64,000 nt of DNA from a virus. A program made the position numbers and the translations under genes. Position 1 is the stretch's first letter. Each line of letters begins with the position of its first letter. The notes under the pieces were generated by a model that was not told where the DNA came from, did no database searches, and worked only from the letters and a program-made list of their open reading frames with translations. Positions 1 through 64,000 of this stretch are shown here, piece by piece. The DNA is taken from IMG/VR virus record IMGVR_UViG_3300032053_012801. The stretch is one strand, 5' to 3'.

Positions 1-673
1 TTTCTTCTAACATCTTTGCAGTCGGATCTTTAAGTCGTTGAATCAACGATGCTGCTACTTCATCAATATAACCACTTCTCGGAGTACTTAACATGCCGTG
101 CGGAGCAGTACTATAATCACCAAGTTGATCAATACCAAACATTGTCAATAATTTTGCAATCTTGTTTCTTGGTAACGTATGGGCTACTACATAATCTACA
201 CTACTATGTGCACTAATTGTGTGTAATGCTAATTCAAATTCTTCTTCTGATGGTATTTCCTGTTGCCACCATGATTCATTTTCAACTCGTCTATTTTTAT
301 CTGTGGTCATTGCACCGCCAAAACAGAAAAACGTCTTACCTTCAATAGTATAGACGTGACCAGTCTTCAAATAAAATATGCTATCATTTACTACACCAAC
401 TGGTCCACCAAATTTTTCAACTACATCAAGTTTATCGAGTCGATTGTAATTTTCATGATTACCGCCTATGAACAATGTTGTAAACGATTTTTCTGTCGTT
501 AACCATCTTGTCCAGTAAATTTCGGTTTCATCTGGTTCATCTTCCCATAACAAACCGAAATCACCGCAAATTATGACAACATCATCTTTGGTGAGATTTT
601 TAGCAGGAAACGAATCTGAAGCTAGTTTATCAATATCGCGAGGGCAGTGGATGTCACCAGTTATGAATATCAT
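1..673 (-). CDS. Calcineurin-like metallophosphoesterase (partial; C-terminus runs off the window start)
   Basis: Minus-strand translation from ATG at 673-671 reads MIFITGDIHCP...GDFG...GGNHEN, the metallophosphatase motifs GDxH/GDxxD/GNHE. No stop before position 1. The start overlaps the upstream gene's stop as ATGA. Confidence 0.6.
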   Translation of the reverse strand, partial: MIFITGDIHCPRDIDKLASDSFPAKNLTKDDVVIICGDFGLLWEDEPDETEIYWTRWLTTEKSFTTLFIGGNHENYNRLDKLDVVEKFGGPVGVVNDSIFYLKTGHVYTIEGKTFFCFGGAMTTDKNRRVENESWWQQEIPSEEEFELALHTISAHSSVDYVVAHTLPRNKIAKLLTMFGIDQLGDYSTAPHGMLSTPRSGYIDEVAASLIQRLKDPTAKMLEE

Positions 674-1149
674 TTGTTGATGCTAGTGCAATAATACCAA
701 CATTCACTTTTATTTTGAAGTTGCATGGTAATTGTTATGGGCATTCGATTTACTGTCCAAAGTTTAGATATACTGTCAAAATTGTAAAACAGTATTTTGT
801 ATGTCTTAGTTGTACAGGTACTATTGCCCCATGAAATGTAATTAACAACAGCTAAAACTACATCTTCACTGCCGTTCCTATACTGTTTGCGATGAATAAT
901 CGTGTTGCACAAATATACTGCATCACCTTTTGTCAATGCTTTAGTTGTAGAATCTAAACAAAAGACAGGACTGATTTCTAATGGTATGAAAGTATATACA
1001 AGCCGTGACTGATTGAACTTGTTAAACTCTGCTTGCTGCATCTTGTAATCTTTATCAATCAAATCAAATAGAGGTTGATAAGATCCGTAACATGTAGCGC
1101 ACAGTGCTACATTTGTCAATAAGTAAATTAACATTATGAGCTTTTTCAT
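670..1149 (-). CDS. hypothetical secreted protein (N-terminal signal peptide)
   Basis: 159-aa ORF with a hydrophobic N-terminus MKKLIMLIYLLTNVALCA. Confidence 0.45.
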   Translation of the reverse strand: MKKLIMLIYLLTNVALCATCYGSYQPLFDLIDKDYKMQQAEFNKFNQSRLVYTFIPLEISPVFCLDSTTKALTKGDAVYLCNTIIHRKQYRNGSEDVVLAVVNYISWGNSTCTTKTYKILFYNFDSISKLWTVNRMPITITMQLQNKSECWYYCTSINK

Positions 1150-1385
1150 ATTGCTCTTCTGAAATATGATACTAGATTCTGAACAGTGTTTATTTTTTGA
1201 TGAGCATCTTCTGGTATAATCATGTTAAGCTCATCTTCAATAGCCACTATTACATCTACTAAATCTATTGTGTTAACTGATAAGTCTTCGAATTTCGTAT
1301 GTAGTTGTATTAATGACTCTTCAATGTCAAAATGGTCTGCTAAAATTCTAATAATCTTAGCTTCAAGCGCATTCATGTACTTCAT
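1146..1385 (-). CDS. acyl-carrier-protein-like small acidic protein
   Basis: 79 aa and acidic. The DLSVNTIDLVDVIVAIEDEL segment resembles the ACP phosphopantetheine-Ser helix. Confidence 0.35.
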   Translation of the reverse strand: MKYMNALEAKIIRILADHFDIEESLIQLHTKFEDLSVNTIDLVDVIVAIEDELNMIIPEDAHQKINTVQNLVSYFRRAI

Positions 1386-1560
1386 CCATTAGATTGTGTT
1401 GTAAAACTTTTGTCGTGCCATCAAGTGTATTAAACCAAAGTAGTAATCTGTCATTTTGCACAGTAAAACAGTCGTACAAAGACTTATGTTCTCCGCATGG
1501 TTTGACATCTTTAAATTTGTCTTTAGCAGTTTGAATCAATTTTTCTTTAATGTGTTCCAT
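1363..1560 (-). CDS. hypothetical protein
   Basis: 65-aa ORF sitting in an overlapping gene chain. Confidence 0.3.
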   Translation of the reverse strand: MEHIKEKLIQTAKDKFKDVKPCGEHKSLYDCFTVQNDRLLLWFNTLDGTTKVLQHNLMDEVHECA

Positions 1561-2173
1561 CGATTATCCTATTTGGCAACCATTTTGTTTTCCAGTGATC
1601 ATCAGTTTTGACATGGGCTTTTCGAACCCATTTTGCTATATTAATACTCATCTTATCAACTGGAAATTCATCTACGTTCCTCACAACATAGCCTTCAATT
1701 TCATCACCAAATGCAGACTTCGTTGGTACTTTGAACGTAGCATCAAACATTCCCTTGTGCAAAATCGGCACATATTTCAAGTCAAGATAATCACAAATTT
1801 CAAGCGTGTCATGAACAGATAGAAAAAACTCACCTTCTAAATCGATTGCTGCAAATACATAGAAAAATGTTGATAGCTTGTCATAGAAAATACTATGCTT
1901 AGCATAGACATTTTCTCCTACAATTTGAATGTATTCGGGTATTTTCCACGCTATTTGAGCATGAAGTGATTTGACCCATGACTGAGATGGATGATGCGCG
2001 GACTCTTCGCTTCTAGCATGACACCCGTGTTTTTTCATTGACGTACATTCGCCATCTAACTTCTCAGTATAAATTACGTTCTCACCTATCAAACACTGGT
2101 CATTCTCAAGTATCTCGTCGTCATCTGAGATACTTTCAGAGTTAGCGAGGTGCCTAGTTCTAGGATACTTCAT
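1547..2173 (-). CDS. ATP-dependent RNA ligase-like nucleotidyltransferase (Rnl family)
   Basis: Carries KLDGE (nucleotidyltransferase motif I KxDG) and EGYVVRN (motif IV-like), plus a basic C-terminus. The 208-aa size is typical of small Rnl/DRB0094-type ligases. Confidence 0.55.
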   Translation of the reverse strand: MKYPRTRHLANSESISDDDEILENDQCLIGENVIYTEKLDGECTSMKKHGCHARSEESAHHPSQSWVKSLHAQIAWKIPEYIQIVGENVYAKHSIFYDKLSTFFYVFAAIDLEGEFFLSVHDTLEICDYLDLKYVPILHKGMFDATFKVPTKSAFGDEIEGYVVRNVDEFPVDKMSINIAKWVRKAHVKTDDHWKTKWLPNRIIDGTH

Positions 2174-2177
2174 ATGC

Positions 2178-2414
2178 CTACCTCAATCTCAACATTCTAC
2201 AGATTCTAGACCACAAACTCAGTCTTGATTGCGTAGAGTTTTCGGCATTTCTACGCCATCTCCTTACAACATACCAGTAGTCTTTATATTGTCTATGACA
2301 ATTCTTATAGGGACCGAACTGTAATTTCTTACCATTCATTTCAACGATAAGCAAATAACCCTTCGCATGTATATAATCAGCAGTATCTAAGTTAATGTGC
2401 CGAATTCTACTCAA
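2178..2414 (-). CDS. hypothetical protein
   Basis: 78-aa ORF. Confidence 0.3.
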   Translation of the reverse strand: MSRIRHINLDTADYIHAKGYLLIVEMNGKKLQFGPYKNCHRQYKDYWYVVRRWRRNAENSTQSRLSLWSRICRMLRLR

Positions 2415-2742
2415 TTTCTTTTATCTCGACTTTCAAATGTTTCATCATCCATTCAGCTACTAAATGTCTATGGCAAAACTTTCCAGATTTTTCCCAACAC
2501 AAAATCACAGCATCTTCACCAAGCTCTTCAAAAACCTGCTTTGGATCTAACTCATCTAACACTTCTTTTTGATACTGCAATTTATAGAATTCTTCATCAC
2601 CATCTAGTTTGTACTTCTTGAAAAACCAATACTTAGGTGCCAGCTTTTTGTACTGACGACCAGTAAACCAATCGGGAGCTTTTCCAGCTATGGATACTGC
2701 TTGTGGATGCTTCGAAGACTTTGCATAGTATGATGTTTGCAT
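2407..2742 (-). CDS. DUF488-family protein
   Basis: The pattern ...KAPDWF...ILCWEKSGKFCHRHLVAEW resembles the DUF488 conserved C-terminus (CHRhLlA). Confidence 0.45.
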   Translation of the reverse strand: MQTSYYAKSSKHPQAVSIAGKAPDWFTGRQYKKLAPKYWFFKKYKLDGDEEFYKLQYQKEVLDELDPKQVFEELGEDAVILCWEKSGKFCHRHLVAEWMMKHLKVEIKEIE

Positions 2743-2744
2743 TG

Positions 2745-3314
2745 CTAGTAGCGGGCAAAAGCAACTAGTGAAGTAAACTTATCTATCTTTGTATCATAAA
2801 CACTACCATAAATCTCTGTTAACGGGAAAATACTCAAAACTTGTTTGAGCTCTTCATACTTATAATGCCATTTGTGAAAGCCTCTAAATTCTTCTTGAGA
2901 TTTTGGATGATACGGAAAGACATCACCATTAGGTGTGGTAATAACCAATTCTTTTCCTCTTGTACGAATACTATCTATCAAACTAATAGCTTCATCGTGT
3001 AAGAAATGTTCGATAGACTCGACCATCACCACAATATCACAATCCTTAATATATTCTTTGAGATAATCTCCATTTGTAAAACCTAAATTACTCTGACCGA
3101 ACGTTGACTTTGCCTCATCAATAGCTTCTTGACAAGGATCATAACCTCTAACGAATCTCTTAGTATGTTGGGCCAATAGATACGTTCCGTGACCTATGCC
3201 ACAACCAATTTCAAGGATAGACTTGTCTTTGCAAAACGGTAATATTGATTTGTATCTCCACTGCGAACTCTCAATTTCATGACCTATTGTCGGCCGCTCA
3301 CCTGTGAAATTCAT
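2745..3314 (-). CDS. class I SAM-dependent methyltransferase
   Basis: Motif I ILEIGCGIGHGT followed by acidic DIVVMVESIEH (motif II/III-like). Confidence 0.6.
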   Translation of the reverse strand: MNFTGERPTIGHEIESSQWRYKSILPFCKDKSILEIGCGIGHGTYLLAQHTKRFVRGYDPCQEAIDEAKSTFGQSNLGFTNGDYLKEYIKDCDIVVMVESIEHFLHDEAISLIDSIRTRGKELVITTPNGDVFPYHPKSQEEFRGFHKWHYKYEELKQVLSIFPLTEIYGSVYDTKIDKFTSLVAFARY

Positions 3315-3345
3315 TTCTTGACTCTTTTACGTTTACTTTTGTAAA

Positions 3346-3419
3346 TATCCCGGGCGAGAATTGAACTCACAACCCCGAAATTAGAAATTTCGTGCTCTAT
3401 CCAATTGAGCTACCGGGAC
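3346..3419 (-). tRNA. tRNA-Arg (anticodon TCT)
   Basis: The reverse complement folds as a cloverleaf: acceptor GTCCCGG/CCGGGAT, D-arm GCTC..GAGC, anticodon stem CGAAA/TTTCG with loop TTTCTAA, T-arm GTGAG-TTCAATT-CTCGC. Confidence 0.8.
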
Positions 3420-3425
3420 GTTAAT

Positions 3426-3956
3426 CTACTTGGCTGCTACTATACACGTAAACTTAGATTCAAGTTTCTTATTTGACTTTACAATTTTAGCTTCTGCTTG
3501 CGCTTTTAACTCTGGAGAAATCTCTCTTAACTTTACAACTACACTTTTCATATTACTATAAAAAAGATATTCGGCCACTTGCCCAAACATATTAATACCA
3601 AAAAACCACCAACAACCAATCACACCATAACCAACATCAAGCAATAATGTCAAAATTCGTGAGACTTTATACGTAAGGCTGTCAATTGCCTTTTGCGACT
3701 CAACATATTTCTTATACTCATCTTGCTTCTTTTGACTTTGCATGTCAGCTATATTAATGTTTTTCAACACTAATGACATTACAACGGCGCCAATAAACAG
3801 TACAAGTATGCAAACTACGTTCCACACAAAGTAAATCTTTATCAAATTGTCAATGTACCAAATCTTGAGACCCAAAAGCTTATGAGCATACACTATACCA
3901 ACCATACAATATGTTAATAGTAACCATATATATCGATTAATCCTAATCTTTATCAT
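3426..3956 (-). CDS. hypothetical integral membrane protein
   Basis: 176 aa with several hydrophobic segments. Confidence 0.45.
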   Translation of the reverse strand: MIKIRINRYIWLLLTYCMVGIVYAHKLLGLKIWYIDNLIKIYFVWNVVCILVLFIGAVVMSLVLKNINIADMQSQKKQDEYKKYVESQKAIDSLTYKVSRILTLLLDVGYGVIGCWWFFGINMFGQVAEYLFYSNMKSVVVKLREISPELKAQAEAKIVKSNKKLESKFTCIVAAK

Positions 3957-4342
3957 TCAGTGACCTTGAAGTTATTTACAACGCAATTAAGTCGTACAAA
4001 ACTACCAGGCTTTGCAGGCTTAAAAGTCTGAACTGCTCGACCTCTAGTAAACTCAATTTTTGAACCATTAGCCATCACATATTCTTCTTTGTCTTTGACA
4101 TCATCGTATTTAACAAATATACCCATCATCAAAAGTAATGTATAGAGATTCTTAGGAATTACTTGCGTGCTATCGTTAGGATCTGCCTCAAACTCAATTG
4201 CATCTTCAGTTATTGTCTCGTCATGTTCTATCATGAGTCGATGTATTATTGAAGCGACTGTATTTTTTGAATTAGTCTGACCAATATATTGCTTCAATGA
4301 TTCACTAATTGCAGACTCTATTTGCTGAGTAACTGTTTCCAT
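3953..4342 (-). CDS. hypothetical protein
   Basis: 129-aa ORF that overlaps its neighbours at both ends. Confidence 0.4.
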   Translation of the reverse strand: METVTQQIESAISESLKQYIGQTNSKNTVASIIHRLMIEHDETITEDAIEFEADPNDSTQVIPKNLYTLLLMMGIFVKYDDVKDKEEYVMANGSKIEFTRGRAVQTFKPAKPGSFVRLNCVVNNFKVTE

Positions 4343-4587
4343 TTGTCAACTGTCTCTCTTCTTGTTAATTGAATTGCACCATTGTTAATAGCATCTTCTC
4401 TTCTTCTTGGTGTCAAATCAAAATGTAATAATCCCAATCTACTTTTTTGCAACCATTGTTCTTTAAGACCAATTGATTTTGCAAATTGTAATAGTTCTTG
4501 AATATCATCAGACCACATGTGACAACTTTTGGTCGTATGACCTCTTATCACAAATCCATGAGTACATAATGGATCAATATATGTCAT
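4318..4587 (-). CDS. DUF4031-family protein
   Basis: The pattern HMWSD..ELLQFAKSIGLKEQWLQ...HFDLT...AINNGA matches the DUF4031 pattern (HLvaD..eLh.FA..iGl.r.W.Q...HYDl). Confidence 0.45.
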   Translation of the reverse strand: MTYIDPLCTHGFVIRGHTTKSCHMWSDDIQELLQFAKSIGLKEQWLQKSRLGLLHFDLTPRRREDAINNGAIQLTRRETVDKWKQLLSK

Positions 4588-4590
4588 AAT

Positions 4591-4666
4591 TGGAGATTAC
4601 AGGATTCGAACCTGTCTGATATGCTGATTGCAGGTCAGCCGACCACTCCAAGCAGTCCCAATCCCC
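4591..4666 (-). tRNA. tRNA, probably Ala (anticodon TGC); cloverleaf partly irregular
   Basis: Acceptor GGGGATT/AATCTCC with G-T at 3-70. T-arm ACAGG-TTCGAAT-CCTGT. Anticodon stem GCTGA/TCAGC with loop CCTGCAA. The D-arm is weak and the variable loop has 7 nt. Confidence 0.45.
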
Positions 4667-4784
4667 AAATAAAACGGCCTTGACTATTATATCCTCAATA
4701 ACTCTATCGATTTACATAGACATGTGAAGCGATCAGCTTAATACTTACTTTATAAAGTTCATAATATCTTAAAGGAGGTCCAAT

Positions 4785-5717
4785 ATGATAGACCAACAAA
4801 TATTAGAACTTTACAACAGTGGCAATGTCACGGTGACAGCTCTAAATCAACAATTTGGTAAATTAGTCGTTAATCATGCATTGAAAAATAAACGACGATC
4901 ACCGCAAGCTGCTCAAAAAATAGCTAGAAAACTCTTACCAGAAAGTTACAAACTAACAGATGAAACAAAACAGAAAATATCTCAAATCAGAAAAAAATAT
5001 ATAGCTGACCATCCTGAAAAGATTCCATATTTTAATAAACCCCCAAGAGACAGTTGGCCTGAAAAAATATTTGAAAATGCTTTACAGCGACATAATATAA
5101 CTGATTGGGTTAAGCATTATAGAATCTTTAAATATGAATACGATTTTGCTTTTCCTTTACTAAAAATTGATGTCGAAATAGACGGCAGCATGCACAAAGA
5201 AGATAAAGACAAAATACGAGACGACTGGTCAAAGTCGCAACAATGGACAGTCATCAGATTTAAGGCAAAACACGTTTTGCGTGATGTCGAATCATGCATA
5301 AGTTTGCTAAAAAAATATCTTGAAAGCAATTCGCTTGATATACAGAGTCAAATAAACACATCATTCTTAGCAACAAAAGGTCAAAATCAACGGAACAGCT
5401 TTTCTCAAAACAATCAACTTGAAGCTTCGTCTTATATACAAAATCAAATAAACGAATCATTTTTAATGACAAGAACTCAAGGAGAACGAAATAAAATACT
5501 AAATCAGCAAAAACAGCAAGAAAAGAAACAAGCACATCAAAAATTACAGCAAGATAAAATCGATAAAATACTACAATCAGGTATTGACTTTTCAAGTTTT
5601 GGTTGGGTAAAACAAGTAGCTCATATGACTAACACTCTGCCACAAAAAGTTAACAAATGGATGAAGAAAAACATGCCTGACTTTTATGAAAACAACTGTT
5701 TTAAGCGTGCGCGCTAA
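4785..5717 (+). CDS. DUF559/Vsr-like endonuclease-domain protein (freestanding homing-endonuclease-like) with Gln-rich C-terminus
   Basis: Carries ...KIDVEIDGSMHKEDKDKIRDDWSKSQQWTVIRFKA, the DUF559 'ExDGxxH...R' core. It is the only plus-strand gene in a minus-strand block. Confidence 0.5.
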   Translation: MIDQQILELYNSGNVTVTALNQQFGKLVVNHALKNKRRSPQAAQKIARKLLPESYKLTDETKQKISQIRKKYIADHPEKIPYFNKPPRDSWPEKIFENALQRHNITDWVKHYRIFKYEYDFAFPLLKIDVEIDGSMHKEDKDKIRDDWSKSQQWTVIRFKAKHVLRDVESCISLLKKYLESNSLDIQSQINTSFLATKGQNQRNSFSQNNQLEASSYIQNQINESFLMTRTQGERNKILNQQKQQEKKQAHQKLQQDKIDKILQSGIDFSSFGWVKQVAHMTNTLPQKVNKWMKKNMPDFYENNCFKRAR

Positions 5718-6424
5718 TCTTCTCTAACATTGACATGTTTTTCAACATAATCCCTATTCTTTGAGAATATCGGTATTTGCAAATCAACTACATTGTCAAC
5801 AATACAAAAACCTCGTTTTCTTACTACAGGATACTTGTCAAAATTGATGCCCTTCTGAAACAACATTTCTTGAATATCATTACATGACTTCTGAAACAAA
5901 TCTTTGTGCGAATAATTCTCACGACCGGCCATCTGAATTGCATTGCGTGTTGCGTCGATTTGCCTCCAGATGAAATAATTAGTCACTTCATCTTGAGGTA
6001 CAGAAAATACTCTACTATCAAAGCATACATTCTTACCATAGAGCCTTGAGAACACACTGCTAGCTAATGAAGCTGAAATCGATATCATCTTACAGACATC
6101 ATAGTCAAACCACGAATCAGTTGTTATCGTCTTATAATCAGTCAATAGAAAACTAATCTCATCCGACTGACAATAACAAAATTTGCAACCTTGTATATCT
6201 TTAGCTACTACTTTCGCTGTTTCAATCATTTGGTCAACAAATTCCATTGACCATCCCTTACCAAACCTCTTGCGAGTAATAGTGTGAAATGCTCGGCCAT
6301 CTATTCTCAAAATCACTGGTATCCTGTGAGGCAACGTCCAGTGAAAACATGACTCGTAGCGTTTCATACGATCGCCAATAGATAATCCGTCAGACTTGCT
6401 CATGGTCTTATTCCTACTGTACAA
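5714..6424 (-). CDS. Thg1-like protein (tRNA-His guanylyltransferase family / tRNA 5'-end repair)
   Basis: ILRIDGRAFHTITRK... and ...CQSDEISFLL match the Thg1 signatures (RxDGxxFHxF and SDExSF). Confidence 0.65.
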   Translation of the reverse strand: MYSRNKTMSKSDGLSIGDRMKRYESCFHWTLPHRIPVILRIDGRAFHTITRKRFGKGWSMEFVDQMIETAKVVAKDIQGCKFCYCQSDEISFLLTDYKTITTDSWFDYDVCKMISISASLASSVFSRLYGKNVCFDSRVFSVPQDEVTNYFIWRQIDATRNAIQMAGRENYSHKDLFQKSCNDIQEMLFQKGINFDKYPVVRKRGFCIVDNVVDLQIPIFSKNRDYVEKHVNVRED

Positions 6425-6588
6425 ATTTTCGTTCTTGAGTCTGATACTTTATCTCAAAAGATTTTCCTGGCCAATTATATGGTTGTGCGATTTTACGACC
6501 ACATACAGGTCGATATTCATATGCAATCACATATAGTTGCTGGTCTTTCAAGTATTTGAATATCGTCACAATTGAACCTTTCAGATAA

Positions 6589-6664
6589 TGGTGGGCGCGG
6601 CAAGAGTTGAACTTGCGACTTCGTCCTTATCAGAGACGCACTCTGACCACTGAGTTACGCGCCC
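6589..6664 (-). tRNA. tRNA-Ile (anticodon GAT), CCA encoded
   Basis: Reverse complement reads GGGCGCG-TA-ACTC..GAGT-G-CGTCT-CTGATAA-GGACG-AAGTC-GCAAG-TTCAACT-CTTGC-CGCGCCC-A-CCA. Confidence 0.85.
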
Positions 6665-7044
6665 TAATTTACTATGAACAAGAATTTTGCATTTTTGTCT
6701 TGCTTTGTTTTTTCTTCATCATACTTCATTTTCGTCGCTACACCAGATAGTTCAGAACCAATCATTGACACGGGATTGAAGATTGCATGATGAAAGCTGG
6801 CTGGCACTGAAACAATTGATGAATCTGTCCACAATGGTCGATGTTCAAACTCAATTCTTGGCATTGAAAATTCATCGTATCGTCTTGCCATTAATGGCGC
6901 ATTAATGCGATCTGACCAGTCATGAAGCGCTCGTAAAATATCGCTTTGCACATTTTGCGTTAATTCAGCTTGAAACTGTCCAGTATGAACTTGCCCAGGA
7001 AAAAATGCATCATTGTTTCTATTGACTATCATTTCTTCAGGCAT
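6664..7044 (-). CDS. hypothetical protein
   Basis: 126-aa ORF. Confidence 0.4.
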   Translation of the reverse strand: MPEEMIVNRNNDAFFPGQVHTGQFQAELTQNVQSDILRALHDWSDRINAPLMARRYDEFSMPRIEFEHRPLWTDSSIVSVPASFHHAIFNPVSMIGSELSGVATKMKYDEEKTKQDKNAKFLFIVN

Positions 7045-7924
7045 TTTTCAATCTTTCTAATATAGACTTTGCAGTTTCAAAGTCGCAATCTTTCTGTCTT
7101 TTAGCTTTACGTTCAGATTCAAACCTAATACTATTAATATCAATATACTGCATTACAATTGCATAAAATACATGACAACCACAAACTAGTACTAATTTGT
7201 TTGGATAGTCATGTAAAAAAACCTCATGTCTATTTTTGTCATTTGTTGTTAAAAAGTTCTTGATTTCAATATAAATATCATTTACATAAAAATCCGGTGT
7301 ATAATGTCGACCGTCACTAAGTTTGAACGTTTTTGGTTCGTATTGCCAATTTAATTTCTCATAATTCAATATACGCGCAAAATCAGCTTCCCATGATGAC
7401 TTAAATTTAATTGTTTGATGAACATCTTTTCTAACGCCGACTATACCATGCATTGCCTTATGTGAAGTCGGCTTACTGCAAATACTTAACCATTTTTCTC
7501 TATTTTGAGGCAAACAGTTTCTATAAGACATCGCACATGATCTATTACAACATTTTTGATTTTTTCTTTTAGACTTAAATAATGTTTTACAATTAGCGCA
7601 TTCATGATCAAACAATACTTTTTCTTTTTTTCTACCTTTACTTTTATTCTGTTCTTCAGTGAAAACATGTACGTTTGCACAGCCTCTACTACAAAAACGG
7701 TTATGCTTATCTCTATAAGAACCATTCCTCTTAATATATCTTTTTACTTCGAATGGTTTATTGCATCGTTCGCATAATCTAGTTATTTTAGTTACTTCAA
7801 CTATATCATTTGGCCGACTCTCATTTAATAATTTTTGATCACGTTTATGCACAAACGCAATATGTGCGCCAAGCTTTTGACCAGTATCAAAGTCTTTACC
7901 GCAAGTGACACATTGATGATTCAT
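7037..7924 (-). CDS. zinc-finger protein with C-terminal endonuclease-like domain (possible homing endonuclease)
   Basis: Multiple CxxC/C2H2-like pairs (CVTCGKDFDTGQKLGAHIAFVH). The C-terminal HYTPDFYVNDIYIEIKN resembles a small nuclease fold. Confidence 0.3.
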   Translation of the reverse strand: MNHQCVTCGKDFDTGQKLGAHIAFVHKRDQKLLNESRPNDIVEVTKITRLCERCNKPFEVKRYIKRNGSYRDKHNRFCSRGCANVHVFTEEQNKSKGRKKEKVLFDHECANCKTLFKSKRKNQKCCNRSCAMSYRNCLPQNREKWLSICSKPTSHKAMHGIVGVRKDVHQTIKFKSSWEADFARILNYEKLNWQYEPKTFKLSDGRHYTPDFYVNDIYIEIKNFLTTNDKNRHEVFLHDYPNKLVLVCGCHVFYAIVMQYIDINSIRFESERKAKRQKDCDFETAKSILERLKNA

Positions 7925-7993
7925 ATCTACCTCCTAAATTCTTATCGAACTATAAAGCTAATAGATATGATTGAACATCAACGACATTAAATA

Positions 7994-8066
7994 AGCCGGT
8001 GCAGAGACTCGAACTCTGAACAACAAAATTACAAATTTTGCCCTCTACCAATTGAGGTACGCCGGC
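7994..8066 (-). tRNA. tRNA-Thr (anticodon TGT)
   Basis: Reverse complement reads GCCGGCG-TA-CCTC..GAGG-G-CAAAA-TTTGTAA-TTTTG-TTGTT-CAGAG-TTCGAGT-CTCTG-CACCGGC-T. Confidence 0.85.
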
Positions 8067-8067
8067 A

Positions 8068-8679
8068 TTATTCTTGTAATACCACATTCCAGTAGATGTA
8101 ATCCACCCACGTTTCGTGTGGTATTTCACCTGCCAACCTGCTAACCAAATGTGCAGGAGCTGCTTTGTCAAGTTTTGGCGCAAAAGGCTGTCGAATCAAA
8201 GCTCTCTTGTAGTCAGAGATTGATTTGTGACCTTTTTGACCATTACAACGAATACAGCTAACTACGATATTTTCCCAGCAGCTTTTACCACCACGACTTC
8301 TCGGTATTACGTGGTCAAAAGTAAAACCTGAAAGTGATACTTTCTTACCACAATACATGCAACATCCGGCATCACGAATGTATACATTCTGTCGACTGAA
8401 TGGCAATACCTTAACATACTTCTTGGGTATGTATTCAGAATGTATACATCGAATAACTGACGGAATAGGCATTGAAATCCAGTTACTAGTAGATTTCGCA
8501 ACCAATTTGTCAGTGATAACAGTATTCGATGACCGAACTAAAGTATTTTCGTAGTTGGCCATAGCAACTGCCTTTTCAGAAGCTACTAATACAATAGCTC
8601 GCCTCGAACTAACCAGTGATACTGGAGTTGACCAGCTGTTTAATACTAATGTTTGTAAAGACGTCATCTTGTACCTCAA
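8068..8679 (-). CDS. HNH endonuclease
   Basis: CCMYCGKKVSLSGFTFDHVIPRSRGGKSCWENIVVSCIRCNGQKGHK is the HNH motif. The gene sits between tRNA-Thr and tRNA-Met. Confidence 0.7.
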   Translation of the reverse strand: MRYKMTSLQTLVLNSWSTPVSLVSSRRAIVLVASEKAVAMANYENTLVRSSNTVITDKLVAKSTSNWISMPIPSVIRCIHSEYIPKKYVKVLPFSRQNVYIRDAGCCMYCGKKVSLSGFTFDHVIPRSRGGKSCWENIVVSCIRCNGQKGHKSISDYKRALIRQPFAPKLDKAAPAHLVSRLAGEIPHETWVDYIYWNVVLQE

Positions 8680-8686
8680 TAGAAAG

Positions 8687-8760
8687 TGCTGCAGGGCAGA
8701 GTCGGACTGCCGATCTTTGCCTTATGAGGGCAACGTCTTAGCCAACTGGACTACTGCAGC
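8687..8760 (-). tRNA. tRNA with anticodon CAT (Met elongator or Ile2 type)
   Basis: Reverse complement reads GCTGCAG-TA-GTCC..AGAC-G-TTGCC-CTCATAA-GGCAA-AGATC-GGCAG-TCCGACT-CTGCC-CTGCAGC-A. There is no GGG/CCC in the anticodon stem, so it is not initiator-like. Confidence 0.75.
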
Positions 8761-8771
8761 GATTGTTCAAT

Positions 8772-8806
8772 AAAAAAGCCTCGTCGAAGTTAATCGGCGA
8801 GGCTTT
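8772..8806. terminator. bidirectional rho-independent terminator hairpin
   Basis: aaaaaa-GCCTCG-tcgaagttaat-CGAGGC-ttt: a GC stem flanked by an A-run and a T-run. Confidence 0.5.
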
Positions 8807-9045
8807 AACAAATTGAATTTGAAAAAGCCTCGCTATGGTGTTTGTCCCATTCTAATTGTCGCATCATGGGCGACTGCACATACATTACCTGTATTACTAC
8901 GGGTAATAGAAAATGACCATTTTGGTAGATACTTTGACATTGGATATTTGCCTTTTGTGTCCTTAAACAATAATCACGTTAAATATCGTAGTGTTTCCAC
9001 ACTTATACATTTAATCTGTAATTGTTGTTCTTATCAACAAATGAT

Positions 9046-9579
9046 TCAAAAGGGCAAATAGTAACCAAAAGCATCATCGCATGTTTGTTCCAGAGTGTCA
9101 TGTATCGGAACTTCTGGACAATCTTTCAAGAATCTATATACTATGTATCTACGACCTGAAAAGTCTTTGTGAATACCAAGAGCTATGTCTGTTTTGTTTT
9201 GCTCGTACTTATACTTCCATTCACTAAGTTCAAATCTAGTAGTTTGAGCAAATGCGCGCTTACAATCGTGCTCATCTTCATTTGCTAACCAAAACAAAAT
9301 TACGCCATTAGCAGCTGCTCGGTTCAACCAGAAGCATTCCCAATCTACTTGTTCATTATACTTCTTAGTCCTAAATTCAGTATCAATAGTTAATCTTCGC
9401 GGTGAAGCAATGTGAAAATTACTTTCACTTATTGAATAGTTAAAACTATTCAATAACCGTTTTGACAAGTAATCGATAGCTTGTGATTGCCAATCAAATG
9501 TGCCTTGAATTGGTCCTGCAAGAAATACTACAAAGTCATCTTTTGATATCCTTGGACGTTCAGGTGGTCGAATAATCAT
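9046..9579 (-). CDS. nucleoside 2-deoxyribosyltransferase-like protein
   Basis: N-terminal FVVFLAGPIQG resembles the NDT-family motif (Y/F-LAGP). Confidence 0.35.
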   Translation of the reverse strand: MIIRPPERPRISKDDFVVFLAGPIQGTFDWQSQAIDYLSKRLLNSFNYSISESNFHIASPRRLTIDTEFRTKKYNEQVDWECFWLNRAAANGVILFWLANEDEHDCKRAFAQTTRFELSEWKYKYEQNKTDIALGIHKDFSGRRYIVYRFLKDCPEVPIHDTLEQTCDDAFGYYLPF

Positions 9580-9878
9580 GACTTACTCCTCAATAGTATT
9601 GATTCAACTATATCTCGAGCTTCAACGAAACCATCTGCTCGACCATTATGATACTTTTCAGCAAAATCATTTCGATTAGCCATACTTTCTGCACTCAATT
9701 GCGCATTAACCAATTCGTCTGTTATTTTCAACGACACGTTTACTGGATCATACGATTGCAATATTGATCGAGCACTTTCCCATTCATTAGCATCTACAAC
9801 AACATGACCTTGCAACTGCGCCGCACATGTTTCTTCAATTTTCGGATGTCGATGCAAAAAAGATGTGTCCATAATCAT
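9576..9878 (-). CDS. hypothetical protein
   Basis: 100-aa ORF in an overlapping chain. Confidence 0.35.
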   Translation of the reverse strand: MIMDTSFLHRHPKIEETCAAQLQGHVVVDANEWESARSILQSYDPVNVSLKITDELVNAQLSAESMANRNDFAEKYHNGRADGFVEARDIVESILLRSKS

Positions 9879-10165
9879 TTTCCTTGCAGTTTAAGTCTTC
9901 GTTCTTGTTCATCGACAATGTGTCGCGTCAAAGACAAAAGCTCATAGTCAGATGACGCATTGACATCTGATAGTTTTACAGTATGTAATGGTTTCACAAC
10001 AGACTCATTTGTCAATACTTTATCTAACGCTTTATCATAGTCGATATGTACAACTTCACCTTCTTCAACTCGATCGTAATTCGCATTTAGTGTTGATAAG
10101 ATACTAGTTATAGCTTGCAAACAATGTTCAGGTCCATAATCATGACAAATTGTAATGCGAGGCAT
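9875..10165 (-). CDS. hypothetical protein
   Basis: 96-aa ORF in an overlapping chain. Confidence 0.35.
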   Translation of the reverse strand: MPRITICHDYGPEHCLQAITSILSTLNANYDRVEEGEVVHIDYDKALDKVLTNESVVKPLHTVKLSDVNASSDYELLSLTRHIVDEQERRLKLQGK

Positions 10166-10166
10166 T

Positions 10167-10400
10167 TCATCCTCTTCCTATAAGCGCTGAATCAATGACG
10201 TCTTTAATCATAAGTAAATCATCAGTAGTAAACAGTCCCAAACAAATCGTATGTCGAAGTGGATGTGCAGCTGTTGGATTTTTTGGAAATGAATGCTCAA
10301 ACACTGATAATTTCTCATGCTCTAGCAATGCGTTTTCAGATTCAAAAGTTAATGAACATGTATTACTAGTATGACTTGTAATCCAGCACTTCTTAATCAC
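10167..10400 (-). CDS. hypothetical protein
   Basis: 77-aa ORF. Confidence 0.3.
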   Translation of the reverse strand: MIKKCWITSHTSNTCSLTFESENALLEHEKLSVFEHSFPKNPTAAHPLRHTICLGLFTTDDLLMIKDVIDSALIGRG

Positions 10401-10686
10401 TTATTCCTCCACGAAAGCAAATTTTGACAACGCTTCAGCAACGTGCGCCGTGTTCAACAAACTTTTTCGCCACACTTTCGGCATATTATAATTCCAGGAT
10501 ATGCCTGCCTACACTCTATGGGATGGAAGCATGGCGTCACTTGCGGAGTTGCCTGTAGTTCGGCAGGCGACCCTATAGTTGCGGCGCGGTCCTGCTTCCA
10601 CAACAGCAAACACTCGGCCATGTTCATTATAGGTCCACGAATTGAATTCTTGCTTAGACACTAACTCGTTTTTAATCATTTCATCC

Positions 10687-11499
10687 TCAGTCTAAGAATG
10701 CTACAGACTTTCGAGCTTTTGCTTGTGCCTCAGTATTCAATACTACTTTATGCCATACATTTCCAAGATCAACTGTCGAATGCTCAATGTGCGTTATCTT
10801 GCCCTTTACACGCACAGCAGGATCTCGTTGCATTCTGCGCCACAAAACTTTCTTGGCATGACTATTGTCTTTTATGAACTGTTTGTATTCAGATTCCACT
10901 AAACCATTCGGTGCATAAGTAGAATTGACATATACACTTTGACCACCAAACCGGCTCAAAAATTGAGCATAGTGCATATTACGACCACCACCAGTCATTG
11001 GCTCATTCTTCAAAATAATGGACGACTTGTAGTCTGGATCAGGAATAAACATGAATTCACCTTGACGATGAATCTTTCGACCACTAGCTAACTTACGATG
11101 ACGTTTGTGCGCGTCCTTTGTTTTCAAACCTTCTCGTGCTTCTAACTCACGAAGTTCAACAGGCTTCAAAGCCTGTTTTGCTTGAATTACCGTTGACACT
11201 GACTCTTTTTCAGGAATAGCACATGTGAACCAATGACGTTCATCATGACCACATAAGAATTTTGCTTTGGGATTGTTAGGATCACGAGCTAACAGCAAAA
11301 GATGACGATCTTTTTTCTGAACATCTAGTGTCAATAAGTCAATTTCTTTTTTGACTTGAATATCAAAAAATTCGCCTTCTTCATCACGCCGTACATCAAT
11401 AGTAATCGGCGGCGGCACACGAAACCTGCTACTATTAGGCTGCGAAATCTTGACTCTAGCACCAATAGCGTTAAACTGCTTTTCAAGTACTGCGTTCAT
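10687..11499 (-). CDS. hypothetical protein
   Basis: 270-aa ORF with no motif I recognise. Confidence 0.4.
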   Translation of the reverse strand: MNAVLEKQFNAIGARVKISQPNSSRFRVPPPITIDVRRDEEGEFFDIQVKKEIDLLTLDVQKKDRHLLLLARDPNNPKAKFLCGHDERHWFTCAIPEKESVSTVIQAKQALKPVELRELEAREGLKTKDAHKRHRKLASGRKIHRQGEFMFIPDPDYKSSIILKNEPMTGGGRNMHYAQFLSRFGGQSVYVNSTYAPNGLVESEYKQFIKDNSHAKKVLWRRMQRDPAVRVKGKITHIEHSTVDLGNVWHKVVLNTEAQAKARKSVAFLD

Positions 11500-11729
11500 A
11501 AATCCTCAATCTTTAGAAGTTTCTTGGAATCATACATACTTATACTCCTTTTAACTGTTTCCCAAATTTCAAATACTAACTCTAACCGTTTGTCACGATC
11601 ATACTCAGTCATTCCTCTAAACCTATCACGATTCTTCTCCCACCATTCTTCAGGTGTCTTCGCAATAGGCTTACTAATATTAACAAGTGCCGCCATTTTA
11701 ATGAGAGTCATCTGATCTTTTGTCATCAT
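11496..11729 (-). CDS. hypothetical protein
   Basis: 77-aa ORF. Confidence 0.35.
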   Translation of the reverse strand: MMTKDQMTLIKMAALVNISKPIAKTPEEWWEKNRDRFRGMTEYDRDKRLELVFEIWETVKRSISMYDSKKLLKIEDL

Positions 11730-12070
11730 TACTCCTGTATCATGTCATTAATCTCGCAATTGACTTCAGCTTCATACAGCATGTCTTGAAATTTCTTGCT
11801 CTCTATTTTTCTAAAATGATCAAGAGAATACTTACATCGAGCCCAAACATACAAAACTAATGACAATATTGCAAACCCGCCAATAATCATTAATGAACTA
11901 CTTCGAATCGGCTGTTTTTGTACCATTGTAGAAAGTAAAGTAACCACACTACAAACTGGACAAATCAAAAACAAACTAGCTAAAGAATTACTCCACCTAT
12001 AATTAGCTACTGCTGAAAACTCAACAAGCACTTTAACAGCACCTTCTCTAATCAATATTTGTCTGTTCAT
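11729..12070 (-). CDS. hypothetical membrane protein
   Basis: 113 aa with two hydrophobic helices. Confidence 0.4.
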   Translation of the reverse strand: MNRQILIREGAVKVLVEFSAVANYRWSNSLASLFLICPVCSVVTLLSTMVQKQPIRSSSLMIIGGFAILSLVLYVWARCKYSLDHFRKIESKKFQDMLYEAEVNCEINDMIQE

Positions 12071-12654
12071 ATCTTACCTACCATTAAATCAAACTTTGTC
12101 AATCTGACTCTATTATTTCGCTTATACTTCAAATAACGATATCTCAAATATCTAATCATCCAAATCATTCGAATCCACTCAAAGAATGTCTGTTTACTAA
12201 GATCAACTTGAACACCCAGCGGTCTCTGATTCTGTATATGCTTATTTATCTTGTCAATGTTGATCAAATAATGAAAAATCTTGATCTTTATTGAACCAAT
12301 GTCTTCTATTATCTTATATCGTTTCACACCATGACTTTTCAACAAATCAATATAATTTTGCTTTGCTACTAACCATGATGACGAGTAATCTAATTGACCA
12401 TATTCAGTTCGAAACAAATCATACAATCTACTATTTCGTCGTTGTGGTGATGAAGTCAAAGATATAGGAGCGGTCGCACCCCATGACCAAATAGAACCAT
12501 CAGTTGCAATCGCAAGCTGTTGATACGGCGTAACAGTATTTGATGTATCTGCACTACTTGTATGATTCAAGTGACGACACGAACCATTTGTCTCTCCGCA
12601 AATACTACATTGTAGTGGTATGCCATTACGTATTTCTGAATATGTCGGCGGCAC
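12067..12654 (-). CDS. hypothetical Cys-rich protein
   Basis: 195-aa ORF carrying a CSICGETNGSCRHLNH metal-binding-like motif. Confidence 0.35.
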   Translation of the reverse strand: MPPTYSEIRNGIPLQCSICGETNGSCRHLNHTSSADTSNTVTPYQQLAIATDGSIWSWGATAPISLTSSPQRRNSRLYDLFRTEYGQLDYSSSWLVAKQNYIDLLKSHGVKRYKIIEDIGSIKIKIFHYLINIDKINKHIQNQRPLGVQVDLSKQTFFEWIRMIWMIRYLRYRYLKYKRNNRVRLTKFDLMVGKI

Positions 12655-13121
12655 TTACTTCAACCTCTTGGAAGACTCTCCCCATCCCTGAAAAAACTTA
12701 CTTGTACATACTAGCACCAAAATACCAATCATAGCTAATATGTTCAACGTAATAATCCATTTTTTGTTATCTTAAACCCAAATCGCTTACCGGCTCTTTG
12801 AGCTCTATATGCACCTCGTTCAATCACATCTTCATACTTTTTCTTCATCTATTTGCATCCATCCATAGCTTTTTCGTTGGTATCTAGTACCACACTTCTT
12901 ACAAGTGCGAATCTCATCTTGACAAGCATCTATCACTTCATCTCTAACTGCCGGATCAGGATCAGCTACCCAACCACACTTACAAGCGCACGTGTTTTTT
13001 CCTAACCACATGCTTCTTTCTCGATTCTAGTATCTCTTTTTCACCATACTGCAGTAATCAAGAGTAGCTTCAAAACCCTTAACTACCATTTCTTTCACTT
13101 TGTCATTATCCATACATTGTC

Positions 13122-13391
13122 CTACGTTATTTTTGACCAACATACTCGAGGAAGTCCACAAATACCAAAATCTTCACTAAAGAAAACAGATCTAACAGGG
13201 CTATTTACTCTTGAATCCCACATGATTTCGATAAGACCTACCGTACCCGCTTCAAATTGGTAAAACTGCTCTTCTAACATAATAATGTCACCATCTACAA
13301 TATCATCACTATACAACTTTCCCCACGCCTCACGTCTTTCTAGAGTGCTAAACTTCTGAGCTCTTTTTCTAGCTGCTTCACTTGAACTCAT
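13122..13391 (-). CDS. hypothetical protein
   Basis: 89-aa ORF. Confidence 0.35.
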   Translation of the reverse strand: MSSSEAARKRAQKFSTLERREAWGKLYSDDIVDGDIIMLEEQFYQFEAGTVGLIEIMWDSRVNSPVRSVFFSEDFGICGLPRVCWSKIT

Positions 13392-13406
13392 ATATTATCC
13401 TTACTT

Positions 13407-13490
13407 ATGCTGGAGAAGAGACTTGAACTCTTACGAGATTGCTCTCACTGGATTTTGAGTCCAGCGTGTATACCATTCCACCACTCCAGC
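13407..13490 (-). tRNA. tRNA-Leu (anticodon CAA), type II
   Basis: Acceptor GCTGGAG/CTCCAGC. Anticodon stem CTGGA/TCCAG with loop CTCAAAA. Long variable arm. T-loop TTCAAGT. Confidence 0.8.
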
Positions 13491-13976
13491 TCAATTTCTA
13501 TAATCTTCTTGATTTTTTGCAACAACGTTATTCTCAACATCCCAAAACACTTCTTTTTTAATCTCAACTTCATCGGGTTTCTTTGGCCACCATGTAACAC
13601 TATAATAAATCATAGTCTTTGACACGGGATCTGACATCATCTCGCAAACATTTTGCGAACTTGACGTCCCATCCAACGAAAACAAACCAGGCATAACCCT
13701 TCTTACTGGTAATCTAAGCGCATTCAACATTGTCGGACTTCCATCACTCATTCGTACATTTTGTGCATCGATAATCTGTTCTCTAGTATAATCACTAGTC
13801 TCAACCCATTTCTTCTTAAACTTCACAGGCACATTCTTTAACGCAGCTTCAATAACTTTCAAACACTCAGAACAATGATGAGGATCATTATACTCCGGCA
13901 TAAACCCATACGTACTTGGATGATACGTATACACGCAATTACAATGATCACACCTTTTAATTCTTGACGTTGTCAT
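13491..13976 (-). CDS. hypothetical zinc-ribbon protein
   Basis: 161-aa ORF with CDHCNC...HHCSEC at the N-terminus. Confidence 0.4.
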   Translation of the reverse strand: MTTSRIKRCDHCNCVYTYHPSTYGFMPEYNDPHHCSECLKVIEAALKNVPVKFKKKWVETSDYTREQIIDAQNVRMSDGSPTMLNALRLPVRRVMPGLFSLDGTSSSQNVCEMMSDPVSKTMIYYSVTWWPKKPDEVEIKKEVFWDVENNVVAKNQEDYRN

Positions 13977-14488
13977 AATAGTTTCAAATGCCCAGTAACT
14001 TCATCAATCTTCTCTGAATCATCAGGCCCAATAGCCAAACAAGTAATAGTCTTCACGCCCTTAAACTCAGTCAATCCACAATCCTCAATCAGCGCTACAG
14101 GCAAGCTCATGGATTCTGCCTTAGCCTTTATCTCTAACAGCTCAGCTTCTGAACTCACTTGCAAACAAATTTTAGTGAATATACCCTCCATCCACTCTCT
14201 CATTTGCCCAGTAACACTCATCATCGGCCTATCATCCAAATACTCAACCCTATCAAAAAACACTTTCATTGAAGCATGAGCGCCCTGAGCAATCATCTTG
14301 CCCTTCCTCATGTTCAAGTCAGTTCTCATGATAATTACTTGCTTGATCATAATATAGTCCTCTTCAATGCGTTCGTAAGTAGTAAATCTATGACCAAGTT
14401 CACATACACGACGTCGACGTAAACGATCACCTGATTCTCTAGAATCAATAACCTTGGTCTGTCTATGACACTGTGGACATGGTAGCAT
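13973..14488 (-). CDS. peptidyl-tRNA hydrolase PTH2-family domain preceded by an NrdR-like zinc ribbon
   Basis: The C-terminal ~125 aa read IIMRTDLNMRKGKMIAQGAHAS...LAIGP, which is PTH2-like. The N-terminal ~45 aa read CPQCHRQTKVIDSRE...RRRRVCELGHRFTTYE, which looks like a 4-Cys ribbon with an NrdR-like pattern. Confidence 0.5.
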   Translation of the reverse strand: MLPCPQCHRQTKVIDSRESGDRLRRRRVCELGHRFTTYERIEEDYIMIKQVIIMRTDLNMRKGKMIAQGAHASMKVFFDRVEYLDDRPMMSVTGQMREWMEGIFTKICLQVSSEAELLEIKAKAESMSLPVALIEDCGLTEFKGVKTITCLAIGPDDSEKIDEVTGHLKLL

Positions 14489-14669
14489 TAGATTTTATCA
14501 TCATAAGGTTCAAAATACGAATATCTTCGTTCTTAGTAATCCACTTAACAATATCATCTTCAGTACAACCAATCCCAGGATGAGAATTATCTATCAACCA
14601 ATTCAAATCTTCTTCAGTAAGCGCTCCAAACTGCTTCTCAACACCATTAACTATTGGATTACTTCTCAT
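14463..14669 (-). CDS. hypothetical protein (start trimmed to the internal Met)
   Basis: The track ORF 14463..14726 reads through tRNA exon 2. The internal ATG at 14669 has an AGGAG RBS 5 nt upstream. Confidence 0.35.
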   Translation of the reverse strand: MRSNPIVNGVEKQFGALTEEDLNWLIDNSHPGIGCTEDDIVKWITKNEDIRILNLMMIKSNATMSTVS

Positions 14670-14685
14670 AAGTCTCCTATAAAAA

Positions 14686-14989
14686 TGCCCGGGGCCGGAC
14701 TCGAACCGGCACGATCTTGCGACCAAGGGATTTTACTTGCTACTTCGTCTTTCGACGCCAGCTTTCGCTGTTTGTAGTCTGGACTTTGTCTTCACCATAG
14801 TGAGTTCACTTTAGGTGGATGCCGTTAAGTCTCTACACCTTCCAGTACTTTTCAGTACTAGCTTGGCTCGGCGTTGGGTCGAGTTTAACTCAGGCCGTTC
14901 ACCGAATTTGACATCTTACATCTATACCGTTTCCAGTATAGCGACCCATTTCTTCGAGTCCCTAGTGTCTACCGTTCCACCACCCGGGC
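14686..14989 (-). tRNA. tRNA-Leu (anticodon TAA) interrupted by a ~221-nt group I-like intron in the anticodon loop
   Basis: Exon 1 (14957-14989) reads GCCCGGG-TG-GTGG-AACGGTAGA-CACT-AGGGA-CT. Exon 2 (14686-14735) reads TAAAA-TCCCT-TGGTCGCAAGATCGT-GCCGG-TTCGAGT-CCGGC-CCCGGGC-A. Joined, they give anticodon loop CUUAAAA, as in cyanobacterial and plastid trnL-UAA. The intron (14736-14956) starts after a U that can pair with intron G (a short P1 with U.G), and it ends ...GUAGCAAG (terminal G). It contains AAGUCCAGACUACAAACAG, similar to the R/P7 element of the Anabaena trnL intron, plus two GAAA-tetraloop hairpins. Confidence 0.6.
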
Positions 14990-15004
14990 AATCATCTCAG
15001 CAGT

Positions 15005-15171
15005 TGAAGCAAGACTCGAACTTGCAATGTCAGATGCGTCTGTCTGCTCTGACCGTCAGTTATTGCCGTGAGACAGAGATAATGGTCTGGAATAATTCTC
15101 ATATCTTGCTCCATTATCTATCCTTCAATTGGCTTGACCTCGACGACGTCTACCAGTTTCGTCATTCAACT
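15005..15171 (-). other. split tRNA-like element, unresolved: Leu-like 5' half and canonical T-arm/acceptor 3' half separated by ~85 nt
   Basis: The 5' half reads AGTTGAA-TG-ACGA-AACTGGTAGA-CGTC (Leu-type D-loop). The 3' half reads GCAAG-TTCGAGT-CTTGC-TTCAACT-G, with a perfect 7-bp acceptor pairing between the two halves. No canonical anticodon arm can be placed. Confidence 0.3.
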
Positions 15172-15178
15172 GCATATT

Positions 15179-15255
15179 TGGTGGGCTCAGCTGGGATCGA
15201 ACCAGCGACTCCCTCGTTATGAGCGAGGCACTCTAACCAATTGAGTTATGAGCCC
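15179..15255 (-). tRNA. tRNA with anticodon CAT (second copy; Met/Ile2 type), CCA encoded
   Basis: Reverse complement reads GGGCTCA-TA-ACTC..GAGT-G-CCTCG-CTCATAA-CGAGG-GAGTC-GCTGG-TTCGATC-CCAGC-TGAGCCC-A-CCA. Confidence 0.8.
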
Positions 15256-15261
15256 GAAATT

Positions 15262-15483
15262 TCATTCAACATTAATAACTTGCATACTAGACGGAAACAA
15301 ACTAAGCGTGCCGTCACAGTTTCTCATTGCATTTTCATCTTTACTTCCGACAGATTGTCGTAACTTCGTAAAAACGTATTGACTTTTGCGAAAACCTCCG
15401 TGACCAGAATCATCACCATCTGTAGGAAATGAAATAAATGTAGCTCCTTCGTGCAGCTCCCCAAATGTCAAAGGAATACTCAT
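15262..15483 (-). CDS. hypothetical protein
   Basis: 73-aa ORF. Confidence 0.35.
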   Translation of the reverse strand: MSIPLTFGELHEGATFISFPTDGDDSGHGGFRKSQYVFTKLRQSVGSKDENAMRNCDGTLSLFPSSMQVINVE

Positions 15484-15809
15484 ATTTTTTTCAATGCCTC
15501 AGTAGCAATTTCTCTAAGATGATTTGGATCATTAGCAAGCGCAACAGCCATTCGACCATCAATTTGATAACCATCTTCTAATTCACGCTTTATCTTGTCA
15601 ATCGGTTGAATTACATCTTTCAATGCTTGAATTGTAATAGCTAACTTTTCTTTTTCTGTATTTTTAGATTTTTGAGCAACTTTGCCTAACCTCTCCCATG
15701 ACTGAACCATCTTGTCCATATACTTAACTTTGTCAGCAGTTTTAGCAAAACTTACCCACCAATATGATATCTGTTCCATAAACTGTTCAGCATTTCTACT
15801 CATTATCAT
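15480..15809 (-). CDS. hypothetical protein
   Basis: 109-aa ORF. Its RBS and start lie inside the ~67-bp direct repeat. Confidence 0.4.
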   Translation of the reverse strand: MIMSRNAEQFMEQISYWWVSFAKTADKVKYMDKMVQSWERLGKVAQKSKNTEKEKLAITIQALKDVIQPIDKIKRELEDGYQIDGRMAVALANDPNHLREIATEALKKI

Positions 15810-15811
15810 CC

Positions 15812-15878
15812 TCCAACTGAATCATATTGTCCCACTCTTTTATCAACCGATAAATCTTACACTCTTGTAGTGCTTTAC
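15812..15878. repeat. ~67-bp direct repeat, copy 1 (gene-junction module)
   Basis: ctccaactgaatcatattgtcccactcttttatcaaccgataaatcttacactcttgtagtgcttt is ~90% identical to 16222-16288. Confidence 0.6.
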
Positions 15879-16003
15879 CTCACGGATGCGACTGAATTGC
15901 ATGCTTTGCTTGATTTATCAAAACATGAAGAGCTTCTCTATCAATTTCTACCAACTGTTCTTTACTCTTAGCTAAAGCTTCTTCAGCTTTCTTAACAGCT
16001 TCA

Positions 16004-16216
16004 TCAGCCCACATCATTCACCTCCCTATAAAACTCACAAAGATTTTCATCTAATTTAGCTGGCTCCCAGCCTTGACCACATTCTAAATATTTGGGAAAT
16101 AAATTCTCTTTTGCAAATGTGATCACTGCTACATTTTCTGTAGCTTTTGCTGTCAAAAGAAGTTTTCTGAACTGCTCTTCATCATGTTCGTTGTGCAACG
16201 CAGCTATTATTGACAC
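16004..16216 (-). CDS. hypothetical protein
   Basis: 70-aa ORF. A GTG start lies just downstream of repeat copy 2. Confidence 0.35.
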   Translation of the reverse strand: MSIIAALHNEHDEEQFRKLLLTAKATENVAVITFAKENLFPKYLECGQGWEPAKLDENLCEFYREVNDVG

Positions 16217-16218
16217 AA

Positions 16219-16476
16219 TTACTCCAACTGGATCATATCATCCCACTCTTTTGTCAACCGATAAATCTTACACTCTTGTAGTGCTTTCGCGCATCGTCTC
16301 AATGACTCAACATGAGGTCCCTTCATGTCATTGATAAACGCTTTCTCAACCATCATCCTATATAAAGTAGGTGCTACAACTGTCAATAGATTTTCATATC
16401 CAAAAGCCTTAATTAGTTGCTTCTCTTTCTCACTATAATCTTTAGTTCGATCAACGTCACATTGATACTGCTTCAT
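16219..16476 (-). CDS. hypothetical protein (C-terminus encoded by repeat copy 2)
   Basis: 85-aa ORF. The C-terminal ...ALQECKIYRLTKEWDDMIQLE is encoded by the repeat. The same peptide is found out of frame at copy 1, which looks like a remnant. Confidence 0.4.
   Translation of the reverse strand: MKQYQCDVDRTKDYSEKEKQLIKAFGYENLLTVVAPTLYRMMVEKAFINDMKGPHVESLRRCAKALQECKIYRLTKEWDDMIQLE
16222..16288. repeat. ~67-bp direct repeat, copy 2
   Basis: ctccaactggatcatatcatcccactcttttgtcaaccgataaatcttacactcttgtagtgcttt. Confidence 0.6.
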
Positions 16477-16489
16477 TATTATTCCTTAA

Positions 16490-16570
16490 TGCAACGGAGA
16501 GGATTTGAACCTCCACGAATTTCTTCACTGGATTCTGAGTCCAGCGCGTCTCCCATTCCGCCACCGTCGC
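16490..16570 (-). tRNA. tRNA-Leu (anticodon CAG), type II
   Basis: Acceptor GCGACGG/CCGTTGC. Anticodon stem CTGGA/TCCAG with loop CTCAGAA. Long variable arm. T-loop TTCAAAT. Confidence 0.8.
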
Positions 16571-16759
16571 TCATTTTCTTCGTAGTAACGTATACACTTG
16601 AAAGCATAAATTTGCAGCGTTCACTGCGCAAACAATGCAGGGAATAAAAATCATCAAAGCAATTGAAAATGACGGAGGCTGTTCGCAAACTCTCAATATT
16701 CGCGTAGTAAAAAGCAACTGTGCTGCAGACAAAAGAACGAAGTAAAAATTGTTTTTCAT
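16571..16759 (-). CDS. hypothetical small membrane protein
   Basis: 62 aa, hydrophobic. It abuts the tRNA 5' end. Confidence 0.3.
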   Translation of the reverse strand: MKNNFYFVLLSAAQLLFTTRILRVCEQPPSFSIALMIFIPCIVCAVNAANLCFQVYTLLRRK

Positions 16760-16792
16760 AAGTCTATAGTCAATCTAAGTCTCAATGACTAA

Positions 16793-17401
16793 TCATGAAT
16801 CTCTCTCGACTGACATACTTCCGTCGTCACACAAATCCATCAAATTTTGAGCTCCTCCGTCACCAGTCCTTAACTGCGACTTTGCCTCAAATACTGCTTG
16901 ATCACCGATCAAACTATTGAGATCCCAAACTGAATTAAATCCAACTTTGAATACATGCTCCCAACACTTGTTCTCTTTTACTGTCGCAACTACACTCAAA
17001 CTATCTAAATCAACAGACTTAACAATCAATACAAGATCACCCGTGTGACCAATAATTTTTCCCGGCACTACATATTTACGCAACATACTTTTAACTTTAG
17101 CTCTATCTTGAGCCTGTCGAGCTCTAGCTACTTTCTTCTGCTCCATCATCTCAATAACTGACTCAACTTTGAAATTCGGATTCCATATAACTTTATCTTC
17201 ATTAGTTGAAATTACTGCACCACAATTCTTGAGACTCGATAATGTCATTCGTAATAGTTTCTGTATCTCATTATCTGATTCTTCATTTAGCAAATACTGA
17301 TATTGCTTGAATGAATTCTCAGGGAAGAATCCAAATATCCGACCAATCTTGTATAAAGCTGCTTCTATCGAATTCTCAGTCTTCAAAAACTCATTCAACA
17401 T
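16793..17401 (-). CDS. hypothetical protein
   Basis: 202-aa ORF. Confidence 0.45.
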   Translation of the reverse strand: MLNEFLKTENSIEAALYKIGRIFGFFPENSFKQYQYLLNEESDNEIQKLLRMTLSSLKNCGAVISTNEDKVIWNPNFKVESVIEMMEQKKVARARQAQDRAKVKSMLRKYVVPGKIIGHTGDLVLIVKSVDLDSLSVVATVKENKCWEHVFKVGFNSVWDLNSLIGDQAVFEAKSQLRTGDGGAQNLMDLCDDGSMSVERDS

Positions 17402-17690
17402 TTTTCACCTCCGGTAATCCAAAATCATGCCTTAAATGACTACAAAGCTCTCCCTCTTTAGTCTCTAAATTCAACCACTGTCCACATACAGTGCAACCTA
17501 TAGCATTCGGCTTCAAGTCGTGTTTCTCTATTTGCGAGAAAGCTTCTAATAGCTGTTTTTCAGGCGGTATTCGAAGCTGTTTATTAATGAGACATACTGA
17601 TGAATCACGTTCTACATTACATCCCTCAGGTTGTTCAAACCACGTACAATCCGGACACTTACCGTGACCAGCAGCTTGTTCGTGAGACAT
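17391..17690 (-). CDS. hypothetical Cys-rich (zinc-binding) protein
   Basis: 99 aa with CPDC...C..C pairs. A GAGGA RBS lies before the ATG. Confidence 0.4.
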   Translation of the reverse strand: MSHEQAAGHGKCPDCTWFEQPEGCNVERDSSVCLINKQLRIPPEKQLLEAFSQIEKHDLKPNAIGCTVCGQWLNLETKEGELCSHLRHDFGLPEVKNVE

Positions 17691-17875
17691 TTATTATCCT
17701 CTTCTTGTACAATTTGAGCCCGAGCATCATAATAATGTAATTCAAGACCACTACTTCTTGCTCGACATTCTTTACATTCAACAGTACGTGAAATATCAAC
17801 AGGTTCATTGGTACCAACAATACTGCTATCGCACAGCAATTCTTTTGTAACAGGATTTGCAAGATGAACTGTCAT
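17612..17875 (-). CDS. hypothetical protein (overlaps the downstream gene by ~79 nt)
   Basis: 87-aa ORF. The overlap makes the exact boundaries uncertain. Confidence 0.25.
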   Translation of the reverse strand: MTVHLANPVTKELLCDSSIVGTNEPVDISRTVECKECRARSSGLELHYYDARAQIVQEEDNKCLTNKLLVTVSVRIVRGLNNLRDVM

Positions 17876-18223
17876 TTTGGCATTTCGATTATAGCTTCAC
17901 CAAAAGTCATAATATCAATCATTGCTTGACTAATGGCCTTATCAAAATAATCTTTATGCTTGTTGAATGTATTTCGTATCACACGTTTTTGTCTTTTCGA
18001 CAGATTTTTTGGATACTTAAACCTGAAGTTCATTTGTATCTCCATCACACTTGGGTAACCGAACTAATTTCGGATAAAATGTCCTATGACTAAGAACATC
18101 ATTATACTTCACGCAAGTGTGTATGTTCTTATTGTTTGGAAATCTCTCTTGACCATTTTCTGGCGGGGAAATAAAGTCGCAATCTTCTTTACAAAAATGC
18201 ATGTCTTTGCCCCTGAACTAAAG

Positions 18224-18310
18224 TGGCGGAGAGTGTAGGATTCGAACCCACGGAGCTATTAACTCATCAAGGTTCAAGCTTGACGCCATAAACCACTCGG
18301 CCAACTCTCC
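18224..18310 (-). tRNA. tRNA-Ser (anticodon TGA), type II, CCA encoded
   Basis: Reverse complement reads GGAGAGT-TG-GCCG-AGTGGTTTA-TGGC-G-TCAAG-CTTGAAC-CTTGA-(long variable arm)-GTGGG-TTCGAAT-CCTAC-ACTCTCC-G-CCA. Confidence 0.85.
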
Positions 18311-18567
18311 AACGTTCTCGCTATTGCTTGAAGACATGATATACGCCCCACAAAACAGTCATCATAAATGCATAACCCATCATGTCTTTATCATTCTTAC
18401 TAATCGCAATTAGCGCACAAACAATCCAACTCAATATCACTATTGTCAATCCCGGATGCGCAAAAATGATATTCATATTAGTTAGTTTCAAAAAGTAGTA
18501 ATCGCCATATTTTTAGTAAGTCTCTGCTACGTCCCGTGACGACTATGACGGGAAACGATTACTACAG

Positions 18568-18951
18568 TTACTGTCGTTCAATCATGAAAAAATCTCTAAT
18601 ATCTAACAATCCTAATCCAGATGGATGCGGGTCATGTACTAATTTGCCTTCATAAAAAACTACTGAATGTCCTCGCTTAAATCCTCGAGGGCTCTTACCA
18701 TTTACTATATAGTAGCCATCTACTCCTTTACGATAACTGCCAACTTCCTCTTTTCTACCAGTACCAAAACACGTAAAACCTCGACTTATCAAAAAATCCC
18801 ACAATACCGGAAACCAATTTGATCCCATATCTTGCAATTTAGGTATCTCATCTAATCGCAACTCTAAAATCGACGCAATACAAGCCGGAAAACAATTACC
18901 ATGAATACCCTTTTCTTCATCACTAATAATTGTCTGGTATACCCTTATCAT
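18568..18951 (-). CDS. hypothetical protein
   Basis: 127-aa ORF. Confidence 0.4.
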   Translation of the reverse strand: MIRVYQTIISDEEKGIHGNCFPACIASILELRLDEIPKLQDMGSNWFPVLWDFLISRGFTCFGTGRKEEVGSYRKGVDGYYIVNGKSPRGFKRGHSVVFYEGKLVHDPHPSGLGLLDIRDFFMIERQ

Positions 18952-18967
18952 AGTTCCTCGAATAATA

Positions 18968-19229
18968 CTCTCGCTCGGACTTGAACCGAGATAGCGTTAG
19001 CAAAGTTCCTATTAGGAAACGCGATTCCTGCCGCACATAAACCCTCTGGGACTGTTACCAGATTCCCAGCAGCGTGTCAGTTCTGCCGCAACCTTGGAAC
19101 TTCCTTAACTTCGAGCCTAATCTTACGACTAGTAAAGTCTCATAAAGACTTACTCTAATTAAGTCTAACACTCCTTTTACAGTACCGGTTCGTTTTTACC
19201 GGTGCTTTACCGTTAAGCTACGAGAGTAA
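18968..19229 (-). other. split tRNA-like locus, unresolved: tRNA-like 5' module and canonical T-arm/acceptor 3' module ~185 nt apart
   Basis: The 5' module reads ACTCTCG-TA-GCTT-AACGGTA-AAGC-A-ACCGGT-(8-nt loop AAAAACGA)-ACCGGT. The 3' module reads CTCGG-TTCAAGT-CCGAG-CGAGAGT-A. The acceptor pairing between the modules is 7/7. The intervening ~185 nt contain a strong hairpin and an AAAGGAG motif. No tmRNA-type tag ORF is present. Confidence 0.3.
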
Positions 19230-19238
19230 AACTGATAA

Positions 19239-19311
19239 TAGCGGCACTACGAGTCGAACGTAGGTTGAAAGTTTATGAGACTTTCCAGACCACCGGGCCT
19301 AGCCTACCGCA
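19239..19311 (-). tRNA. tRNA with anticodon CAT (third copy), 1-72 mismatch
   Basis: D-stem CTAG/CTGG. Anticodon stem AAAGT/ACTTT with loop CTCATAA. T-arm CTACG-TTCGACT-CGTAG. Acceptor (T)GCGGTA/TGCCGC(T) with T.T at 1-72. Confidence 0.6.
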
Positions 19312-19323
19312 ATATTTACTATA

Positions 19324-19396
19324 TAGCCGGTGAGAGACTTGAACTCCCAATATCCTGTATGTAACACAGGCGCCTTACCAATTTGGCCAACCAGCT
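19324..19396 (-). tRNA. tRNA-Val (anticodon TAC)
   Basis: Acceptor AGCTGGT/ACCGGCT. Anticodon stem CCTGT/ACAGG with loop GTTACAT. T-arm GGGAG-TTCAAGT-CTCTC. Confidence 0.7.
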
Positions 19397-19559
19397 AAAT
19401 TTTCACTCCAATCGGTTCTTTATTATCGAACAACTTTTGTAACTTAACTACGCTCTCTACAGGAAGCTCAAAATCATCGACCAACTCTTTAGCAGCTTGT
19501 CTAGCAGCTAAATCATCAATCTGTTCCATCGGAATCTTGATAATGAGTTGGTACTTCAT
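19395..19559 (-). CDS. hypothetical small protein (start trimmed to the internal Met)
   Basis: The track ORF 19395..19697 reads through tRNA-Gly. The ATG at 19559 has an AGGAG RBS. It encodes MKYQLIIKIPMEQIDDLAARQAAKELVDDF... (54 aa). Confidence 0.35.
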   Translation of the reverse strand: MKYQLIIKIPMEQIDDLAARQAAKELVDDFELPVESVVKLQKLFDNKEPIGVKI

Positions 19560-19575
19560 CTTAATCTCCTGTAAA

Positions 19576-19652
19576 TGGTGCGGTAGCCGTGAGTTCAACA
19601 CGGGACCTCTGCCTTGGCAAGGCAACGTTCTAAGCAACTGAACTACTACCGC
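19576..19652 (-). tRNA. tRNA-Gly (anticodon GCC), CCA encoded
   Basis: Reverse complement reads GCGGTAG-TA-GTTC..GAAC-G-TTGCC-TTGCCAA-GGCAG-AGGTC-CCGTG-TTGAACT-CACGG-CTACCGC-A-CCA. Confidence 0.85.
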
Positions 19653-19701
19653 GTCTGATAAACAGAAAATCAAGCTTAGTGCATTACCATTAATCAACCT
19701 A

Positions 19702-19785
19702 TGGCGGTGAGTGAGAGATTTGAACTCCCATGCCCTAAAGCGCTCGAGTTCGGATCGAGTGGATTACCAATTATCCTAACTCACC
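19702..19785 (-). tRNA. tRNA-Ser (anticodon CGA), type II, CCA encoded; position 33 is C
   Basis: Reverse complement reads GGTGAGT-TA-GGAT..ATCC-A-CTCGA-TCCGAAC-TCGAG-(13-nt variable arm)-GGGAG-TTCAAAT-CTCTC-ACTCACC-G-CCA. Confidence 0.6.
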
Positions 19786-19803
19786 GTATATTGTCAAAAT
19801 AAA

Positions 19804-19886
19804 TGGACCGGGAAGGATTTGAACCTTCGTAGGCCGAAGCCGCTTGATTTACAGTCAAGTGCGATTGACCACTCTGCCACCGATCC
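19804..19886 (-). tRNA. tRNA-Tyr (anticodon GTA), type II
   Basis: Acceptor GGATCGG/CCGGTCC. Anticodon stem CTTGA/TCAAG with loop CTGTAAA. Variable arm GCGGCTTCGGCC. T-arm GAAGG-TTCAAAT-CCTTC. Confidence 0.8.
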
Positions 19887-19892
19887 AGTCTG

Positions 19893-20159
19893 CTACTTTC
19901 TTCTTGCTTTCCATTCGGGTATGGGTTCATGCACTTTGAGTTCTCCACTCCAGCATGATACCCAGGGCCAAGGATTCCACCGATTCTTGCAGTCGCAAAT
20001 GTTCCACGAGTCAAAGTATTTGCGATAGATCTTACCGTTTGGTATGTCTTTAGCTCTTCTGATCACGCGATTAGCTTCTCTCTTAGCAAATTTTTTGTAG
20101 CTCGAGCCATAGCCACAAACGAAGACTGGTTCGCGATAACTTCGAGACATGTTGTTCAC
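19893..20159 (-). CDS. hypothetical basic protein
   Basis: 88 aa, Lys/Arg-rich. It starts right after tRNA-Tyr. Confidence 0.4.
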   Translation of the reverse strand: MNNMSRSYREPVFVCGYGSSYKKFAKREANRVIRRAKDIPNGKIYRKYFDSWNICDCKNRWNPWPWVSCWSGELKVHEPIPEWKARRK

Positions 20160-20214
20160 TCCTTGTTAAGTGTTTTTACAACATGATAACCTCCTTTAGT
20201 TAAAGTTGAAAAAA

Positions 20215-20286
20215 TAGCCCGTACCAGAATTGAACTGGTGCTGCATGGTTGAAAACCATGTGTCCTAACCACTAGACGAACGGGCC
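20215..20286 (-). tRNA. tRNA-Glu (anticodon TTC)
   Basis: Reverse complement reads GGCCCGT-TC-GTCT-AGTGGTTAG-GACA-CATGG-TTTTCAA-CCATG-CAGC-ACCAG-TTCAATT-CTGGT-ACGGGCT-A. Confidence 0.75.
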
Positions 20287-20292
20287 GTTACT

Positions 20293-20370
20293 TGGTGCGG
20301 TAGGCGAGATTTCAACTCGCGATATTCTGCTTGGAAGGCAGACGCCTTAGAGCAACTGGGCTACTACCGC
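20293..20370 (-). tRNA. tRNA-Gly (anticodon TCC), CCA encoded
   Basis: Acceptor GCGGTAG/CTACCGC. Anticodon stem TCTGC/GCAGA with loop CTTCCAA. T-arm GCGAG-TTGAAAT-CTCGC. Confidence 0.8.
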
Positions 20371-20383
20371 AAAACTTAAAAAT

Positions 20384-20456
20384 CAGGCGTGGAGAGATTT
20401 GAACTCCCAAAGTGTCGGTTTTGGAGACCGGTGCTGTACCATTGAGCCACACGCCT
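20384..20456 (-). tRNA. tRNA-Trp (anticodon CCA)
   Basis: GCACCGGTCTCCAAAACCG matches the E. coli tRNA-Trp anticodon arm. Acceptor AGGCGTG/CACGCCT, discriminator G. Confidence 0.85.
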
Positions 20457-20543
20457 AGTTATCATACTTTTGCAAAAATCGTCTAACTTGTGTATGAGAT
20501 AGATGATCAATCTAATGCCATGCTGTTGTACTGCAGATATTAA

Positions 20544-20617
20544 CGGGAGCGACGGGGTATGATCCCGCAACTTTCGGATAGACGGTCCGATATTCTACCA
20601 TTTTGAATTACGCTCCC
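20544..20617 (-). tRNA. tRNA-Asp (anticodon GTC), atypical loops
   Basis: Reverse complement reads GGGAGCG-TA-ATTC..GAAT-A-TCGGA-CCGTCTA-TCCGA-AAGTT-GCGGG-ATCATAC-CCCGT-CGCTCCC-G. Discriminator G as in Asp. The T-loop and positions 33/37 are non-canonical. Confidence 0.6.
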
Positions 20618-20637
20618 AAATACAGTCAACTCCGAAA

Positions 20638-20720
20638 TGCGGATGACAGGACTTGAACCTGCACGAGATTGCTCCCGCTACCACCTCAAAGTAGTGTGTT
20701 TACCATTTCACCACATCCGC
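20638..20720 (-). tRNA. tRNA-Leu (anticodon GAG), type II
   Basis: Acceptor GCGGATG/CATCCGC. Anticodon stem CTACT/GGTAG with loop TTGAGGT. Variable arm CGGGAGCAATCTCGT. T-arm GCAGG-TTCAAGT-CCTGT. Confidence 0.75.
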
Positions 20721-20827
20721 AAGAAATTCTGACAGTTGATCATTCCTACGACCAGTCCTGCCGGCACACTGTCGAGTGCCTTGGGAACTGGTACCGTTTC
20801 CGGTTCTAAGTTTGATCTTGTATAATA

Positions 20828-20911
20828 TGCGAAGAGCGAGAGTTGAACTCGCAAGGAATTACTTCCGCTGGGTCCTAAGCCCAGTGCGTCTGCCAATTCC
20901 GCCATCCTCGC
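20828..20911 (-). tRNA. tRNA-Leu (anticodon TAG), type II
   Basis: Reverse complement reads GCGAGGA-TG-GCGG-AATTGGCAGA-CGC-A-CTGGG-CTTAGGA-CCCAG-(long variable arm)-GCGAG-TTCAACT-CTCGC-TCTTCGC-A. Confidence 0.8.
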
Positions 20912-20962
20912 GTAATTACGTTCTCAAATGTGCTTCATCATCAATATGTCAAAGAGCTTTAA

Positions 20963-21039
20963 CTGGTGAGCGCGGTCAGGTTCAAACTGACGATCTCTTG
21001 ATTAAGAATCAAGTGCATTAATCAACTTTGCTACGCGCC
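20963..21039 (-). tRNA. tRNA-Lys (anticodon CTT), CCA encoded
   Basis: Acceptor GGGCGCG/CGCGCTC. Anticodon stem CTTGA/TCAAG with loop TTCTTAA. T-arm GTCAG-TTTGAAC-CTGAC. Confidence 0.7.
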
Positions 21040-21053
21040 CTAATTCAATGTAA

Positions 21054-21127
21054 GTACCCGCAGTTGGATTTGAACCAACGGCTTAGTCATTAAAAGTGAC
21101 TTACTCTAGCCAACTGAGTTATGCGGG
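21054..21127 (-). tRNA. tRNA-Lys (anticodon TTT)
   Basis: Reverse complement reads GCCCGCA-TA-ACTC..GAGT-A-AGTCA-CTTTTAA-TGACT-AAGCC-GTTGG-TTCAAAT-CCAAC-TGCGGGT-A. Confidence 0.8.
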
Positions 21128-21182
21128 CATTTACTTATTTCAAAGATCACTAGTAATTGTCAATTGAATCATGCAACTAGCT

Positions 21183-21260
21183 TGGGGTGAATGATGGGCC
21201 TCGAACCCACAACCTTCGGAATCACGATCCGATGCTCTAGCCAATTGAGCTACATCCACC
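21183..21260 (-). tRNA. tRNA-His (anticodon GTG) with encoded G-1 and CCA
   Basis: Reverse complement reads G-GTGGATG-TA-GCTC..GAGC-A-TCGGA-TCGTGAT-TCCGA-AGGTT-GTGGG-TTCGAGG-CCCAT-CATTCAC-C-CCA. The extra 5' G pairs with C73. Confidence 0.85.
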
Positions 21261-21270
21261 ATAAATTCAG

Positions 21271-21360
21271 TGGCCCCGGCAGGATTTGAACCTGCGATGT
21301 GAGCCGTAAGCTCAGACAGATTAAAAATCTGTTACCCTCGATCCGCTAGGTGACGGAGCC
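21271..21360 (-). tRNA. type II tRNA (Ser-like D-loop, 5-bp variable-arm hairpin) carrying anticodon TTT; identity uncertain
   Basis: Reverse complement reads GGCTCCG-TC-ACCT-AGCGGATCGA-GGGT-A-ACAGA-TTTTTAA-TCTGT-C-TGAGC-TTACG-GCTCA-CATC-GCAGG-TTCAAAT-CCTGC-CGGGGCC-A. A long variable arm combined with a Lys anticodon is a non-canonical pairing. Confidence 0.5.
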
Positions 21361-21379
21361 CAAACGTTTGTCAGATTTG

Positions 21380-21544
21380 TCACTGTCCATTTGGACTCGC
21401 TCCTTTCAAGTTATCATTTTGCCAGACCAATTTTGTGATTGGTTTTGGTTTCCGGCCCCATTTTTGTTCTTGTTTTGCCATTTCAACAAAATCGTCAAAT
21501 GTGTCTTTAGGGAGGAAGCATTTTGAGACTTCAAATTTGTCCAT
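21380..21544 (-). CDS. hypothetical small protein (54 aa, below the ORF-track cutoff)
   Basis: An AGGGAGG RBS lies 6 nt before the ATG at 21544. It encodes MDKFEVSKCFLPKDTFDDFVEMAKQEQKWGRKPKPITKLVWQNDNLKGASPNGQ. Confidence 0.35.
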   Translation of the reverse strand: MDKFEVSKCFLPKDTFDDFVEMAKQEQKWGRKPKPITKLVWQNDNLKGASPNGQ

Positions 21545-21564
21545 GGCGAGCCTCCCTAAAATAG

Positions 21565-21606
21565 AAAAACCCCGTCGATCGATTTGACCGGCGGGGTTTT
21601 GTGTTT
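21565..21606. terminator. bidirectional rho-independent terminator
   Basis: aaaaa-CCCCGTCG-atcgatttgac-CGGCGGGG-ttttgtgttt. Confidence 0.55.
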
Positions 21607-21628
21607 AGCCTAAGTGTTTAGGATTAAC

Positions 21629-21829
21629 TCAAGCCCCGCCTGTCCACGATTTATCATAGCCTTCGTATCCAACTGATAGCCATGATAAATAGGACAACCC
21701 CAACACTGCGTGTCGCTTGACACGTTTTATAGGTGCAGTATGAAGTTGTAGGGTTTGCATTACACTCTCGTGTTTTTCAAAGTATTCAGGTTTTCTTGAA
21801 TATTCCTGAGAATATAAAACAATAATCAC
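21629..21829 (-). CDS. hypothetical protein
   Basis: 66-aa ORF. Confidence 0.3.
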   Translation of the reverse strand: MIIVLYSQEYSRKPEYFEKHESVMQTLQLHTAPIKRVKRHAVLGLSYLSWLSVGYEGYDKSWTGGA

Positions 21830-22363
21830 TTTAACAAGCGTAGATAAACCAAACTTACTAGTTTCATTAGCTCTTGAGGGACGTCTGTATTTCTTATCTT
21901 GACTGACTCACGAAACCATAGATGATATTTATTGATATAATGAAGAATTATTTTAGTATCAGTCGTGTCTAAAAGCCTACACGACTTCTACAAAAACGGG
22001 TCACTACCCAAATATCTACCTATAATAGAAAAATTCTCTAATGAGAACTTTTCAGAACGATACAAGCAAACATGCGAACAACAAGCGAAAGCTAACATTG
22101 ACTCGTTACTTTCTAACATAAGTGATAGAATCACTCCAGTGATTATTAACTCTTCACTAAATAATGTATTATAGTATTTCTGGTAAACTTTAGAGAGTTC
22201 TCGTATAGACTCTAGTTTGCTAGCGTTAGTATGTTTAGAAGTGAATTTATAAGTTAGTTGCATGAAATATATTATGCAAATTTCATCAATGACTTTATAG
22301 CTGGATGTTAAATGTAGCAGTTTGAAAGTAGCGCCTCATTACTGAAGCGCTACTTAATTGTGT

Positions 22364-22576
22364 TTACTTCTTTTTAGCTACTTCTTTGACTTTAGTAGTT
22401 TTGACAGTGTCAACCATTATCGTTGTTACAGTGTCTACTTTAGCAATTGCTGTTGTAGTTGCGGGCTTTGCCTCTGACTTTTTAGCACTGTTTGACAGCA
22501 TCAAACCGCCAGTAATAATTGCAGCTGCAATAATAGCAACTACCACAATACTAGACTTTTTACCGAGCTTCATCAT
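22364..22576 (-). CDS. small secreted Thr-rich protein (signal peptide)
   Basis: MMKLGKKSSIVVVAIIAAAIITGG followed by a Thr/Lys-rich tail. Paralogous to 22595..22819. Confidence 0.45.
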   Translation of the reverse strand: MMKLGKKSSIVVVAIIAAAIITGGLMLSNSAKKSEAKPATTTAIAKVDTVTTIMVDTVKTTKVKEVAKKK

Positions 22577-22594
22577 TATCTCCTTTTTGGGTGT

Positions 22595-22819
22595 TTACTT
22601 GGCCTTTTTGAGCGTGTCAACTTTTGTCGCTGTAGTGGTCGTCGTCGTGAGTATCTTGATAATTAGAGTCGTATCGCAAGTTACGACCTTTGTGGTTTCA
22701 GCGACAGCAACGACTTTCGCTGTTTCAACAGACTTGGACTCTTTTTTTGCAGTGACTTGTTGTGCTGCAACAGTTGCAAAAACAAAACAGACAGTAAACA
22801 GAATCAGCTTCTTCATCAA
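22595..22819 (-). CDS. small secreted Thr-rich protein (signal peptide), paralogue
   Basis: MMKKLILFTVCFVFATVAAQQ followed by a poly-Thr stretch. Confidence 0.45.
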   Translation of the reverse strand: MMKKLILFTVCFVFATVAAQQVTAKKESKSVETAKVVAVAETTKVVTCDTTLIIKILTTTTTTATKVDTLKKAK

Positions 22820-22830
22820 TCCCCCTATTG

Positions 22831-23895
22831 TTAGAGACTTATATAATCTGCGAATGCAGCCGACATGAACTGTTCTTTAACACCTTTATTCGTAAAGAAG
22901 TCTTTTAGGCCGGGTGTAGTTACTAAGTAGTTTTCTGCTACATCATATACTGCTGAATCATCATATTTGTCATCTGATTTGAGTTCACGAGCAATTTGTC
23001 TACCTAAGCGTCTTACTCGATCTTCAGTTAGAGGTCTATCTTTTCTGGGTGGTCGATTTATTTTTTCTTGTTTTCTTTGTTCCCAGGTTTTGTTTTCTTC
23101 ATCTGTAGCACCGATGAATAGTTCAATGCCGGAAGTTGTGTAGGGCATCGGGCGATTTGATGGTTTTACATATGTCGTGCCTTGACGTTCAAAATCATGA
23201 ACTACAACAGTTGAGCCGTCAATATTGCCCATGGCTATTCGCATATGTATGTATTCACCGCCAGATTTGCCAGTAATTACTTGTTCTTTGTCACCTTGAG
23301 ATATGTCAGCTATAACAGATTGTGGTTCATCACCAGATGATTCATCAAATACTGTTGTAAGTTTGAGTTTGCTTACTAAGTTGTCATAAAATTTAGATTC
23401 ATTTTTGACGTATTCGCCACCTTCACCTACAAATACGTATTTGACTGGTTCTTTTAGTTTTTGTAATTGTTGACGAGCGCTTCTACCGTAGTTCTTGAAA
23501 ATGGCATCATGTATTTCTTCATTGGGTCTAGATAGAGGTGGTAGTAGTTCTGCAAATTTTGTCTTTTTAGCACGATCGCGAACTTTCTTGAATGAATTGT
23601 AAGCTTCCATAGTTTCTGGAGTAGTATCAGTAAACGAATGAAAATCTCTAATATGAGCTAACGTCTTGTCTCTGTCAACAAATTTAGTGTGGCATAAGGG
23701 ACACATTTGTTGACCCTTGTCAGCTACTGGAGGAGTAGCAGTTATCCTCTTAGTAGTTTTTGGATGAGTTTGGATGTAATGTCGTTGTTCAAAGTAGCTA
23801 AGGTCGTCCCAATACGTTTTTGCAATTTTTTCAACAAATTCTTTGCTGATAGTGGCTAAATGTTTCATATTACCACTCATTTCCATGTGGGTCAT
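22831..23895 (-). CDS. MKHLA-module paralogue A with C2H2-like zinc finger (true start probably the 3rd Met, at 23868)
   Basis: After MTHMEMSGN the protein reads MKHLATISKEFVEKIAKTYWDDLSYFEQRHYIQTHPKTTKR. It also carries CPLCHTKFVDRDKTLAHIRDFH. Confidence 0.5.
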   Translation of the reverse strand: MTHMEMSGNMKHLATISKEFVEKIAKTYWDDLSYFEQRHYIQTHPKTTKRITATPPVADKGQQMCPLCHTKFVDRDKTLAHIRDFHSFTDTTPETMEAYNSFKKVRDRAKKTKFAELLPPLSRPNEEIHDAIFKNYGRSARQQLQKLKEPVKYVFVGEGGEYVKNESKFYDNLVSKLKLTTVFDESSGDEPQSVIADISQGDKEQVITGKSGGEYIHMRIAMGNIDGSTVVVHDFERQGTTYVKPSNRPMPYTTSGIELFIGATDEENKTWEQRKQEKINRPPRKDRPLTEDRVRRLGRQIARELKSDDKYDDSAVYDVAENYLVTTPGLKDFFTNKGVKEQFMSAAFADYISL

Positions 23896-24355
23896 TTTCT
23901 TTCATCCACGATTTATTGATAGACCTTACGATTTCTTTTAAGTCTTTGTAAGTTTTACCAACGTCACCGAGAGGAATATCACTTGAATAACCTTCTACAA
24001 TCGCAGTAAAGTTACCTTTATTTGTCAATCTGAACACTGTCTCAAAACCTTTTTTGTTTGTAACAGTAAAAACGTTATCCTCAAAATCTTCACGTACTTC
24101 GAACTTATCTTTTTCAAATTGACTCGATAAATTAGTAAGCTTTTTAAGGTCCTTTTTTCGTGCAGGATGTTCAGAATCAAATTTGCTAGCTAATTCTTCT
24201 TTAACTCGTTGTTGACCGGGCGTTGTGAATTTATGTATGCGTCTTTTAGACTTAGGATGTCGTTTCAAATAAGTCTTTTGATCTTCTAATGACCAATCTT
24301 CCCATTTGCGCGCTGACTTCAAAAACTCTGTCTGAATAATTGCTAGATGTTTCAT
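23870..24355 (-). CDS. MKHLA-module paralogue B
   Basis: MKHLAIIQTEFLKSARKWEDWSLEDQKTYLKRHPKSKRR..., with a GGAG RBS. Confidence 0.5.
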   Translation of the reverse strand: MKHLAIIQTEFLKSARKWEDWSLEDQKTYLKRHPKSKRRIHKFTTPGQQRVKEELASKFDSEHPARKKDLKKLTNLSSQFEKDKFEVREDFEDNVFTVTNKKGFETVFRLTNKGNFTAIVEGYSSDIPLGDVGKTYKDLKEIVRSINKSWMKENDPHGNEW

Positions 24356-24612
24356 TTACTTACTCCTAGTAATGTATCCATCGTTCGATTTGTTTTCATT
24401 TGCCGCATTTTCTCATTCTTACGAACCTTCTTATACTTTGGCTTTAGTCTATATTTTTTTCGTTTTGATGGTTTTGCATTTACGACTTTCTTTGATCCTG
24501 GATGATCCTCAAGATATTGTCGCTGTTGTTGCATATTCATCTTAAGCCATCGACGGCTATATTGCTTCGCCTGAATCAAAAACTCACACTGTATAGTAGC
24601 TAAATGTTTCAT
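24352..24612 (-). CDS. MKHLA-module paralogue C (short, basic)
   Basis: MKHLATIQCEFLIQAKQYSRRWLKMNMQQQRQYLEDHPGSKK... Confidence 0.45.
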   Translation of the reverse strand: MKHLATIQCEFLIQAKQYSRRWLKMNMQQQRQYLEDHPGSKKVVNAKPSKRKKYRLKPKYKKVRKNEKMRQMKTNRTMDTLLGVSK

Positions 24613-24614
24613 GA

Positions 24615-25031
24615 CTAACGACTCATAGACTTTGCTTGTTCTAAAGCTGCCCAGTACCCTTTATTACTTGATTGTAGTTTGCACAGTCTCTCAATGGCAC
24701 TGATAATCATGGCCTTATTGTCATTATTCAACATGCCTCTTCCGATCATAGCATAGCCGAAACCTTTCATCAAATCTTCACCTGTAGGCCCACTTTCATG
24801 TATTTCTAGAAGTTCCACATCAGTTGGGTCGCGATACTTAGTACCCTGAAAGAAACTTGGGTTCTTGTTAGTAGCTACCAAATCAAGATTTTCTTGTTTT
24901 CCTGCAACAGCAGTGTTATCCTTAAGTTCAAATGGTACGCCTTGCAACTTGACTAATGATCCTTTGTTTAGCATCAAGTCGTCTAAAGCGACTTTCAAAA
25001 ACTCCTTCTGAATTTTTGCAATATGTTTCAT
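24615..25031 (-). CDS. MKHLA-module paralogue D
   Basis: MKHIAKIQKEFLKVALDD..., with an AAGGA RBS. Confidence 0.45.
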   Translation of the reverse strand: MKHIAKIQKEFLKVALDDLMLNKGSLVKLQGVPFELKDNTAVAGKQENLDLVATNKNPSFFQGTKYRDPTDVELLEIHESGPTGEDLMKGFGYAMIGRGMLNNDNKAMIISAIERLCKLQSSNKGYWAALEQAKSMSR

Positions 25032-25034
25032 TAT

Positions 25035-25367
25035 TTATCCTTGCGGCATCTCTGTCTTGTTAATTAGTACAATATCTTTACTTACAAGATTTTCTTGTTC
25101 AAGTGTTACGCTTTGAAACCACGGAGCATCTAGTTTATACACTCGAGTTTTGCTATTATAAAAGACAGCCATACAATAGACAGTTTTTTCAGCACCGTAC
25201 TTTTCTTGATATTTGACTTTTAGAACTTTGTCAGACGTAGCTGAAGATTCAAGTTCCCAATCATTTTTTTCTACAGCAGTGTTTTGAGATATGATCTCTG
25301 GCACATTGTCAACGGGTTTGTTTTTTCTAGCACATATTTTAGCAATGAGTCGTTTGATAAAAAGCAT
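25035..25367 (-). CDS. hypothetical protein
   Basis: 110-aa ORF. Confidence 0.4.
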   Translation of the reverse strand: MLFIKRLIAKICARKNKPVDNVPEIISQNTAVEKNDWELESSATSDKVLKVKYQEKYGAEKTVYCMAVFYNSKTRVYKLDAPWFQSVTLEQENLVSKDIVLINKTEMPQG

Positions 25368-25421
25368 ATAGCCTCCAGTCTACTAATTGTGCTATTATAA
25401 AACAATTATTTTTCTTATGTT

Positions 25422-25802
25422 TTGATGGTGACTATAACTATGAAAGTTGACCCTTCTATTCCAGTGTTTAAGTTACCGTCACATGTCGTAGAAGGAATAG
25501 TGTTTTCAGAAAACGTCAAAAGCGATGTTATTATCAAGAAACAGTTTGCACAAAGACTGTCACGTAAGAAAAAGCAATTTGACTATCGTGAAATTGTCAG
25601 AAAGCGAGTGCAGATAATAAATGAAGATTTAGCAAACAAAGACATGAGGTATGAATTTGAAGTGAAAGATGATGACAATGATTTAGTGATAAGTTTGTTG
25701 GTCGACAAATTGACAATCTATAGCAGGAAAATTGATAGTAGCAATTTCGGAGAGATATTAGACAAGCTGTCAAATGGTTCGGGCTTTATATTTGATGACT
25801 AA
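25422..25802 (+). CDS. hypothetical protein (isolated plus-strand gene)
   Basis: 126-aa ORF convergent with its neighbours. Confidence 0.4.
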   Translation: MMVTITMKVDPSIPVFKLPSHVVEGIVFSENVKSDVIIKKQFAQRLSRKKKQFDYREIVRKRVQIINEDLANKDMRYEFEVKDDDNDLVISLLVDKLTIYSRKIDSSNFGEILDKLSNGSGFIFDD

Positions 25803-26012
25803 CTATTTACTTGACACGTCACCGAAATCCTCTGTAGCTGTTATCAACTCTGCAACGTATGCCGGCGTAACTGACACAGTACTTTCCACTTGACTTTTGT
25901 AGATGACTTTTTTATTCTTCCATATCTTTAATTCACCACCTTGCTCACTTTGCTGATAAGTCCATGCGTAAGGCAGTCCGTTTACAATTATATCACGGTG
26001 TTTTTTCTTCAT
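25803..26012 (-). CDS. hypothetical protein
   Basis: 69-aa ORF. Confidence 0.35.
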   Translation of the reverse strand: MKKKHRDIIVNGLPYAWTYQQSEQGGELKIWKNKKVIYKSQVESTVSVTPAYVAELITATEDFGDVSSK

Positions 26013-26017
26013 TTCTT

Positions 26018-26184
26018 CTCCTACTAATAATTTGGCGGAACTAATTTCAATTTCTGAAACTTCTTTTTGTTTTCTCTAATAAAAACACTACATACAACTT
26101 TAACTGGGTTAGAAAACACCTCTTTATTGCCGCACTTGACACGCCAATTGTAAATAGCACTTCTGCCTCTACCACCTCTTATAT
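26018..26184 (-). CDS. hypothetical small basic peptide (56 aa) directly downstream of the radical SAM gene
   Basis: A GGAGAG RBS lies ~7 nt before the ATG at 26184. It encodes MPSDIRGGRGRSAIYNWRVKCGNKEVFSNPVKVVCSVFIRENKKKFQKLKLVPPNY. Confidence 0.3.
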
Positions 26185-26194
26185 CTGATGGCAT

Positions 26195-27088
26195 TTATTT
26201 CTCTCCAACTGCTAGATTGAAATCACACTTGAAATCCATACAATACTTACTACAAATAGGATCATTTTTCGGTTCGTGTTTCTTATACCACTTCAATCGA
26301 TCTGTTTTAATGTCTCCTGACATTTCACCAATAGCATTACCCTTTTCTCTAGCATAAACTAAACAAGGATAATGTTTTGTACCTACTATAGAGATATCAC
26401 TCTTTGCAATCTCGCACTTGAAAGGTCTATCAATCCCTCGCATGTTTTTACCTTGTCTGAATCTTGTCACGCGATAATTCAAAATAGGATACTTTGAATA
26501 ATCGCAATCACTAAATACAGGCATGACTTCATCATGTGTTGAAATTGACAACTTTATGTCATGTACGCCAAGCCCAAGGACATACTGAATGATCTGTTCA
26601 ATTCTATCTCGATTGAGTGAGTCAATTACAATACCAACGTTGACATACGTCAATTTAGATAGCGCTTTGATGTTATCGATTACACGCTGAGGATTTTCAT
26701 AACCTCGATTAATCAGTATTTGAGTATCATAATCATCAAGTGATATCGAAAACATATCTACATGAAGACCTTTGTACAAATCTAATGATGCAGAACCATT
26801 TGTTGAAAGCCCTAACCTGATTTTGTGAGCCTTTATAAAACTGCATAAGTAGTACAAATAAATACTGGTTGTAGGTTCTCCGCCCGTCAATTGAATGTGG
26901 CGTAAAGAATTTCGTTCAGCGTAAATGAATTTGCGAACAGTTTCATAATCGATTTCTGATCTTAGTCTATTGCAATACTTACAATGAAAGTTGCATACTC
27001 CTGTTAAAGCAAGTTCACAGTACCAGAAACCATTTCCTGTATACTTTACTCGCTCTTCAGTGATCTCGCTAAATCCAGTATTCAACAT
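26195..27088 (-). CDS. radical SAM protein with C-terminal Cys cluster
   Basis: CNFHCKYC (CxxxCxxC), LTGGEPT and LSTNGS. The C-terminus adds Cys residues (CEIAK...C..YC..FKC), suggesting an auxiliary cluster. Confidence 0.65.
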   Translation of the reverse strand: MLNTGFSEITEERVKYTGNGFWYCELALTGVCNFHCKYCNRLRSEIDYETVRKFIYAERNSLRHIQLTGGEPTTSIYLYYLCSFIKAHKIRLGLSTNGSASLDLYKGLHVDMFSISLDDYDTQILINRGYENPQRVIDNIKALSKLTYVNVGIVIDSLNRDRIEQIIQYVLGLGVHDIKLSISTHDEVMPVFSDCDYSKYPILNYRVTRFRQGKNMRGIDRPFKCEIAKSDISIVGTKHYPCLVYAREKGNAIGEMSGDIKTDRLKWYKKHEPKNDPICSKYCMDFKCDFNLAVGEK

Positions 27089-27121
27089 ACTTGTGTTTTG
27101 ATGCGCAAAGTTTAGTTGATT

Positions 27122-27319
27122 TCATGTCATCTTCTGAAACTTTGAAATTGTGCCAGCCAGATCTTTCTTGACTTCTTCTATCTTTCCAAGAGCTGTAGCA
27201 GTACTTTGAAGAATTACAAAGTGTTTGCCGGCCATGTCTTTGTTGCCAGCATCAACTGCCGTTGTGAAATACTTGATGACTCTGGTCAAAGCACTTTTAC
27301 GCCGAGACTCCTTGCTCAT
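27122..27319 (-). CDS. hypothetical protein
   Basis: 65-aa ORF between RtcB and the radical SAM gene. Confidence 0.35.
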   Translation of the reverse strand: MSKESRRKSALTRVIKYFTTAVDAGNKDMAGKHFVILQSTATALGKIEEVKKDLAGTISKFQKMT

Positions 27320-27331
27320 TTTTTCCTCCAG

Positions 27332-28495
27332 TTATGCTTTTATGACAGCTAATGGTGAAAGTTCTACTACAATATCCACCAAATCTTTTTGATTGTCCAT
27401 AACAACACTTATGTCTTTGTAAGCACCGGCAGCTTCATCTAAGTCAGCTTTATTTCGAATGGCATGAATGATGCCTTGATCATCAAGTAGTTTCTTTTCG
27501 GCATCTAAATTCAATTCTCTTTGTGCTTGTTTCCGTCCCATTTTTCTACCAGCACCGTGCGAGCATGACATGAATGAATCTTCATTACCTTTGCCACGTA
27601 CTACATAGCTTTTTGTACCTTGAGAACCGGGTATCAATCCGATTTGATCTTTTCTGGCTGATGTCGCACCTTTTCTGTGAACAATGACATCTTCACCAAA
27701 ATGATGTTCCCAAGCTGCATAATTGTGATGAATGTTGATTGTTTCATCAAACGTAATTCCTGAAATATCAAAAGATTGTTTTATTGTGTCAATCATTCGA
27801 AATCTGTTCTCTTTTGCAAACTCAAGTGCAAACTTCATGACATCAAAGTATTCATGTGCTTCTTTTGTTTCCATTGGAAGAAACGAAAGGTCTTTGTCGG
27901 GTATACTCGAATACCATTTCTCGCATAGCCATTGTGCTTTCTTATGATATTCATTGGCTATTTTCAAGCCAAAATTCCGAGAACCAGAATGTAGCATGAC
28001 CCAAACAAAACCATCTGATCCCTTTTGAATCTCAATGAAGTGATTGCCACCTCCTAGCGTACCAAGCTGAGTCTGTGCTGTACTCAATTGCTGTTGAATA
28101 ATTGCTACATTAGGTGCTCGATCAAACCCTTCCCACGATATTTTCTCTTTGTGATGTTCGAATCCTACAGGGACTGCTTCACGAATCCTTCCCATTGTCT
28201 TTTTCAATTCATCTTTGTCAATTGATTGCAATGACGTCTTAACTGCACACATGCCGCAACCAATGTCAACACCAACAGCATTTGGAACTATGACGCCTTT
28301 GGTTGCCATAACGCCGCCAATTGGCATCCCGTAGCCAACGTGCCCGTCAGGAGACAAAGAAATATGACTAAATACAAAAGGTAATATTGCCAAATTCTCT
28401 ACTTGTTTAACCATTGCATCATCAGCATAATAGCTACTTTCGTTCATCCAGACTTTTACTGGCACACGAAATTGATCTTTTTTATATGAAAACAT
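27332..28495 (-). CDS. rtcB: RtcB-family RNA-splicing ligase (3'-phosphate/5'-OH RNA ligase)
   Basis: PDGHVGYG, DIGCGMC, GGGNHF, HNYAAWEHH, HRKGATSA and SHGAGR: the full set of RtcB metal- and GTP-binding motifs. Confidence 0.9.
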   Translation of the reverse strand: MFSYKKDQFRVPVKVWMNESSYYADDAMVKQVENLAILPFVFSHISLSPDGHVGYGMPIGGVMATKGVIVPNAVGVDIGCGMCAVKTSLQSIDKDELKKTMGRIREAVPVGFEHHKEKISWEGFDRAPNVAIIQQQLSTAQTQLGTLGGGNHFIEIQKGSDGFVWVMLHSGSRNFGLKIANEYHKKAQWLCEKWYSSIPDKDLSFLPMETKEAHEYFDVMKFALEFAKENRFRMIDTIKQSFDISGITFDETINIHHNYAAWEHHFGEDVIVHRKGATSARKDQIGLIPGSQGTKSYVVRGKGNEDSFMSCSHGAGRKMGRKQAQRELNLDAEKKLLDDQGIIHAIRNKADLDEAAGAYKDISVVMDNQKDLVDIVVELSPLAVIKA

Positions 28496-29368
28496 TCATT
28501 TCTCACTTTCTAAAAACATTATCATTTTGTCTGTCACACTTTTAATGTCATTTTTAATTTCATCTTCCCAAAAATACAGAAACTTATAACCCTTACTTTC
28601 TAAATAACGCGCTCTTTCTAAATCTTTTAGTCGTTTTACTTCATCATTTGATGAATTATGATATTTTGGATTCTTGTGCCAATAATCACCATAGCACTCT
28701 ATTATTAGCCTCTTATACACTAAAAAGTCAACATTGTATTTACCAATTTGAGTGTTCCTCTTATAGTCATCAACTTCTTTTAATCCAAGAAATAGCAAAA
28801 CTGAATTAATAGTTTCTTCTATTGAAGTTTTTGAATGTTTAGCTGTGCCCGCGCAAATCCAATTTATTAAAATCTGCCATCTTTTCTCATTACTGTAATT
28901 TTTCCAATTTTCAACATGTGACTGACTCATAAGTTGTAATGAGTCAGTTGAATGCGTCTTATTAAAGAAACTGTTATTTTCTCCCGAGCAATCATAATGA
29001 TTCTTCTTCATTTGCTCGCGAGCTTTTAACGAATGCTTTTTATTATAAAAATTGTTACGTTCTCCTAATTGAACGCATGACTTACACAATCCTGACGCTT
29101 TTGGGCCCGGCCTCCTCTTCAACTGCTTGCCACAATCTAGACAAAAGCTTTTTACTAATTTTCGTCCTATCCATCGTCCATTCTTTTCGTCTTTACAAGC
29201 ATAAGAATTTAGAACGTCATCATCAGCAATCTTAGTTACACCATGCTTTTTCTTGTACTCTCTAACACTCAATCCACAACATGACTGTAAATGTCTATAA
29301 ACTATTGCCCTAACCACTTTATTACATTCAAGACAAATCACGACTTGTTCCAACAAGAATAGAGTCAA
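28496..29368 (-). CDS. DUF559/Vsr-like endonuclease-domain protein with N-terminal zinc fingers (homing-endonuclease-like)
   Basis: Several Cx2C pairs, then ...IIECYGDYWHKNPKY...RYLESKGYKFLYFWEDEI (ExDGxxWH core). Confidence 0.5.
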   Translation of the reverse strand: MTLFLLEQVVICLECNKVVRAIVYRHLQSCCGLSVREYKKKHGVTKIADDDVLNSYACKDEKNGRWIGRKLVKSFCLDCGKQLKRRPGPKASGLCKSCVQLGERNNFYNKKHSLKAREQMKKNHYDCSGENNSFFNKTHSTDSLQLMSQSHVENWKNYSNEKRWQILINWICAGTAKHSKTSIEETINSVLLFLGLKEVDDYKRNTQIGKYNVDFLVYKRLIIECYGDYWHKNPKYHNSSNDEVKRLKDLERARYLESKGYKFLYFWEDEIKNDIKSVTDKMIMFLESEK

Positions 29369-29525
29369 GAATTGGTATTTGAATTCCTATAGTAACCTTA
29401 TCATATTCTACTGTAGCGATCTTACCTTTTCGAGTAATTTTTACCACTTTGTATCCGGGCAACGTTACTTTAGTAAGCAACGCTACAGCACCCTGATCAG
29501 GGTCTATATTGTAAACTGCTTTCAC
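29328..29525 (-). CDS. hypothetical protein
   Basis: 65-aa ORF overlapping the upstream gene's end. Confidence 0.25.
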   Translation of the reverse strand: MKAVYNIDPDQGAVALLTKVTLPGYKVVKITRKGKIATVEYDKVTIGIQIPILDSILVGTSRDLS

Positions 29526-29537
29526 GCCTTCATCTCC

Positions 29538-29972
29538 TTATACATTTTTGAGTCCAACTAGAGCAGGATCAGGAATTGGTATGTTAATTCCTATTGGCCG
29601 CCACAAATGTAAACAATGAGGATGTTGGTTTACATATAGACTTTTGGGAGGATGAAATTGAAAAACTGCATCTTCTTGATCCCAAAATAGATCTTTGACT
29701 TCACTCATTTCAATCCAATTTGGACATCGATTCTTCAATGACACTGAAACGTGCTCCCAACCATAACCGTCACTAGCTATAGCAAACACTGTCATGCAGT
29801 TTGTAGTTGGCACAAAAAATGCGCCATTGTTACCATCCGAGTCTTCGCTCGTATATGGATGATTTTGCTTTCGAAATCTATACAGATTTGGTACGTGAAA
29901 CATGCTTTGTCCAAGTATTGAAATTACAAGTCTTGTATAGAAAAAGAATAATATCGACGACTTCTTTGTCAT
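29538..29972 (-). CDS. hypothetical protein
   Basis: 144-aa ORF. Confidence 0.35.
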   Translation of the reverse strand: MTKKSSILFFFYTRLVISILGQSMFHVPNLYRFRKQNHPYTSEDSDGNNGAFFVPTTNCMTVFAIASDGYGWEHVSVSLKNRCPNWIEMSEVKDLFWDQEDAVFQFHPPKSLYVNQHPHCLHLWRPIGINIPIPDPALVGLKNV

Positions 29973-30549
29973 CTCCGTACTTTGTATACAGCATGCTTTT
30001 CAAATCCGGTTGTTCAATTTTATCAGATCCGTCTTTGATTTCTGTTTTTCTGTTGTTAAAAGCATCCACAAAATCACAAATAGATATGATTGTTGAAATT
30101 TCCAAAACTTTTTTGATAGTTGACGGTGACCAATTCTCAGGAAAAGCATTTCGATCTAAACCGTAACCTGCTTTGTAAAGATTATGATGCAAACCTGCAC
30201 AAAGAGCCGTGAACATGTGCAGCTTCTTGAGAGCCTTGTAGCCTGCTTGGGCATGAGTTTTTACATTATCGTATTCTACTGCATCTATGTTATGTCCGTC
30301 AAATAACTGAGCTGGCAGTAAAAGTTTGCCGGCATCATGTAGAAGACCTGCAAAAAAGGCAGCTTTTGCATCTTTTCGCAGTTTCTTTGCTGTTGCTTCT
30401 GCAAGCAGTGCTACTCTTTCCAAATGATCTTTTGTAGAAACATGATTCACATCACACATGGCCAGAATTAAACGAGCAGTGTGTGCAAGATCGCCTTTTG
30501 GATTGTACGCTCGAATTTTTGATTCGATTAGAGTAGATCGCTTCATCAA
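29878..30549 (-). CDS. HD-domain phosphohydrolase
   Basis: ...AGLLHDAGK... and HHN..YKAGYG: the HD motif. Confidence 0.55.
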   Translation of the reverse strand: MMKRSTLIESKIRAYNPKGDLAHTARLILAMCDVNHVSTKDHLERVALLAEATAKKLRKDAKAAFFAGLLHDAGKLLLPAQLFDGHNIDAVEYDNVKTHAQAGYKALKKLHMFTALCAGLHHNLYKAGYGLDRNAFPENWSPSTIKKVLEISTIISICDFVDAFNNRKTEIKDGSDKIEQPDLKSMLYTKYGDDKEVVDIILFLYKTCNFNTWTKHVSRTKSV

Positions 30550-31067
30550 AATTCCTTTGGATCAAAACTCAAACAATCTCTTTTAATACGATTTAGCTTT
30601 TTTGAGCAATAAGGAAATTCTATGTCATTAAATTCTTTGACCATAACAGCATTGTGACAATTTTGACATCGTTCTAATGACATCATTTGAAATCGTGTAT
30701 CACAATCTTCTGCTTCACGAAAAGCACGACAAGCATCAGGAAACAATTCAACTTTCAGTTCGCACTGAATATCAGTTCTGCCAATTTCTAAATCAATCAT
30801 TTCATAATGCTCACAGCTAGTACAACGGTCTATTGCAGCATTTCGACCGTCATGATCTACTGCATACATGAGATAGTCAGTCTTACCCTGGTCAGATTCT
30901 AGATATTGCTGCGCGTCTATACCAATGTCTTTTAGATGTTGGTACGACCTTTCAATAAACTTCCGTTCATTGTCAATAATCCAGTCAGGAGTCTCTGGCA
31001 TCTTAAGAAACTCATTCAGACGATGCACTCGACTAATTAGTTGTGCTTTTAGTTGTGCTGGCGTCAT
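30546..31067 (-). CDS. hypothetical Cys-rich protein
   Basis: 173-aa ORF. Confidence 0.4.
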   Translation of the reverse strand: MTPAQLKAQLISRVHRLNEFLKMPETPDWIIDNERKFIERSYQHLKDIGIDAQQYLESDQGKTDYLMYAVDHDGRNAAIDRCTSCEHYEMIDLEIGRTDIQCELKVELFPDACRAFREAEDCDTRFQMMSLERCQNCHNAVMVKEFNDIEFPYCSKKLNRIKRDCLSFDPKEF

Positions 31068-31239
31068 TATCTACACCTTTCAAAAATTCTGTATAACATC
31101 GCGCAGAACAGCATCTGTGATTTGCTGGTATGTCTCCGTATACACGCGTCGATTCTTTGACATTGAATGATTTACTGCAGACTCTACAGCTTATGTTTTT
31201 AGCCATAGTATAATAGTCAATTAGAATAGCTATGAAAAA

Positions 31240-31311
31240 TGCCTCGAGCCAGATTTGAACTGGCGATAACGGTTTTAGAGACCGTCACTTTGACCGCTAA
31301 GTTATCGAGGC
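31240..31311 (-). tRNA. suppressor tRNA (anticodon CTA, reads UAG amber)
   Basis: Reverse complement reads GCCTCGA-TA-ACTT-AGCGGTCA-AAGT-G-ACGGT-CTCTAAA-ACCGT-TATC-GCCAG-TTCAAAT-CTGGC-TCGAGGC-A. This is a clean class I cloverleaf with anticodon 5'-CUA-3' at positions 34-36. Confidence 0.75.
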
Positions 31312-31318
31312 ATTTCCA

Positions 31319-31702
31319 TCATGCAAGCGGTAGAGATTTGAAAATCTCACCAGTGTCATAACAAGCTACAGCTGTTGGTCTATTGTCTTGATCTGGTTCA
31401 ATAAATGTCGCAGACAATTTATTTTGCAAACACAAAAGACTTGACCAATGTTCGATTCCACTTGCAAAGCGGACACTCAAAAATATCAAATGCCCATTAT
31501 TCCACTGGCGAAATACCTCAGGATATCTCAATGCGAATTGCGCTAATGCATGAGTACCTTGCACACATCTGTATGTCTCGGCAAGATCACTACGCACAAG
31601 CACATACATCTTTGGCTTGTCCATGTTGGATCTCCCGGATAAATTGTTGAACAATGTCCATGTTCGGCTCATTACCTTCGCGAGGCTTTTCAATACGCTC
31701 AT
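31319..31702 (-). CDS. hypothetical protein
   Basis: 127-aa ORF. Confidence 0.4.
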   Translation of the reverse strand: MSVLKSLAKVMSRTWTLFNNLSGRSNMDKPKMYVLVRSDLAETYRCVQGTHALAQFALRYPEVFRQWNNGHLIFLSVRFASGIEHWSSLLCLQNKLSATFIEPDQDNRPTAVACYDTGEIFKSLPLA

Positions 31703-31883
31703 ACGGCGTTCCTCTCAGAATACAATACGCAATATGTTTGAGCCGAATATGACTTTTCATTATGTGCAATTGACATTGCTTTAATGCGCTTGCAGCATCA
31801 TGAGGTTTTGAAAGTTCGACTTTAGTCTGTCGAATCTCGAGGGCTTTAGTCTTGAGTTCATTCTTAAGAATTGTCAAATCCAT
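31590..31883 (-). CDS. hypothetical protein
   Basis: 97-aa ORF overlapping the downstream gene. Confidence 0.3.
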   Translation of the reverse strand: MDLTILKNELKTKALEIRQTKVELSKPHDAASALKQCQLHIMKSHIRLKHIAYCILRGTPYERIEKPREGNEPNMDIVQQFIREIQHGQAKDVCACA

Positions 31884-32023
31884 GATATACTCCTAGTTTA
31901 TTGTTGTTTGTTGACAGACAATTAACGTAGAAGTATATCAGGCGGTGCTCGTATGTGCACCTATGTGAAGCCGATAATCTACAACATAGCTACATCCTTA
32001 TTGAAAAACTTCATGATTCCATG

Positions 32024-32323
32024 CTAAGCAGGACAACCCTGTTGTTGTTCGATGACATCCGGTTCAGTCTTTGCTGCTTCTACGTGAGGTGCATCGATAA
32101 CTGTATTTACAGCAGCGACAAGTGCCTCTTCAACCGGTTTGAGCACTTCAACACAGTTTGATGCTGCCGGACTGCAACGCAGACACATTGAGTTCGCGCA
32201 CTTTTCTGTATGCTCGTGCTCAGCTGCATGATCGCATGCAATAATCATCTTGTCATTTTTGTTTTTACCGGCCGTAGCTGTCTTGAGAATTCCACATGTC
32301 TTCACGTTCTCACAGATAACCAT
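32024..32323 (-). CDS. hypothetical Cys-rich protein
   Basis: 99-aa ORF. Confidence 0.35.
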   Translation of the reverse strand: MVICENVKTCGILKTATAGKNKNDKMIIACDHAAEHEHTEKCANSMCLRCSPAASNCVEVLKPVEEALVAAVNTVIDAPHVEAAKTEPDVIEQQQGCPA

Positions 32324-32393
32324 TTCATTTTCTCCTTACATAGAATGATAGAAAATTCCAATATACGATTAATCATGCCAATTGTCAATGAAA

Positions 32394-32466
32394 AGCCGCC
32401 AAGAGGATTTGAACCTCCGACCTACTGCTTACGAAGCAGTTGCTCTACCAACTGAGCTATAGCGGC
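32394..32466 (-). tRNA. tRNA-Thr (anticodon CGT)
   Basis: Reverse complement reads GCCGCTA-TA-GCTC..GAGC-A-ACTGC-TTCGTAA-GCAGT-AGGTC-GGAGG-TTCAAAT-CCTCT-TGGCGGC-T. Confidence 0.8.
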
Positions 32467-32473
32467 ACTTATA

Positions 32474-32548
32474 TGGAGACGACAGGGAGATTTGAACTCC
32501 CGATAACAGTTTTGCAGACTGCTGCCTTACCAGCTTGGCTATGCCGTC
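32474..32548 (-). tRNA. tRNA-Cys (anticodon GCA), U73, CCA encoded
   Basis: Reverse complement reads GACGGCA-TA-GCCA..GGC-A-GCAGT-CTGCAAA-ACTGT-TATC-GGGAG-TTCAAAT-CTCCC-TGTCGTC-T-CCA. Confidence 0.85.
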
Positions 32549-32551
32549 ACA

Positions 32552-32941
32552 TTAATTGTGCAAAAACAATTTCACGAATTCCTTTGGTGGTACAATACCA
32601 TGTCGATGAGCACTTACATCAATTAACGTGACTGTATGTTGCTCGTCTACGTGGTGTCCTGCGAATGAGTTTGCACCGTAGAATTCAAAAAATGCCACGA
32701 CCTTCTCGTACCGCTGTGCCCTAAAAATCTTTGAGAGTTCGTCTCCATATTTATGTTTGACGAGTTCGTCTGCTTTACTGAGCCACGGCTGGTCAGTACC
32801 GAGCAGTCTTGTTCTACTACCGAATTTCCAGAAGCCTTTTTTTGGATGCCACTCCGCTCGAATATTCGAGCCATCAAGTTTGTCGAACGCATACGCTTGA
32901 ACCGATCGTATATCATGTGAAATTGACGGATACTGTTTCAT
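32552..32941 (-). CDS. RNA ligase-like nucleotidyltransferase N-terminal domain (second Rnl paralogue, short, possibly truncated)
   Basis: AFDKLDGSNIRAEWHPKKGFWKFGSR: KxDG motif I in the same context as ORF 1547..2173. At 129 aa it ends at the tRNA-Cys boundary. Confidence 0.4.
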   Translation of the reverse strand: MKQYPSISHDIRSVQAYAFDKLDGSNIRAEWHPKKGFWKFGSRTRLLGTDQPWLSKADELVKHKYGDELSKIFRAQRYEKVVAFFEFYGANSFAGHHVDEQHTVTLIDVSAHRHGIVPPKEFVKLFLHN

Positions 32942-33288
32942 CTGTGCATTCCGCCTTTCATTACTGTTTCTGCACAGCCTGCAACTATCATTGTAAAATA
33001 GTCAAATGATTCAAATGTTCTTTCTTTAAGATCATCAAGTTTACTCAAGATCTTTGTTACTTGATGTTTCTCTAATAGCAACGGTATCTTCTTGGACTTC
33101 ATTCCGCAATGCACATGCATCTGTAACATGTCATTCATTGACTGAAATGATATATTTACTGTTTCATTTTCTACAATGAAGTCCAATTTATCCTCATCTT
33201 CTATGTCAAACTTCCGACCGCAATTGCCACACTTATTACAATCAATTGTGTCATACACACAACCATCACTTTTATCGTCTATCCACAT
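32938..33288 (-). CDS. hypothetical Cys-rich protein (start trimmed; the track ORF N-terminus reads through tRNA-Ser)
   Basis: The internal Met at 33288 (MWIDDKSDGCVYDTIDCNKCGNCGRKF...) avoids overlap with the tRNA at 33309-33393. Confidence 0.35.
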   Translation of the reverse strand: MWIDDKSDGCVYDTIDCNKCGNCGRKFDIEDEDKLDFIVENETVNISFQSMNDMLQMHVHCGMKSKKIPLLLEKHQVTKILSKLDDLKERTFESFDYFTMIVAGCAETVMKGGMHR

Positions 33289-33308
33289 CAGATCCTCAAA
33301 GACTAGAA

Positions 33309-33393
33309 TGGCGGAGAGTGCCGGATTCGAACCGACAAGACCTTTCGGTCGGCAGTTTAGCAAACTGCTGAGATACCATTACTCCAACTCTCC
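33309..33393 (-). tRNA. tRNA-Ser (anticodon GCT), type II, CCA encoded
   Basis: Reverse complement reads GGAGAGT-TG-GAGT..TCTC-A-GCAGT-TTGCTAA-ACTGC-(variable arm GACC-GAAA-GGTC)-GTCGG-TTCGAAT-CCGGC-ACTCTCC-G-CCA. Confidence 0.85.
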
Positions 33394-33615
33394 GTAACGT
33401 TTTTCTTGCATTGTTTTCTCACCAAAATACTTTCTCGGATTGCCGCACCCGCTACATGAACAAGTCTTTGTAGTATTTCTTCGCATCTGTTCTGCTCTTG
33501 CAACCCATTCAGGATGCTCTAACTTCGTAAGATACGTGTAAAAGTTAGTTACGCGTTTCTTACTCTTCTTGACCCCAACAAGAAAGCGATCTCTCTTGCT
33601 AACCGGATGCGACAT
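33379..33615 (-). CDS. hypothetical basic protein with CSCSGCGNP motif
   Basis: 78-aa ORF. Its start region overlaps the tRNA-Ser 5' end by ~15 nt, so the true start may be internal. Confidence 0.3.
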   Translation of the reverse strand: MSHPVSKRDRFLVGVKKSKKRVTNFYTYLTKLEHPEWVARAEQMRRNTTKTCSCSGCGNPRKYFGEKTMQEKRYGELE

Positions 33616-33689
33616 GATGACTCCTTTGTTAGCGCCACTAAGTGCGCATTGGTTTGGACGTCATCATATCTCCTTTCAGTTAAAAAAAA

Positions 33690-33766
33690 TGGCTGGCCCG
33701 GTAAGGTTTGAACTTACGACCTAGCGGTTAACAGCCGCTCGCTGCTGCCAGCTGAGCTACGGGCCA
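33690..33766 (-). tRNA. tRNA-Asn (anticodon GTT), CCA encoded; D-arm irregular
   Basis: Acceptor TGGCCCG/CGGGCCA. Anticodon stem AGCGG/CCGCT with loop CTGTTAA. T-arm GTAAG-TTCAAAC-CTTAC, then G-CCA. The D-loop is unusually long. Confidence 0.6.
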
Positions 33767-33771
33767 ACAAA

Positions 33772-35013
33772 TCATGCAACTAATGGCTGACGAGAAGGCA
33801 CTCGAACCCCTAAGCGGTTGCCCGCACAGCATGTCATATATCTATTCACGAGCCGTCTAACTTGTGTATGTGAGACATTCCATTTATTACTAAGATTTTC
33901 GACTGTGCCACGCTTTGTAAAATCACTTTGTAAAATGTCTTTAGTTTGTTGTGCAGTTCTAGCTTGTTGCTCTAGCTTTTTTATTTGTTGCTTTTCAATT
34001 TTTAATTGATCACGATTTATTTCAAACTCTGTCAATAGTTGTAACCGTCTAGCTTGTGCTTTAGTGAAAGTATCTAGTCTTAATTCAAAGTTTTGTGAAT
34101 TATTCAAAATGTCTTTAATTTCATCATAAATTACTTCATGATTATGATGCACATCTTTCCATCTTATCCTTAAAACTTTAATGTCATGATTTTTCAAATA
34201 TTCATCTTTTCGTTTATCTCGTTCTCGTATTACATCATATTTTACATGTTGTTCACCATCAATCTCAATTACAAGTTTATGTTTTGGAAAATAAAAATCT
34301 GCTCTATAAATAGAAAATGGAAATTCTGTAAAAAAATCAACATTTTCTTTCAATCCTAACTTAACTAAAAATTCGTGAAATTTACTTTCAGCATATGATG
34401 GCTTCTTTCTTGTCCAACTATAAGCAATTCCATTTTGTCTAGCTTTTAATATTGATTGTCTAATCTTATCTTTTGTTGCTTTAGAAAGCTTAAATGTCTC
34501 TGGATGATTTTTATATCTAGCTTTAATAGAATCAGACAAAGATCGTCTTTTATGACTTAATGAAAAACTAATGACCCTTTTGTCATATCCTTTCGCTCTT
34601 ATATCCCTTGGTGATAAGCCTAGATTATATAACTTGATTATACTTTCACGAACTTCTTCACTTACACAAGTATGTTTATAAAGATTTACAACACTAATTG
34701 TTCTTTTACATTTTTCACACATCACTTTCTTAGCAAAATTACTATTGATATTATGATATTTTTTTCTATTAGGGTTTGTATGGGCAATTTTATTTGTCTC
34801 GCTATCACTTCGTAATATGTCTTTGACAACTGCATGAATTTCATTTCTTGTGAAACAATATTTTTTCTTGATATCTGAAATTAACAACTTATTTTTATAA
34901 TCTGATCTAATGAGTTCACATTCTTTTGGATGCTTAACATAAAGACAACTATTACGATGAATAGCATGCGCTCCTGCATTTTTGAATGATTTACCGCATT
35001 TACATATGTTCAT
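33772..35013 (-). CDS. DUF559/Vsr-like endonuclease-domain protein with zinc fingers and coiled-coil tail (homing-endonuclease-like)
   Basis: ...KLVIEIDGEQHVKYDVIRERDKRKDEYLKNHDIKVLRIRWKD... The C-terminal ~25 codons (..NRLGVRVPSRQPLVA) are GC-rich and look like translation of a tRNA-derived remnant. Confidence 0.5.
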   Translation of the reverse strand: MNICKCGKSFKNAGAHAIHRNSCLYVKHPKECELIRSDYKNKLLISDIKKKYCFTRNEIHAVVKDILRSDSETNKIAHTNPNRKKYHNINSNFAKKVMCEKCKRTISVVNLYKHTCVSEEVRESIIKLYNLGLSPRDIRAKGYDKRVISFSLSHKRRSLSDSIKARYKNHPETFKLSKATKDKIRQSILKARQNGIAYSWTRKKPSYAESKFHEFLVKLGLKENVDFFTEFPFSIYRADFYFPKHKLVIEIDGEQHVKYDVIRERDKRKDEYLKNHDIKVLRIRWKDVHHNHEVIYDEIKDILNNSQNFELRLDTFTKAQARRLQLLTEFEINRDQLKIEKQQIKKLEQQARTAQQTKDILQSDFTKRGTVENLSNKWNVSHTQVRRLVNRYMTCCAGNRLGVRVPSRQPLVA

Positions 35014-35084
35014 AATATACTCCTTGTTAGTACATTACGAACTATCAATACAAGATAAAGTCTAGAACTTGACCGCATGAAGAA

Positions 35085-35156
35085 TGGAGACTGACAGTAT
35101 CGAGCTGTCCTCTAGTGGGCTTCAACCACTCGCTAATCCATCTCAGCTAAGTCTCC
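35085..35156 (-). tRNA. tRNA-Phe (anticodon GAA), atypical T-loop
   Basis: Reverse complement reads GGAGACT-TA-GCT-GAGATGGATT-AGC-G-AGTGG-TTGAAGC-CCACT-AGAG-GACAG-CTCGATA-CTGTC-AGTCTCC-A. Confidence 0.55.
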
Positions 35157-35237
35157 GTTCATCCCAATAAAAAAAGTTTCAAACCTGCGCTGGACCGCTT
35201 CAGCTAAAGCAGCATACTTCATAAGTTTCGTCCCAAT

Positions 35238-35276
35238 AAAAAAGCTCCATTGACTTTCGCCAGTGGAGCTTTTTTA
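35238..35276. terminator. rho-independent terminator hairpin (bidirectional)
   Basis: aaaaaa-AGCTCCA-ttgactttcgcc-TGGAGCT-ttttt. It separates the minus-strand block from the plus-strand operon. Confidence 0.55.
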
Positions 35277-35385
35277 GTAGAAGATTTTGAGTTATCTATC
35301 TACACGAACTCCACCAGTTTGCTGTTGCTATTAAAGCAACAACTGTACGTGTTATTATTAAACGTACTGGTGGTAATTCGCATCT

Positions 35386-35420
35386 TCGTTCCTTTAGTGA
35401 AAATCGTTCTTGTGTATAAT
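35386..35420 (+). promoter_or_regulatory. candidate sigma70-like promoter (-10 TATAAT with upstream TGTG) for the plus-strand operon
   Basis: tttagtgaaaatcgttcttgTGTGTATAATat lies ~190 nt upstream of the ATG at 35614. An AAAGGA RBS precedes the ATG. Confidence 0.3.
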
Positions 35421-35613
35421 ATAATCAAATTATCAAAAGATGTACAATTATTTCCCAAGAACATTAATCACGCCTATAATCGTAGAAAAACCACATGTAA
35501 TTGATCATTGTTTTATTCTATCACTCTAAATATGAAGCCCTTCGCAATTTACTGTCAAATTTGAATCTGATCTAAACAATCATAGTAATCAACATTATTG
35601 AAAGGACAAATGT

Positions 35614-36294
35614 ATGGCAACTCCTGTTATTACTGGTCAAAGAGTTAGTCCGATTGTTTCAGGAAAAAACAAGACATTAGTAGTTCATTTGGTAGATCTA
35701 TTCACTGATGATCCTGATTTTCCTGATGGTAGTGGAAAAGATTGGGTGATTGAAGGTCAAGCTGGAGCTCATTATGCAGTGAATCAAGATTCAGGTATAG
35801 TAGAAGAATTTGACGTCATTCCTACAACTAGTTATGTTGGTTCATTATCCGTCGCTGTTAGAATTAGTAATGACGGTGGTTCAACATGGAGTGATTGGTT
35901 TGGTCTTAGTGTATCAGTTGTTGAGATGCCTGTTATTTCAAATCAGACTAGTTTTCCTAAGTTGTACATTGGTTCATATCTTACCATAGCTCTTAACAAT
36001 TTGATTGTTACTACTAGTAAGATATATCCTCAACAATTCACACTATTAGCTTCTACTGGTATAGGATACTCGATAATTTCATCAACCAGTACATCAGTGA
36101 AGATTTTAATTGAAGGTAGTTTGTCAACTACTTCACGATCAATACCTGTACGAGTGAATGATGGATCAATTTGGAGTGATGCTTACAATTATATCGTTAA
36201 TGTTGTTGCAAAACCTGCAACTGGCAGACCTGCAGCAATGGGAGTTAGTATAACTGCACCGTCACCGTTTGAGCAGCCTTTTAGAAGAGTGTAA
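35614..36294 (+). CDS. Ser/Thr-rich protein, first gene of the plus-strand operon (candidate glycosylation substrate or surface protein)
   Basis: 226 aa, about 30% Ser/Thr, with repeated S/T-x-S/T runs (ISSTSTSVKILIEGSLSTTSRS). No enzymatic motif. Confidence 0.45.
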   Translation: MATPVITGQRVSPIVSGKNKTLVVHLVDLFTDDPDFPDGSGKDWVIEGQAGAHYAVNQDSGIVEEFDVIPTTSYVGSLSVAVRISNDGGSTWSDWFGLSVSVVEMPVISNQTSFPKLYIGSYLTIALNNLIVTTSKIYPQQFTLLASTGIGYSIISSTSTSVKILIEGSLSTTSRSIPVRVNDGSIWSDAYNYIVNVVAKPATGRPAAMGVSITAPSPFEQPFRRV

Positions 36295-36361
36295 CTAATT
36301 CATAAATTTGAAAAAGCTGATGACATAGAATATGTTATCAGCTTTTTTTTTGATCTCTTAG

Positions 36362-37414
36362 ATGAAAATTATGATACCGAAAAAAGTACTAATTGGTAAT
36401 GATCCTTGGAGTACTGATTTACTAGATTTCATTAAATCTGGTCCTCATTATTTGACCGCGCAGCAATGGCAAGAAAATATTGACATACCTTTAGAATCTA
36501 CTTTCTATTACAAATGGTTAATGTCAATGTTTATAGCTGACAATGTTGTGTGGGGCGGAATATTGAAAAATGAAGATGACATTGTGAAGCAATGTGCTAG
36601 ATATAGAGCTATGTATTTGATAGCTCCTAAGTGGCAAGAGGAATATAGCATATTGCAAACTGATACGAATTCTGCGCACTATTATGGATATAGACCTGTG
36701 AAAGTTCGCTGTAATGGCGCCATTGACATTTGGGATGGCATGCATAGAATAAGCTTATTGACTTTCAAGCGGTTGCCTATAGAAGTTACAATATGTGAGC
36801 GATTACCGGGATGGGCTGAACTATACAAAGAAATTGAAGATTTGTATCCTAACAAAATGCTATATCAGCCGATACCGCATCCTGACTTTAGTGACTGGGC
36901 CACAGCAATTGACGGTAACAAAGAGCAAATTATCTGCGACTTCTTCAAACAAAACAAGATTGACAGCGTATTAGATTTGGGTACTTGTCACGGTTTCACT
37001 CTTTACAAACTAAAAGATCTGATTAAGCATGGTATAGGCATTGAATCTGACAAAATTAGATTTCAAATAGCAAGTATACTGCTAAACAAAATAGGGTTTT
37101 CTTGTCATAATACAAATGCAATAGACTACATTGAGACTAGTGAAAGTGCAGATTGCACATTGTGTCTAGCAATACTGCATCATATATCGAGATTATGTCC
37201 TATAGAAGTGTTTGAAAAATTCTTGCAAACAGTAGCACAAAAGACTAAGTTTATAATCTATACATTACCAAATCCGAATGAAGATCAGTTCTCATGGATG
37301 TATGAATCTAAAAGAGACAATTTTGACGAGTACATATTGCAATTGACAGGCTTCAAAACTAGAGAAGTAATAGTTAGTTCTAGAGAAATTAGAATATTAG
37401 AAAAGAACCTATAA
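36362..37414 (+). CDS. ParB/Srx-like N-terminal domain fused to class I SAM-dependent methyltransferase
   Basis: IWDGMHRISLL (ParB-like DGxHR) in the N-terminal half. VLDLGTCHGFTL (MTase motif I) in the C-terminal half. Confidence 0.45.
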   Translation: MKIMIPKKVLIGNDPWSTDLLDFIKSGPHYLTAQQWQENIDIPLESTFYYKWLMSMFIADNVVWGGILKNEDDIVKQCARYRAMYLIAPKWQEEYSILQTDTNSAHYYGYRPVKVRCNGAIDIWDGMHRISLLTFKRLPIEVTICERLPGWAELYKEIEDLYPNKMLYQPIPHPDFSDWATAIDGNKEQIICDFFKQNKIDSVLDLGTCHGFTLYKLKDLIKHGIGIESDKIRFQIASILLNKIGFSCHNTNAIDYIETSESADCTLCLAILHHISRLCPIEVFEKFLQTVAQKTKFIIYTLPNPNEDQFSWMYESKRDNFDEYILQLTGFKTREVIVSSREIRILEKNL

Positions 37415-38226
37415 TGTACGGCGTAACATACGATCAAGAAAATAGCACATTAAGTCTTGACAAACATGATTGTGGTTTGTTATCTAATGCTAGCGTGACA
37501 TTTAAGAGTCTACTATCGATACACAAAAATGCGTCAAGACTTGTGAAAATATTATGGCCATATACGTCAGCTTGGAACAAGCCTGACAGATTGAGTCGAA
37601 ATGTTTATGATCTATATTTTACGACAGTTAACAGTGATATTAAGACAGGACAAGACATTTATTTTAATGCAATGATTGGTGATTGTAATAAGTTTGATTT
37701 TAGTGTACTAAAACCAATTAGAGATACATATTTCAATTTGTCTAGTGAAGTAATAGTTAAACAAGAATCATTTATTCAAAAGTACAGTATAGATTTTGAT
37801 CACACTATTGCAATTCTTTATAGAGGTACTGATAAAATTCTTGAAGTGCCAAGAGTGCATCCAAAGTATTATTTGAAACCAATCAGTCCGATTAAGGACA
37901 TTTCAAATTATAGGGTACTTATACAGACAGATCAACAACAGGCATTAGACTATTTCAAACACGAGTTACCTAATTCGTTTCACATTGAAGAAATGCCGTT
38001 GACAAAAACAGATCAAGTGATGCATAATTTACAACGTGATACAAAAATGAGTAATTACGATTTGGGTGTCAATTATTTGGCTGCGATTGCTATTTTGAGT
38101 AAGTGTAAGTATGTAGTTTATGATACTAACAATGCAGGCTTATGGATATGTATTTTACGAGGTGACATTAATAACACGTGTCAAATACATGCAAGCGTTA
38201 ACACAATGAATAGATTTGAGTACTAA
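37414..38226 (+). CDS. hypothetical protein (operon member, translationally coupled)
   Basis: 270-aa ORF with ATGA start/stop overlap with the upstream gene. Confidence 0.4.
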   Translation: MYGVTYDQENSTLSLDKHDCGLLSNASVTFKSLLSIHKNASRLVKILWPYTSAWNKPDRLSRNVYDLYFTTVNSDIKTGQDIYFNAMIGDCNKFDFSVLKPIRDTYFNLSSEVIVKQESFIQKYSIDFDHTIAILYRGTDKILEVPRVHPKYYLKPISPIKDISNYRVLIQTDQQQALDYFKHELPNSFHIEEMPLTKTDQVMHNLQRDTKMSNYDLGVNYLAAIAILSKCKYVVYDTNNAGLWICILRGDINNTCQIHASVNTMNRFEY

Positions 38227-38928
38227 ATGTGTAAAGAGCTGTACTTAGATTTGCTGAAGCGATCGTTGCTTGACATAATATATGAAGAAGAGACGACTCA
38301 TACAACTAATGGTACGTATTGGCCTAAGCGAGCGTTCACTATGATAGGCCGTAAACGACTTGACAATATACAACATTGTGTCGAAAGTGTTATAGCAAAT
38401 GATGTGCAAGGTGATCTAATTGAAACCGGTGTGTGGCGTGGTGGTGCTGTAATTTTTATGCAAGGTATTTTGAAAGCATACAATATTACAGATCGAAAAG
38501 TGTTTGTAGCTGATTCTTTTCAAGGTTTGCCTGCGCCTAATACAGAAAAGTATCCAATTGACAAGAATAGTACTATGCATACCATTGACTATTTAAGAGT
38601 TGATGTTGATCAAGTAAAGCATAATTTTGAAAAGTATGCATTACTAGACACTAATGTAGTATTTCTAAAGGGTTGGTTCAAAGATACTCTTACAAATAGT
38701 ATGATAGATAAAATTGCTGTATTGAGATTAGATGGTGACTTATATGAGTCAACTTGGGATTCATTAACTGCGTTATATCATAAAGTCCAGAAAAATGGGT
38801 TCGTTATTATTGATGATTATAACTGGGTAAATTGCAGAACAGCTGTTGAAGATTTTAGAAAACTACATAATATTCACGATCCGATCGTCATTATTGACGC
38901 TTGGGGAGCATACTGGAAAAAATCATGA
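38227..38928 (+). CDS. TylF/MycF-family (macrocin-O-methyltransferase-like) sugar O-methyltransferase
   Basis: LIETGVWRGGAVIFM...LRLDGDLYEST is the diagnostic TylF/MycF pattern. Confidence 0.6.
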   Translation: MCKELYLDLLKRSLLDIIYEEETTHTTNGTYWPKRAFTMIGRKRLDNIQHCVESVIANDVQGDLIETGVWRGGAVIFMQGILKAYNITDRKVFVADSFQGLPAPNTEKYPIDKNSTMHTIDYLRVDVDQVKHNFEKYALLDTNVVFLKGWFKDTLTNSMIDKIAVLRLDGDLYESTWDSLTALYHKVQKNGFVIIDDYNWVNCRTAVEDFRKLHNIHDPIVIIDAWGAYWKKS

Positions 38929-39503
38929 ATAGAACAGACATCATCAATTTCTACACAAGCAAAAAACAAAATTGTCGTTATCTTGAAATAGGCATTGGAA
39001 ATGCATCTGCCAATTTCAACAAAATTAGTGCTGCAGTAAAAGATGCAGTTGATCCTGTAAATCCCTGTAATCATCTTATGAGTTCTGATGCATTTTTCTC
39101 AAGTAATACTAGTCAATACGATATCATTTTTATAGACGGCGATCACAAAGCAGCTCAAGTGATCAAAGACATTTCAAATTCACTAAAATGTTTGAGTACT
39201 GACGGAATTATACTTTTACATGATTGTAATCCTGAATTAGAAGTTCATCAAACAGAGAACATTACTGTGTCTCATTGGAACGGATCAGTTTGGAAAGCAA
39301 TATTGTTTTATAGAATGTTTGATCCTAATTTGTCAATCTGTACTATTGATGTAGATGAAGGCATTGGAATTATAAAGCCAGGACAGCAAGAATTATTTGA
39401 ATGTGCTGAAACAATGTTTGATTTTGCTTTTCTTTGTAAGTATAGAAAGCAAATACTCAATTTACTAACTGTGCAAGAGTGGCAATTGATGGAGCAACGA
39501 TGA
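38901..39503 (+). CDS. class I SAM-dependent methyltransferase (CmcI/O-MTase-like)
   Basis: YLEIGIGNASANF (motif I) and IIFIDGDHK (motif II-like). Confidence 0.5.
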   Translation: MGSILEKIMNRTDIINFYTSKKQNCRYLEIGIGNASANFNKISAAVKDAVDPVNPCNHLMSSDAFFSSNTSQYDIIFIDGDHKAAQVIKDISNSLKCLSTDGIILLHDCNPELEVHQTENITVSHWNGSVWKAILFYRMFDPNLSICTIDVDEGIGIIKPGQQELFECAETMFDFAFLCKYRKQILNLLTVQEWQLMEQR

Positions 39504-40438
39504 TCTATACTATGTCTTATTGGCATTGGTATAAGTACTGTAGTATTGAAGTCAAAAATATTACAGCAGATGTTGAACCAAGTAAAGATGATTGGTTTGT
39601 AGTATTTCAACCTTATGATGCTGCTCGCAGAGAACTAGTATCAGCAGTCATTGACAGATTTGACTATTCAAAACGAGTATTGATTCATTACGAGGGTCGT
39701 TATCGTCAGCCTCATGGATTTAGACTAAGATATCAGCAAAAGTTTGGAAGAATCTATACTTATAATTCGACTGATGTTGATGGTGACACTGTTAAATATA
39801 TGCCGATACCGATGTGGATTACTGAAGATGAATGTTGTCCAGTCAATAACCGATCAAAATTCATTGGTACTGTTATAACCAACTATTTTCGTGATGGTGA
39901 GCCAAGAAACACTATAATTCGCAAGTTCAAAGATTTGGGTATGGATGTTTATGGAAGTTCAGATAAACCAGTACCATTAGAAATTAAGAAAGATTCTAGT
40001 GATGCTTGCGACAAAAACTTACCGCGATATTCTGCTAAAGTGAAACTGCTATCAGACTATACGTTTGCTTTTGCTATAGAAAGTCAATTAGATTTGGGTC
40101 ACTTGACTGAAAAACCGTTCGATTTGATAGCAGCTGGTTGTATACCTGTTTATTTAGGGCCAAAAGATGCGTCAACATTTATTCCTAAAGAGTGCTACGT
40201 TGATTACAGAGATTTCTGGTCTGAAGCTGATCTAATGAAATATCTTAAAAGCATGTCGCGACAAAAAATTCAAGAGTATCAGCAATCAATTGCAAAACAT
40301 CAAAAAGTCTTAGTTGGTATGAGAACTTTTGAGTCATGCATGAGATTTCTATGTAAAGACTTAGGATTTGACTGTCAGTCACATTATCACGATCAATTAT
40401 TAGAACTGTCAAATATACTTGCAACAAGGACAAAATAA
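39479..40438 (+). CDS. GT10-like glycosyltransferase (alpha-1,3-fucosyltransferase-like)
   Basis: FAFAIESQLDLGHLTEKPFDLIAAGCIPVYLGP resembles the GT10 AFENS...TEK...G.VPVV motif block. Confidence 0.45.
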   Translation: MAIDGATMIYTMSYWHWYKYCSIEVKNITADVEPSKDDWFVVFQPYDAARRELVSAVIDRFDYSKRVLIHYEGRYRQPHGFRLRYQQKFGRIYTYNSTDVDGDTVKYMPIPMWITEDECCPVNNRSKFIGTVITNYFRDGEPRNTIIRKFKDLGMDVYGSSDKPVPLEIKKDSSDACDKNLPRYSAKVKLLSDYTFAFAIESQLDLGHLTEKPFDLIAAGCIPVYLGPKDASTFIPKECYVDYRDFWSEADLMKYLKSMSRQKIQEYQQSIAKHQKVLVGMRTFESCMRFLCKDLGFDCQSHYHDQLLELSNILATRTK

Positions 40439-40968
40439 TGAAGTTACATTTAGGTTGCGGCAAACGATATATCCCTGGCTATACGCACATTGATGTTATA
40501 GAATACCCTCATATTGATATAGTGAATAGTGTTGATCGTCTACCAATGATTGAAGATGAATCATGTGATGTAGTTTATAGTTGTCATGTATTAGAGCACT
40601 TTCACAAAAAAGTCATTATAGATGTTCTTCATGAATGGTTAAGAGTGCTAAAAGTAAATGGTACATTGAGAATATCTGTGCCAGATATGCAAAGTCTACT
40701 TAAAGTATATGAGAAAACAGATGATATTTCATTAATACTAGGCCCTATATTTGGTAGGTGCAATTACTTGTACAATTTTCACTATACAGGATTTGACTTT
40801 AAGTCTTTGAAACATGTACTTGAATTAGCAGGTGCAAAAGATATTAGACGTTATGATTGGAGACTAACAGAGCATGCAGATGTTGATGACTACAGTCAAG
40901 CATATATTCCACAAGATAAAATAAATGGAACTCTTATTAGCTTAAATGTAGAAGCGACAAAAGTATGA
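40438..40968 (+). CDS. class I SAM-dependent methyltransferase (Methyltransf_11-like)
   Basis: HLGCGKRYIPGYTHID...SCHVLEHF. Confidence 0.5.
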   Translation: MKLHLGCGKRYIPGYTHIDVIEYPHIDIVNSVDRLPMIEDESCDVVYSCHVLEHFHKKVIIDVLHEWLRVLKVNGTLRISVPDMQSLLKVYEKTDDISLILGPIFGRCNYLYNFHYTGFDFKSLKHVLELAGAKDIRRYDWRLTEHADVDDYSQAYIPQDKINGTLISLNVEATKV

Positions 40969-43900
40969 GCGTGTTTTTATCTGACTTAACAGTTTTTGTC
41001 ATAAGTAGCGGTCATAATCCTTGCTATGACGCATGCTTGCAGTCATTAAACTCTCAAACAGTTTCATTCAAAGTCGAGATTATCAAAAACGTTCATCCAA
41101 TGTCAAGAGCTTTTCAGTGCATGATAGATTCTTGCAAGACTCGATACTATATTGAAATTGATGAAGATATGGTCATGAATGCAAACGGTATTGAAACCTT
41201 ACACAAGTATGCTGTTGAATCTGCACCAATGACAGCTATGATTGCTTGTAAGTTGATTGATGTACATTTGAATTTTGAAATTTATGGTGTCAAGATTTAC
41301 AAGCACGACATACTTAAGAGATATCCATACGACTTGTCCTCAATGTCGTGCGAAGTTGAACAAATGGATAGAATGAAAAATGACAAATATGAAATTACAT
41401 TAATGACTAATGTAGTTGGCCAGCATGCACCATATTGGTCTAATGAAGGAATATTTGATAGATATCGTAATTTACTTGACAAATTCAAACAGTTCAAATA
41501 TATCTGGATGAGTGACCTACCTGTAAAGTTATGGTCAATGTTGAAAGCTGAACCAACTGAACAGAATTTATATGCTTTACTTGGTGCATATACAAGTCTG
41601 ATTACAGACGCTGTTCAAGTTGGTGAGAAAGACTTTAGAAACAGAAATACATCGTTTGAAACAATGAGAAGTTTTATGAATCCACCTGTTAGTGCAAACC
41701 TGTATCTAACATCAAAATGTAATTTCAACTGCAGATTTTGCTATCGTAATTCGCAATCAATTGAACAGTCGATTGACATGACACTAAAAAATGTCAGTGA
41801 TCTGTTAATCAAACATCCATCAATTAGAGGCGTTTGTTGTGCTGGCTACGGAGAACCTTTTTTATGTGATAGTCTTTTTGACATCATATCATTTCTAAAA
41901 TCAAGAAACAAAGTTGTTGGACTAATAACAAACGGATCACTAATAGTTGAAAAAATCAATAGCCTATTAGCAAACAGACCAGACTATATATCTATAAGCT
42001 TAAACGCGTCAAATGCAAAGATGCATAATGAAATAAACAAATCATTGATATTTAATACTGTCTTACAAGGAATAGGACTCTGCGTAAGTAATGGTTTACC
42101 CACGTATTGTTCCTACGTATGCACAAAAAGTAATCTACGATATATTCCTGAATTTTTGACGTTAGTGAACTCTTTAGGTGTAAAGACTGTGCACTTATTA
42201 AATCTGTTACCGCACTTAGCAAGCGATTATAATGACGAGTCGTTTTGGCAAGAAGTGTTAACATATGATGACAAGCATAAAATTGATGCATTACAAGATC
42301 TGCCCGAAGCTAATTTGATTAAGGTATTTCCGACATTAATAAACCGTAATGAAGTTCGTTGCAATTGTCAAATACCTTGGACTACAATAGGAATAAACGG
42401 CAATGGTAGTGTAACATTTTGCGGATCAGTTTATGCACCAAATAGAGCTAATGGATCACTTAAGAATTTTGAAAATGTTTGGTTAAATGATAGTGCTAGA
42501 AAACTAAGAGACAGTTTATGTGACGTTAATAAGATGACAGACACATGCAAAATGTGTTTCAGAAATTGGGATGAATATAAGCCACTAACAAAACAAATAG
42601 TAACACAGTCTAAACCAGTTCCTAAAAAGCTTAGAATTTGCAAAATAATTGACCAATTTGGTTGGGCATACTATTTTGTAGCAAAAGAACAACAACTGTA
42701 TTCTTCGCATGATATCACATACAAACGATTAATCGATGTCACTGACATAGATGCAGACATAGTGTACATTCATGCACCAAATATTGATCATGCTAAAATC
42801 AACAGTCTAGTTTCAGTATTAAAACAAAAAGGCATCAAAGTTATTGGTGGTTATGGTGGAGAATCAAAACTAAAATATGACACTGACCCAGATCTTATAG
42901 TGTCAATATCTATGAGACATCTGGACTGTTTGAACAACATGTATCCTAATAAGTCTGTAGCGTTTCTACCAGAATCAATTGATACCAACTTCTTTACTGC
43001 AGCCGTGAAAGATGACAATAACTTTATAGTTGGTTGGGCCGGTTGTTTGCGTGATGTAAAGCGACCACATTTACTAAATAAACTAAAATTCAATGTTATT
43101 AAGAAAAGTGACTGGGGCAAGCAGTTTTTCTCTGATGGTAGATCATTAAATGACATGAAGTTATTTTATCACTCAATTGATGTACTAGTATTGACAAGTA
43201 TTAGCGAGTGTATGCCAAGAGTAGTATTAGAGGCCATGTCTTGTGGATTGCCTGTAGTTTCAACAAGGGTTGGTTGTATAGGAATGTTGTTAGATAAAGA
43301 ATGGATCGTAAGTACATTGCCTGAAGAAAATGTTATTTCAGAAATGAACAATCGATTGTCATTACTTAGTAATAGTAAGTCACTGCGACAAGAAGTAGGT
43401 AAGAGAAATAGACAGTATATTTTGAAGTTTTTTAGTTGGGCCGCTAATCAAAGTTTATGGGATAAAGCGTTTGAATTAATTATGCAAAACAAATTCAAAG
43501 ACATAAAAAATCTTGGCGATGAATTCATACAGTCATTACCAAATTCAAATGAATTAACATTCGACAACTTAGAAGTACAAACTGAGCAAACTACTTTTTC
43601 AGAATTAATTCAATGTGAACTAGCAAAACCAGTAACTAAACCGCAAATACAAATTGAACATGAACCGTTGAAATTGCAACCCATATCTAACATAGCAAAA
43701 ATCGAATGTGTTCCTGACATAGCAAAAGTTGAATGTGCTGATGACATAGCAAAAGTCGAATGCGCTCCTGTGATATCTAGATTAGTAAAACCATTATTCA
43801 TATCTTACTACACAAAAAATACAGGCTATGAAAACGAATATAAGAAGTTGGAAGCTTCATTAAGGCGATTCAATTTAGATTATGAAATTGTCGGTATTAA

Positions 43901-44351
43901 TTCACAAGGAAGTTGGTTCAATAACTGTTTCTATCGTACAACATTTGTCAAAGACATGCTAAATAAGCATAACCGACCTGTAGTATGGGTAGATTGTGAT
44001 GCCATAATACAGCAAGATCCGCAACTTCTATCTACATTAAATGAGTTTGATTTCGCATTTCATCCAAGAATTAAATCAAATGGTAGTACTGAACTTCTTG
44101 GTGGCACTATGTATTTCAACTGTACTATCGGTGCACTAAAATTGTTAGCTAAATGGACTGAATTAGTAAATGCAGATAGAACGAAATACAGACTCGATCA
44201 ATCTTATTTGCATGAGGCAGTCAGCACATTACATTCATTGAAAGTATTTCATTTGCCATCCACTTATTGCCAAATATTTGACTTAATGAAAGATGCTGGC
44301 AAACCTGTTATAGAGCATTTTCAAGCATCAAGAAAATACAAAAATGAATAG
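40965..44351 (+). CDS. 1128-aa multidomain enzyme: GT2-like N-terminal domain + radical SAM/SPASM core + GT4-like domain + 9-aa tandem-repeat linker + C-terminal nucleotide-sugar-transferase-like domain
   Basis: The N-terminus reads FVISSGHNPCYDACLQSLNSQT (GT-A/GT2-like). Around 250-330 it reads YLTSKCNFNCRFCYRN (CxxxCxxC), GYGEPF and ITNGS. Around 465-540 it reads C.C...C(x5)C...C..C (SPASM-like twin-cluster Cys). Around 740-790 it reads VLEAMSCGLPVVSTRVGC (GT4 E-x7-E region). Around 905-930 it reads IAKIECVPDIAKVECADDIAKVECAP. The C-terminus reads VWVDCDAII (DxD-like). Confidence 0.6.
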   Translation: MSVFLSDLTVFVISSGHNPCYDACLQSLNSQTVSFKVEIIKNVHPMSRAFQCMIDSCKTRYYIEIDEDMVMNANGIETLHKYAVESAPMTAMIACKLIDVHLNFEIYGVKIYKHDILKRYPYDLSSMSCEVEQMDRMKNDKYEITLMTNVVGQHAPYWSNEGIFDRYRNLLDKFKQFKYIWMSDLPVKLWSMLKAEPTEQNLYALLGAYTSLITDAVQVGEKDFRNRNTSFETMRSFMNPPVSANLYLTSKCNFNCRFCYRNSQSIEQSIDMTLKNVSDLLIKHPSIRGVCCAGYGEPFLCDSLFDIISFLKSRNKVVGLITNGSLIVEKINSLLANRPDYISISLNASNAKMHNEINKSLIFNTVLQGIGLCVSNGLPTYCSYVCTKSNLRYIPEFLTLVNSLGVKTVHLLNLLPHLASDYNDESFWQEVLTYDDKHKIDALQDLPEANLIKVFPTLINRNEVRCNCQIPWTTIGINGNGSVTFCGSVYAPNRANGSLKNFENVWLNDSARKLRDSLCDVNKMTDTCKMCFRNWDEYKPLTKQIVTQSKPVPKKLRICKIIDQFGWAYYFVAKEQQLYSSHDITYKRLIDVTDIDADIVYIHAPNIDHAKINSLVSVLKQKGIKVIGGYGGESKLKYDTDPDLIVSISMRHLDCLNNMYPNKSVAFLPESIDTNFFTAAVKDDNNFIVGWAGCLRDVKRPHLLNKLKFNVIKKSDWGKQFFSDGRSLNDMKLFYHSIDVLVLTSISECMPRVVLEAMSCGLPVVSTRVGCIGMLLDKEWIVSTLPEENVISEMNNRLSLLSNSKSLRQEVGKRNRQYILKFFSWAANQSLWDKAFELIMQNKFKDIKNLGDEFIQSLPNSNELTFDNLEVQTEQTTFSELIQCELAKPVTKPQIQIEHEPLKLQPISNIAKIECVPDIAKVECADDIAKVECAPVISRLVKPLFISYYTKNTGYENEYKKLEASLRRFNLDYEIVGINSQGSWFNNCFYRTTFVKDMLNKHNRPVVWVDCDAIIQQDPQLLSTLNEFDFAFHPRIKSNGSTELLGGTMYFNCTIGALKLLAKWTELVNADRTKYRLDQSYLHEAVSTLHSLKVFHLPSTYCQIFDLMKDAGKPVIEHFQASRKYKNE
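43691..43771 (+). repeat. 3 x 27-bp in-frame tandem repeat inside the 1128-aa ORF (encodes the DIAKVEC(A/V)P linker)
   Basis: catagcaaaaatcgaatgtgttcctga / catagcaaaagttgaatgtgctgatga / catagcaaaagtcgaatgcgctcctgt. Confidence 0.7.
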
Positions 44352-44976
44352 ATTAGTAATCATCGGCGGCGGATCAAGCATAAAAGGATTTGACTTAGCT
44401 AAGCTCAATCATGAGTTCACATTTGGTTTGAATTTCGTTTGCCACTATTACGATCCCACAGCACTAATCTGGATTGATCGAGATTTCTACTCTAAACATC
44501 AGCAAGTAATAAACAACCTCAAATGCGTTAAAATCACAAGAGACAGTCGTGATGTGCCAGCAGACGTATTCAAGCTATTATCAGCAAAAGAATATCATGG
44601 ACTAGACGGGTTGTCAAAAGGACTGTATCATCCGTATTTAGTTGGACTATTCTCATTATCGCTAGGTATAGCTTTGAAATTCAAAGAGATTTATCTGCTT
44701 GGATTTGATGGACGATTTGTTAATGATAAGAGTCACTTTCATGACATTGTACATCGCGGTACACAAGATGAAATGGTCTATATACGAGGCAATGCTAGAT
44801 TTGATGTCTATAAAGATTGTCCATCTAAAATCTACAATGTTTCACTAGATTCAGCGATTCATGCTTTCCCAAAGATTTCATACGAACAATTTTGTAAGAT
44901 AATTGATAACAATGAGATATACACTAGTCAAGAGGCAAAAAAATGGTTAGCGTCAAATCTTCGACAACAGACCTGA
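44344..44976 (+). CDS. DUF115/Maf-like protein (possible glycosyl- or nonulosonate-transferase accessory), last gene of the operon
   Basis: N-terminal MNRLVIIGGGSSIKGFDLAKL is a nucleotide-binding-like G-rich loop, as in the DUF115/MptE-like fold. The assignment is weak. Confidence 0.3.
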   Translation: MNRLVIIGGGSSIKGFDLAKLNHEFTFGLNFVCHYYDPTALIWIDRDFYSKHQQVINNLKCVKITRDSRDVPADVFKLLSAKEYHGLDGLSKGLYHPYLVGLFSLSLGIALKFKEIYLLGFDGRFVNDKSHFHDIVHRGTQDEMVYIRGNARFDVYKDCPSKIYNVSLDSAIHAFPKISYEQFCKIIDNNEIYTSQEAKKWLASNLRQQT

Positions 44977-45220
44977 CTATTATTTTTGCTATCGCTTACT
45001 AAAAACACTATTCACTCAACAAAGGACGTTTTTATGTAGCGCGCACATCTAATTGAATATAGTAGATTATAAAACTTTGAATTTAGGATTTATTAAAAAA
45101 ATGGCGCGCAAGGGTCGCTGTAATTAGCCCCTACACTTTTGCTTTCATTTTGAAAAATTGATCGCGCGCAATCGGTTCGGTAGCACCGACCAATTATTTA
45201 GAAATTAGACGTATTGAAAA

Positions 45221-45275
45221 GAACAGGGCCGGCGAGATTCCATCTCAAGTGGATTTTTGCCGGCCCTTTCTTTGT
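45221..45275. terminator. bidirectional rho-independent terminator between the convergent plus operon and the minus block
   Basis: aaagaac-AGGGCCGGC-gagattccatctcaagtggatttttgcc-GGCCCT-ttctttg. Confidence 0.5.
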
Positions 45276-45980
45276 CTAGTGAATTGCGTTCTTGTATACT
45301 GCTGGAAGATTGTCTTCGAGGCCACACTTATTACATGACATATTAAGTGTGTTTTGTAGCAGCTCATCGAATGAAGAATCAACAGTGCCGATCTTATAAC
45401 AAAATCTAGATTCACCAGTAACGACATTGCCATGAACATCAATTGATGGTGAACAAATTTTACCCTTTGTTCTCAAAAGCATTACTGCCTTTTGAAAGTC
45501 TCTCAGCGTTTTGCAAAAGCTTCTGAAGTTAAAACATAGTGGCGATGTGCGACCTGCAATCTCACTCAAATTTCTTGCTCGTCCAATGGGACTAAGAAGG
45601 TTGATTTTATCAGCAAATAGTACTCGAGGATGATCGATAGGTTCTACTTTCAGTGGATAATATTTTGGATCATTATAGACTTGAATAAGGACATTTGATG
45701 CTAGAATCATTTCTCGAGTCTTAAGATCAGACCAAAATAGTCCATTACTTAGAAGAACGGCATTCCAGTCTTTCAATTCATTCAAAAACTGTTGAATCTG
45801 CGGATGATCAGTCGGTTCACCGCCGCTTACCAGTATAATACGTTGACCAGAATATACACGCTCAATGAAATCAAGTGCTTTCTTGAAAGTTTCAAGAGAC
45901 ATGTGTTCGCCAACAGATTTTGCATCTTCCATGCAATGACTGCAGCCCATTTGGCATTGAGTTGTAATCTTCACTAGCAT
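45276..45980 (-). CDS. radical SAM protein (small, single-cluster; organic-radical-activase/QueE-like size)
   Basis: CQMGCSHC (CxxxCxxC) and ILVSGGEPT. 234 aa. Confidence 0.55.
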   Translation of the reverse strand: MLVKITTQCQMGCSHCMEDAKSVGEHMSLETFKKALDFIERVYSGQRIILVSGGEPTDHPQIQQFLNELKDWNAVLLSNGLFWSDLKTREMILASNVLIQVYNDPKYYPLKVEPIDHPRVLFADKINLLSPIGRARNLSEIAGRTSPLCFNFRSFCKTLRDFQKAVMLLRTKGKICSPSIDVHGNVVTGESRFCYKIGTVDSSFDELLQNTLNMSCNKCGLEDNLPAVYKNAIH

Positions 45981-46189
45981 TTTTTCACTCGATCACAGAA
46001 ATTCAAAAACTTTCTGAGAATATCTACACTTTGTTGACGCTTATTGTTTTCGTAATAAGATAGCAATGGTTCTGATTCATTGATAGCCTTTGCAACATCA
46101 GCCAATGTCAAACCCAATGATTGACGAATAGTCTTGATTTGCTGACCGATATTACCACGAATGTCAATCTGAACTGTCATACTTGCCAA
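45974..46189 (-). CDS. XRE-family helix-turn-helix protein
   Basis: IKTIRQSLGLTLADVAKAINESEPLLSYYEN: HTH_3-like. Confidence 0.5.
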   Translation of the reverse strand: MASMTVQIDIRGNIGQQIKTIRQSLGLTLADVAKAINESEPLLSYYENNKRQQSVDILRKFLNFCDRVKKC

Positions 46190-46779
46190 TCAAAACTAGA
46201 TGCGGGCGAATGATAAGTGATCTTTGGTCCTAACTTTATGACTTGACCAATATTCATTTTTGTCAAAATTAATGAATGAGTCGCAACTATGATTTGACAA
46301 TGTTTTGACTGTTCAATTAACACGTCACGAAGTTTCACTTGATTCCATGGCGAAATGCCGCTCTCCGGTTCATCAAGTAAAGACAAATGATTGTTGTCTT
46401 TTGGAATCTTCTTGATCATGTCTGTACAGATCATCAAACATTCACCGTGAGACATGAACAACATGTGAGCATCAAAAACTGTTTCTACTCTTGATCTTAC
46501 TCTTGGATTCATTTTTTCAGAATCAAAGTAGTAGCTTTGTAATTTCTCTTTTGCATTTGGATCTGAAAGATCTGTCTTAAATTGCAGGACATCATCACTT
46601 AATTTATTGCCTCCTAACGCCCGTAAAATAGTAGATTTGCCACTACCATTTTCACCAACTAAAAAGTTGATTCGACTGTCAAACTTGATGCATTTGCCAA
46701 TAAGTGATTCTACACGAGTACACGTTGTTATTGTAATACTATCTAGATGCATAATTGTTCTCCTGCCCGGCAATTCCAT
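46177..46779 (-). CDS. ABC-like ATPase (standalone Walker A/B nucleotide-binding protein)
   Basis: GENGSGKST (Walker A), LLDEPE (Walker B) and IVATHS (H-loop). Confidence 0.55.
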   Translation of the reverse strand: MELPGRRTIMHLDSITITTCTRVESLIGKCIKFDSRINFLVGENGSGKSTILRALGGNKLSDDVLQFKTDLSDPNAKEKLQSYYFDSEKMNPRVRSRVETVFDAHMLFMSHGECLMICTDMIKKIPKDNNHLSLLDEPESGISPWNQVKLRDVLIEQSKHCQIIVATHSLILTKMNIGQVIKLGPKITYHSPASSFDWQV

Positions 46780-47162
46780 ACCGCAACAGCCTCACGCACC
46801 GTTTTCCTTTGAATAACGAAATGACATACGACGCAACCAACGCCCGGTTTTGAATCATATGATGGACCAAGATCAAGGTGCGACCCCGAATAAATCTCTG
46901 CCGGATTCCCGCAAAACGGACAGCACAAAATATCGCTGGACAATTGTTTCTTTGAAATCGCGTCGCTATTAACATTCAAAACTTCATCAATAGTAACCGT
47001 AAATCCAATAGTACGTTCAATCTGTCGCAATCTCTTGATCAACTTCCTGCGAGGACATTCATCAACGCATTCACCGACACATGAGATCACTGGCGTGTCT
47101 TTGAGTTCTTTCGCTAACGCAATGATCTCGTTCTTTTCGTTTTGTGACAACTTATTCAGCAT
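46743..47162 (-). CDS. protein with C-terminal Lar-family restriction-alleviation-like zinc ribbon
   Basis: CCPFCGNPAEIY...GCVVCHFV...REAVAVWNCRAG parallels the Lar pattern (CPFCG...C..C...eAi.aWNrR). Confidence 0.45.
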   Translation of the reverse strand: MLNKLSQNEKNEIIALAKELKDTPVISCVGECVDECPRRKLIKRLRQIERTIGFTVTIDEVLNVNSDAISKKQLSSDILCCPFCGNPAEIYSGSHLDLGPSYDSKPGVGCVVCHFVIQRKTVREAVAVWNCRAGEQLCI

Positions 47163-47421
47163 CTACAGTATCCTGTGCTGTCTTTTTCTTTTGTGTCTTT
47201 TTGAATGGTGACACGTTTTTTGATTTCTGAGGAAGTGTATGTGGAACCACATTGTTACGCTTTGCACATGCTACGCACAAATCGTAACGAGTAGGATACT
47301 TAAAAAACTTCACACCTTCCTCATCTTCACGAAAAGGACCGGCTTGACATGATCCACACCAAGTGTTCTGTTTGGTTTTACCGTTTTCTTTGTAGAAATA
47401 TTTTCGAACTGGCATTGCCAC
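47152..47421 (-). CDS. hypothetical Cys-rich basic protein
   Basis: 89-aa ORF. Confidence 0.35.
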   Translation of the reverse strand: MAMPVRKYFYKENGKTKQNTWCGSCQAGPFREDEEGVKFFKYPTRYDLCVACAKRNNVVPHTLPQKSKNVSPFKKTQKKKTAQDTVDAE

Positions 47422-48006
47422 CTACTTTCTTAAGTTTCCTATTGTGTCAGCTGCCTTGTTGTTAGTTCGAGGCAACCATTTCACACGTACATTTTGACAA
47501 GTATTTACCATTGATTGGTTGTCATTGTAAACTGTCAGCAATGGATGCATTGATAAGCCAAGAACGACAGCTTCATATTCAGCAGCTGTATTGTTAGCAG
47601 CTTGAATTATTCGTGACTTAGCATCAATGTTATTGCCATCAACCAATATAGCTGCAATTTTTGCTTGACCATTTTTGAAACCAGCATCTGTGAATATAGC
47701 TGATCCAATTGTAGTAGCCCTTTTTTCACACTGGTTCATAAACTTGGCTACATCAAGCATCTCTTGCATTTTTTCAATACTAGTTTTGACTTGTGATCTA
47801 ACATTGTTCACAATGAAATTAAGATCGACATCTTCATGCGTTTTACGATCGCCTGCTGCCTTAAACTTGACATATCCTATCTTGCTAACCCAAATGTCGT
47901 GATAGCCTTTTGTTGCGTCTACTATTTGAATATGATATTGTGATCTAACAATAACGCGGTCACCAAAGACTTCTGCCAATTTGCAAACTAGTTTTGCTGC
48001 GTCCAT
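47422..48006 (-). CDS. RNase H-like domain protein
   Basis: The C-terminal half reads AIFTDAGF...NNTAAEYEAVVLGL...YNDNQSMV...NNKAADTIGN, the RNase HI carboxylate and helix pattern (D..E..D..D). Confidence 0.5.
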   Translation of the reverse strand: MDAAKLVCKLAEVFGDRVIVRSQYHIQIVDATKGYHDIWVSKIGYVKFKAAGDRKTHEDVDLNFIVNNVRSQVKTSIEKMQEMLDVAKFMNQCEKRATTIGSAIFTDAGFKNGQAKIAAILVDGNNIDAKSRIIQAANNTAAEYEAVVLGLSMHPLLTVYNDNQSMVNTCQNVRVKWLPRTNNKAADTIGNLRK

Positions 48007-48248
48007 TATTTGTTAATCTCTGTGAATATTTCACCGATAATTGCTGACAATCCGCAGTCTCTATCAACTACTATTGATCCTTTTTTATGTAACGGTTGAC
48101 GTTCATCAATGATGCCCACTGACGGCTCGTAATACTCATAATCATATTTTCGAAAGTTACCATTTGTACCACATGACAAATGACCTTTGTTTTGTGCGTG
48201 TAATATGCCGACAATACATCCATTGATGCGAATTTCTGCAGTAAACAT
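48006..48248 (-). CDS. hypothetical protein
   Basis: 80-aa ORF. Confidence 0.3.
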   Translation of the reverse strand: MFTAEIRINGCIVGILHAQNKGHLSCGTNGNFRKYDYEYYEPSVGIIDERQPLHKKGSIVVDRDCGLSAIIGEIFTEINK

Positions 48249-48258
48249 CTTGTGTGCC

Positions 48259-48645
48259 CTACAGTATTATTTCAGCATATCGAATCAACGCGTTAAAAAT
48301 CTCACTGTGACCTCCAGAATGACCATCTTCGACTGCCTGTGCCATAGCCTTGTCAGCTTTAGGATGACCCTTGAGACCTACAAATTCAATTGCGTCATCA
48401 CGAAATTTGTCAGGATTATCGTCATAAAATCCGGCAGATATGCGCTCCCAAATGTCAGATGAATTGTACTTTCGTTGTCTTTCTTTTTCGACACATACCG
48501 GACAAAAATCTTTTGATGACTCATTCCACCGACCAAGCATTGAATGCATTTGCCAACCTTGATCTTTTGCCTTGTCAATTTTGTCCACGACAATGCTAGC
48601 ACCGCACTTGCAACTGATCGTGTACACTTTGCTTTCTCGAATCAT
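48259..48645 (-). CDS. hypothetical zinc-ribbon protein
   Basis: 128-aa ORF with CKCG...CPVC. Confidence 0.35.
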   Translation of the reverse strand: MIRESKVYTISCKCGASIVVDKIDKAKDQGWQMHSMLGRWNESSKDFCPVCVEKERQRKYNSSDIWERISAGFYDDNPDKFRDDAIEFVGLKGHPKADKAMAQAVEDGHSGGHSEIFNALIRYAEIIL

Positions 48646-48962
48646 GTCATCCTCCTTATATCATCTCGCCATGGACAAGCTGAACTCCAAGTACAAACTG
48701 AATCAATCAGATATCTACAAGAATCTTTACACGTGCAGCACGGAGCTCGTTTTGTTATACCTTTGATTATAGTTAATCCTGTCTTTTGCCATAGATCTCG
48801 AGGGTCGATTGCTTTTTGTTTGCGAACTTGAAATGTAGACTGAGCATGTTCAATAGCTTTTTTAACTTGTTGTGAAGTCATACAGAAATACGTCGCACAG
48901 TACACCATCAAATCTTGACGACTAGTCCAATAGTATACTGTTTTTCGATTATCATTTATCAT
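48642..48962 (-). CDS. hypothetical Cys-rich protein
   Basis: 106-aa ORF. Confidence 0.35.
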   Translation of the reverse strand: MINDNRKTVYYWTSRQDLMVYCATYFCMTSQQVKKAIEHAQSTFQVRKQKAIDPRDLWQKTGLTIIKGITKRAPCCTCKDSCRYLIDSVCTWSSACPWRDDIRRMT

Positions 48963-50635
48963 TATGCCTCCAGTAAATCATTCTTTGTCAACCACGCTCT
49001 ACGACCAATCCACAATCCAAATGTCTTAGAATACTGAATCTGACTTTTTTCATGAGCATCTGACCCAATAGCAATTTTGATGCCCATATCCTTACATCTT
49101 CGTATGACATCTTCATCAGCATCTAGTCTATCTGGTTGACAATTAAACTCTATGGCGACGTTATGATTCCTGCACTCTTGCAGAATTGCTTCAACATTCA
49201 TGACATGACCAGGTCGTTGATTTATGAGTCGACCTGTTAGATGACCTATGATGTGGACTTTACCAGTGCGAATTGCTTTGCAATACATTTCTGTGACATC
49301 TTGCTTTGTATGAACGTGAATTGATGCAATTACAATGTCAAGTTGGTCGAGAATTTCATCTGAGTAATCGAGTGAACCATCAGATTTAATGTTAACTTCA
49401 CTCCCCATTAATATCTTAATGGTTGGATATTTCATCCTCAAGACTTCTATCTCGCCAATCTTCCGTTTAATATCGACTGCCAGTACTTTCGTAGAAATTA
49501 CTTGTGAATGATCTGTTATTGCTATGCCCTTTAGCCCTTGCCTTATCGCAGCTTGCACCATTTCTTCAATCGTTGATTTGCCGTCAGACCATGTTGAATG
49601 AGTATGAAAATCACACTCAATATCATCGGCCTTCAATAAATTCACTGCTGGTTGATCAATGCGATACTTTCCAAACTGAGAGACATCATCACGATGTTCT
49701 GGTGGTATGAAATTGAATCCAAGGGAATTGTAGATGCTAGTCTCAGTACCATCATCAAGACGGTCACCAGTTCGTTCGTCACCGAATCGTCTGTAAAGAC
49801 CGTACTGTGATAGAATTAATCCCTTTGATTTTGCAATTCTACGAAGCTCTTCATTATGATCTGCAGAACCTGTAAGATGCATAACACCAGACTCAAAAGT
49901 GTCTGCTTCAAAGATGTAGCAATCGATGCGAATACCCTTGACCCAAACTGATGCTTTTTTCTTACCAATATCTATAACTTTATCAACTATTGGTAAGGTT
50001 GCAAATCGCTGTAAAAAATCGCTATCGCTCGATACAACTGCAAAATCAATATCACCAATGGTTGACTTTGACCGTCTGAAAGAACCACAAAATTCAATCC
50101 TGTCACAAAACTCTCTCAGTTCACTATGAATTTGTACTATTAATTCCAAAGCTTCATCAAGACGAATTCTACCACGAGTTGTCTCAAGATATTCTATGCC
50201 TTGTTTGATGTTTTCGATCGTTTTGTCTTTGAAAACCTGTGCAAGTTTGCCATTCTCAATAGCAACTTTCAACTCAGCAATCATAGATATCCCGAGTGTC
50301 TCGTAGATTTTCAATGCCTTTTTCTCGCCAATTCCTTCAATTCTAAGCAACTCTTCGACTTTCTGAGAAGCGTTCAAGCACGCCTGATTATCTACGATAA
50401 ATTGAACTTTGCCAGTAGAGAGGAATTCTAGTATACTGTTCGCAATCTTAGGACCAATACCTTTGGTGGTCAAAAGATCCAATTCTGAGACCGGCGTAGG
50501 TAGGTTAGAAATGAATTTAGCAGCTTTTCTATAGGCACCGATTGAAAACTTGTTATCATTCTGGTGCTGCTTTATTTCAGCAATGTCGTAGAGAATCTTT
50601 GCAACGTCTTGGTTTATCATATTAGTAGTAATCAT
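48962..50635 (-). CDS. polX: family X DNA polymerase (Pol beta-like) with C-terminal PHP phosphoesterase domain
   Basis: N-terminal HhH motif (KGIGPKIANSILE) and nucleotidyltransferase GSFRR...DIDF. The C-terminal PHP domain reads DFHTHSTWSDG...HVH...IIGH. Confidence 0.8.
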   Translation of the reverse strand: MITTNMINQDVAKILYDIAEIKQHQNDNKFSIGAYRKAAKFISNLPTPVSELDLLTTKGIGPKIANSILEFLSTGKVQFIVDNQACLNASQKVEELLRIEGIGEKKALKIYETLGISMIAELKVAIENGKLAQVFKDKTIENIKQGIEYLETTRGRIRLDEALELIVQIHSELREFCDRIEFCGSFRRSKSTIGDIDFAVVSSDSDFLQRFATLPIVDKVIDIGKKKASVWVKGIRIDCYIFEADTFESGVMHLTGSADHNEELRRIAKSKGLILSQYGLYRRFGDERTGDRLDDGTETSIYNSLGFNFIPPEHRDDVSQFGKYRIDQPAVNLLKADDIECDFHTHSTWSDGKSTIEEMVQAAIRQGLKGIAITDHSQVISTKVLAVDIKRKIGEIEVLRMKYPTIKILMGSEVNIKSDGSLDYSDEILDQLDIVIASIHVHTKQDVTEMYCKAIRTGKVHIIGHLTGRLINQRPGHVMNVEAILQECRNHNVAIEFNCQPDRLDADEDVIRRCKDMGIKIAIGSDAHEKSQIQYSKTFGLWIGRRAWLTKNDLLEA

Positions 50636-50673
50636 GTCAAATTGCGTAGAAATAACAGAGAGTTAACTAATTT

Positions 50674-50844
50674 CTAAAAAAACAGCGAACGTTCAAAGCT
50701 TGGCTTTTGTTGTTGCTCATTAGCAGTAAGCCTAGAATATTTTCGAATATCAAGTATGAGCAGTAATTTCACTCGCTTTATCAACCGTTTAACAGTGCTT
50801 CTGGACATGCTAAATTCTCTACAGATTTCACGAACAGTTATCAT
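50674..50844 (-). CDS. small helix-turn-helix protein (56 aa, below the track cutoff)
   Basis: MITVREICREFSMSRSTVKRLIKRVKLL... is HTH-like. It sits immediately upstream of polX. Confidence 0.3.
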   Translation of the reverse strand: MITVREICREFSMSRSTVKRLIKRVKLLLILDIRKYSRLTANEQQQKPSFERSLFF

Positions 50845-51262
50845 GCTTCGCAAAAATAGTCTATGCGTTTATCGTTGACAATTGTCGATGCAGCATGTGA
50901 CATACTATTGTGAGCTGAACATCAGTCTCATTGTCGCCAAACGATGTTTTGCCATTTTACTGCTTCTATTTAGCGACGTCGAGTCATAGAAATTTACAAA
51001 TAGTAATTTTATTTTCATTTGTAAACTTTGACATGTTTTCATCGCTGAGTCTGCGTTCAAGTACAATTGTAGAATTTGTTGTAAATTTAATGTCAAATTG
51101 ACGCGTATAATACGTTGTCTTTCGCTGCCAGAGTCAATAAGGAGATTAGTTAAAGACAGAGTCATAGAGATTTATAGCGTGACAAAGCGCTATAATTCGT
51201 CCTCGATTTCGGCCAGGATCAGTAGCTTTGAAACCGATTCAGATTCAATAATCGCTTCTCGA

Positions 51263-51300
51263 ACAGGAAAAAGGGCCGGAGTGTTTCTACTACCAGCCCT
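51263..51300 (-). terminator. candidate rho-independent terminator for the flotillin/NfeD unit
   Basis: On the minus strand: AGGGC-(19-nt loop)-GCCCT followed by TTTTTCC. Confidence 0.35.
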
Positions 51301-51317
51301 TCCCTTCTCTCAACTAC

Positions 51318-51500
51318 TTATTCGCGATCGATAGACTTGATTATTTCTTCAAGATATTTGTCATTGCCTGTTCTTTGTGCTGATTCTACTTTGTACTTAA
51401 TATCTTGAATGAAACTTTCTAACCGTTCTATCGCGACTGTTGCACCAGTAGGCCAAGACATCCATGCACTTTTACCTACTTCATCTTGTACTGTCTTCAT
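51318..51500 (-). CDS. hypothetical small protein
   Basis: 60-aa ORF directly downstream of the flotillin gene. Confidence 0.3.
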   Translation of the reverse strand: MKTVQDEVGKSAWMSWPTGATVAIERLESFIQDIKYKVESAQRTGNDKYLEEIIKSIDRE

Positions 51501-51501
51501 A

Positions 51502-52911
51502 TTAGCCCTTAACTTCAGTTGTTTCAGTTGTAATTGCCGGTTTCTCAGGAGTCTTTCCCAAATACTCTGGCAACTTCATTCCTGCCATATTGAACAAGTC
51601 TTGCAATGGAGGAACTGATCCAAGCATACCTGACAAGAAATTGGCAGTCGTTGGTTTGCCATTGCCTGAACCATTACCCATACCGTCCCAAACAGTAACC
51701 TTATCGATCTTAATACCCTTAATAGCCTCAACCTGAGTCTTGACTATTTCAGGCAACTTATCGATAATCATCAACATTGCTGCTTGCTGAGTCTGCTGTG
51801 GATTGTTACCGGCAGCTGCAACAATCTCTTTCAATCCCTCAGCCTGCTTGATCAACATCTCCTTAAGTCCTCTTGCCTGAGCTTCAAGGTTAGCATATGT
51901 GGCATCTGCTTGACCTCTAGCTTCAAGTCGCAGTTTCTCAGCCTGAGCACTAGCCGCAATCTCAATCTTCTTTTTGTCAATCTCAGCTTTGACAACATCA
52001 TTGGCAGTCTGTGTAGCTCTTTCTCTGTCTGCACGAGTCGCTTCAGCAATTTGTTCAGCAGCATAGGCTTCTTGCAAAGCTTTTGCTGTTGCAACCTTTT
52101 CTGATGCTATAGCTGCTCGTTCAGCTTCAGCTTTCTTCTGTCGCATATCTGATGTTGAATTTGCAATTGTCACCTGAGCTGCATTTTCACCTTCAACAGC
52201 TGTAGCATTTGCACCTGCAACTTGCACTCTCTTATCTCTATCAGCATTTGCCTGACCAATTGCTCCATCACGATCTTTCTCAGCTACATCTTTCTTAGCC
52301 TTGTTAAGTGCTTCTGCAGCAGCTTTCTGCCCAAGAGACTTGATGTAACCAGATTCATCTTGAATGTCAGTAATATTGACATTGATCAATCGCAGACCGA
52401 TCTTCTCAAGTTCAACTTCAACATTCTTGTAAATGTTCTCAAGGAACTTGTCTCTATCAGCATTAATTTCTTCGATGTCCATTGTTGCTACTGACAAACG
52501 AAGTTGGCCAAAGATAATTTCCCTAGCTATACCCTGAATCTCTTTGGATTGTAAACCCAAAAGTCGTTCAGCAGCAGCCGTCATAATCTCAGGCTTTGTT
52601 GAAATACCAACTGTGAAATTTGAAGGCACATCGACTCGAATATTCTGTTTGCTCAATGCATTTTGCAATGGTACTTCAATTTGCATTGGAGTAAGACCCA
52701 AATATGCATAGTCTTGAATGATAGGCCATACAAAAGCCGCACCACCATGAATGCACTTTGAAGTACTACCCTTTGCCACTTTTCCATACACAATCAATAT
52801 CTTGTCTGACGGACACTTCTTATACCTCGTAAGAACCGAGATAAAAAGCACGAACAAGATAATGACGCCAGCTGCTGCAGCAATCAACAGATACATACTA
52901 GCCCCTTTCAA
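51502..52911 (-). CDS. flotillin-like SPFH/band-7 domain protein
   Basis: N-terminal TM helix, then an SPFH core, then a long Ala/Glu/Lys/Gln-rich coiled coil (AEAERAAIASEKVATAKALQEAYAAEQIAEATRADRERA...) typical of FloT/YqiK. Confidence 0.75.
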   Translation of the reverse strand: MKGASMYLLIAAAAGVIILFVLFISVLTRYKKCPSDKILIVYGKVAKGSTSKCIHGGAAFVWPIIQDYAYLGLTPMQIEVPLQNALSKQNIRVDVPSNFTVGISTKPEIMTAAAERLLGLQSKEIQGIAREIIFGQLRLSVATMDIEEINADRDKFLENIYKNVEVELEKIGLRLINVNITDIQDESGYIKSLGQKAAAEALNKAKKDVAEKDRDGAIGQANADRDKRVQVAGANATAVEGENAAQVTIANSTSDMRQKKAEAERAAIASEKVATAKALQEAYAAEQIAEATRADRERATQTANDVVKAEIDKKKIEIAASAQAEKLRLEARGQADATYANLEAQARGLKEMLIKQAEGLKEIVAAAGNNPQQTQQAAMLMIIDKLPEIVKTQVEAIKGIKIDKVTVWDGMGNGSGNGKPTTANFLSGMLGSVPPLQDLFNMAGMKLPEYLGKTPEKPAITTETTEVKG

Positions 52912-53479
52912 CGATTAAAGTATTGTTTTGGACATCTACTACTTTTACTGGTGACCCTGACGGAATTGCCGTAAGATCTTTACTCATGGCATCAAATTCT
53001 CTTACTTGACTTTGAATCATGACATTCACTTTTCCAGTACCTGACATATTAGCAGGAATTTTCAAATAAACACTAGCTGTTCGACCAATCGTATTTTTGA
53101 TATCTACATTACCACTACTAACTAACTTTGTCATTCCATAGAAAAAACCAGCAACTACCACAGCAAATACACTACCGACTATAATCGATACAACTACAAC
53201 CAAAACAGGATTGTTCAATGCACCTTTTGCATGAATTAGTGCTATGCCACTCCAACCAAGCATTGTGAAAAACGCAACTAGCGATCTAATACTTAGCAAT
53301 TGAAAATGAGCTTGCATGTCACCATGACCACTTGACACATCGTGATGAAAGTCAATAGAATCATGCGACATACCAGCAAATGTCAAGATTGCTTGAATAA
53401 GCAATGCTGTGCTTGCTATAACTGCAATGAACCAATAGACGTGTTCAATTGCTGACATACCTACCCACCACTCGTTCAT
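52898..53479 (-). CDS. NfeD-like membrane protein (flotillin partner)
   Basis: Three or four TM helices, then a C-terminal soluble beta domain (...GTGKVNVMIQSQVREFDAMS...PVKVVDVQNNTLIVERG). It overlaps the flotillin start. Confidence 0.65.
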   Translation of the reverse strand: MNEWWVGMSAIEHVYWFIAVIASTALLIQAILTFAGMSHDSIDFHHDVSSGHGDMQAHFQLLSIRSLVAFFTMLGWSGIALIHAKGALNNPVLVVVVSIIVGSVFAVVVAGFFYGMTKLVSSGNVDIKNTIGRTASVYLKIPANMSGTGKVNVMIQSQVREFDAMSKDLTAIPSGSPVKVVDVQNNTLIVERG

Positions 53480-53713
53480 GTAGCCCTCCTTATAAATTGT
53501 TTAGCTTGTCCTCAATATAATACACGTAATCAGTGAACTGTTTTGTTCGTTTCATATCTTTTACTCTATACAATGGTATGTCTATATGCACATGTTCGAC
53601 AATTTGACCAGGATTTGCACTCATGATCCAAATATCGTCACCCAATAGCTACTTCCATAAACTTCAAAATAATTTCTTCATCAGTTGCCATATTGACAAC
53701 TAATCACACTAAA

Positions 53714-53947
53714 TTACAATGAAATATCAAACTTTGTCTTATCGTTTTCTAAAGTAATTACTCTTGCCCTAAGCTCTTGTATTTCTGAAACTGTATCTTG
53801 AAGTAACTGAAGTAGAAAATGTTCATTAGCACTCAAATGATGTTCATCTGATTTCAACAAACGAATTTGATCGATACTATATAGCACTCTATGATCATTC
53901 TTAGGCACAATCACCTCCAGTAGCAATATGCACAGCGATGAATGCAC
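53714..53947 (-). CDS. hypothetical protein
   Basis: 77-aa ORF. Confidence 0.3.
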   Translation of the reverse strand: MHSSLCILLLEVIVPKNDHRVLYSIDQIRLLKSDEHHLSANEHFLLQLLQDTVSEIQELRARVITLENDKTKFDISL

Positions 53948-54648
53948 TGAGACTTACTGTTCAACAACTCTTTTTTATTACCAAGACATGCGCAACAAGG
54001 TCTTTGCTTTGAGAACTTGTCAATAGGTTGTATACCAAGCAGTTCGCAGTCTTTAGCTGAAATACATCCTGTACATTCAAAATCTGGTTCACCACATACT
54101 TCCGGTTGACCAAGTCTTTCCCATGCCTTTTTTCTTAACTTTAACGGTGCATGAAATGTCGTCCACGGCAATTCAACATCAATATCTTTGAACCTCTTTT
54201 TGACATGATCATACTGATCAATAAATGACACTCTCACTCGAGTCTTAAATCGCTTCTGAGCCCTACACAATATGTCATGCGCCGTGTCAATACCCGCATC
54301 TGTAGGCACCACTGGGTCAATGCGCAACACTATTCTTTGCGGACCTAACAATTTACAAAGTTCTTCAAATCCTAGTAACGCAACGTCAACGTCAGGCACA
54401 TTTGGCTCAATTACTGATCTGGCAAAACCAGTAATTGTCGTATGTACTATGATATTTGGAAATCTGGGATAGACTTCTTCGCGTTTGCCATCTTCAATGA
54501 TAACTTTGATATGATCGAATAGGCTAAGAGGATCTTTCGTAATCAAAATAGCAGGATTACCGTCAATAACCCATTGGCACCATTGACAGTTAATAGCAGG
54601 ATCACCACGTTCTGTAATACCTATTTGATCATTCACCAACAAACTCAA
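53911..54648 (-). CDS. hypothetical Cys-rich protein
   Basis: 245-aa ORF with CQWCQW and a C-terminal CIHRCAYCYW cluster. Confidence 0.4.
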   Translation of the reverse strand: MSLLVNDQIGITERGDPAINCQWCQWVIDGNPAILITKDPLSLFDHIKVIIEDGKREEVYPRFPNIIVHTTITGFARSVIEPNVPDVDVALLGFEELCKLLGPQRIVLRIDPVVPTDAGIDTAHDILCRAQKRFKTRVRVSFIDQYDHVKKRFKDIDVELPWTTFHAPLKLRKKAWERLGQPEVCGEPDFECTGCISAKDCELLGIQPIDKFSKQRPCCACLGNKKELLNSKSQCIHRCAYCYWR

Positions 54649-54786
54649 CTATGCTTTTTGTAAAATTTATCTCTCATTCTCATCATTTGCTTACGTATAA
54701 TAACGCCTTGCTGATATTCACTATTGTTGTCATACACATCACCATCCATGTGATCAATAGCTTCATCCCACACAACCATTCTATCA

Positions 54787-55032
54787 TCAATTTGTTCTTG
54801 TGTCAGCTTTTTCATCAATACTCCTGCCCGTATGAGTCAAAAACATTTTCAATTCTTTCTTCAATCTTTCATCTGACGTTTCAGTATGAACATTTTCTGT
54901 TTTCTGATCTTCACTATTTATTGATGCCATCCATATCTCGCAAAAAGTATCCCAATTCAATTCACTACCAAGTCTACCACTATTCTTTTGCCACCACATC
55001 TTTGCAGTAGAAGTATACGCTTGATTATTCAT
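54787..55032 (-). CDS. hypothetical protein
   Basis: 81-aa ORF. Confidence 0.3.
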   Translation of the reverse strand: MNNQAYTSTAKMWWQKNSGRLGSELNWDTFCEIWMASINSEDQKTENVHTETSDERLKKELKMFLTHTGRSIDEKADTRTN

Positions 55033-55436
55033 CTGTACCGTCCCTCTCTAATACTTTGCACAGTAATCACTGTCGCTAGTTGATCACATTCAGCTTTAGT
55101 AAAGGCACCTCTACTAGTTTTCAGTAAGTACGATGACACGTTTGTATAATCTTGTTCAAGACTTATTCCGTGACCACAAGCCATTTGCGCTTCTTTATCG
55201 CTGTTAGTAAATAGTAATATTTTGTAAGCAATAGTACCATCATGTATAATTGTAGGATCATCGCCACTGAACAATGAATAGAACTTGTTTCCTTCTTTCA
55301 ATCCTTGCAAAACTACTAATGAATACTTTTTTGCAAGTGCTTTCAAACCACCAGTAAGCACGAATCGTTTGGCTTCTGCCACTGACTTACAGATTCCGAT
55401 ATCACACAAGTTTTTTGTCAAGTAATTTTCTGTCAT
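55029..55436 (-). CDS. hypothetical protein
   Basis: 135-aa ORF. Confidence 0.4.
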   Translation of the reverse strand: MTENYLTKNLCDIGICKSVAEAKRFVLTGGLKALAKKYSLVVLQGLKEGNKFYSLFSGDDPTIIHDGTIAYKILLFTNSDKEAQMACGHGISLEQDYTNVSSYLLKTSRGAFTKAECDQLATVITVQSIREGRYR

Positions 55437-56332
55437 ACTCTTTTGAATTCGAAGTGACGTTTGAAATGACTCAAATCAGTAACAGTTCGTAGAAATTTCA
55501 AATAGTCTTTTGCTTCAGCTAAGTCAACCCTTGTTGAACCTTGATATGAAATATATCGAATCTCAACTGCACCTTTAGAGGCTGAAGCGCCGCATGCAAA
55601 CAAAGGCGCTCGATCTTCTTCATAAAGTTTCACTAACCGTTGCAACCTTTTCAATTCTGCAGTAATTGCGTCTGAAACTTCTAACGCAGTCATATCATCA
55701 ATTGGCTTCTCTATTCTTTGTTTCAATTCATACACTTCTTTAACAGGCTTTATATCAGATGCTGGTAACAGCTTATTTGATTGCTGCAGTAAAGGAGCGA
55801 CATCTACATTTTGAACACCGCGTTCAGTGAGAAACATTGCCAGTTGACTCTTTGCACATTCCTGCATTGTCTTTATTTCTTCGGATGCCTGTTGTACGAT
55901 GAAAGCTGAATTTGATTCAAAGTGCTCTTCAATGACTTTAGCATTGTGAAGTAACTGTTCAAGCGTTTTCTTTCCAGCTTTTCCATCATTGAGAGCTTCG
56001 TAAATATCTTTTCTTAAGTCCTTTATCCTATTACTAAGCGATTCATGAACTTCACCCATTCTGTCAACCATTCGATCTTGAACAGATTCAGGCTTTTTCA
56101 CGGCTTCAACTACCAAGTTACCTTCACGATCACGATATCGTTCTAATGTGACAGTTACAGAACTTGTATCAGTAAGTATTCGAACAAACTGATCATAAGA
56201 CATTGCCATTCGACACAATGTCTTTTTGTCAGGATCTTCAATCTCTAAACACAAATAGTGATGCTGCGCTTGCAAACAATCATTCAAATATGTGCCTGAT
56301 GAAGACACTGAAGAAAGTCTAGCGTGAGACAT
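55433..56332 (-). CDS. hypothetical protein
   Basis: 299-aa ORF. Confidence 0.45.
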   Translation of the reverse strand: MSHARLSSVSSSGTYLNDCLQAQHHYLCLEIEDPDKKTLCRMAMSYDQFVRILTDTSSVTVTLERYRDREGNLVVEAVKKPESVQDRMVDRMGEVHESLSNRIKDLRKDIYEALNDGKAGKKTLEQLLHNAKVIEEHFESNSAFIVQQASEEIKTMQECAKSQLAMFLTERGVQNVDVAPLLQQSNKLLPASDIKPVKEVYELKQRIEKPIDDMTALEVSDAITAELKRLQRLVKLYEEDRAPLFACGASASKGAVEIRYISYQGSTRVDLAEAKDYLKFLRTVTDLSHFKRHFEFKRV

Positions 56333-56561
56333 ATTTATCCTTTAGTGATCGAACAGTTACTGACTTAACATTAAACATCGGGTCTTCAGGTCTAAAACCA
56401 CCACACCATGACAACAGAGCAAGTCGAATATACTCTGCAATTTCTGCAATTGTTGCTTCAGGCGCATCTACACTGACTTGAAATTTGCGCTTAGTCTGCT
56501 TCAAAATATTCTGTTGCATGTATTTTCCTATTGGGACTTCCTCAATATTCCCAAACAACAT
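56319..56561 (-). CDS. hypothetical protein
   Basis: 80-aa ORF. Confidence 0.3.
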   Translation of the reverse strand: MLFGNIEEVPIGKYMQQNILKQTKRKFQVSVDAPEATIAEIAEYIRLALLSWCGGFRPEDPMFNVKSVTVRSLKDKYVSR

Positions 56562-56923
56562 AAAGATGCATTTCGCCTAATATCTCTCAATTCCCTAGTT
56601 CGATACTCGGTCCAGAATCTACTTTCAAGATTTCTGAATGAAATTCTATACTTTTTCACAATTGATAACAGACTTTGATATACATTCGTTTCCATCTCTG
56701 GATCTATGTGTTTTAGCTCAGATTCAAATGCCTCGACAGTTGAATAATTCCAAGCTTTATGATTAAATTCAATCCACGTTTTTCTCGTTTTTCTATTGTA
56801 GTAGTATCCGTCTCTGTTCAATACGGGAGATATCTCGCAAAGATCCGAAGACGCTTCATCAAGCTCATCAAGAGAATGATAAACCCATGTGGGAACAGAA
56901 AGAACTTTCAAATAGTTTTTCAC
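56528..56923 (-). CDS. hypothetical protein
   Basis: 131-aa ORF. Confidence 0.35.
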   Translation of the reverse strand: MKNYLKVLSVPTWVYHSLDELDEASSDLCEISPVLNRDGYYYNRKTRKTWIEFNHKAWNYSTVEAFESELKHIDPEMETNVYQSLLSIVKKYRISFRNLESRFWTEYRTRELRDIRRNASLCCLGILRKSQ

Positions 56924-56932
56924 GGTAAAGAT

Positions 56933-58093
56933 TTAATCTTCTCTTAATTTATTGAAATTGTCACTGCACGTTGCCATGTTTGCTTCGAAATATTCTGTTG
57001 GATATCTTTCATTGTGCTTTGTACACCAATCATAAACTGAGTTTTGTTGCGCCTGTGTTGCCTTTAATTTATCTCCAGTAAAATATGAATTCTGACCGAA
57101 TCCTCCAACCTTGATCCAACCAAGATCTTCAAGTATGCATTCTGATCTGTTGTTTATGTATCCTGTGTCATCTTCCCAGTCAACATTGCTCAATGTGATT
57201 CTTACAATTCTCTCAGCCATATAAATATGACCTGCATATTCGCATCCGTAAAACTGTCCTTCTGGACTAAACCAACCAAACTTTGACGTCAATTGAGAAT
57301 CTATTATTGGTCGCTCTAATTCTATTCGCTTTTCTTGTGTTTCTTTGTCTTCATTTCGCTCTGAGACTACAATGTCTTCTTCATCATACTTCTTTCGAAA
57401 AGCTATAGGCAAATCTTCAGTAGTATAACGGAACAAATGACCATCTTCTTGAAGATTCCGGCAAGCATTTACTGCTTGTTGCGGCGTCTTCTCGACGTCC
57501 ATCCAGACTGGCGGCGCAGCTATTTTCTCAAACAATACGCAATGCATCTCTCGATCAGGACATTTGAGACAAAATATCCTGTCTTTATCTTTATCTTTAC
57601 AATAGAATCTTGCCCTACTGTCGCTAACCTCTTGATCAGCATTTAGATTTCTTCTTTGATCAAAATTGACAGTTGAGAAATTGTCTTTGTAATATGAAAT
57701 GTCATGAAATCCATAAGACGTCACATAAGAATATGGCACAAACCATTTCTGACCAATTCTTACATAATGGCCATACATTTCGTCAAGTCTTTGCATGTAC
57801 TTGACATCTGCTTTTTTAGTCAGTCCTATACCTACATTTGAATCACCAGTAAACTCTGTTGTGCCTGAAAGCACTGCTACAATTGTATTGAAATCTATGC
57901 CAACAAGAGACTTGTTCAAAAATCTAACGGCATTTTCCCATTCATTCTCAACAACCAGACTTCTAGCATGATCAGTCATGAACTCACCAGTGATAGTGAA
58001 ACAAACGCTCTGTATTTTTGTTTTTGTACTCATAATGTGATCATTGAAAAAAAAAGACAATTGCACTTTGTGTGTACGCCTACGGGAATTCAA
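56933..58093 (-). CDS. hypothetical protein
   Basis: 386-aa ORF. Confidence 0.45.
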   Translation of the reverse strand: MNSRRRTHKVQLSFFFNDHIMSTKTKIQSVCFTITGEFMTDHARSLVVENEWENAVRFLNKSLVGIDFNTIVAVLSGTTEFTGDSNVGIGLTKKADVKYMQRLDEMYGHYVRIGQKWFVPYSYVTSYGFHDISYYKDNFSTVNFDQRRNLNADQEVSDSRARFYCKDKDKDRIFCLKCPDREMHCVLFEKIAAPPVWMDVEKTPQQAVNACRNLQEDGHLFRYTTEDLPIAFRKKYDEEDIVVSERNEDKETQEKRIELERPIIDSQLTSKFGWFSPEGQFYGCEYAGHIYMAERIVRITLSNVDWEDDTGYINNRSECILEDLGWIKVGGFGQNSYFTGDKLKATQAQQNSVYDWCTKHNERYPTEYFEANMATCSDNFNKLRED

Positions 58094-58211
58094 TCCCGGG
58101 TACTCCCTGCTAAGGGCTATACTGCTATTCGTACAACGAGGACAATCCGTACCCTCCTTCGAGTACCGGCTCTAAGCCTCGATTCCGAAAGTGCAATCGT
58201 CAAAGTTGTGG

Positions 58212-59027
58212 TCACTTTGTCCTCTTCAAAACAAGCTTGACATGTGTGCGATCTTGTAAGTCCACATTGAAATCTTTCATCACTTGTTGACGAATGAACG
58301 GTAGCGTATAGTGTTCAATGTAAGTGGGTTCCCAGTTTTCGGGAATAAGATTGAACAGATTTTCTAATGACAATGGTAAGTAATTCTCTCGAAATTCACG
58401 ATCCCAACTATCAACGTACCGATATGTCAATAGAAAATGTACCAGTGACCAATTTTCATTGAGATTTCCCCAGTGCGCTTCCCACTGTGCAAGCAAATCT
58501 TTATCATAACGCATTCTTATCTTTGCAACACTTAATGAATCACTTGGTCGACTTGTAGTCATTGACACGCACATATCGCGAATTGCTATGTAGTCATAGT
58601 CATTTGAAAAAACTGCAGCCCAAAATTCTTTGACTGTGTCTGGTCCATACTCATACACTTCATGAATAAGACTCATAAGACTCAAACAAATTTTCTTGTC
58701 AGCAGCTCGATATTCATGGACCACTTTTTGAAGCGCAACGACGTCAGAAACGAACCCGATCTGATCTATACCTCTACATGAAAGTCTTGCTGCAGCAATC
58801 ATCTCTTTAGAATTATCAAACCCAACATATTGATTGTCGGGCAATATGCCATGAGCTAGCTTGATCATCGCACCATCTGCACAACCATAATCAACAAACA
58901 CTGAAGCATCTTCAGTTTTGTCAAGAAAAAACAACTTGTCAATTAGCGCTTTTTGCATCTCAGAATTGTAATGCGCAAGATTGACGACTGCTGCAGATTT
59001 TACCGTACTTATATCTTTGTAGTTCAT
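58212..59027 (-). CDS. class I SAM-dependent methyltransferase
   Basis: VFVDYGCADGAM (motif I) and acidic YVGFDNSKEM (motif II). Confidence 0.55.
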   Translation of the reverse strand: MNYKDISTVKSAAVVNLAHYNSEMQKALIDKLFFLDKTEDASVFVDYGCADGAMIKLAHGILPDNQYVGFDNSKEMIAAARLSCRGIDQIGFVSDVVALQKVVHEYRAADKKICLSLMSLIHEVYEYGPDTVKEFWAAVFSNDYDYIAIRDMCVSMTTSRPSDSLSVAKIRMRYDKDLLAQWEAHWGNLNENWSLVHFLLTYRYVDSWDREFRENYLPLSLENLFNLIPENWEPTYIEHYTLPFIRQQVMKDFNVDLQDRTHVKLVLKRTK

Positions 59028-59389
59028 ATTCTCTGAAAACTGATATTTCTAGTCGTAAGCACTTCGTTTGCCAGCCTTTGCAACTCGACTAGTACTTCTG
59101 TATGTGAGCGACCAACGCAGTCACCGATCATTGCAACATGGTCAACAAACGACTCGTAAAGATCATCTTCTTTACCATGAGCAATCTCAAAGTCACCCGT
59201 GTTAGCATAGTGCGCTATTTCAGACACAGTTTTGCGAATGCCTTCAATCGACATTGAGTCAACTATGCTATTAGCTTTTCGTATGCGATCAATAGCATTC
59301 AAAATGCCCTTCATGTCATTGGCTCTTGCAAAGTTCTCAAGCGTCTGTAACTCACTCGTAAGTTGACTTGTCTTGATATCATTCATCAC
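59024..59389 (-). CDS. hypothetical protein
   Basis: 121-aa ORF. Confidence 0.35.
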   Translation of the reverse strand: MMNDIKTSQLTSELQTLENFARANDMKGILNAIDRIRKANSIVDSMSIEGIRKTVSEIAHYANTGDFEIAHGKEDDLYESFVDHVAMIGDCVGRSHTEVLVELQRLANEVLTTRNISFQRI

Positions 59390-59439
59390 TTGCTCCCAAT
59401 TTTAAGATATGACGTTCCAACTATGACACATCACCAAAC

Positions 59440-59631
59440 TTATCCTGTCACAACAATTCCATTAGGTTGAGGCTCAACCCCTGCAAGAATGCGATGTGCT
59501 TTCAATACATCTAACTGATTCTCTCCATCTAGAATTGTATGAATGGCCCATGACTCTCTTCCGGCAGGCGATCTCTTGAAAGTCTGTGAAAAAGTCGCTG
59601 CAGCGTCTAAGTACCGTTCCTTGTCTGCCAT
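59440..59631 (-). CDS. hypothetical protein
   Basis: 63-aa ORF. Confidence 0.3.
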   Translation of the reverse strand: MADKERYLDAAATFSQTFKRSPAGRESWAIHTILDGENQLDVLKAHRILAGVEPQPNGIVVTG

Positions 59632-59647
59632 AAACTCCTCCTTTGTA

Positions 59648-61600
59648 TCACTCCATCATTTTCCAAAAGTCAGCTTCAGGTATCACGCTAATACCCATCG
59701 CACTCGCTTTTGAAAGTTTGTTACTATTTGGTCGACATGCGAGTAAGTAATTCAACTCTTTACCCACTCGCTTAATCTCTCCACCATTCGCTTGAACCAG
59801 CTCATACCATTCTTCTCGCTTGTATGCTTTCTGCGTTGCCGGATTAATCTTTGTCAATGGTCCAGTCACTTGGAATGACTTACCTTGCAGTTTCGTAGAT
59901 TGTAATGTAATAGCTGTAGGTTTCTTAATGGTAATTCCACAACCCATCAACTTCTCAATCAATGGTCGTCGTTGTTCCAATCCTTCAACAACATCCTTTG
60001 CTCTTGAAGGACCAATACCAGAAATCTTAGCCAAATCAGTCTCTGTAACTTCTTCCATCAATGCGTACAAATCATACTCGTCAGTGATCAATTCAGCCAT
60101 TGTCTCACCGAGAGCAGGAATTGCAAGTGCACATAGAAGAGTAACGACATCCATTTCTTTGCATTTTTCAAACCCTTCAACGATTTTCTTCGCTGATTTG
60201 TCTCCTGACCTATCAAGACTTGCAACTTTTTGCATTGACAAAGTGTAGAAATCTGCAGGATCCTTCACCAAGTCTTTTTCATACAACTGTCGAATTGTAC
60301 TTTCTCCTATATCAGTCAAACTCATTCGCTTCTTCAAAACATCGACCCAGTGACGAAGCTTTCTGAACTCTTTACCAACGCAATTGTCACTTTCACATAC
60401 CAAATATGCACCATCAGGATCTTTCACCAACGGTCCTTTACATGAAGGACAAACTGTCGGAGCTGTGATTTTCTTTCCGGCAGACTTGATGACTTGCACG
60501 ACCTTTGGAATGATCTCTCCTGCTTTGATCACCAAAACAGTATCACCAATGCCAACACCAAGTCGATTGATTTCATCGATGTTACACAATAGAGCGGCTT
60601 TCACCATCGAACCATCAATATTCACAGGATCCAAAACTGCATTTGGTGAAACAACACCGGTTCTACCAACTTCCCAAATACAGTCAAGCAAAGTAGTAGC
60701 TACTCCTCGAGGATCAAACTTGAAAGCCACTTGACCTTTGGGATCACCATTGGAATGAATACCGAGCTCTTTTGACGTAGTGATGTTGTTGAGCTTAATC
60801 ACCAAACCATCAATGTTATACTTCAACTTTGCTCGATCTGAATCCATATACTGTTGACGAACATTGATGACTTCGGCCGGAGTAACCAACTTGTAATTGG
60901 TCGTTACCAATCCCAACGTGTTAGACAAGTAATCAAGCTTTTCAGTTTCAAACGAAAACGAAACATCAGGTGAAACTATGTCATAGAGAATCACGCAAAC
61001 GTATTCAATGTACTTGCCATCAAATCGTTTGAGAATTCCATTTGCAGCATTTCGAGGATTTGAGAATGACACTCCGGGCAGACTGTTGAGTTTTTCGAAG
61101 TCAGCATTGAGGATGATTGCTTCACCACGAAGACTTGCAGTAATCTTCTCCGGTATTGTCTGTTTGACAAACTTCATCAACTTTGCATTAACAGTAACAT
61201 CATCACCAACTTTACCATCTCCTCGCGTTATACCTTGCACAAGTTGGCCATTGACATAGTTCAATGCTAACGATGCACCGTCAAACTTGTCTTCAAGAAC
61301 CAATGTCTTTCCTTGAATTCCGCTTGACTGAATCCACTTGTTGAATTCAGGAATGGTCATTGCATTTGCAAGCGATGCCATTGAGATCGAATGTTCGGCT
61401 TTTTGCCAACCATTCTCAGAATCCGGCGGTGCGCCGGTCTTCTTCAACTCAGGATTTTCAGGATCAAGCTGCTTCAACAGTTCAAGAATTGCATCATAGA
61501 CTTGATCTGAAATTCGAGGTTCTTTGTTGTAGTACAGATACCGATGAAGCCTAATTTCTGAAGCAAGTCGTTCAACTTCAGCTTTGACATTTTTCTTCAT
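59648..61600 (-). CDS. ligA: NAD+-dependent DNA ligase
   Basis: Adenylation motif EDKFDGASLALNY (KxDG). OB-fold and zinc-finger Cys (CPSCKGPL...CESDNC). HhH repeats and a C-terminal BRCT-like domain. 650 aa. Confidence 0.85.
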   Translation of the reverse strand: MKKNVKAEVERLASEIRLHRYLYYNKEPRISDQVYDAILELLKQLDPENPELKKTGAPPDSENGWQKAEHSISMASLANAMTIPEFNKWIQSSGIQGKTLVLEDKFDGASLALNYVNGQLVQGITRGDGKVGDDVTVNAKLMKFVKQTIPEKITASLRGEAIILNADFEKLNSLPGVSFSNPRNAANGILKRFDGKYIEYVCVILYDIVSPDVSFSFETEKLDYLSNTLGLVTTNYKLVTPAEVINVRQQYMDSDRAKLKYNIDGLVIKLNNITTSKELGIHSNGDPKGQVAFKFDPRGVATTLLDCIWEVGRTGVVSPNAVLDPVNIDGSMVKAALLCNIDEINRLGVGIGDTVLVIKAGEIIPKVVQVIKSAGKKITAPTVCPSCKGPLVKDPDGAYLVCESDNCVGKEFRKLRHWVDVLKKRMSLTDIGESTIRQLYEKDLVKDPADFYTLSMQKVASLDRSGDKSAKKIVEGFEKCKEMDVVTLLCALAIPALGETMAELITDEYDLYALMEEVTETDLAKISGIGPSRAKDVVEGLEQRRPLIEKLMGCGITIKKPTAITLQSTKLQGKSFQVTGPLTKINPATQKAYKREEWYELVQANGGEIKRVGKELNYLLACRPNSNKLSKASAMGISVIPEADFWKMME

Positions 61601-61715
61601 GTTTCTCCTTGGTTAGTCCTTATAGTATAGTCATATTGTAAAGCGTAGATTTACTAGAAACAACAAGAGAAAAGCTGTAGAAATCAATAATCTACAGCTT
61701 TTTCTATAGGCCGAT

Positions 61716-62135
61716 CTACTTTTTCTTTGACTTTTTAATGCCATAGAAAGCTATGATTAGCGTAGAGACTGCACCAATTAGACCTACTAAAGCTTCGATA
61801 ATCTTGATGACAATGTCAAGATTGTTTCGATGAGAATCAGATTGAGCTTGCAAGTTCTCCATTATAGTAGTCATCTTACTTATTGAAGCTTGTACATTGG
61901 CCATATCTTTGTCATATTCATGAACCGTAATATACTGATTTACAGTCGGCAATGGCGGTAACGGTGGTAATACATTAAACAATTGCGCCGGCGGAGTCAA
62001 TTCAACATGTTTGAACCCAAACTGTTCTGACGCAAGTGTTTTTGATCTAGCACTTCTAGCCAGTAATGAATCTAATGGCGTCAATTGCGCGCTGACAATA
62101 GAGCTACATACTAGTATAGACAGTAACATCTTCAT
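61716..62135 (-). CDS. hypothetical exported/membrane-anchored protein
   Basis: Signal peptide MKMLLSILVCSSIVSA and a C-terminal TM helix. Confidence 0.4.
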   Translation of the reverse strand: MKMLLSILVCSSIVSAQLTPLDSLLARSARSKTLASEQFGFKHVELTPPAQLFNVLPPLPPLPTVNQYITVHEYDKDMANVQASISKMTTIMENLQAQSDSHRNNLDIVIKIIEALVGLIGAVSTLIIAFYGIKKSKKK

Positions 62136-62926
62136 GCATTGTCCTCCTCTAGTATTTTTTTAGCAAGAAGCTTACCGTTTTCATTAATGTTATGAGGGCA
62201 ATCAGTCCATGAACACCATTTACAATTATCACTTACTACTTTCTCAAAACAATCTGCTTCTATTGCATCGAACATCTTGTCAACTTTTTTCATCACAGCG
62301 TAATAATCTTCATCTGTAACTTTCACATCAACTATTCTATTCTCTTTCTTTGACGGATGCACAAACCTCACGCAATCTTCAATCATATCAAATTGCTTAG
62401 CAAGAGCCCAACTGTAAAGTATCGCCTGCAATCTATACTTCTCTGCACTGTGTTTGCCTGTTTTCCAATCCAAAATGTAGATCTTACCATTTACTTCAAT
62501 AAGTAAATCCATGTACCCGTGAACATTAATCAAAAACCTACTATTACTATACGGTTGCTTAAATTCAAGCTCTGACCCTATAGACTCATGCATCCAATCG
62601 TTCTCTTTTGCCATAGCGACCCAGTTTTTTATCAGCGTAAAACCTGAGCCTCTTGCATATTTCAATTCTATTTTTTCAGCCTTTTGCACTTTGACTTCAA
62701 TATCAAAAAATTTCTCCCAATTTTTGAACAGATCATATACTCTAAACGTTTTTTGTTCGTAAAATGACTCTAGTAATTTATGAAATGCTTGACCAAGCAC
62801 TAATGGAGCACTTGGCACTTTAAGAGTCGGGCGCTTAAGCACTTTATCTTGCTTAAACGCCCAAGGACACGTGCAAAAGTAATTTATTGTGGATGCTGAT
62901 AAATTGAAATCAAGCTTTTTCAACAT
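62132..62926 (-). CDS. PD-(D/E)XK nuclease, Cas4/RecB-like with Fe-S Cys cluster
   Basis: N-terminal C(TCPWAF) plus C-terminal CKWCSWTDCPH (3-4 Cys). Core D..ELE..K-like catalytic residues (GYMDLLIEVNGKIYILDWKTGK). Confidence 0.6.
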   Translation of the reverse strand: MLKKLDFNLSASTINYFCTCPWAFKQDKVLKRPTLKVPSAPLVLGQAFHKLLESFYEQKTFRVYDLFKNWEKFFDIEVKVQKAEKIELKYARGSGFTLIKNWVAMAKENDWMHESIGSELEFKQPYSNSRFLINVHGYMDLLIEVNGKIYILDWKTGKHSAEKYRLQAILYSWALAKQFDMIEDCVRFVHPSKKENRIVDVKVTDEDYYAVMKKVDKMFDAIEADCFEKVVSDNCKWCSWTDCPHNINENGKLLAKKILEEDNA

Positions 62927-64000
62927 TCTTCCTTACTGAATCAGACAACCACTTTGTAGCCTTTTCATGCTTAACAGCTGTTTCACTCGCACGATAATTT
63001 GTATCCTTCTTCAAATTCTCAAGAACAGCTTCAATCTCCTTATCACTCTTGTTCAGAGTCTTAGCTCTATTAACAACAAAAGCTTCAACTTCTTCTTTAG
63101 ATGCAGTAAAGTTATTGATCATACTAACATGATCTAAAAATATCTTTACTTCAAGAGTCTTTTCAACTCGAGGTCTCTTTTGAGCATAAAATACGTCTTT
63201 ACCATTCTTATTCTTCTTCAAAAACTCATCTTCAGTCGTTCCCATACGATACAACAGTTGATGCCATTCGTTAGCAAGTTCCCATTCAATCATAGCTGTA
63301 GGTATCGGCTCAATCTTGGCCTTCAATACACACTGTGTCAAAATGTCAGACTCATAATTCTCTTCATCAATTTTAGCATGATCTACAATAAGTTTGTCAC
63401 GAATAGCTTGTCGAAATCCATCCATGGTCTTATCATCATCACTTGCAAGCTGCTCAATTGTCTTAATCTGTTTTGAACCGATTTTTGTAATCTTCACAGT
63501 GAATTCAGCGTTCTTACCTTGTAACTCTTTTGCATGATAATCATCAGGAAACTTAGTTATGACCTTACCTTCTTCATTCAACTTGAACTTGACCATTTGC
63601 TCTTCAAAACCACTAATGAATTTTGTCTCACCAACAACAAATCTAAAATTCTTAGCAGTTCCACCAGAAAACGATTTACCATCTACTTGACCTGAAAAAT
63701 CTATGATCAAAGTGTCACCATTTTTGATCACATAATTTGAATCAGTAATATTCTCAAACAAAGCTTTTGAATTTTGTATTGTCTTAATCTGATCATCAAC
63801 CATTTGTTCTGATACTACTGTGACATTTTTCACTGCACTAACTTCATTAATGTCAAACCGTTCAACTGCCGGTTTCAAATACACTGTAGCCTGAATTGTC
63901 AATGGCACATTATCCTCAAATGGACCAACGACTTCAAAATCAGATGCTTCAACAACTTCAAGCTTCAATTGTTCAAGAGCTCTTTTGTACAGCACATCAA
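62910..64000 (-). CDS. tig: trigger-factor-like protein (ribosome-associated chaperone with PPIase-domain homologue), N-terminus outside the window
   Basis: IDFSGQVDGKSFSGGTAKNFRFVVGETKFISGFEEQMVKFK and FPDDYHAKELQGKNAEFTVKITKI align with E. coli Tig [41 protein letters not shown] and [24 protein letters not shown]. The track ORF begins at 63995, but the homology implies more N-terminal sequence upstream. Confidence 0.7.
   Translation of the reverse strand, partial: DVLYKRALEQLKLEVVEASDFEVVGPFEDNVPLTIQATVYLKPAVERFDINEVSAVKNVTVVSEQMVDDQIKTIQNSKALFENITDSNYVIKNGDTLIIDFSGQVDGKSFSGGTAKNFRFVVGETKFISGFEEQMVKFKLNEEGKVITKFPDDYHAKELQGKNAEFTVKITKIGSKQIKTIEQLASDDDKTMDGFRQAIRDKLIVDHAKIDEENYESDILTQCVLKAKIEPIPTAMIEWELANEWHQLLYRMGTTEDEFLKKNKNGKDVFYAQKRPRVEKTLEVKIFLDHVSMINNFTASKEEVEAFVVNRAKTLNKSDKEIEAVLENLKKDTNYRASETAVKHEKATKWLSDSVRKNVEKA

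What the first reader, a model, noticed from the sequence alone, without database searches (positions are those of the whole stretch)
1547..33288. Distributed RNA-repair and tRNA-maintenance gene set interleaved with the tRNA genes
The set comprises RtcB (27332-28495, all catalytic motifs intact), two Rnl-type KxDG RNA-ligase-like ORFs (1547-2173 complete; 32552-32941 short), a Thg1-like 3'-5' polymerase (5714-6424), a PTH2 peptidyl-tRNA hydrolase fused to a zinc ribbon (13973-14488), an HD phosphohydrolase (29878-30549), and radical SAM enzymes of unknown substrate (26195-27088; 45276-45980).

Together with the tRNA array, this looks like a counter-defence module against host anticodon nucleases (PrrC/RloC/colicin-type). 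RtcB or Rnl would reseal cleaved tRNAs and Thg1-like would rebuild 5' ends. Several members (PTH2, Thg1-like) are archaeal- or eukaryotic-type families that are rare in phages.
Basis: partly seen in the sequence, partly recalled or inferred. Interest (0 to 1): 0.65.

Follow-up and report, generated by a model that had tools for sequence, protein, structure and literature searches.

The report
Phage tRNA array with tRNA-repair genes
This is the tRNA region of a large uncultivated phage, carrying the known jumbo-phage kit for repairing tRNAs and freeing stalled ribosomes (RtcB, a small RNA ligase, a Thg1-like enzyme, PTH2). Its one new feature is a small PTH2-like protein that sits next to an amber-suppressor tRNA gene in many phages.

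Summary
Profile searches confirm every listed ORF: RtcB (all metal and His ligands aligned), a complete 208-aa RNA_ligase-family (PF09414) ligase, a Thg1-like enzyme, a zinc-ribbon–PTH2 fusion, an HD protein and two radical SAM proteins. They lie among 30 tRNA genes plus one tRNA-Leu(UAA) split by a group I intron.

- The short KxDG ORF is a truncated ligase lacking motifs IV and V.
- The HD protein is HD-GYP-like; its closest solved relative is a cGAMP phosphodiesterase.
- The radical SAM proteins are twitch/SPASM-type with no RNA link by homology.
- No end-healing kinase or phosphatase was found.
- The Thg1-like enzyme is the bacterial TLP type, not archaeal or eukaryotic.
- Relatives lack or swap several of these genes, so they are mobile accessory cargo.

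New here: ORF 31319–31624 has a PTH2 fold and directly precedes tRNA(CTA). In 72 of 80 viral loci encoding this family, a suppressor tRNA lies within 2 kb. A 264-nt tRNA-like RNA (18965–19228) remains unexplained.

The parts
1547..2173 (-). Complete minimal (208 aa) ATP-dependent RNA ligase of the PF09414 RNA_ligase family (XacN1 homologue; Iyer et al. place XacN1's ligases in Rnl2). By eye: KxDG motif I (EKLDGE), motif III, motif IV (EGYVVR), motif V (KWVRK).
   Evidence: PF09414 4e-25; phrog_34045 and phrog_24030 RNA ligase. Homologues in 33 phage records including XacN1 and Caulobacter jumbo phages. No relative in the PDB by sequence.
2407..2742 (-). DUF488-N3a protein of unknown function. 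It recurs near the radical SAM, PTH2 and PTH2-like genes in other large phages.
   Evidence: PF22751 4.5e-9. A 72%-identical copy lies 3 kb from a radical SAM-PTH2 pair in L100. DUF488-N3a also lies near the PTH2-like cassette in L113 and L117.
2745..3314 (-). Class I SAM-dependent methyltransferase, substrate unknown. A weak hit to the Hen1 methyltransferase domain falls far below its cutoff.
   Evidence: Several Methyltransf Pfam families at about 1e-9. TIGR04074 Hen1 scores 21 bits against a cutoff of 340.
5714..6424 (-). Thg1-like protein of the bacterial TLP type (a 3'-5' nucleotidyltransferase). The catalytic RIDGRAFH and QSDEISF motifs are present. The true start is probably the ATG 7 codons downstream.
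   Evidence: PF04446 2.5e-23; phrog_4717 2.6e-72; PDB 4kgk 5e-54. 97% identical in the relative L073 but absent from the syntenic relative L009.
13973..14488 (-). NrdR-type zinc ribbon (residues 3-39) fused to a canonical PTH2 peptidyl-tRNA hydrolase (residues 48-171).
   Evidence: PF22811 plus PF01981; TIGR00283 above cutoff; PDB 2zv3 9e-24. The fusion is conserved in L009 (residues 4-171), L016 and L073.
14685..14990 (-). tRNA-Leu(UAA) gene interrupted in the anticodon loop by a 221-nt group I intron (about 14736-14956).
   Evidence: Rfam RF00028 53.6 bits against a gathering score of 50; aragorn -i. Conserved in L073 (88%) and L009 (75%) with compensatory changes in the acceptor and anticodon stems.
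15000..15173 (-). A roughly 173-nt tRNA-like element with acceptor, D arm and T arm and a roughly 100-nt insertion. Probably a degenerate or interrupted tRNA gene.
   Evidence: Custom scan. Folding z-score only -1.5. Absent from the close relative, where the flanking tRNAs are about 25 nt apart.
18965..19228 (-). A 264-nt structured RNA with tRNA-like acceptor, D arm and T arm, an 8-nt loop (AAAAACGA) where the anticodon loop would be, and a roughly 185-nt structured insertion. Unclassified.
   Evidence: Scan. Folding z-score -4.46. No Rfam family. Identical in the relative L072 except for 2 pairing-preserving changes, while flanks are 80-85% identical.
18224..21360 (-). Densest part of the tRNA array (17 tRNA genes). 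The whole array spans 3346-35156 with 30 ARAGORN tRNAs; 12 encode CCA. tRNA-His (21183-21259) has a genomically encoded G-1 at 21260.
26195..27088 (-). Twitch/SPASM-type radical SAM enzyme of a family specific to large phages, substrate unknown. Recurrently near tRNA arrays, PTH2 or RtcB.
   Evidence: PF04055. AF2 model pLDDT 96.5. Best folds are BlsE, SkfB, SuiB, anSME, viperin-like and MoaA. Neighbourhoods.
27332..28495 (-). RtcB 3'-phosphate/2',3'-cyclic-phosphate to 5'-OH RNA ligase with an intact active site.
   Evidence: PF01139 3.9e-111. Active-site alignment to PhoRtcB. Found in 698 phage records. In the close relative the same slot holds a 28%-identical, intein-containing RtcB.
28496..29368 (-). 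Free-standing homing-endonuclease-like gene (NUMOD3 + DUF559) abutting RtcB. Others of this kind lie at 4785-5717 (+), 7037-7924, 8068-8679 and 33772-35013.
29878..30549 (-). HD-GYP-like HD-domain phosphohydrolase. More likely a cyclic-nucleotide phosphodiesterase than an RNA-end phosphatase.
   Evidence: PF01966. NCBIfam NosR-type c-di-GMP phosphodiesterase 1.4e-6. The only PDB hit is 5z7c V-cGAP3, 2.9e-5.
31590..31883 (-). ORF-A (97 aa, conserved motif HIAYCxLRGxxYExIEKP). First gene of the suppressor-tRNA cassette; it overlaps the start of the next gene.
   Evidence: Conserved at 40-95% identity in L099 and L113-L115. Detected directly upstream of the PTH2-like gene in 22 of 80 viral loci.
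31319..31624 (-). 101-aa divergent PTH2-fold protein with no Pfam match. Second gene of the suppressor-tRNA cassette.
   Evidence: phrog_1866 5.7e-6. AF2 pLDDT 96.7. The top 13 PDB fold matches are all PTH2, TM 0.67-0.82. The family has 681 cluster representatives at E<=1e-10.
31239..31312 (-). tRNA with a CUA anticodon (amber suppressor), starting 6 nt after the stop codon of the PTH2-like gene.
   Evidence: ARAGORN; Rfam tRNA 69.3 bits. The same juxtaposition occurs in 8 further lineages. 72 of 80 IMG/VR loci have a suppressor tRNA within 2 kb.
32552..32941 (-). Truncated RNA-ligase gene: the N-terminal 129 aa with motifs I and III, but motifs IV and V missing. Likely a non-functional remnant.
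   Evidence: phrog_548 partial hit. The full-length 206-aa homologue sits next to RtcB in L005. tblastn finds no C-terminal piece in the window. Absent from the close relative L099.
45276..45980 (-). Second radical SAM protein (234 aa). No evidence of an RNA role; it lies beside a sugar-modification cluster at 35.6-45 kb.
   Evidence: PF04055 3e-8; phrog_16999. Cluster content.

Best explanation
The region is the translation-support island of a large uncultivated phage. It holds about 31 tRNA genes interleaved with homing endonucleases and a variable set of enzymes that act on tRNA ends.

Inferred from family biochemistry:
- RtcB reseals tRNA halves that carry 2',3'-cyclic-phosphate and 5'-OH ends, the products of HEPN-type and colicin-type anticodon nucleases.
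- The 208-aa PF09414-family ligase seals 3'-OH/5'-phosphate nicks.
- The bacterial-type Thg1-like enzyme refills 5'-truncated acceptor stems in a templated way.
- The zinc-ribbon PTH2 releases peptides from peptidyl-tRNAs that drop off or jam ribosomes.

Together with the phage's own tRNA supply, these would keep translation running while the host, or the phage's own host shut-off, damages tRNAs.

Shown here: family memberships, intact active sites, physical interleaving with tRNA genes, and recurrence of PTH2 and the radical SAM gene in tRNA arrays of other large phages.

Inferred only: the substrates, the counter-defence purpose, and any cooperation between the genes.

The HD protein, both radical SAM proteins, DUF488, the methyltransferase and the truncated ligase cannot be assigned to RNA repair.
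For: - Family membership and catalytic residues.
- All genes share the strand of the tRNA genes and lie among them.
- In IMG/VR loci, PTH2 and the radical SAM family sit in tRNA-dense DNA (2.99 and 2.84 tRNAs per 10 kb). The radical SAM gene is directly next to PTH2 in L100 and within 6 kb of RtcB in L111.
- The RtcB slot is kept in the close relative although the gene there is only 28% identical and carries an intein, while flanking genes are 74-89% identical. An RtcB is therefore retained at this slot despite replacement of the gene.
- The same combination (tRNAs, RtcB/Rnl, Thg1, PTH2, occasional HD phosphatases) is described and interpreted this way for jumbo phages in PMC7824862.
- tRNA arrays associated with homing endonucleases, and an RtcB co-regulated with the array, are described for cyanobacteria in PMC8421152.
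Against: - There is no functional test.
- No polynucleotide kinase or phosphatase, CCA-adding enzyme or RlaP nucleotidyltransferase was found in the window. The ATP-dependent ligase therefore has no visible end-healing partner.
- In other viral contigs RtcB and Thg1-like genes are usually not near tRNA genes (0.30 and 0.37 tRNAs per 10 kb). Their placement here may be incidental.
- The syntenic relative L009 lacks the ligase, DUF488, the methyltransferase and Thg1 at the corresponding places. The set is not a conserved unit.
- Many neighbouring genes are homing endonucleases, so selfish spread could explain the co-location.
Confidence: 0.6

Rival explanations
1. Housekeeping rather than counter-defence. 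The enzymes mature and quality-control the phage's own unusual tRNA set and support high-rate translation of a large genome. That set includes genes without encoded CCA, an intron-containing tRNA-Leu, a suppressor tRNA and odd tRNA-like RNAs. On this view no host nuclease is involved.
For: - 18 of 30 tRNA genes lack an encoded CCA.
- The array holds a group I intron tRNA, a class II tRNA with a UUU anticodon, and tRNA-like RNAs.
- The window also encodes a trigger-factor-like chaperone.
- PTH2 and a PTH2-like protein are tied to tRNA arrays and suppressor tRNAs in many phages.
Against: - tRNA-His already encodes G-1.
- A group I intron self-splices and needs no RtcB.
- No maturation role in bacteria is known to me for RtcB or TLP (own knowledge, not searched here).
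- The published reading favours repair.
Confidence: 0.22
2. No module at all. The genes are independent accessory cargo that accumulates in a recombination-prone, endonuclease-rich tRNA region through homing and gene conversion. Their co-location says nothing about joint function.
For: - At least five homing-endonuclease-like genes lie in 35 kb.
- RtcB is replaced by a 28%-identical, intein-bearing version in the close relative.
- The ligase, Thg1, DUF488 and the methyltransferase are absent at syntenic sites in L009.
- One ligase gene is truncated next to tRNA genes.
- RtcB's closest relatives (53-59% identity) lie in unrelated contexts.
Against: - The cargo is strongly biased towards tRNA-acting families.
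- An RtcB is retained at the same slot despite replacement.
- PTH2 and the radical SAM gene recur in tRNA arrays of unrelated large phages.
Confidence: 0.13
3. RtcB acts as a splicing ligase for protein-spliced, non-group-I insertions in the two long tRNA-like genes (18965-19228 and 15000-15173), in the archaeal or eukaryotic manner.
For: Two tRNA-like genes carry 100-185-nt insertions that match no self-splicing ribozyme family. RtcB is the splicing ligase in archaea and metazoa.
Against: - No splicing endonuclease was found in the window.
- The 18965-19228 RNA has an intact hairpin with an 8-nt loop lacking U33 where the anticodon arm should be, and its insertion sits in the variable region. 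Excision would not give a decoding tRNA.
- The 15000-15173 element is absent from the close relative and is weakly structured.
Confidence: 0.04

Closest known systems
Jumbo-phage RNA-repair and ribosome-rescue repertoire (Iyer, Anantharaman, Krishnan, Burroughs, Aravind 2021, Viruses 13:63; examples include Xanthomonas phage XacN1 and the Caulobacter and Brevundimonas jumbo phages)
   Same: Large tRNA complement together with RtcB and/or Rnl2-family ligases, a sporadic Thg1, and archaeo-eukaryotic-type PTH2. XacN1 and Xoo-sp13 have homologues of the ligase, Thg1 and PTH2.
   Different: No nucleotide-level relative exists among 50,697 phage records. No PNK/HAD phosphatase, RlaP or CCA-adding enzyme lies in the window. 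PTH2 carries an NrdR-type zinc ribbon. A second, divergent PTH2-fold gene is tied to a suppressor tRNA.
Phage T4 PNK + Rnl1 healing-and-sealing pathway against the PrrC anticodon nuclease
   Same: The same logic: phage-encoded ligation of host-cleaved tRNA. T4 also has a homing endonuclease (SegB) in its tRNA region (PMC8421152).
   Different: Here the candidate sealing enzyme is RtcB, which ligates directly and needs no healing step. No PNK was found, and the ATP-dependent ligase belongs to the PF09414 (T4 Rnl2-type) family rather than Rnl1.
Bacterial Thg1-like proteins (B. thuringiensis TLP, PDB 4kgk)
   Same: Full-length alignment at E 5e-54 with conserved catalytic carboxylate motifs.
   Different: Encoded by a phage inside a tRNA array. 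The physiological substrate is unknown in both cases.
Cyanobacterial and plastid tRNA-Leu(UAA) group I intron
   Same: A group I intron within the anticodon loop of tRNA-Leu(UAA). The Rfam model scores above its gathering threshold, and the exons restore a canonical CUUAAAA loop.
   Different: It resides in a phage tRNA array and is conserved in three related phage contigs. I found no report of this in the papers I searched.
'Code-change module' of stop-codon-recoded phages (Borges et al., bioRxiv 2021.08.26.457843): suppressor tRNA + aminoacyl-tRNA synthetase + release factor
   Same: A phage-encoded suppressor tRNA lies next to protein genes that act on translation.
   Different: The partner here is a PTH2-fold protein, with ORF-A in a sub-clade. 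That paper does not mention it ('hydrolase' occurs 0 times). The window shows no in-frame TAG recoding, and TAG ends 18 of 64 minus-strand ORFs.

Membership tests
RtcB RNA ligase (PF01139) | Whole-protein profile score above the curated cutoff | tested here: met
   372.7 bits against a cutoff of 27.
RtcB RNA ligase (PF01139) | Metal ligands Asp/Cys (DIGCG), Asn-His (GNHF), His (HxGSR), His (HHN), and the guanylylated His (HGAGR) | tested here: met
   All aligned and identical to P. horikoshii RtcB.
RtcB RNA ligase (PF01139) | GTP/Mn-dependent joining of 3'-P or 2',3'-cyclic-P ends to 5'-OH ends | not testable with these tools
   Needs a biochemical assay.
ATP-dependent RNA ligase, RNA_ligase family PF09414 (T4 Rnl2 type): ORF 1547-2173 | Profile match to RNA_ligase rather than to DNA-ligase or capping-enzyme families | tested here: met
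   PF09414 is the only Pfam hit, 89.3 bits against a cutoff of 27. PHROG RNA ligase families also match.
ATP-dependent RNA ligase, RNA_ligase family PF09414 (T4 Rnl2 type): ORF 1547-2173 | Nucleotidyltransferase motifs I (KxDG), III, IV and V | tested here: met
   EKLDGE, IVGENVY, EGYVVR and KWVRK were read directly from the translation. The profile is covered over positions 2-171 of 171.
ATP-dependent RNA ligase, RNA_ligase family PF09414 (T4 Rnl2 type): ORF 1547-2173 | C-terminal domain of T4 Rnl2, needed for step 2 on nicked duplex RNA | tested here: not met
   The protein is 208 aa and ends with the nucleotidyltransferase domain.
ATP-dependent RNA ligase: ORF 32552-32941 | Motifs IV and V (the lysines essential for adenylylation and sealing) | tested here: not met
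   The ORF stops at the position equivalent to residue 138 of a 206-aa homologue that carries EGVIAK and MRKIKS. No such piece exists elsewhere in the window.
Thg1 / Thg1-like protein (PF04446) | Profile score above the cutoff and catalytic carboxylates (the D of xDGRxFH; the DE of SDE) | tested here: met
   82.9 bits against a cutoff of 29.2. RIDGRAFH and QSDEISF align to 4kgk and 3otb.
Eukaryotic-type Thg1 proper (template-independent G-1 addition to tRNA-His) | Closer to Thg1 than to TLP. Also a need for G-1 addition, meaning G-1 is not encoded in the tRNA-His gene. | tested here: not met
   BtTLP scores 5e-54 against human THG1 at 2.6e-7. G-1 is encoded at 21260 opposite C73.
PTH2 peptidyl-tRNA hydrolase (PF01981 / TIGR00283): ORF 13973-14488 | Curated equivalog score and conserved active-site region | tested here: met
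   110.5 bits against a cutoff of 82. KGKxxAQGxHA and DxGxTE are conserved against 2zv3.
PTH2 peptidyl-tRNA hydrolase: ORF 31319-31624 | PTH2 fold | tested here: met
   The top 13 PDB matches are all PTH2, TM 0.67-0.82, rmsd 2.2-3.6 A.
PTH2 peptidyl-tRNA hydrolase: ORF 31319-31624 | Sequence-level family membership and the conserved Gly-Lys of the KGK motif | tested here: not met
   No Pfam hit. BLAST against the window's own PTH2 gives E 0.18. The alignment shows Y/x at the GK position, while Q..HA and D..T are kept.
RNA 3'-end-healing phosphoesterase (HD-type): ORF 29878-30549 | Specific relationship to an RNA-end phosphatase or cyclic phosphodiesterase | tested here: not met
   Generic HD/HDIG hits only. 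The closest characterised relatives are HD-GYP cyclic-dinucleotide phosphodiesterases.
tRNA/RNA-modifying radical SAM enzymes (MiaB, TYW1, QueE, RlmN): ORF 26195-27088 | Closest sequence or fold relatives are RNA-modifying enzymes | tested here: not met
   All NCBIfam hits fall far below their cutoffs. The best folds are BlsE, SkfB, SuiB, anSME, viperin-like and MoaA; TYW1 ranks 37th.
T4-type heal-and-seal pathway | A polynucleotide kinase-phosphatase encoded with the ligase | tested here: not met
   No PNK, HAD or calcineurin-like hit in any ORF scanned in the window. It could lie outside the window.
Group I intron (RF00028) in tRNA-Leu(UAA) | Covariance-model score above the gathering threshold, with exons that form a canonical tRNA | tested here: met
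   53.6 bits against 50. Compensatory exon changes are seen across three phages.
Stop-codon-recoded phage (genetic code 15) | In-frame TAG codons in genes, TAG avoided as a stop codon | tested here: not met
   Treating TAG as a sense codon lengthens ORFs no more than TGA or TAA does. TAG ends 18 of 64 minus-strand ORFs and five of the genes discussed here. Late genes lie outside the window.

The most novel reading that the evidence does not exclude
The 101-aa PTH2-fold protein (31319-31624) belongs to a large, unnamed phage family that is a dedicated partner of phage stop-codon suppressor tRNAs. In a sub-clade it is preceded by ORF-A, and here it is followed 6 nt later by tRNA(CUA). Its likely activity is hydrolysis of the ester bond on aminoacyl- or peptidyl-suppressor tRNA. 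That would let it gate read-through, or clear ribosomes where suppression fails. If so, it is an undescribed component of phage 'code-change' machinery.

Separately, the nearly invariant 264-nt tRNA-like RNA at 18965-19228 could be a new non-coding RNA class, for example a tRNA-mimic cofactor analogous to the Y RNA-like or Band-7-associated tRNAs proposed to assist RtcB.
Probability: 0.4. Interest if true: 0.75.

Novelty: new member of a known kind. Interest (0 to 1): 0.45.

Why it matters
As submitted, the finding adds one more, very divergent, example to an already published pattern: large phages carry tRNAs plus tRNA-end repair and ribosome-rescue enzymes. It still offers useful material for testing that untested prediction.
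- An RtcB, a minimal 208-aa ligase and a bacterial-type TLP are all encoded by one phage.
- There are natural 'knock-out' relatives. One lacks the ligase and TLP, and another has swapped in an unrelated intein-bearing RtcB.

The more consequential result is the tight genomic coupling between a PTH2-fold protein family and suppressor tRNAs. Suppressors make up 75 of 411 tRNAs in those loci, against 4 of 384 in comparable tRNA-rich phage loci. How phages control the onset and the cost of stop-codon suppression is an open question, and this gives a concrete, clonable candidate factor.

Tried and rejected
- Megablast of 12 kb against phage records gave no match.
- An exact-protein look-up of RtcB gave nothing on record. 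The source contigs were later found through the radical SAM protein.
- I searched for the missing C-terminus of the short ligase by tblastn with word size 2. Only noise came back.
- I tested whether Thg1 is needed to add G-1 to tRNA-His. Rejected, because G-1 is encoded.
- I tested for TAG recoding inside the window. No sign of it.
- I looked for a Band-7-associated tRNA-like RNA next to the Band-7/NfeD genes. None turned up at E<=5.
- I tried to classify the 264-nt RNA. Rfam gave nothing at permissive thresholds, and blastn and nhmmer against 1.8 Mb of related loci found only the L072 copy. Two exact-pattern scans of the metagenome collection gave 0 hits. Its ARAGORN 'intron tRNA' call changes anticodon between the two near-identical copies (Gly in the window, Arg in L072), so I do not trust it.
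- I tested whether ORF-A always ends in TAG, which would suggest an autoregulatory read-through. Rejected, because its stop codons vary.
- BLASTP and PDB sequence searches failed to link ORF 31319-31624 to PTH2. Structure prediction was needed.
- The Burroughs and Aravind 2016 paper on RNA-repair systems could not be retrieved. What I say about it comes from secondary citations.
- The literature gave no function for DUF488.

Full report
**What the window is.** The 64-kb window has about 37% G+C. Genes run on the minus strand from 1-35 kb and 45-64 kb, and on the plus strand from 35-45 kb. It has no nucleotide-level relative among 50,697 phage records. Its proteins find their best matches in jumbo and huge phages. 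The identical region was assembled in at least four metagenome samples, on contigs up to 113 kb. A close relative exists: IMGVR_UViG_3300035659_001474, 128 kb, about 80-97% identical (loci L072, L073, L099, L120). A more distant syntenic relative also exists: IMGVR_UViG_3300031707_002920, 55-65% amino-acid identity (L009).

**Checking the observation.**
- RtcB: PF01139, E 3.9e-111. Every metal ligand and the His nucleophile align to P. horikoshii RtcB.
- ORF 1547-2173: a complete 208-aa PF09414 RNA ligase with motifs I, III, IV and V. Its homologues include one in XacN1, a phage that Iyer et al. credit with three Rnl2-family paralogues.
- ORF 5714-6424: a Thg1-like protein.
- ORF 13973-14488: an NrdR-type zinc ribbon fused to a canonical PTH2, scoring above the TIGR00283 equivalog cutoff. 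The fusion is conserved in L009, L016 and L073.
- HD and radical SAM domains are present.
- ARAGORN finds 30 tRNA genes, all on the minus strand. Rfam confirms 27 and adds a group I intron.

**Corrections to the gene list.**
- The short KxDG ORF (32552-32941) aligns to residues 1-138 of a 206-aa minimal ligase. That homologue sits 2.3 kb from an RtcB gene in another viral contig (L005). The window copy stops before motifs IV and V. tRNA-Cys begins 4 nt after its stop codon, and no C-terminal remnant is present anywhere in the window. The close relative lacks this ORF altogether. It is best read as a decayed gene.
- The Thg1-like protein is the bacterial TLP type: B. thuringiensis TLP scores 5e-54, against 2.6e-7 for human THG1.
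- The phage tRNA-His gene already encodes G-1 opposite C73, plus CCA. Templated 5'-end repair is therefore more likely than G-1 addition.
- The HD protein has only generic HD/HDIG matches. Its sole solved relative is the HD-GYP cGAMP phosphodiesterase V-cGAP3. A role in degrading cyclic-nucleotide signals is at least as likely as RNA-end healing.
- Radical SAM 26195-27088 gives a confident model (pLDDT 96.5). Its nearest folds are twitch/SPASM enzymes acting on nucleosides or peptides (BlsE, SkfB, SuiB, anSME, viperin-like, MoaA), not tRNA-modifying enzymes.
- Radical SAM 45276-45980 lies beside a plus-strand sugar-modification cluster. That cluster holds a TylF methyltransferase, a GT10 glycosyltransferase and a 1128-aa radical SAM-SPASM-GT1 fusion.
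- No polynucleotide kinase or phosphatase, CCA-adding enzyme or RlaP nucleotidyltransferase was found in any ORF scanned.

**Is the arrangement more than chance?** I compared tRNA density in IMG/VR loci fetched with each protein.

| Query protein | Loci | tRNAs per 10 kb |
|---|---|---|
| PTH2 | 63 | 2.99 |
| Radical SAM family | 7 | 2.84 |
| RtcB | 6 | 0.30 |
| Thg1-like | 26 | 0.37 |

So embedding in tRNA arrays is typical for PTH2 and this radical SAM family, but not for RtcB or TLP. The radical SAM gene is directly followed by PTH2 in L100, with a 72%-identical DUF488 3 kb away. It lies within about 6 kb of RtcB in L111.

The set is not a conserved unit. L009 keeps the backbone but lacks the ligase, DUF488, the methyltransferase and Thg1. 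In the close relative, the RtcB slot holds an RtcB that is only 28% identical and is interrupted by an intein at the DIGCGM cysteine. Its flanking genes are 74-89% identical. In the window, RtcB abuts a free-standing NUMOD3/DUF559 endonuclease, and at least four more homing-type endonucleases lie in the array. This is mobile accessory cargo, yet an RtcB has been retained at that position.

**Comparison with what is known.** Iyer et al. 2021 (PMC7824862, section 3.4.9) describe jumbo-phage tRNA complements supplemented by RtcB, Rnl1/Rnl2, kinases and phosphatases (occasionally HD), RlaP and CCA enzymes, sporadic Thg1, and archaeo-eukaryotic PTH2. They interpret all of this as repair and ribosome rescue against host tRNA cleavage. 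tRNA arrays associated with homing endonucleases, and an RtcB co-regulated with the array, are described for cyanobacteria, with T4 SegB as the phage precedent. The frequencies I measured among 50,697 phage records are RtcB 698, Thg1-like 160, the ligase 33 and PTH2 33.

**Most likely mechanism** (inferred from family biochemistry, not shown). RtcB directly reseals cyclic-phosphate/5'-OH breaks. The small ligase seals 3'-OH/5'-P nicks, with any healing enzymes lying outside the window or supplied by the host. TLP refills 5'-truncated acceptor stems. PTH2 recycles peptidyl-tRNA. The phage tRNAs replace depleted species. The rivals are housekeeping of the phage's own tRNAs, pure selfish co-location, and RtcB-dependent splicing of odd tRNA-like genes. 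They are listed with their evidence in the rival explanations.

**New observations inside the finding's coordinates.**

1. *Intron-containing tRNA-Leu.* tRNA-Leu(UAA) at 14685-14990 carries a 221-nt group I intron in its anticodon loop (RF00028, 53.6 bits). It is conserved in both relatives, with compensatory exon changes.

2. *A PTH2-fold protein next to an amber-suppressor tRNA.* ORF 31319-31624 has no Pfam match, and its true length is 101 aa. It folds confidently (pLDDT 96.7). Its top 13 PDB matches are all PTH2 (TM 0.67-0.82), and phage PTH2s lead the viral structure library.
   - It keeps Q..HA and D..T but lacks the Gly-Lys of canonical PTH2.
   - Its stop codon is 6 nt from tRNA(CUA) at 31239-31312.
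   - It is overlapped upstream by a conserved 97-aa ORF-A.
   - The same order recurs in L099, L113, L114, L115, L117, L118 and L048, with gaps of 3-57 nt. One lineage (L116) lacks the tRNA.
   - Of 80 IMG/VR loci (gene plus or minus 2 kb) encoding a family member, 72 contain a suppressor tRNA, always on the same strand. In 33, a suppressor (31 CTA, 1 TTA, 1 TCA) is the first tRNA within 150 nt downstream.
   - Suppressors are 75 of 411 tRNAs there, against 4 of 384 in the other tRNA-rich phage loci held. Two of those four also sit next to this family.
   - These loci are not de-replicated; many come from one sample.
   - The family has 681 cluster representatives at E<=1e-10.
   - The recoding literature I could search lists suppressor tRNA, synthetase and release factor as code-change genes. 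It does not mention a hydrolase.
   - The window itself shows no TAG recoding.

3. *An unclassified tRNA-like RNA.* The 264-nt RNA at 18965-19228 has tRNA-like ends, an 8-nt loop lacking U33, and a structured insertion of about 185 nt (z = -4.46). It matches no Rfam family. It is identical in the close relative except for two pairing-preserving changes, while flanks are 80-85% identical. I could not find further homologues, so it stays unexplained.

4. *A second, weaker tRNA-like element.* The element at 15000-15173 is weakly structured and absent from the relative.

**Verdict.** The finding as submitted is a new, divergent member of a known kind. The suppressor-tRNA-linked PTH2-fold family is the item that deserves follow-up.

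Noticed in passing
31239-31883 (-): A conserved cassette: ORF-A (97 aa), then a 101-aa PTH2-fold protein, then tRNA(CUA) 6 nt downstream. The protein family is linked to suppressor tRNAs in 72 of 80 viral loci. I found no description of this in the recoding papers I searched.
   Followed up: yes
18965-19228 (-): A 264-nt structured RNA (z -4.46) with tRNA-like acceptor, D arm and T arm, an 8-nt loop AAAAACGA in place of an anticodon loop, and a roughly 185-nt insertion. It matches no Rfam family. It is nearly invariant in a relative whose flanks are only 80-85% identical.
   Followed up: partly
15000-15173 (-): A second long tRNA-like element (about 173 nt), weakly structured, lying between tRNA-Met and the intron-containing tRNA-Leu. 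It is absent from the close relative.
   Followed up: partly
14685-14990 (-): tRNA-Leu(UAA) gene with a 221-nt group I intron in the anticodon loop, conserved in two related phage contigs with compensatory exon changes.
   Followed up: yes
27332-29368 (-); L099 7201-9613: The RtcB slot is a hot spot for mobile elements. In the window RtcB abuts a NUMOD3/DUF559 endonuclease gene. In the close relative the slot holds a 28%-identical RtcB split by an intein at the catalytic Cys, apparently with a frameshift.
   Followed up: partly
21270-21360 (-): A 91-nt class II tRNA (long variable arm, A73) with a UUU (Lys) anticodon. This is an unusual pairing of tRNA body type and anticodon.
   Followed up: no
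22831-25031 (-): Three consecutive paralogous ORFs (354, 161 and 138 aa) share an N-terminal MKH(L/I)AxIxxEF motif. They have no family match. Several copies also occur in the relatives L009 and L099.
   Followed up: no
35614-44976 (+): A plus-strand sugar-modification cluster: TylF-type O-methyltransferase, further methyltransferases, a GT10 fucosyltransferase-like protein, and a 1128-aa radical SAM-SPASM-GT1 fusion.
   Followed up: no
51502-53479 (-): A Band-7/SPFH-flotillin protein plus an NfeD partner. According to a secondary citation, Band-7 modules were proposed as RtcB-associated scaffolds with a tRNA-like RNA. No tRNA-like RNA was found next to them here.
   Followed up: partly
62910-63995 (-), 48962-50635 (-), 59648-61600 (-), 62132-62926 (-): A trigger-factor-like chaperone (Trigger_N/FKBP/Trigger_C), a PolX-PHP DNA polymerase, an NAD-dependent DNA ligase and a Cas4-like PD-(D/E)XK nuclease.
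   Followed up: no
2407-2742 (-); L100 6666-6995; L113 160-492; L117 1-297: The DUF488-N3a protein recurs within 1-3.5 kb of the radical SAM, PTH2 and PTH2-like/suppressor-tRNA genes in unrelated large phages. This hints at a shared but unknown role.
   Followed up: partly
29538-29972 (-): A DUF7694 protein overlaps the end of the HD-GYP-like gene. The pair is conserved in the close relative (73% and 89% identity).
   Followed up: no

Follow-up and report, generated by a model that had tools for sequence, protein, structure and literature searches.

An IC3-like group I intron in the anticodon loop of a tRNA-Leu(UAA) gene from a viral tRNA array

The window (the whole 64-kb stretch of DNA analysed here) carries the two halves of a tRNA-Leu gene separated by 221 nt. 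Is this a working gene interrupted by a self-splicing intron, or is it a wreck? And is a tRNA array of a phage an exceptional place for such an element? In the explanation that we favour, with high confidence, a large phage of low GC content has in its tRNA array a functional tRNA-Leu(UAA) gene with an intron, and the gene is transcribed together with the minus-strand genes around it.

Here the exons were examined with ARAGORN. Plain ARAGORN did not report the split tRNA-Leu gene. With intron detection, a check which the original prediction had suggested, a tRNA-Leu(taa) with an intron of 221 nt was found:

14989-14957, minus strand: 5' exon of tRNA-Leu(UAA), 33 nt, tRNA positions 1-33, U33 last (ARAGORN with intron detection)
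14735-14686, minus strand: 3' exon of tRNA-Leu(UAA), 50 nt, positions 34-73, U34 first (ARAGORN; intron-less alleles)

The 5' exon reads GCCCGGGUGGUGGAACGGUAGACACUAGGGACU. The 3' exon starts with UAAAAUCCC and ends with CCCGGGCA; CCA is not encoded. The spliced sequence is a canonical type II tRNA-Leu of 83 nt with the cloverleaf, long variable arm, A73 and UAA anticodon expected of a bacterial tRNA-Leu. The predicted type II structure, the spacing of the exons and the anticodon loop CUUAAAA were thus borne out by intron-aware ARAGORN and the spliced sequence. The splice site reads ACU, then the intron ending in G, then UAAAA, i.e. it is located between tRNA positions 33 and 34. This is unambiguous. 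The canonical 34/35 register was tried and rejected: a C follows U33 and a U follows the terminal G, therefore no other register yields a 7-nt loop. Three viral contigs (L400, L401, L402) possess intron-less tRNA-Leu(UAA) genes in which AGACACTAGGGACT and TAAAATCCCTTGGTC are contiguous, exactly as in the predicted ligated junction. The 5' exon matches these genes in their 5' half at 91% identity, and for the whole tRNA-Leu(UAA) the identity to phage tRNA-Leu(UAA) genes that have no interruption is about 90%. The earlier claim of an insertion at 33/34 was confirmed. The 64-kb window has no second tRNA-Leu(UAA). Of its leucine codons 25% are UUA and 31% UUG, together 57%.

The intervening sequence is a group I intron, as judged by its RF00028 score, a P3-P9 core with a covarying pseudoknot, a U.G pair in P1, a terminal G and a G-C pair next to a bulge in P7. 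It begins with CGAAGAAAUGGGUC and ends with GUAGCAAG. The Rfam covariance model RF00028 (Intron_gpI), with which a search had been proposed, was matched in full (model positions 1-253) at 14966-14756 on the minus strand. The score was 53.6 bits and exceeded the curated gathering score of 50 by just 3.6 bits (E = 8.4e-11 for the whole window, 6.6e-13 locally). A core from P1 to P9 including the P3/P7 pseudoknot could be drawn by hand, and it covaries strongly in an alignment, A1, of 24 related viral tRNA introns. The parts of the intron are:

14956-14736, minus strand: group I intron, 221 nt, IC3-like, no ORF (Rfam RF00028, covariation, fold)
14943-14947, minus strand: internal guide GGGUC, intron nt 10-14 (sequence; covariation with insertion site)
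14922-14941, minus strand: P2 hairpin, 8 bp, GAAA tetraloop (8/8 pairs double-changed in A1; RNAfold)
14910-14915, minus strand: 5' strand of P3, GAUGUC (pairs with 14818-14823; 100% of cells paired, 4/6 pairs double-changed)
14837-14905, minus strand: P4-P5-P5a-P6-P6a domain, intron nt 52-120 (A1)
14827-14833, minus strand: 5' strand of P7, G-A(bulge)-GACUU, presumed guanosine-binding helix (100% paired, nearly invariant in 24/24)
14818-14823, minus strand: 3' strand of P3, GGCAUC (covariation alignment)
14793-14817, minus strand: P8 with internal loop CCUAAAG/CUAUGG (pairs covary, helices 10 and 11)
14781-14786, minus strand: 3' strand of P7, AAGUCC (pairs with 14827-14833; matches AGUC of the Rfam consensus)
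14740-14777, minus strand: P9.0, CUAC/GUAG, around P9 (CAGC-GAAA-GCUG) and P9a (CGUC-GAAA-GACG) (covariation)
14736, minus strand: terminal guanosine (omega-G) directly 5' of the 3' splice site (sequence)

P1 consists of the pairs G30-C14, A31-U13, C32-G12 and U33.G11 and is extended by C1-G10. The wobble that had been anticipated between the exon-terminal U and GGGUC is U33.G11 within GACU/GGUC. P4 is 100% paired in A1, P5 flips between GG/CC and CC/GG, and P6a is capped by GAAA with covariation in 8/8 pairs. In P7, G124-C176 and G126-C175 flank the bulged A125; the G-C pairs are invariant in 24/24 sequences. By its sequence, the G-C pair at the bulge is the probable guanosine-binding site, and the P8 internal loop appears to resemble the 11-nt GAAA-tetraloop receptor. 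The motif AAGUCCAGACUACAAACAG, noted earlier for a putative resemblance to the P7 region of the Anabaena intron, corresponds to the 3' strand of P7 plus P9.0; it does resemble the Rfam consensus and many relatives. Two hairpins with GAAA loops had been assigned to P8 and P9. They exist, but they are P9 and P9a, and two more GAAA loops are located on P2 and P6a. P9.0 alternates between CUAC/GUAG (13 sequences) and CCAC/GUGG (11 sequences), and every pair of P9 and P9a covaries. The intron-terminal G is present as predicted, the junction it defines is confirmed by the intron-less alleles, and it is kept in those relatives in which the boundaries can be fixed. At about 2 bp P10 is a weak helix, and P1 stands in competition with the two lower base pairs of the anticodon stem.

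How well is this structure supported? All pairs of the window in the hand-drawn P1-P9a structure are Watson-Crick or G.U. For the 64 pairs scored, 92.6% of the cells were paired across the 24 sequences compared with 27-44% when the partners were slid by 1-3 columns. Double changes occurred in 40 of the 64 pairs, and the observed values were reached in none of 500 shuffles. An unconstrained centroid fold (RNAfold) recovered P2, P3, P4, P5a, P6a, P8, P9.0, P9 and P9a (z = -3.56). The guide covaries with the site of insertion: exon and guide are GACU/GGUC at 33/34 and ACUU/GAGU at 34/35, and in a tRNA-Arg(UCU) intron at 33/34 they are GCCU/GGGC.

From this anatomy a splicing pathway can be proposed. 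The 221 nt would fold into a compact IC3-type ribozyme. P1, formed by exon nucleotides G30-A31-C32-U33 with the guide GGUC, would mark the 5' splice site by the U33.G11 wobble, and P3-P9 would form the catalytic core around the guanosine pocket of P7. The GAAA tetraloops of P2 and of P9 or P9a may clamp the fold via the receptor-like P8 loop and the P5 helix. An external guanosine is expected to attack after U33. Subsequently, the terminal G221 would enter the pocket and the freed 3'-OH of U33 would attack before U34. The 3' exon is likely held by the anticodon stem, as in other pre-tRNA group I introns, with P10 contributing about 2 bp. The predicted product is the 83-nt tRNA-Leu(UAA), which would need CCA addition and read UUA and UUG.

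The original prediction also stated that the intron has no homing endonuclease ORF. This was corroborated: no ORF of at least 30 aa was found on the sense strand inside the intron, and a domain search detected no endonuclease domains in the neighbouring ORFs. Thus, the element is not a homing intron with an intron-encoded or adjacent endonuclease. The longest relative intron (401 nt) equally has no ORF. A plus-strand ORF of 135 aa (14815-15222), antisense to the intron and a tRNA-Met, had no Pfam match and was treated as spurious. A sigma-70 promoter scan of the minus strand near the gene found none; we assume that the tRNA-Leu is co-transcribed with the array.

The window has 31-32 tRNA genes among small unknown ORFs on one strand. 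It also encodes RtcB (a tRNA repair ligase), an NAD-dependent ligase, PolX, PTH2 and several families known only as PHROGs; a DUF559/HNH-like endonuclease is encoded within the tRNA array. Capsid, terminase and tail genes were not found in the 64 kb. Its phage origin is deduced from gene content and from the IMG/VR classification of a relative. A megablast search of 50,697 phage records with 14000-16000 found nothing, therefore none of these is a close sequenced relative. Retrieval by RtcB yielded no near-identical contig (best 59%). The closest relative, L028, is a 128-kb IMG/VR viral contig which is syntenic over 6 kb. Most of the aligned flanks are about 80-86% identical, and the intron is retained at 89% identity. 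Compensatory changes are present in the acceptor, anticodon and T stems and in P9, where two are full; no change breaks a helix. This argues for a working gene and against a wreck.

Next, we compared the intron with known systems. The trnL(UAA) intron of cyanobacteria and plastids shares the tRNA-Leu(UAA) host, the position in the anticodon loop, a length of about 200-250 nt, the absence of an ORF, the U.G at the 5' splice site and the terminal G, as well as the core motifs UCAAAUUCGG, CCGAGCCAAG, AAGGUGUAGAGACU and AAGUCC. However, the window intron is inserted one nucleotide upstream, at 33/34 instead of 34/35 (U34/A35), and is hosted by a phage tRNA array. The guides differ, too: GGUC pairs with GACU in the window whereas GAGU pairs with ACUU in trnL(UAA). 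We therefore file the intron in the wider tRNA-intron family and not as a positional orthologue of the trnL(UAA) intron. The Azoarcus intron is likewise compact (P2, P3-P9, P9.0), with GAAA tetraloops and a CCUAAG/UAUGG-like receptor in P8, yet it occupies another site of the anticodon loop in another tRNA. Long stretches of its core are presumably identical (GUCAAAUUCGG, CAACGCCGAGCCAAGC, GAAGGUGUAGAGACU, CACCUAAG...CUAUGG), which we take as a lead only. The architecture, compact and lacking P2.1 and P5abc, fits IC3; judged by this and by the Azoarcus and Anabaena sequences, the intron is best termed IC3-like.

Bacterial tRNA-fMet introns, e.g. those of cyanobacteria, usually sit at position 33/34, and the IC group accounts for 81% of bacterial tRNA introns (PMC13011429). 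Since the site is known from tRNA-fMet and from bacterial tRNA-Leu introns, it is not peculiar to the window element. The tRNA(CAU) introns found here (viral L251 and L259, bacterial L351) share the guide GGGUC and the 5' exon tetranucleotide GACU; their host tRNA is different. The Synechocystis tRNA-fMet intron, to go by the reference list of PMC3984707, carries a homing endonuclease whereas the window intron does not. Introns of phage protein genes (T4 td, nrdB and sunY; Twort; the SPO1/Bastille polymerase) are self-splicing group I introns of phages, but they interrupt mRNAs and often have homing endonucleases. The same IC3-like core is present in the capsid-gene introns of pelagiphage HTVC120P and of uvDeep (L003, L004; 71-76% identity).

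A review of 2014 placed all phage introns then known in protein-coding genes, even though phages have many tRNA genes (PMC3984707). In the literature searched, no later publication on group I introns of phage tRNAs was found. A single related report turned up, on the Lak megaphages: these very large phages have 'enigmatic' introns in tRNA genes, and its authors proposed that such introns may be common in large phage genomes (bioRxiv 10.1101/356790). Those introns were given no class, whereas the window intron is clearly group I. We regard the window intron as a new representative of the known family of IC3-type tRNA introns, in a setting, the phage tRNA array, which published work has hardly described.

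Are such introns rare in viruses? A guide-based pattern (AGACRC....GACT{4,16}GGGTC) was too unspecific in viral contigs; 120 listed stretches contained two new true matches and again L028. A pattern with UCAAAUUCGG as its anchor was used instead. Among 31 viral matches to the anchored pattern, 22 were outside tRNAs, for which brute-force joining of exons found none; these are probably introns in protein-coding genes. Among viral-contig matches to the intron core, 74 of 123 were inside tRNA genes, and 32 of 80 loci with viral split tRNAs of this family had at least three further tRNAs. The contention that the intron is unusual in a phage tRNA array consequently holds for the literature searched but not for the viral contigs. 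Unannotated split tRNA-Leu genes were also present in a 735-kb phage and in the cultured jumbo phage Atu_ph07, where the GenBank annotation does not report the tRNA-Leu(UAA) at about 112,890-113,251 (MF403008.1). The scan of bacterial genome contigs had at least 10 true matches among the 120 listed, the rest being mostly chance. Among the matches listed, 33/34 introns occurred in tRNA-Leu(UAA) of Gammaproteobacteria and Desulfobacterales and in tRNA-Leu(CAA) of Alphaproteobacteria. The window intron is 74-89% identical to viral copies vs 60-65% to bacterial copies. In a crude tree it grouped with viral tRNA(CAU) and tRNA-Lys introns, outside the main Leu 34/35 clade.

These data bear on other explanations. 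The locus might be a tRNA pseudogene, disrupted by a decayed, splicing-dead intron and retained as part of the array. The marginal Rfam score would agree with this, as would the lack of a homing endonuclease to maintain the intron and an expression that we infer. Yet every core pair is intact, and where stems differ from those of L028, both within the intron and in three stems of the tRNA, the substitutions compensate each other or permit a wobble pair, which is unexpected in a pseudogene. Low scores are typical of the subfamily: 4 of 7 tested tRNA-gene introns, the passing window intron included in the seven, fail the gathering score (the homologues in L001, L398, L094 and L322). Also, this is the sole tRNA-Leu(UAA) of a window with heavy use of UUR codons. 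A dead relic is thus very improbable. We give equally little credence to a bacterial tRNA-array island or prophage flank with an ordinary bacterial tRNA intron. Bacterial chromosomes do have the same type of 33/34 tRNA-Leu(UAA) intron, and capsid, terminase and tail genes were not found in the 64 kb; against this stand the gene content, i.e. tRNAs with small ORFs on one strand plus RtcB, the ligase, PolX, PTH2 and PHROG-only families, the synteny with a viral contig and the closer similarity to viral introns.

Somewhat less improbable, but still unlikely, is an intron that is kept because it is useful. It would shield the gene or the pre-tRNA from enzymes directed against the anticodon loop, which might be tRNA-gene-specific homing endonucleases or host anticodon nucleases, or it would delay the supply of tRNA-Leu(UAA). 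The frequency of split tRNAs of this family in viral contigs, often in arrays, and the retention in the diverged L028 are in line with this, and RtcB, PTH2 and the DUF559/HNH-like endonuclease fit a conflict over tRNAs. However, the mature spliced tRNA remains a target for nucleases, and other phages have intron-less alleles of nearly the same tRNA, hence the intron is dispensable for tRNA-Leu(UAA). For the functional split gene which we favour, the intron would most simply be a tolerated passenger that is passed on together with the tRNA gene and is acquired or lost from time to time.

The chemistry of the intron is textbook; its location in a phage tRNA array is the under-recognised part. 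A single sequence pattern brought to light dozens of interrupted tRNA genes in viral contigs and led on to those of Atu_ph07 and the 735-kb phage. Because plain ARAGORN, the GenBank annotation of Atu_ph07 and the Rfam gathering score all miss split genes, phage tRNA repertoires are undercounted. A bolder reading, to which we assign a low probability, is that endonuclease-less phage tRNA introns are widespread and kept by selection, perhaps for protection of the tRNA genes or pre-tRNAs from enzymes directed against the anticodon loop or for the timing of tRNA supply, with the arrays perhaps acting as vehicles between tRNA species (Leu, CAU, Lys, Arg, Thr, Ser) and bacterial phyla. If true, this would explain the patchy distribution in bacteria. 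With short ribozymes and natural intron-plus and intron-minus alleles these loci are a tractable system, which could address why introns without an endonuclease survive in streamlined viral genomes and whether tRNA introns are carried from one bacterium to another by phages.

The window contains a second tRNA-like element, with a 178-nt insert, at 18965-19228. According to Rfam it is not a group I intron, and it may be closer to the tRNA introns of the Lak type.

Plain ARAGORN reported 30 tRNAs across the window and skipped the split locus. With intron detection it called a tRNA-Leu(taa) with a 221-nt intron, arranged as follows.

14989-14957, minus strand: 5' exon, 33 nt, GCCCGGGUGGUGGAACGGUAGACACUAGGGACU
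14956-14736, minus strand: intron, 221 nt, CGAAGAAAUGGGUCGC...GAAGUAGCAAG
14735-14686, minus strand: 3' exon, 50 nt, UAAAAUCCCUUGGUCGCAAGAUCGUGCCGGUUCGAGUCCGGCCCCGGGCA

According to ARAGORN the spliced exons form an 83-nt type II tRNA-Leu with an acceptor stem of 7 bp, a D stem of 3 bp, the anticodon stem AGGGA/UCCCU with the loop CUUAAAA, a long variable arm, a T arm and A73. CCA is not encoded at the 3' end. Thus, the intron-aware call and the canonical type II tRNA obtained after joining bore out the original prediction of a tRNA-Leu(UAA) split by an intron of this length. It is the single tRNA-Leu(UAA) gene in the window (G+C content 37.5%), where UUA and UUG account for 25% and 31% of the leucine codons.

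U33 is directly followed by C and the terminal G of the intron by U. Because the 7-nt anticodon loop is restored only by ACU|...G|UAAAA, the intron was placed between positions 33 and 34, as had been predicted; this predicted register is unambiguous. The '34-35' site printed by ARAGORN was an artefact of one extra base pair put on the acceptor stem. The splice site was corroborated by the guide, the intron-less alleles and the intron ends. The guide moves in step with the insertion site: it is GACU/GGUC in 33/34 Leu introns, GCCU/GGGC in 33/34 Arg(UCU) introns and ACUU/GAGU in 34/35 Leu introns. The tRNA arrays of the viral contigs L400, L401 and L402 include tRNA-Leu(UAA) genes without an intron; these share about 90% identity with the window exons and contain the contiguous 29-mer AGACACTAGGGACT|TAAAATCCCTTGGTC, i.e. 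the exact predicted ligation product. The last base of the intron is G, and that of the 5' exon is a U paired to G. Comparison with the intron-less genes shows that the presence of the intron varies between closely related tRNA genes.

Rfam Intron_gpI matched 14966-14756 (minus strand) over the full model length with 53.6 bits, above the gathering score of 50 (E-values 8.4e-11 for the window and 6.6e-13 locally), as expected for the group I intron originally proposed. This was the sole non-tRNA Rfam match in 64 kb. The structure was drawn by hand from the Rfam alignment; numbers are intron positions, and P1 also includes exon positions 30-33.

P1: G30-C14, A31-U13, C32-G12, U33.G11; extension C1-G10, G2.U9
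P2: 16-23 with 28-35, GAAA loop
P3: 42-47 with 134-139
P4: 52-57 with 84-89
P5: 61-62 with 79-80
P5a: 66-69 with 73-76
P6: 90-92 with 118-120
P6a: 96-103 with 108-115, GAAA loop
P7: 124 and 126-130 with 171-176, A125 bulged
P8: 140-143 with 161-164 and a distal stem, internal loop CCUAAAG/CUAUGG
P9.0: 180-183 with 214-217
P9: CAGC-GAAA-GCUG
P9a: CGUC-GAAA-GACG
3' terminus: G221

All pairs drawn from P1 to P9a are Watson-Crick or G.U; thus, the P3-P7 core can be folded. An unconstrained thermodynamic fold, which is unable to form the pseudoknot, recovered P2, P3, P4, P5a, P6a, P8, P9.0, P9 and P9a (z = -3.56 versus shuffles). Both GAAA-capped hairpins that had been assigned to P8/P9 are present, but they were drawn as P9 and P9a. 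The intron is devoid of a sense-strand ORF of 30 aa or more, in line with the predicted lack of a homing endonuclease, and a plus-strand 135-aa ORF crossing it has no Pfam match. The ORFs adjoining the split gene are unknowns and a PTH2 peptidyl-tRNA hydrolase fused to an NrdR-type zinc ribbon (13973-14488, minus strand), located one small ORF downstream of the split tRNA. The longest relative intron (401 nt, retrieved locus L264) owes its extra length to expanded peripheral stems, not to an ORF.

The single close relative of the window is the 128-kb IMG/VR viral contig L028 (IMGVR_UViG_3300035659_001474), syntenic with window 13239-19260. Aligned stretches are mostly about 80-87% identical; the exception, at 96%, contains a second tRNA-like element. 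Both contigs have the split tRNA-Leu(UAA) gene, the introns being 89% and the exons 87% identical. In the tRNA, the acceptor pair 6-67 and the anticodon-stem pair 29-41 change from G-C to A-U, and the T-stem pair 50-64 from C-G to U-A. In P9 two pairs are fully compensated (A-U to G-C, C-G to U-A), the changes in P6a and P9a are wobble-compatible, and indels are confined to the P1 loop, P5a and the P8 tip. None of the differences in the split gene breaks a helix. Because the stems are kept, the predicted ribozyme fold and the mature tRNA fold are both under selection, which makes sense only with intron removal.

In a sensitive blastn search of GenBank phages, two metagenomic phages of 735 kb, LR756501 and LR756503, matched the entire pre-tRNA; related introns were seen to split capsid genes of a deep-sea podovirus and of pelagiphage HTVC120P. 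The capsid introns have the same IC3-like core (L003 1463-1655 from HTVC120P; L004 1461-1641 and 2170-2350 from KM23-C739, with both KM23-C739 copies significant in Rfam at 78 and 77 bits). IMG/VR was scanned for the J6/7-P7 core AAGGTGYAGAGACTYRACGG, which occurred in at least 120 stretches. Intron-aware ARAGORN placed 74 of the 123 matches listed inside tRNA genes, mostly tRNA-Leu(UAA) split at 34/35; other types among these matches were tRNA-Arg(UCU) at 33/34 and 34/35, tRNA-Lys(UUU), Thr, Ser and more. The window's structure was then tested on 24 non-redundant viral tRNA introns aligned with MAFFT. Paired were 92.6% of the cells, compared with 27-44% when the 3' partners were slid by 1-3 columns, and 40 of 64 pairs had changes on both sides. 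None of 500 shuffles reached the observed values; these shuffle statistics are inflated by kinship of the sequences, which leaves the slid controls and the counts of distinct pair types unaffected. All pairs of P2, P6a, P9 and P9a and 4 of the 6 pairs of P3 covaried. P5 switches between GG/CC and CC/GG, P9.0 between CUAC/GUAG and CCAC/GUGG; P4 and P7 are mostly invariant. We conclude that the window intron adds a member to the known family of small group I introns, probably of IC3 type, in tRNA anticodon loops, and we predict that it is intact and very probably self-splicing. The original observation and its interpretation were essentially right.

Splicing would proceed by the standard two-step group I pathway. 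An exogenous guanosine, held at the P7 G-C pair, would attack the phosphodiester after U33; G221 would then take its place and the 3'-OH of U33 would attack before U34. By analogy with the Azoarcus ribozyme, the receptor-like CCUAAAG/CUAUGG loop in P8 may accept the GAAA loop of P2, and a GAAA loop of P9 or P9a may dock on P5. A possible P10 has only about 2 bp (U34.G10, A35-U9) and differs between relatives. Probably the anticodon stem of the exons stands in for this weak helix, as in the Anabaena pre-tRNA, where the anticodon stem substitutes for P10 (Zaug et al., 1993, as cited in PMC3984707).

Insertion at 33/34 has precedents: bacterial tRNA-fMet introns usually occupy this site, and group I introns were reported at nearly all anticodon-loop positions in a 2026 survey that covered 4,934 bacterial genomes (PMC13011429). 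In one genome scan, in which the matches listed were mostly noise, tRNA-Leu(UAA) split at 33/34 was seen in four Gammaproteobacteria MAGs, one Thiotrichales and one Desulfobacterales MAG; three of the Gammaproteobacteria/Thiotrichales set are complete chromosomes (OZ241844.1, OZ244045.1, OZ242023.1). These bacterial introns have the GGGUC guide in common with the window. The matches listed further included a tRNA(CAU) and, from two Alphaproteobacteria, tRNA-Leu(CAA) with the 33/34 split. The window intron is 74-89% identical to viral copies versus 60-65% to these bacterial ones. A crude neighbour-joining tree, which has no support values, placed it beside L028, the retrieved locus L262, a viral tRNA(CAU) 33/34 intron and tRNA-Lys introns; the bacterial Leu introns at 33/34 and the main viral Leu 34/35 clade lay elsewhere in the tree. 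This placement tentatively hints at multiple origins of 33/34 Leu introns and at transfer between tRNA species.

The occurrence in a phage tRNA array had been considered unusual. It is indeed scarcely described; however, dozens of IMG/VR contigs have split tRNAs. At 32 of 80 loci at least three other tRNAs are nearby, with the caveat that some contigs may be proviruses with host tRNAs at their ends. Full-text literature outside subscription journals yielded no group I introns in phage tRNA genes. A 2018 Lak megaphage preprint described unclassified 'enigmatic' tRNA introns and guessed that they are common in large phages (bioRxiv 10.1101/356790); a 2021 jumbo-phage review mentioned introns in protein genes only. 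In the cultured 490-kb Agrobacterium phage Atu_ph07 (MF403008.1), a group-I-like intron of 278 nt interrupts an unannotated tRNA-Leu(UAA) gene (L398 1460-1821, about 112,890-113,251) at the canonical site U34|A35; the annotated hypothetical protein AUZ94936.1 overlaps the 3' part of this gene. The 735-kb uncultured phage LR756501.1, an unannotated record, has a tRNA-Leu(UAA) with a 205-nt intron at 34/35 (L001 1496-1786). At the Rfam gathering score the homologous introns of L001, L398 and the retrieved loci L094 and L322 were not reported. Annotation thus systematically omits group I introns in phage tRNA genes. The splicing chemistry is ordinary; of interest is the under-described and apparently widespread occurrence in these genes.

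Some ARAGORN labels required correction. L251 and L259 (IMG/VR) and L351 (Gammaproteobacteria AqS3) were mislabelled tRNA-Leu; under the terminal-G rule they are tRNA(CAU) genes interrupted at 33/34, and they have the GGGUC guide of the window intron. Nine IMG/VR loci (L012, L037, L067, L069, L076, L107, L110, L122, L123) were called 76-nt tRNA-Phe(GAA) with an intron ending in C. This reading was rejected: the terminal-G rule and the GAGU guide shift the splice site one base later, and the anticodon is therefore UAA. It sits on a body with a short variable arm, an odd combination in which a reader of Leu codons lacks the type II arm.

The second tRNA-derived element (18965-19228, minus strand) is a structured RNA with acceptor stem, D arm and T arm. 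Plain ARAGORN skipped it, and it matched no Rfam family, group I included. Its D arm shares 96% identity with tRNA-Ile from Vibrio jumbo phages. At the anticodon-arm position is a perfect hairpin, ACCGGU-AAAAACGA-ACCGGU, with an 8-nt loop. The insert behind this hairpin, about 170 nt long, is folded (z = -5.0). Intron-aware ARAGORN called a tRNA-Gly(UCC) with a 178-nt intron, and tRNA-Arg(UCU) for the L028 copy. The copies differ at two bases, the third base of ARAGORN's anticodon (UCC versus UCU) and the first acceptor base, while their flanks are about 80-86% identical. Possibly the element resembles the 'enigmatic' Lak-phage introns. An RtcB gene is near it.

The window is probably phage DNA, because it combines a one-strand tRNA array, its gene content and an IMG/VR relative; no virion genes were found in its 64 kb. 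The 31-32 tRNA genes lie on a single strand amid small unknown ORFs. Besides PTH2, a NAD-dependent ligase and PHROG-only families, the window encodes:

27332-28495, minus strand: RtcB RNA ligase (phrog_1075, E = 2e-119), in a tRNA-rich region
33772-35013, minus strand: DUF559/HNH-like endonuclease, 413 aa, between tRNA-Asn and tRNA-Phe
48962-50635, minus strand: family X DNA polymerase with PHP domain
51502-52911, minus strand: SPFH/flotillin-like protein

The closest IMG/VR relatives of RtcB are just 53-59% identical. A plus-strand block (about 35.6-45 kb) contains a sugar-modification-like gene set (38227-44351) with a TylF-type O-methyltransferase, a GT10 fucosyltransferase-like protein and a 1128-aa fusion of radical SAM/SPASM and GT1 glycosyltransferase. 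An amber-suppressor-type tRNA with anticodon CUA is located at 31239-31312 (minus strand); there is no obvious TAG recoding because TAG still terminates 14 of 55 long ORFs. At 21270-21360 (minus strand) is a 91-nt type II tRNA with a long variable arm, A73 and the anticodon UUU (Lys); in this Leu/Ser/Tyr-like body charging identity and anticodon may be mismatched. The 413-aa DUF559/HNH-like protein recalls SegB of T4 and may be a free-standing homing endonuclease within the tRNA array.
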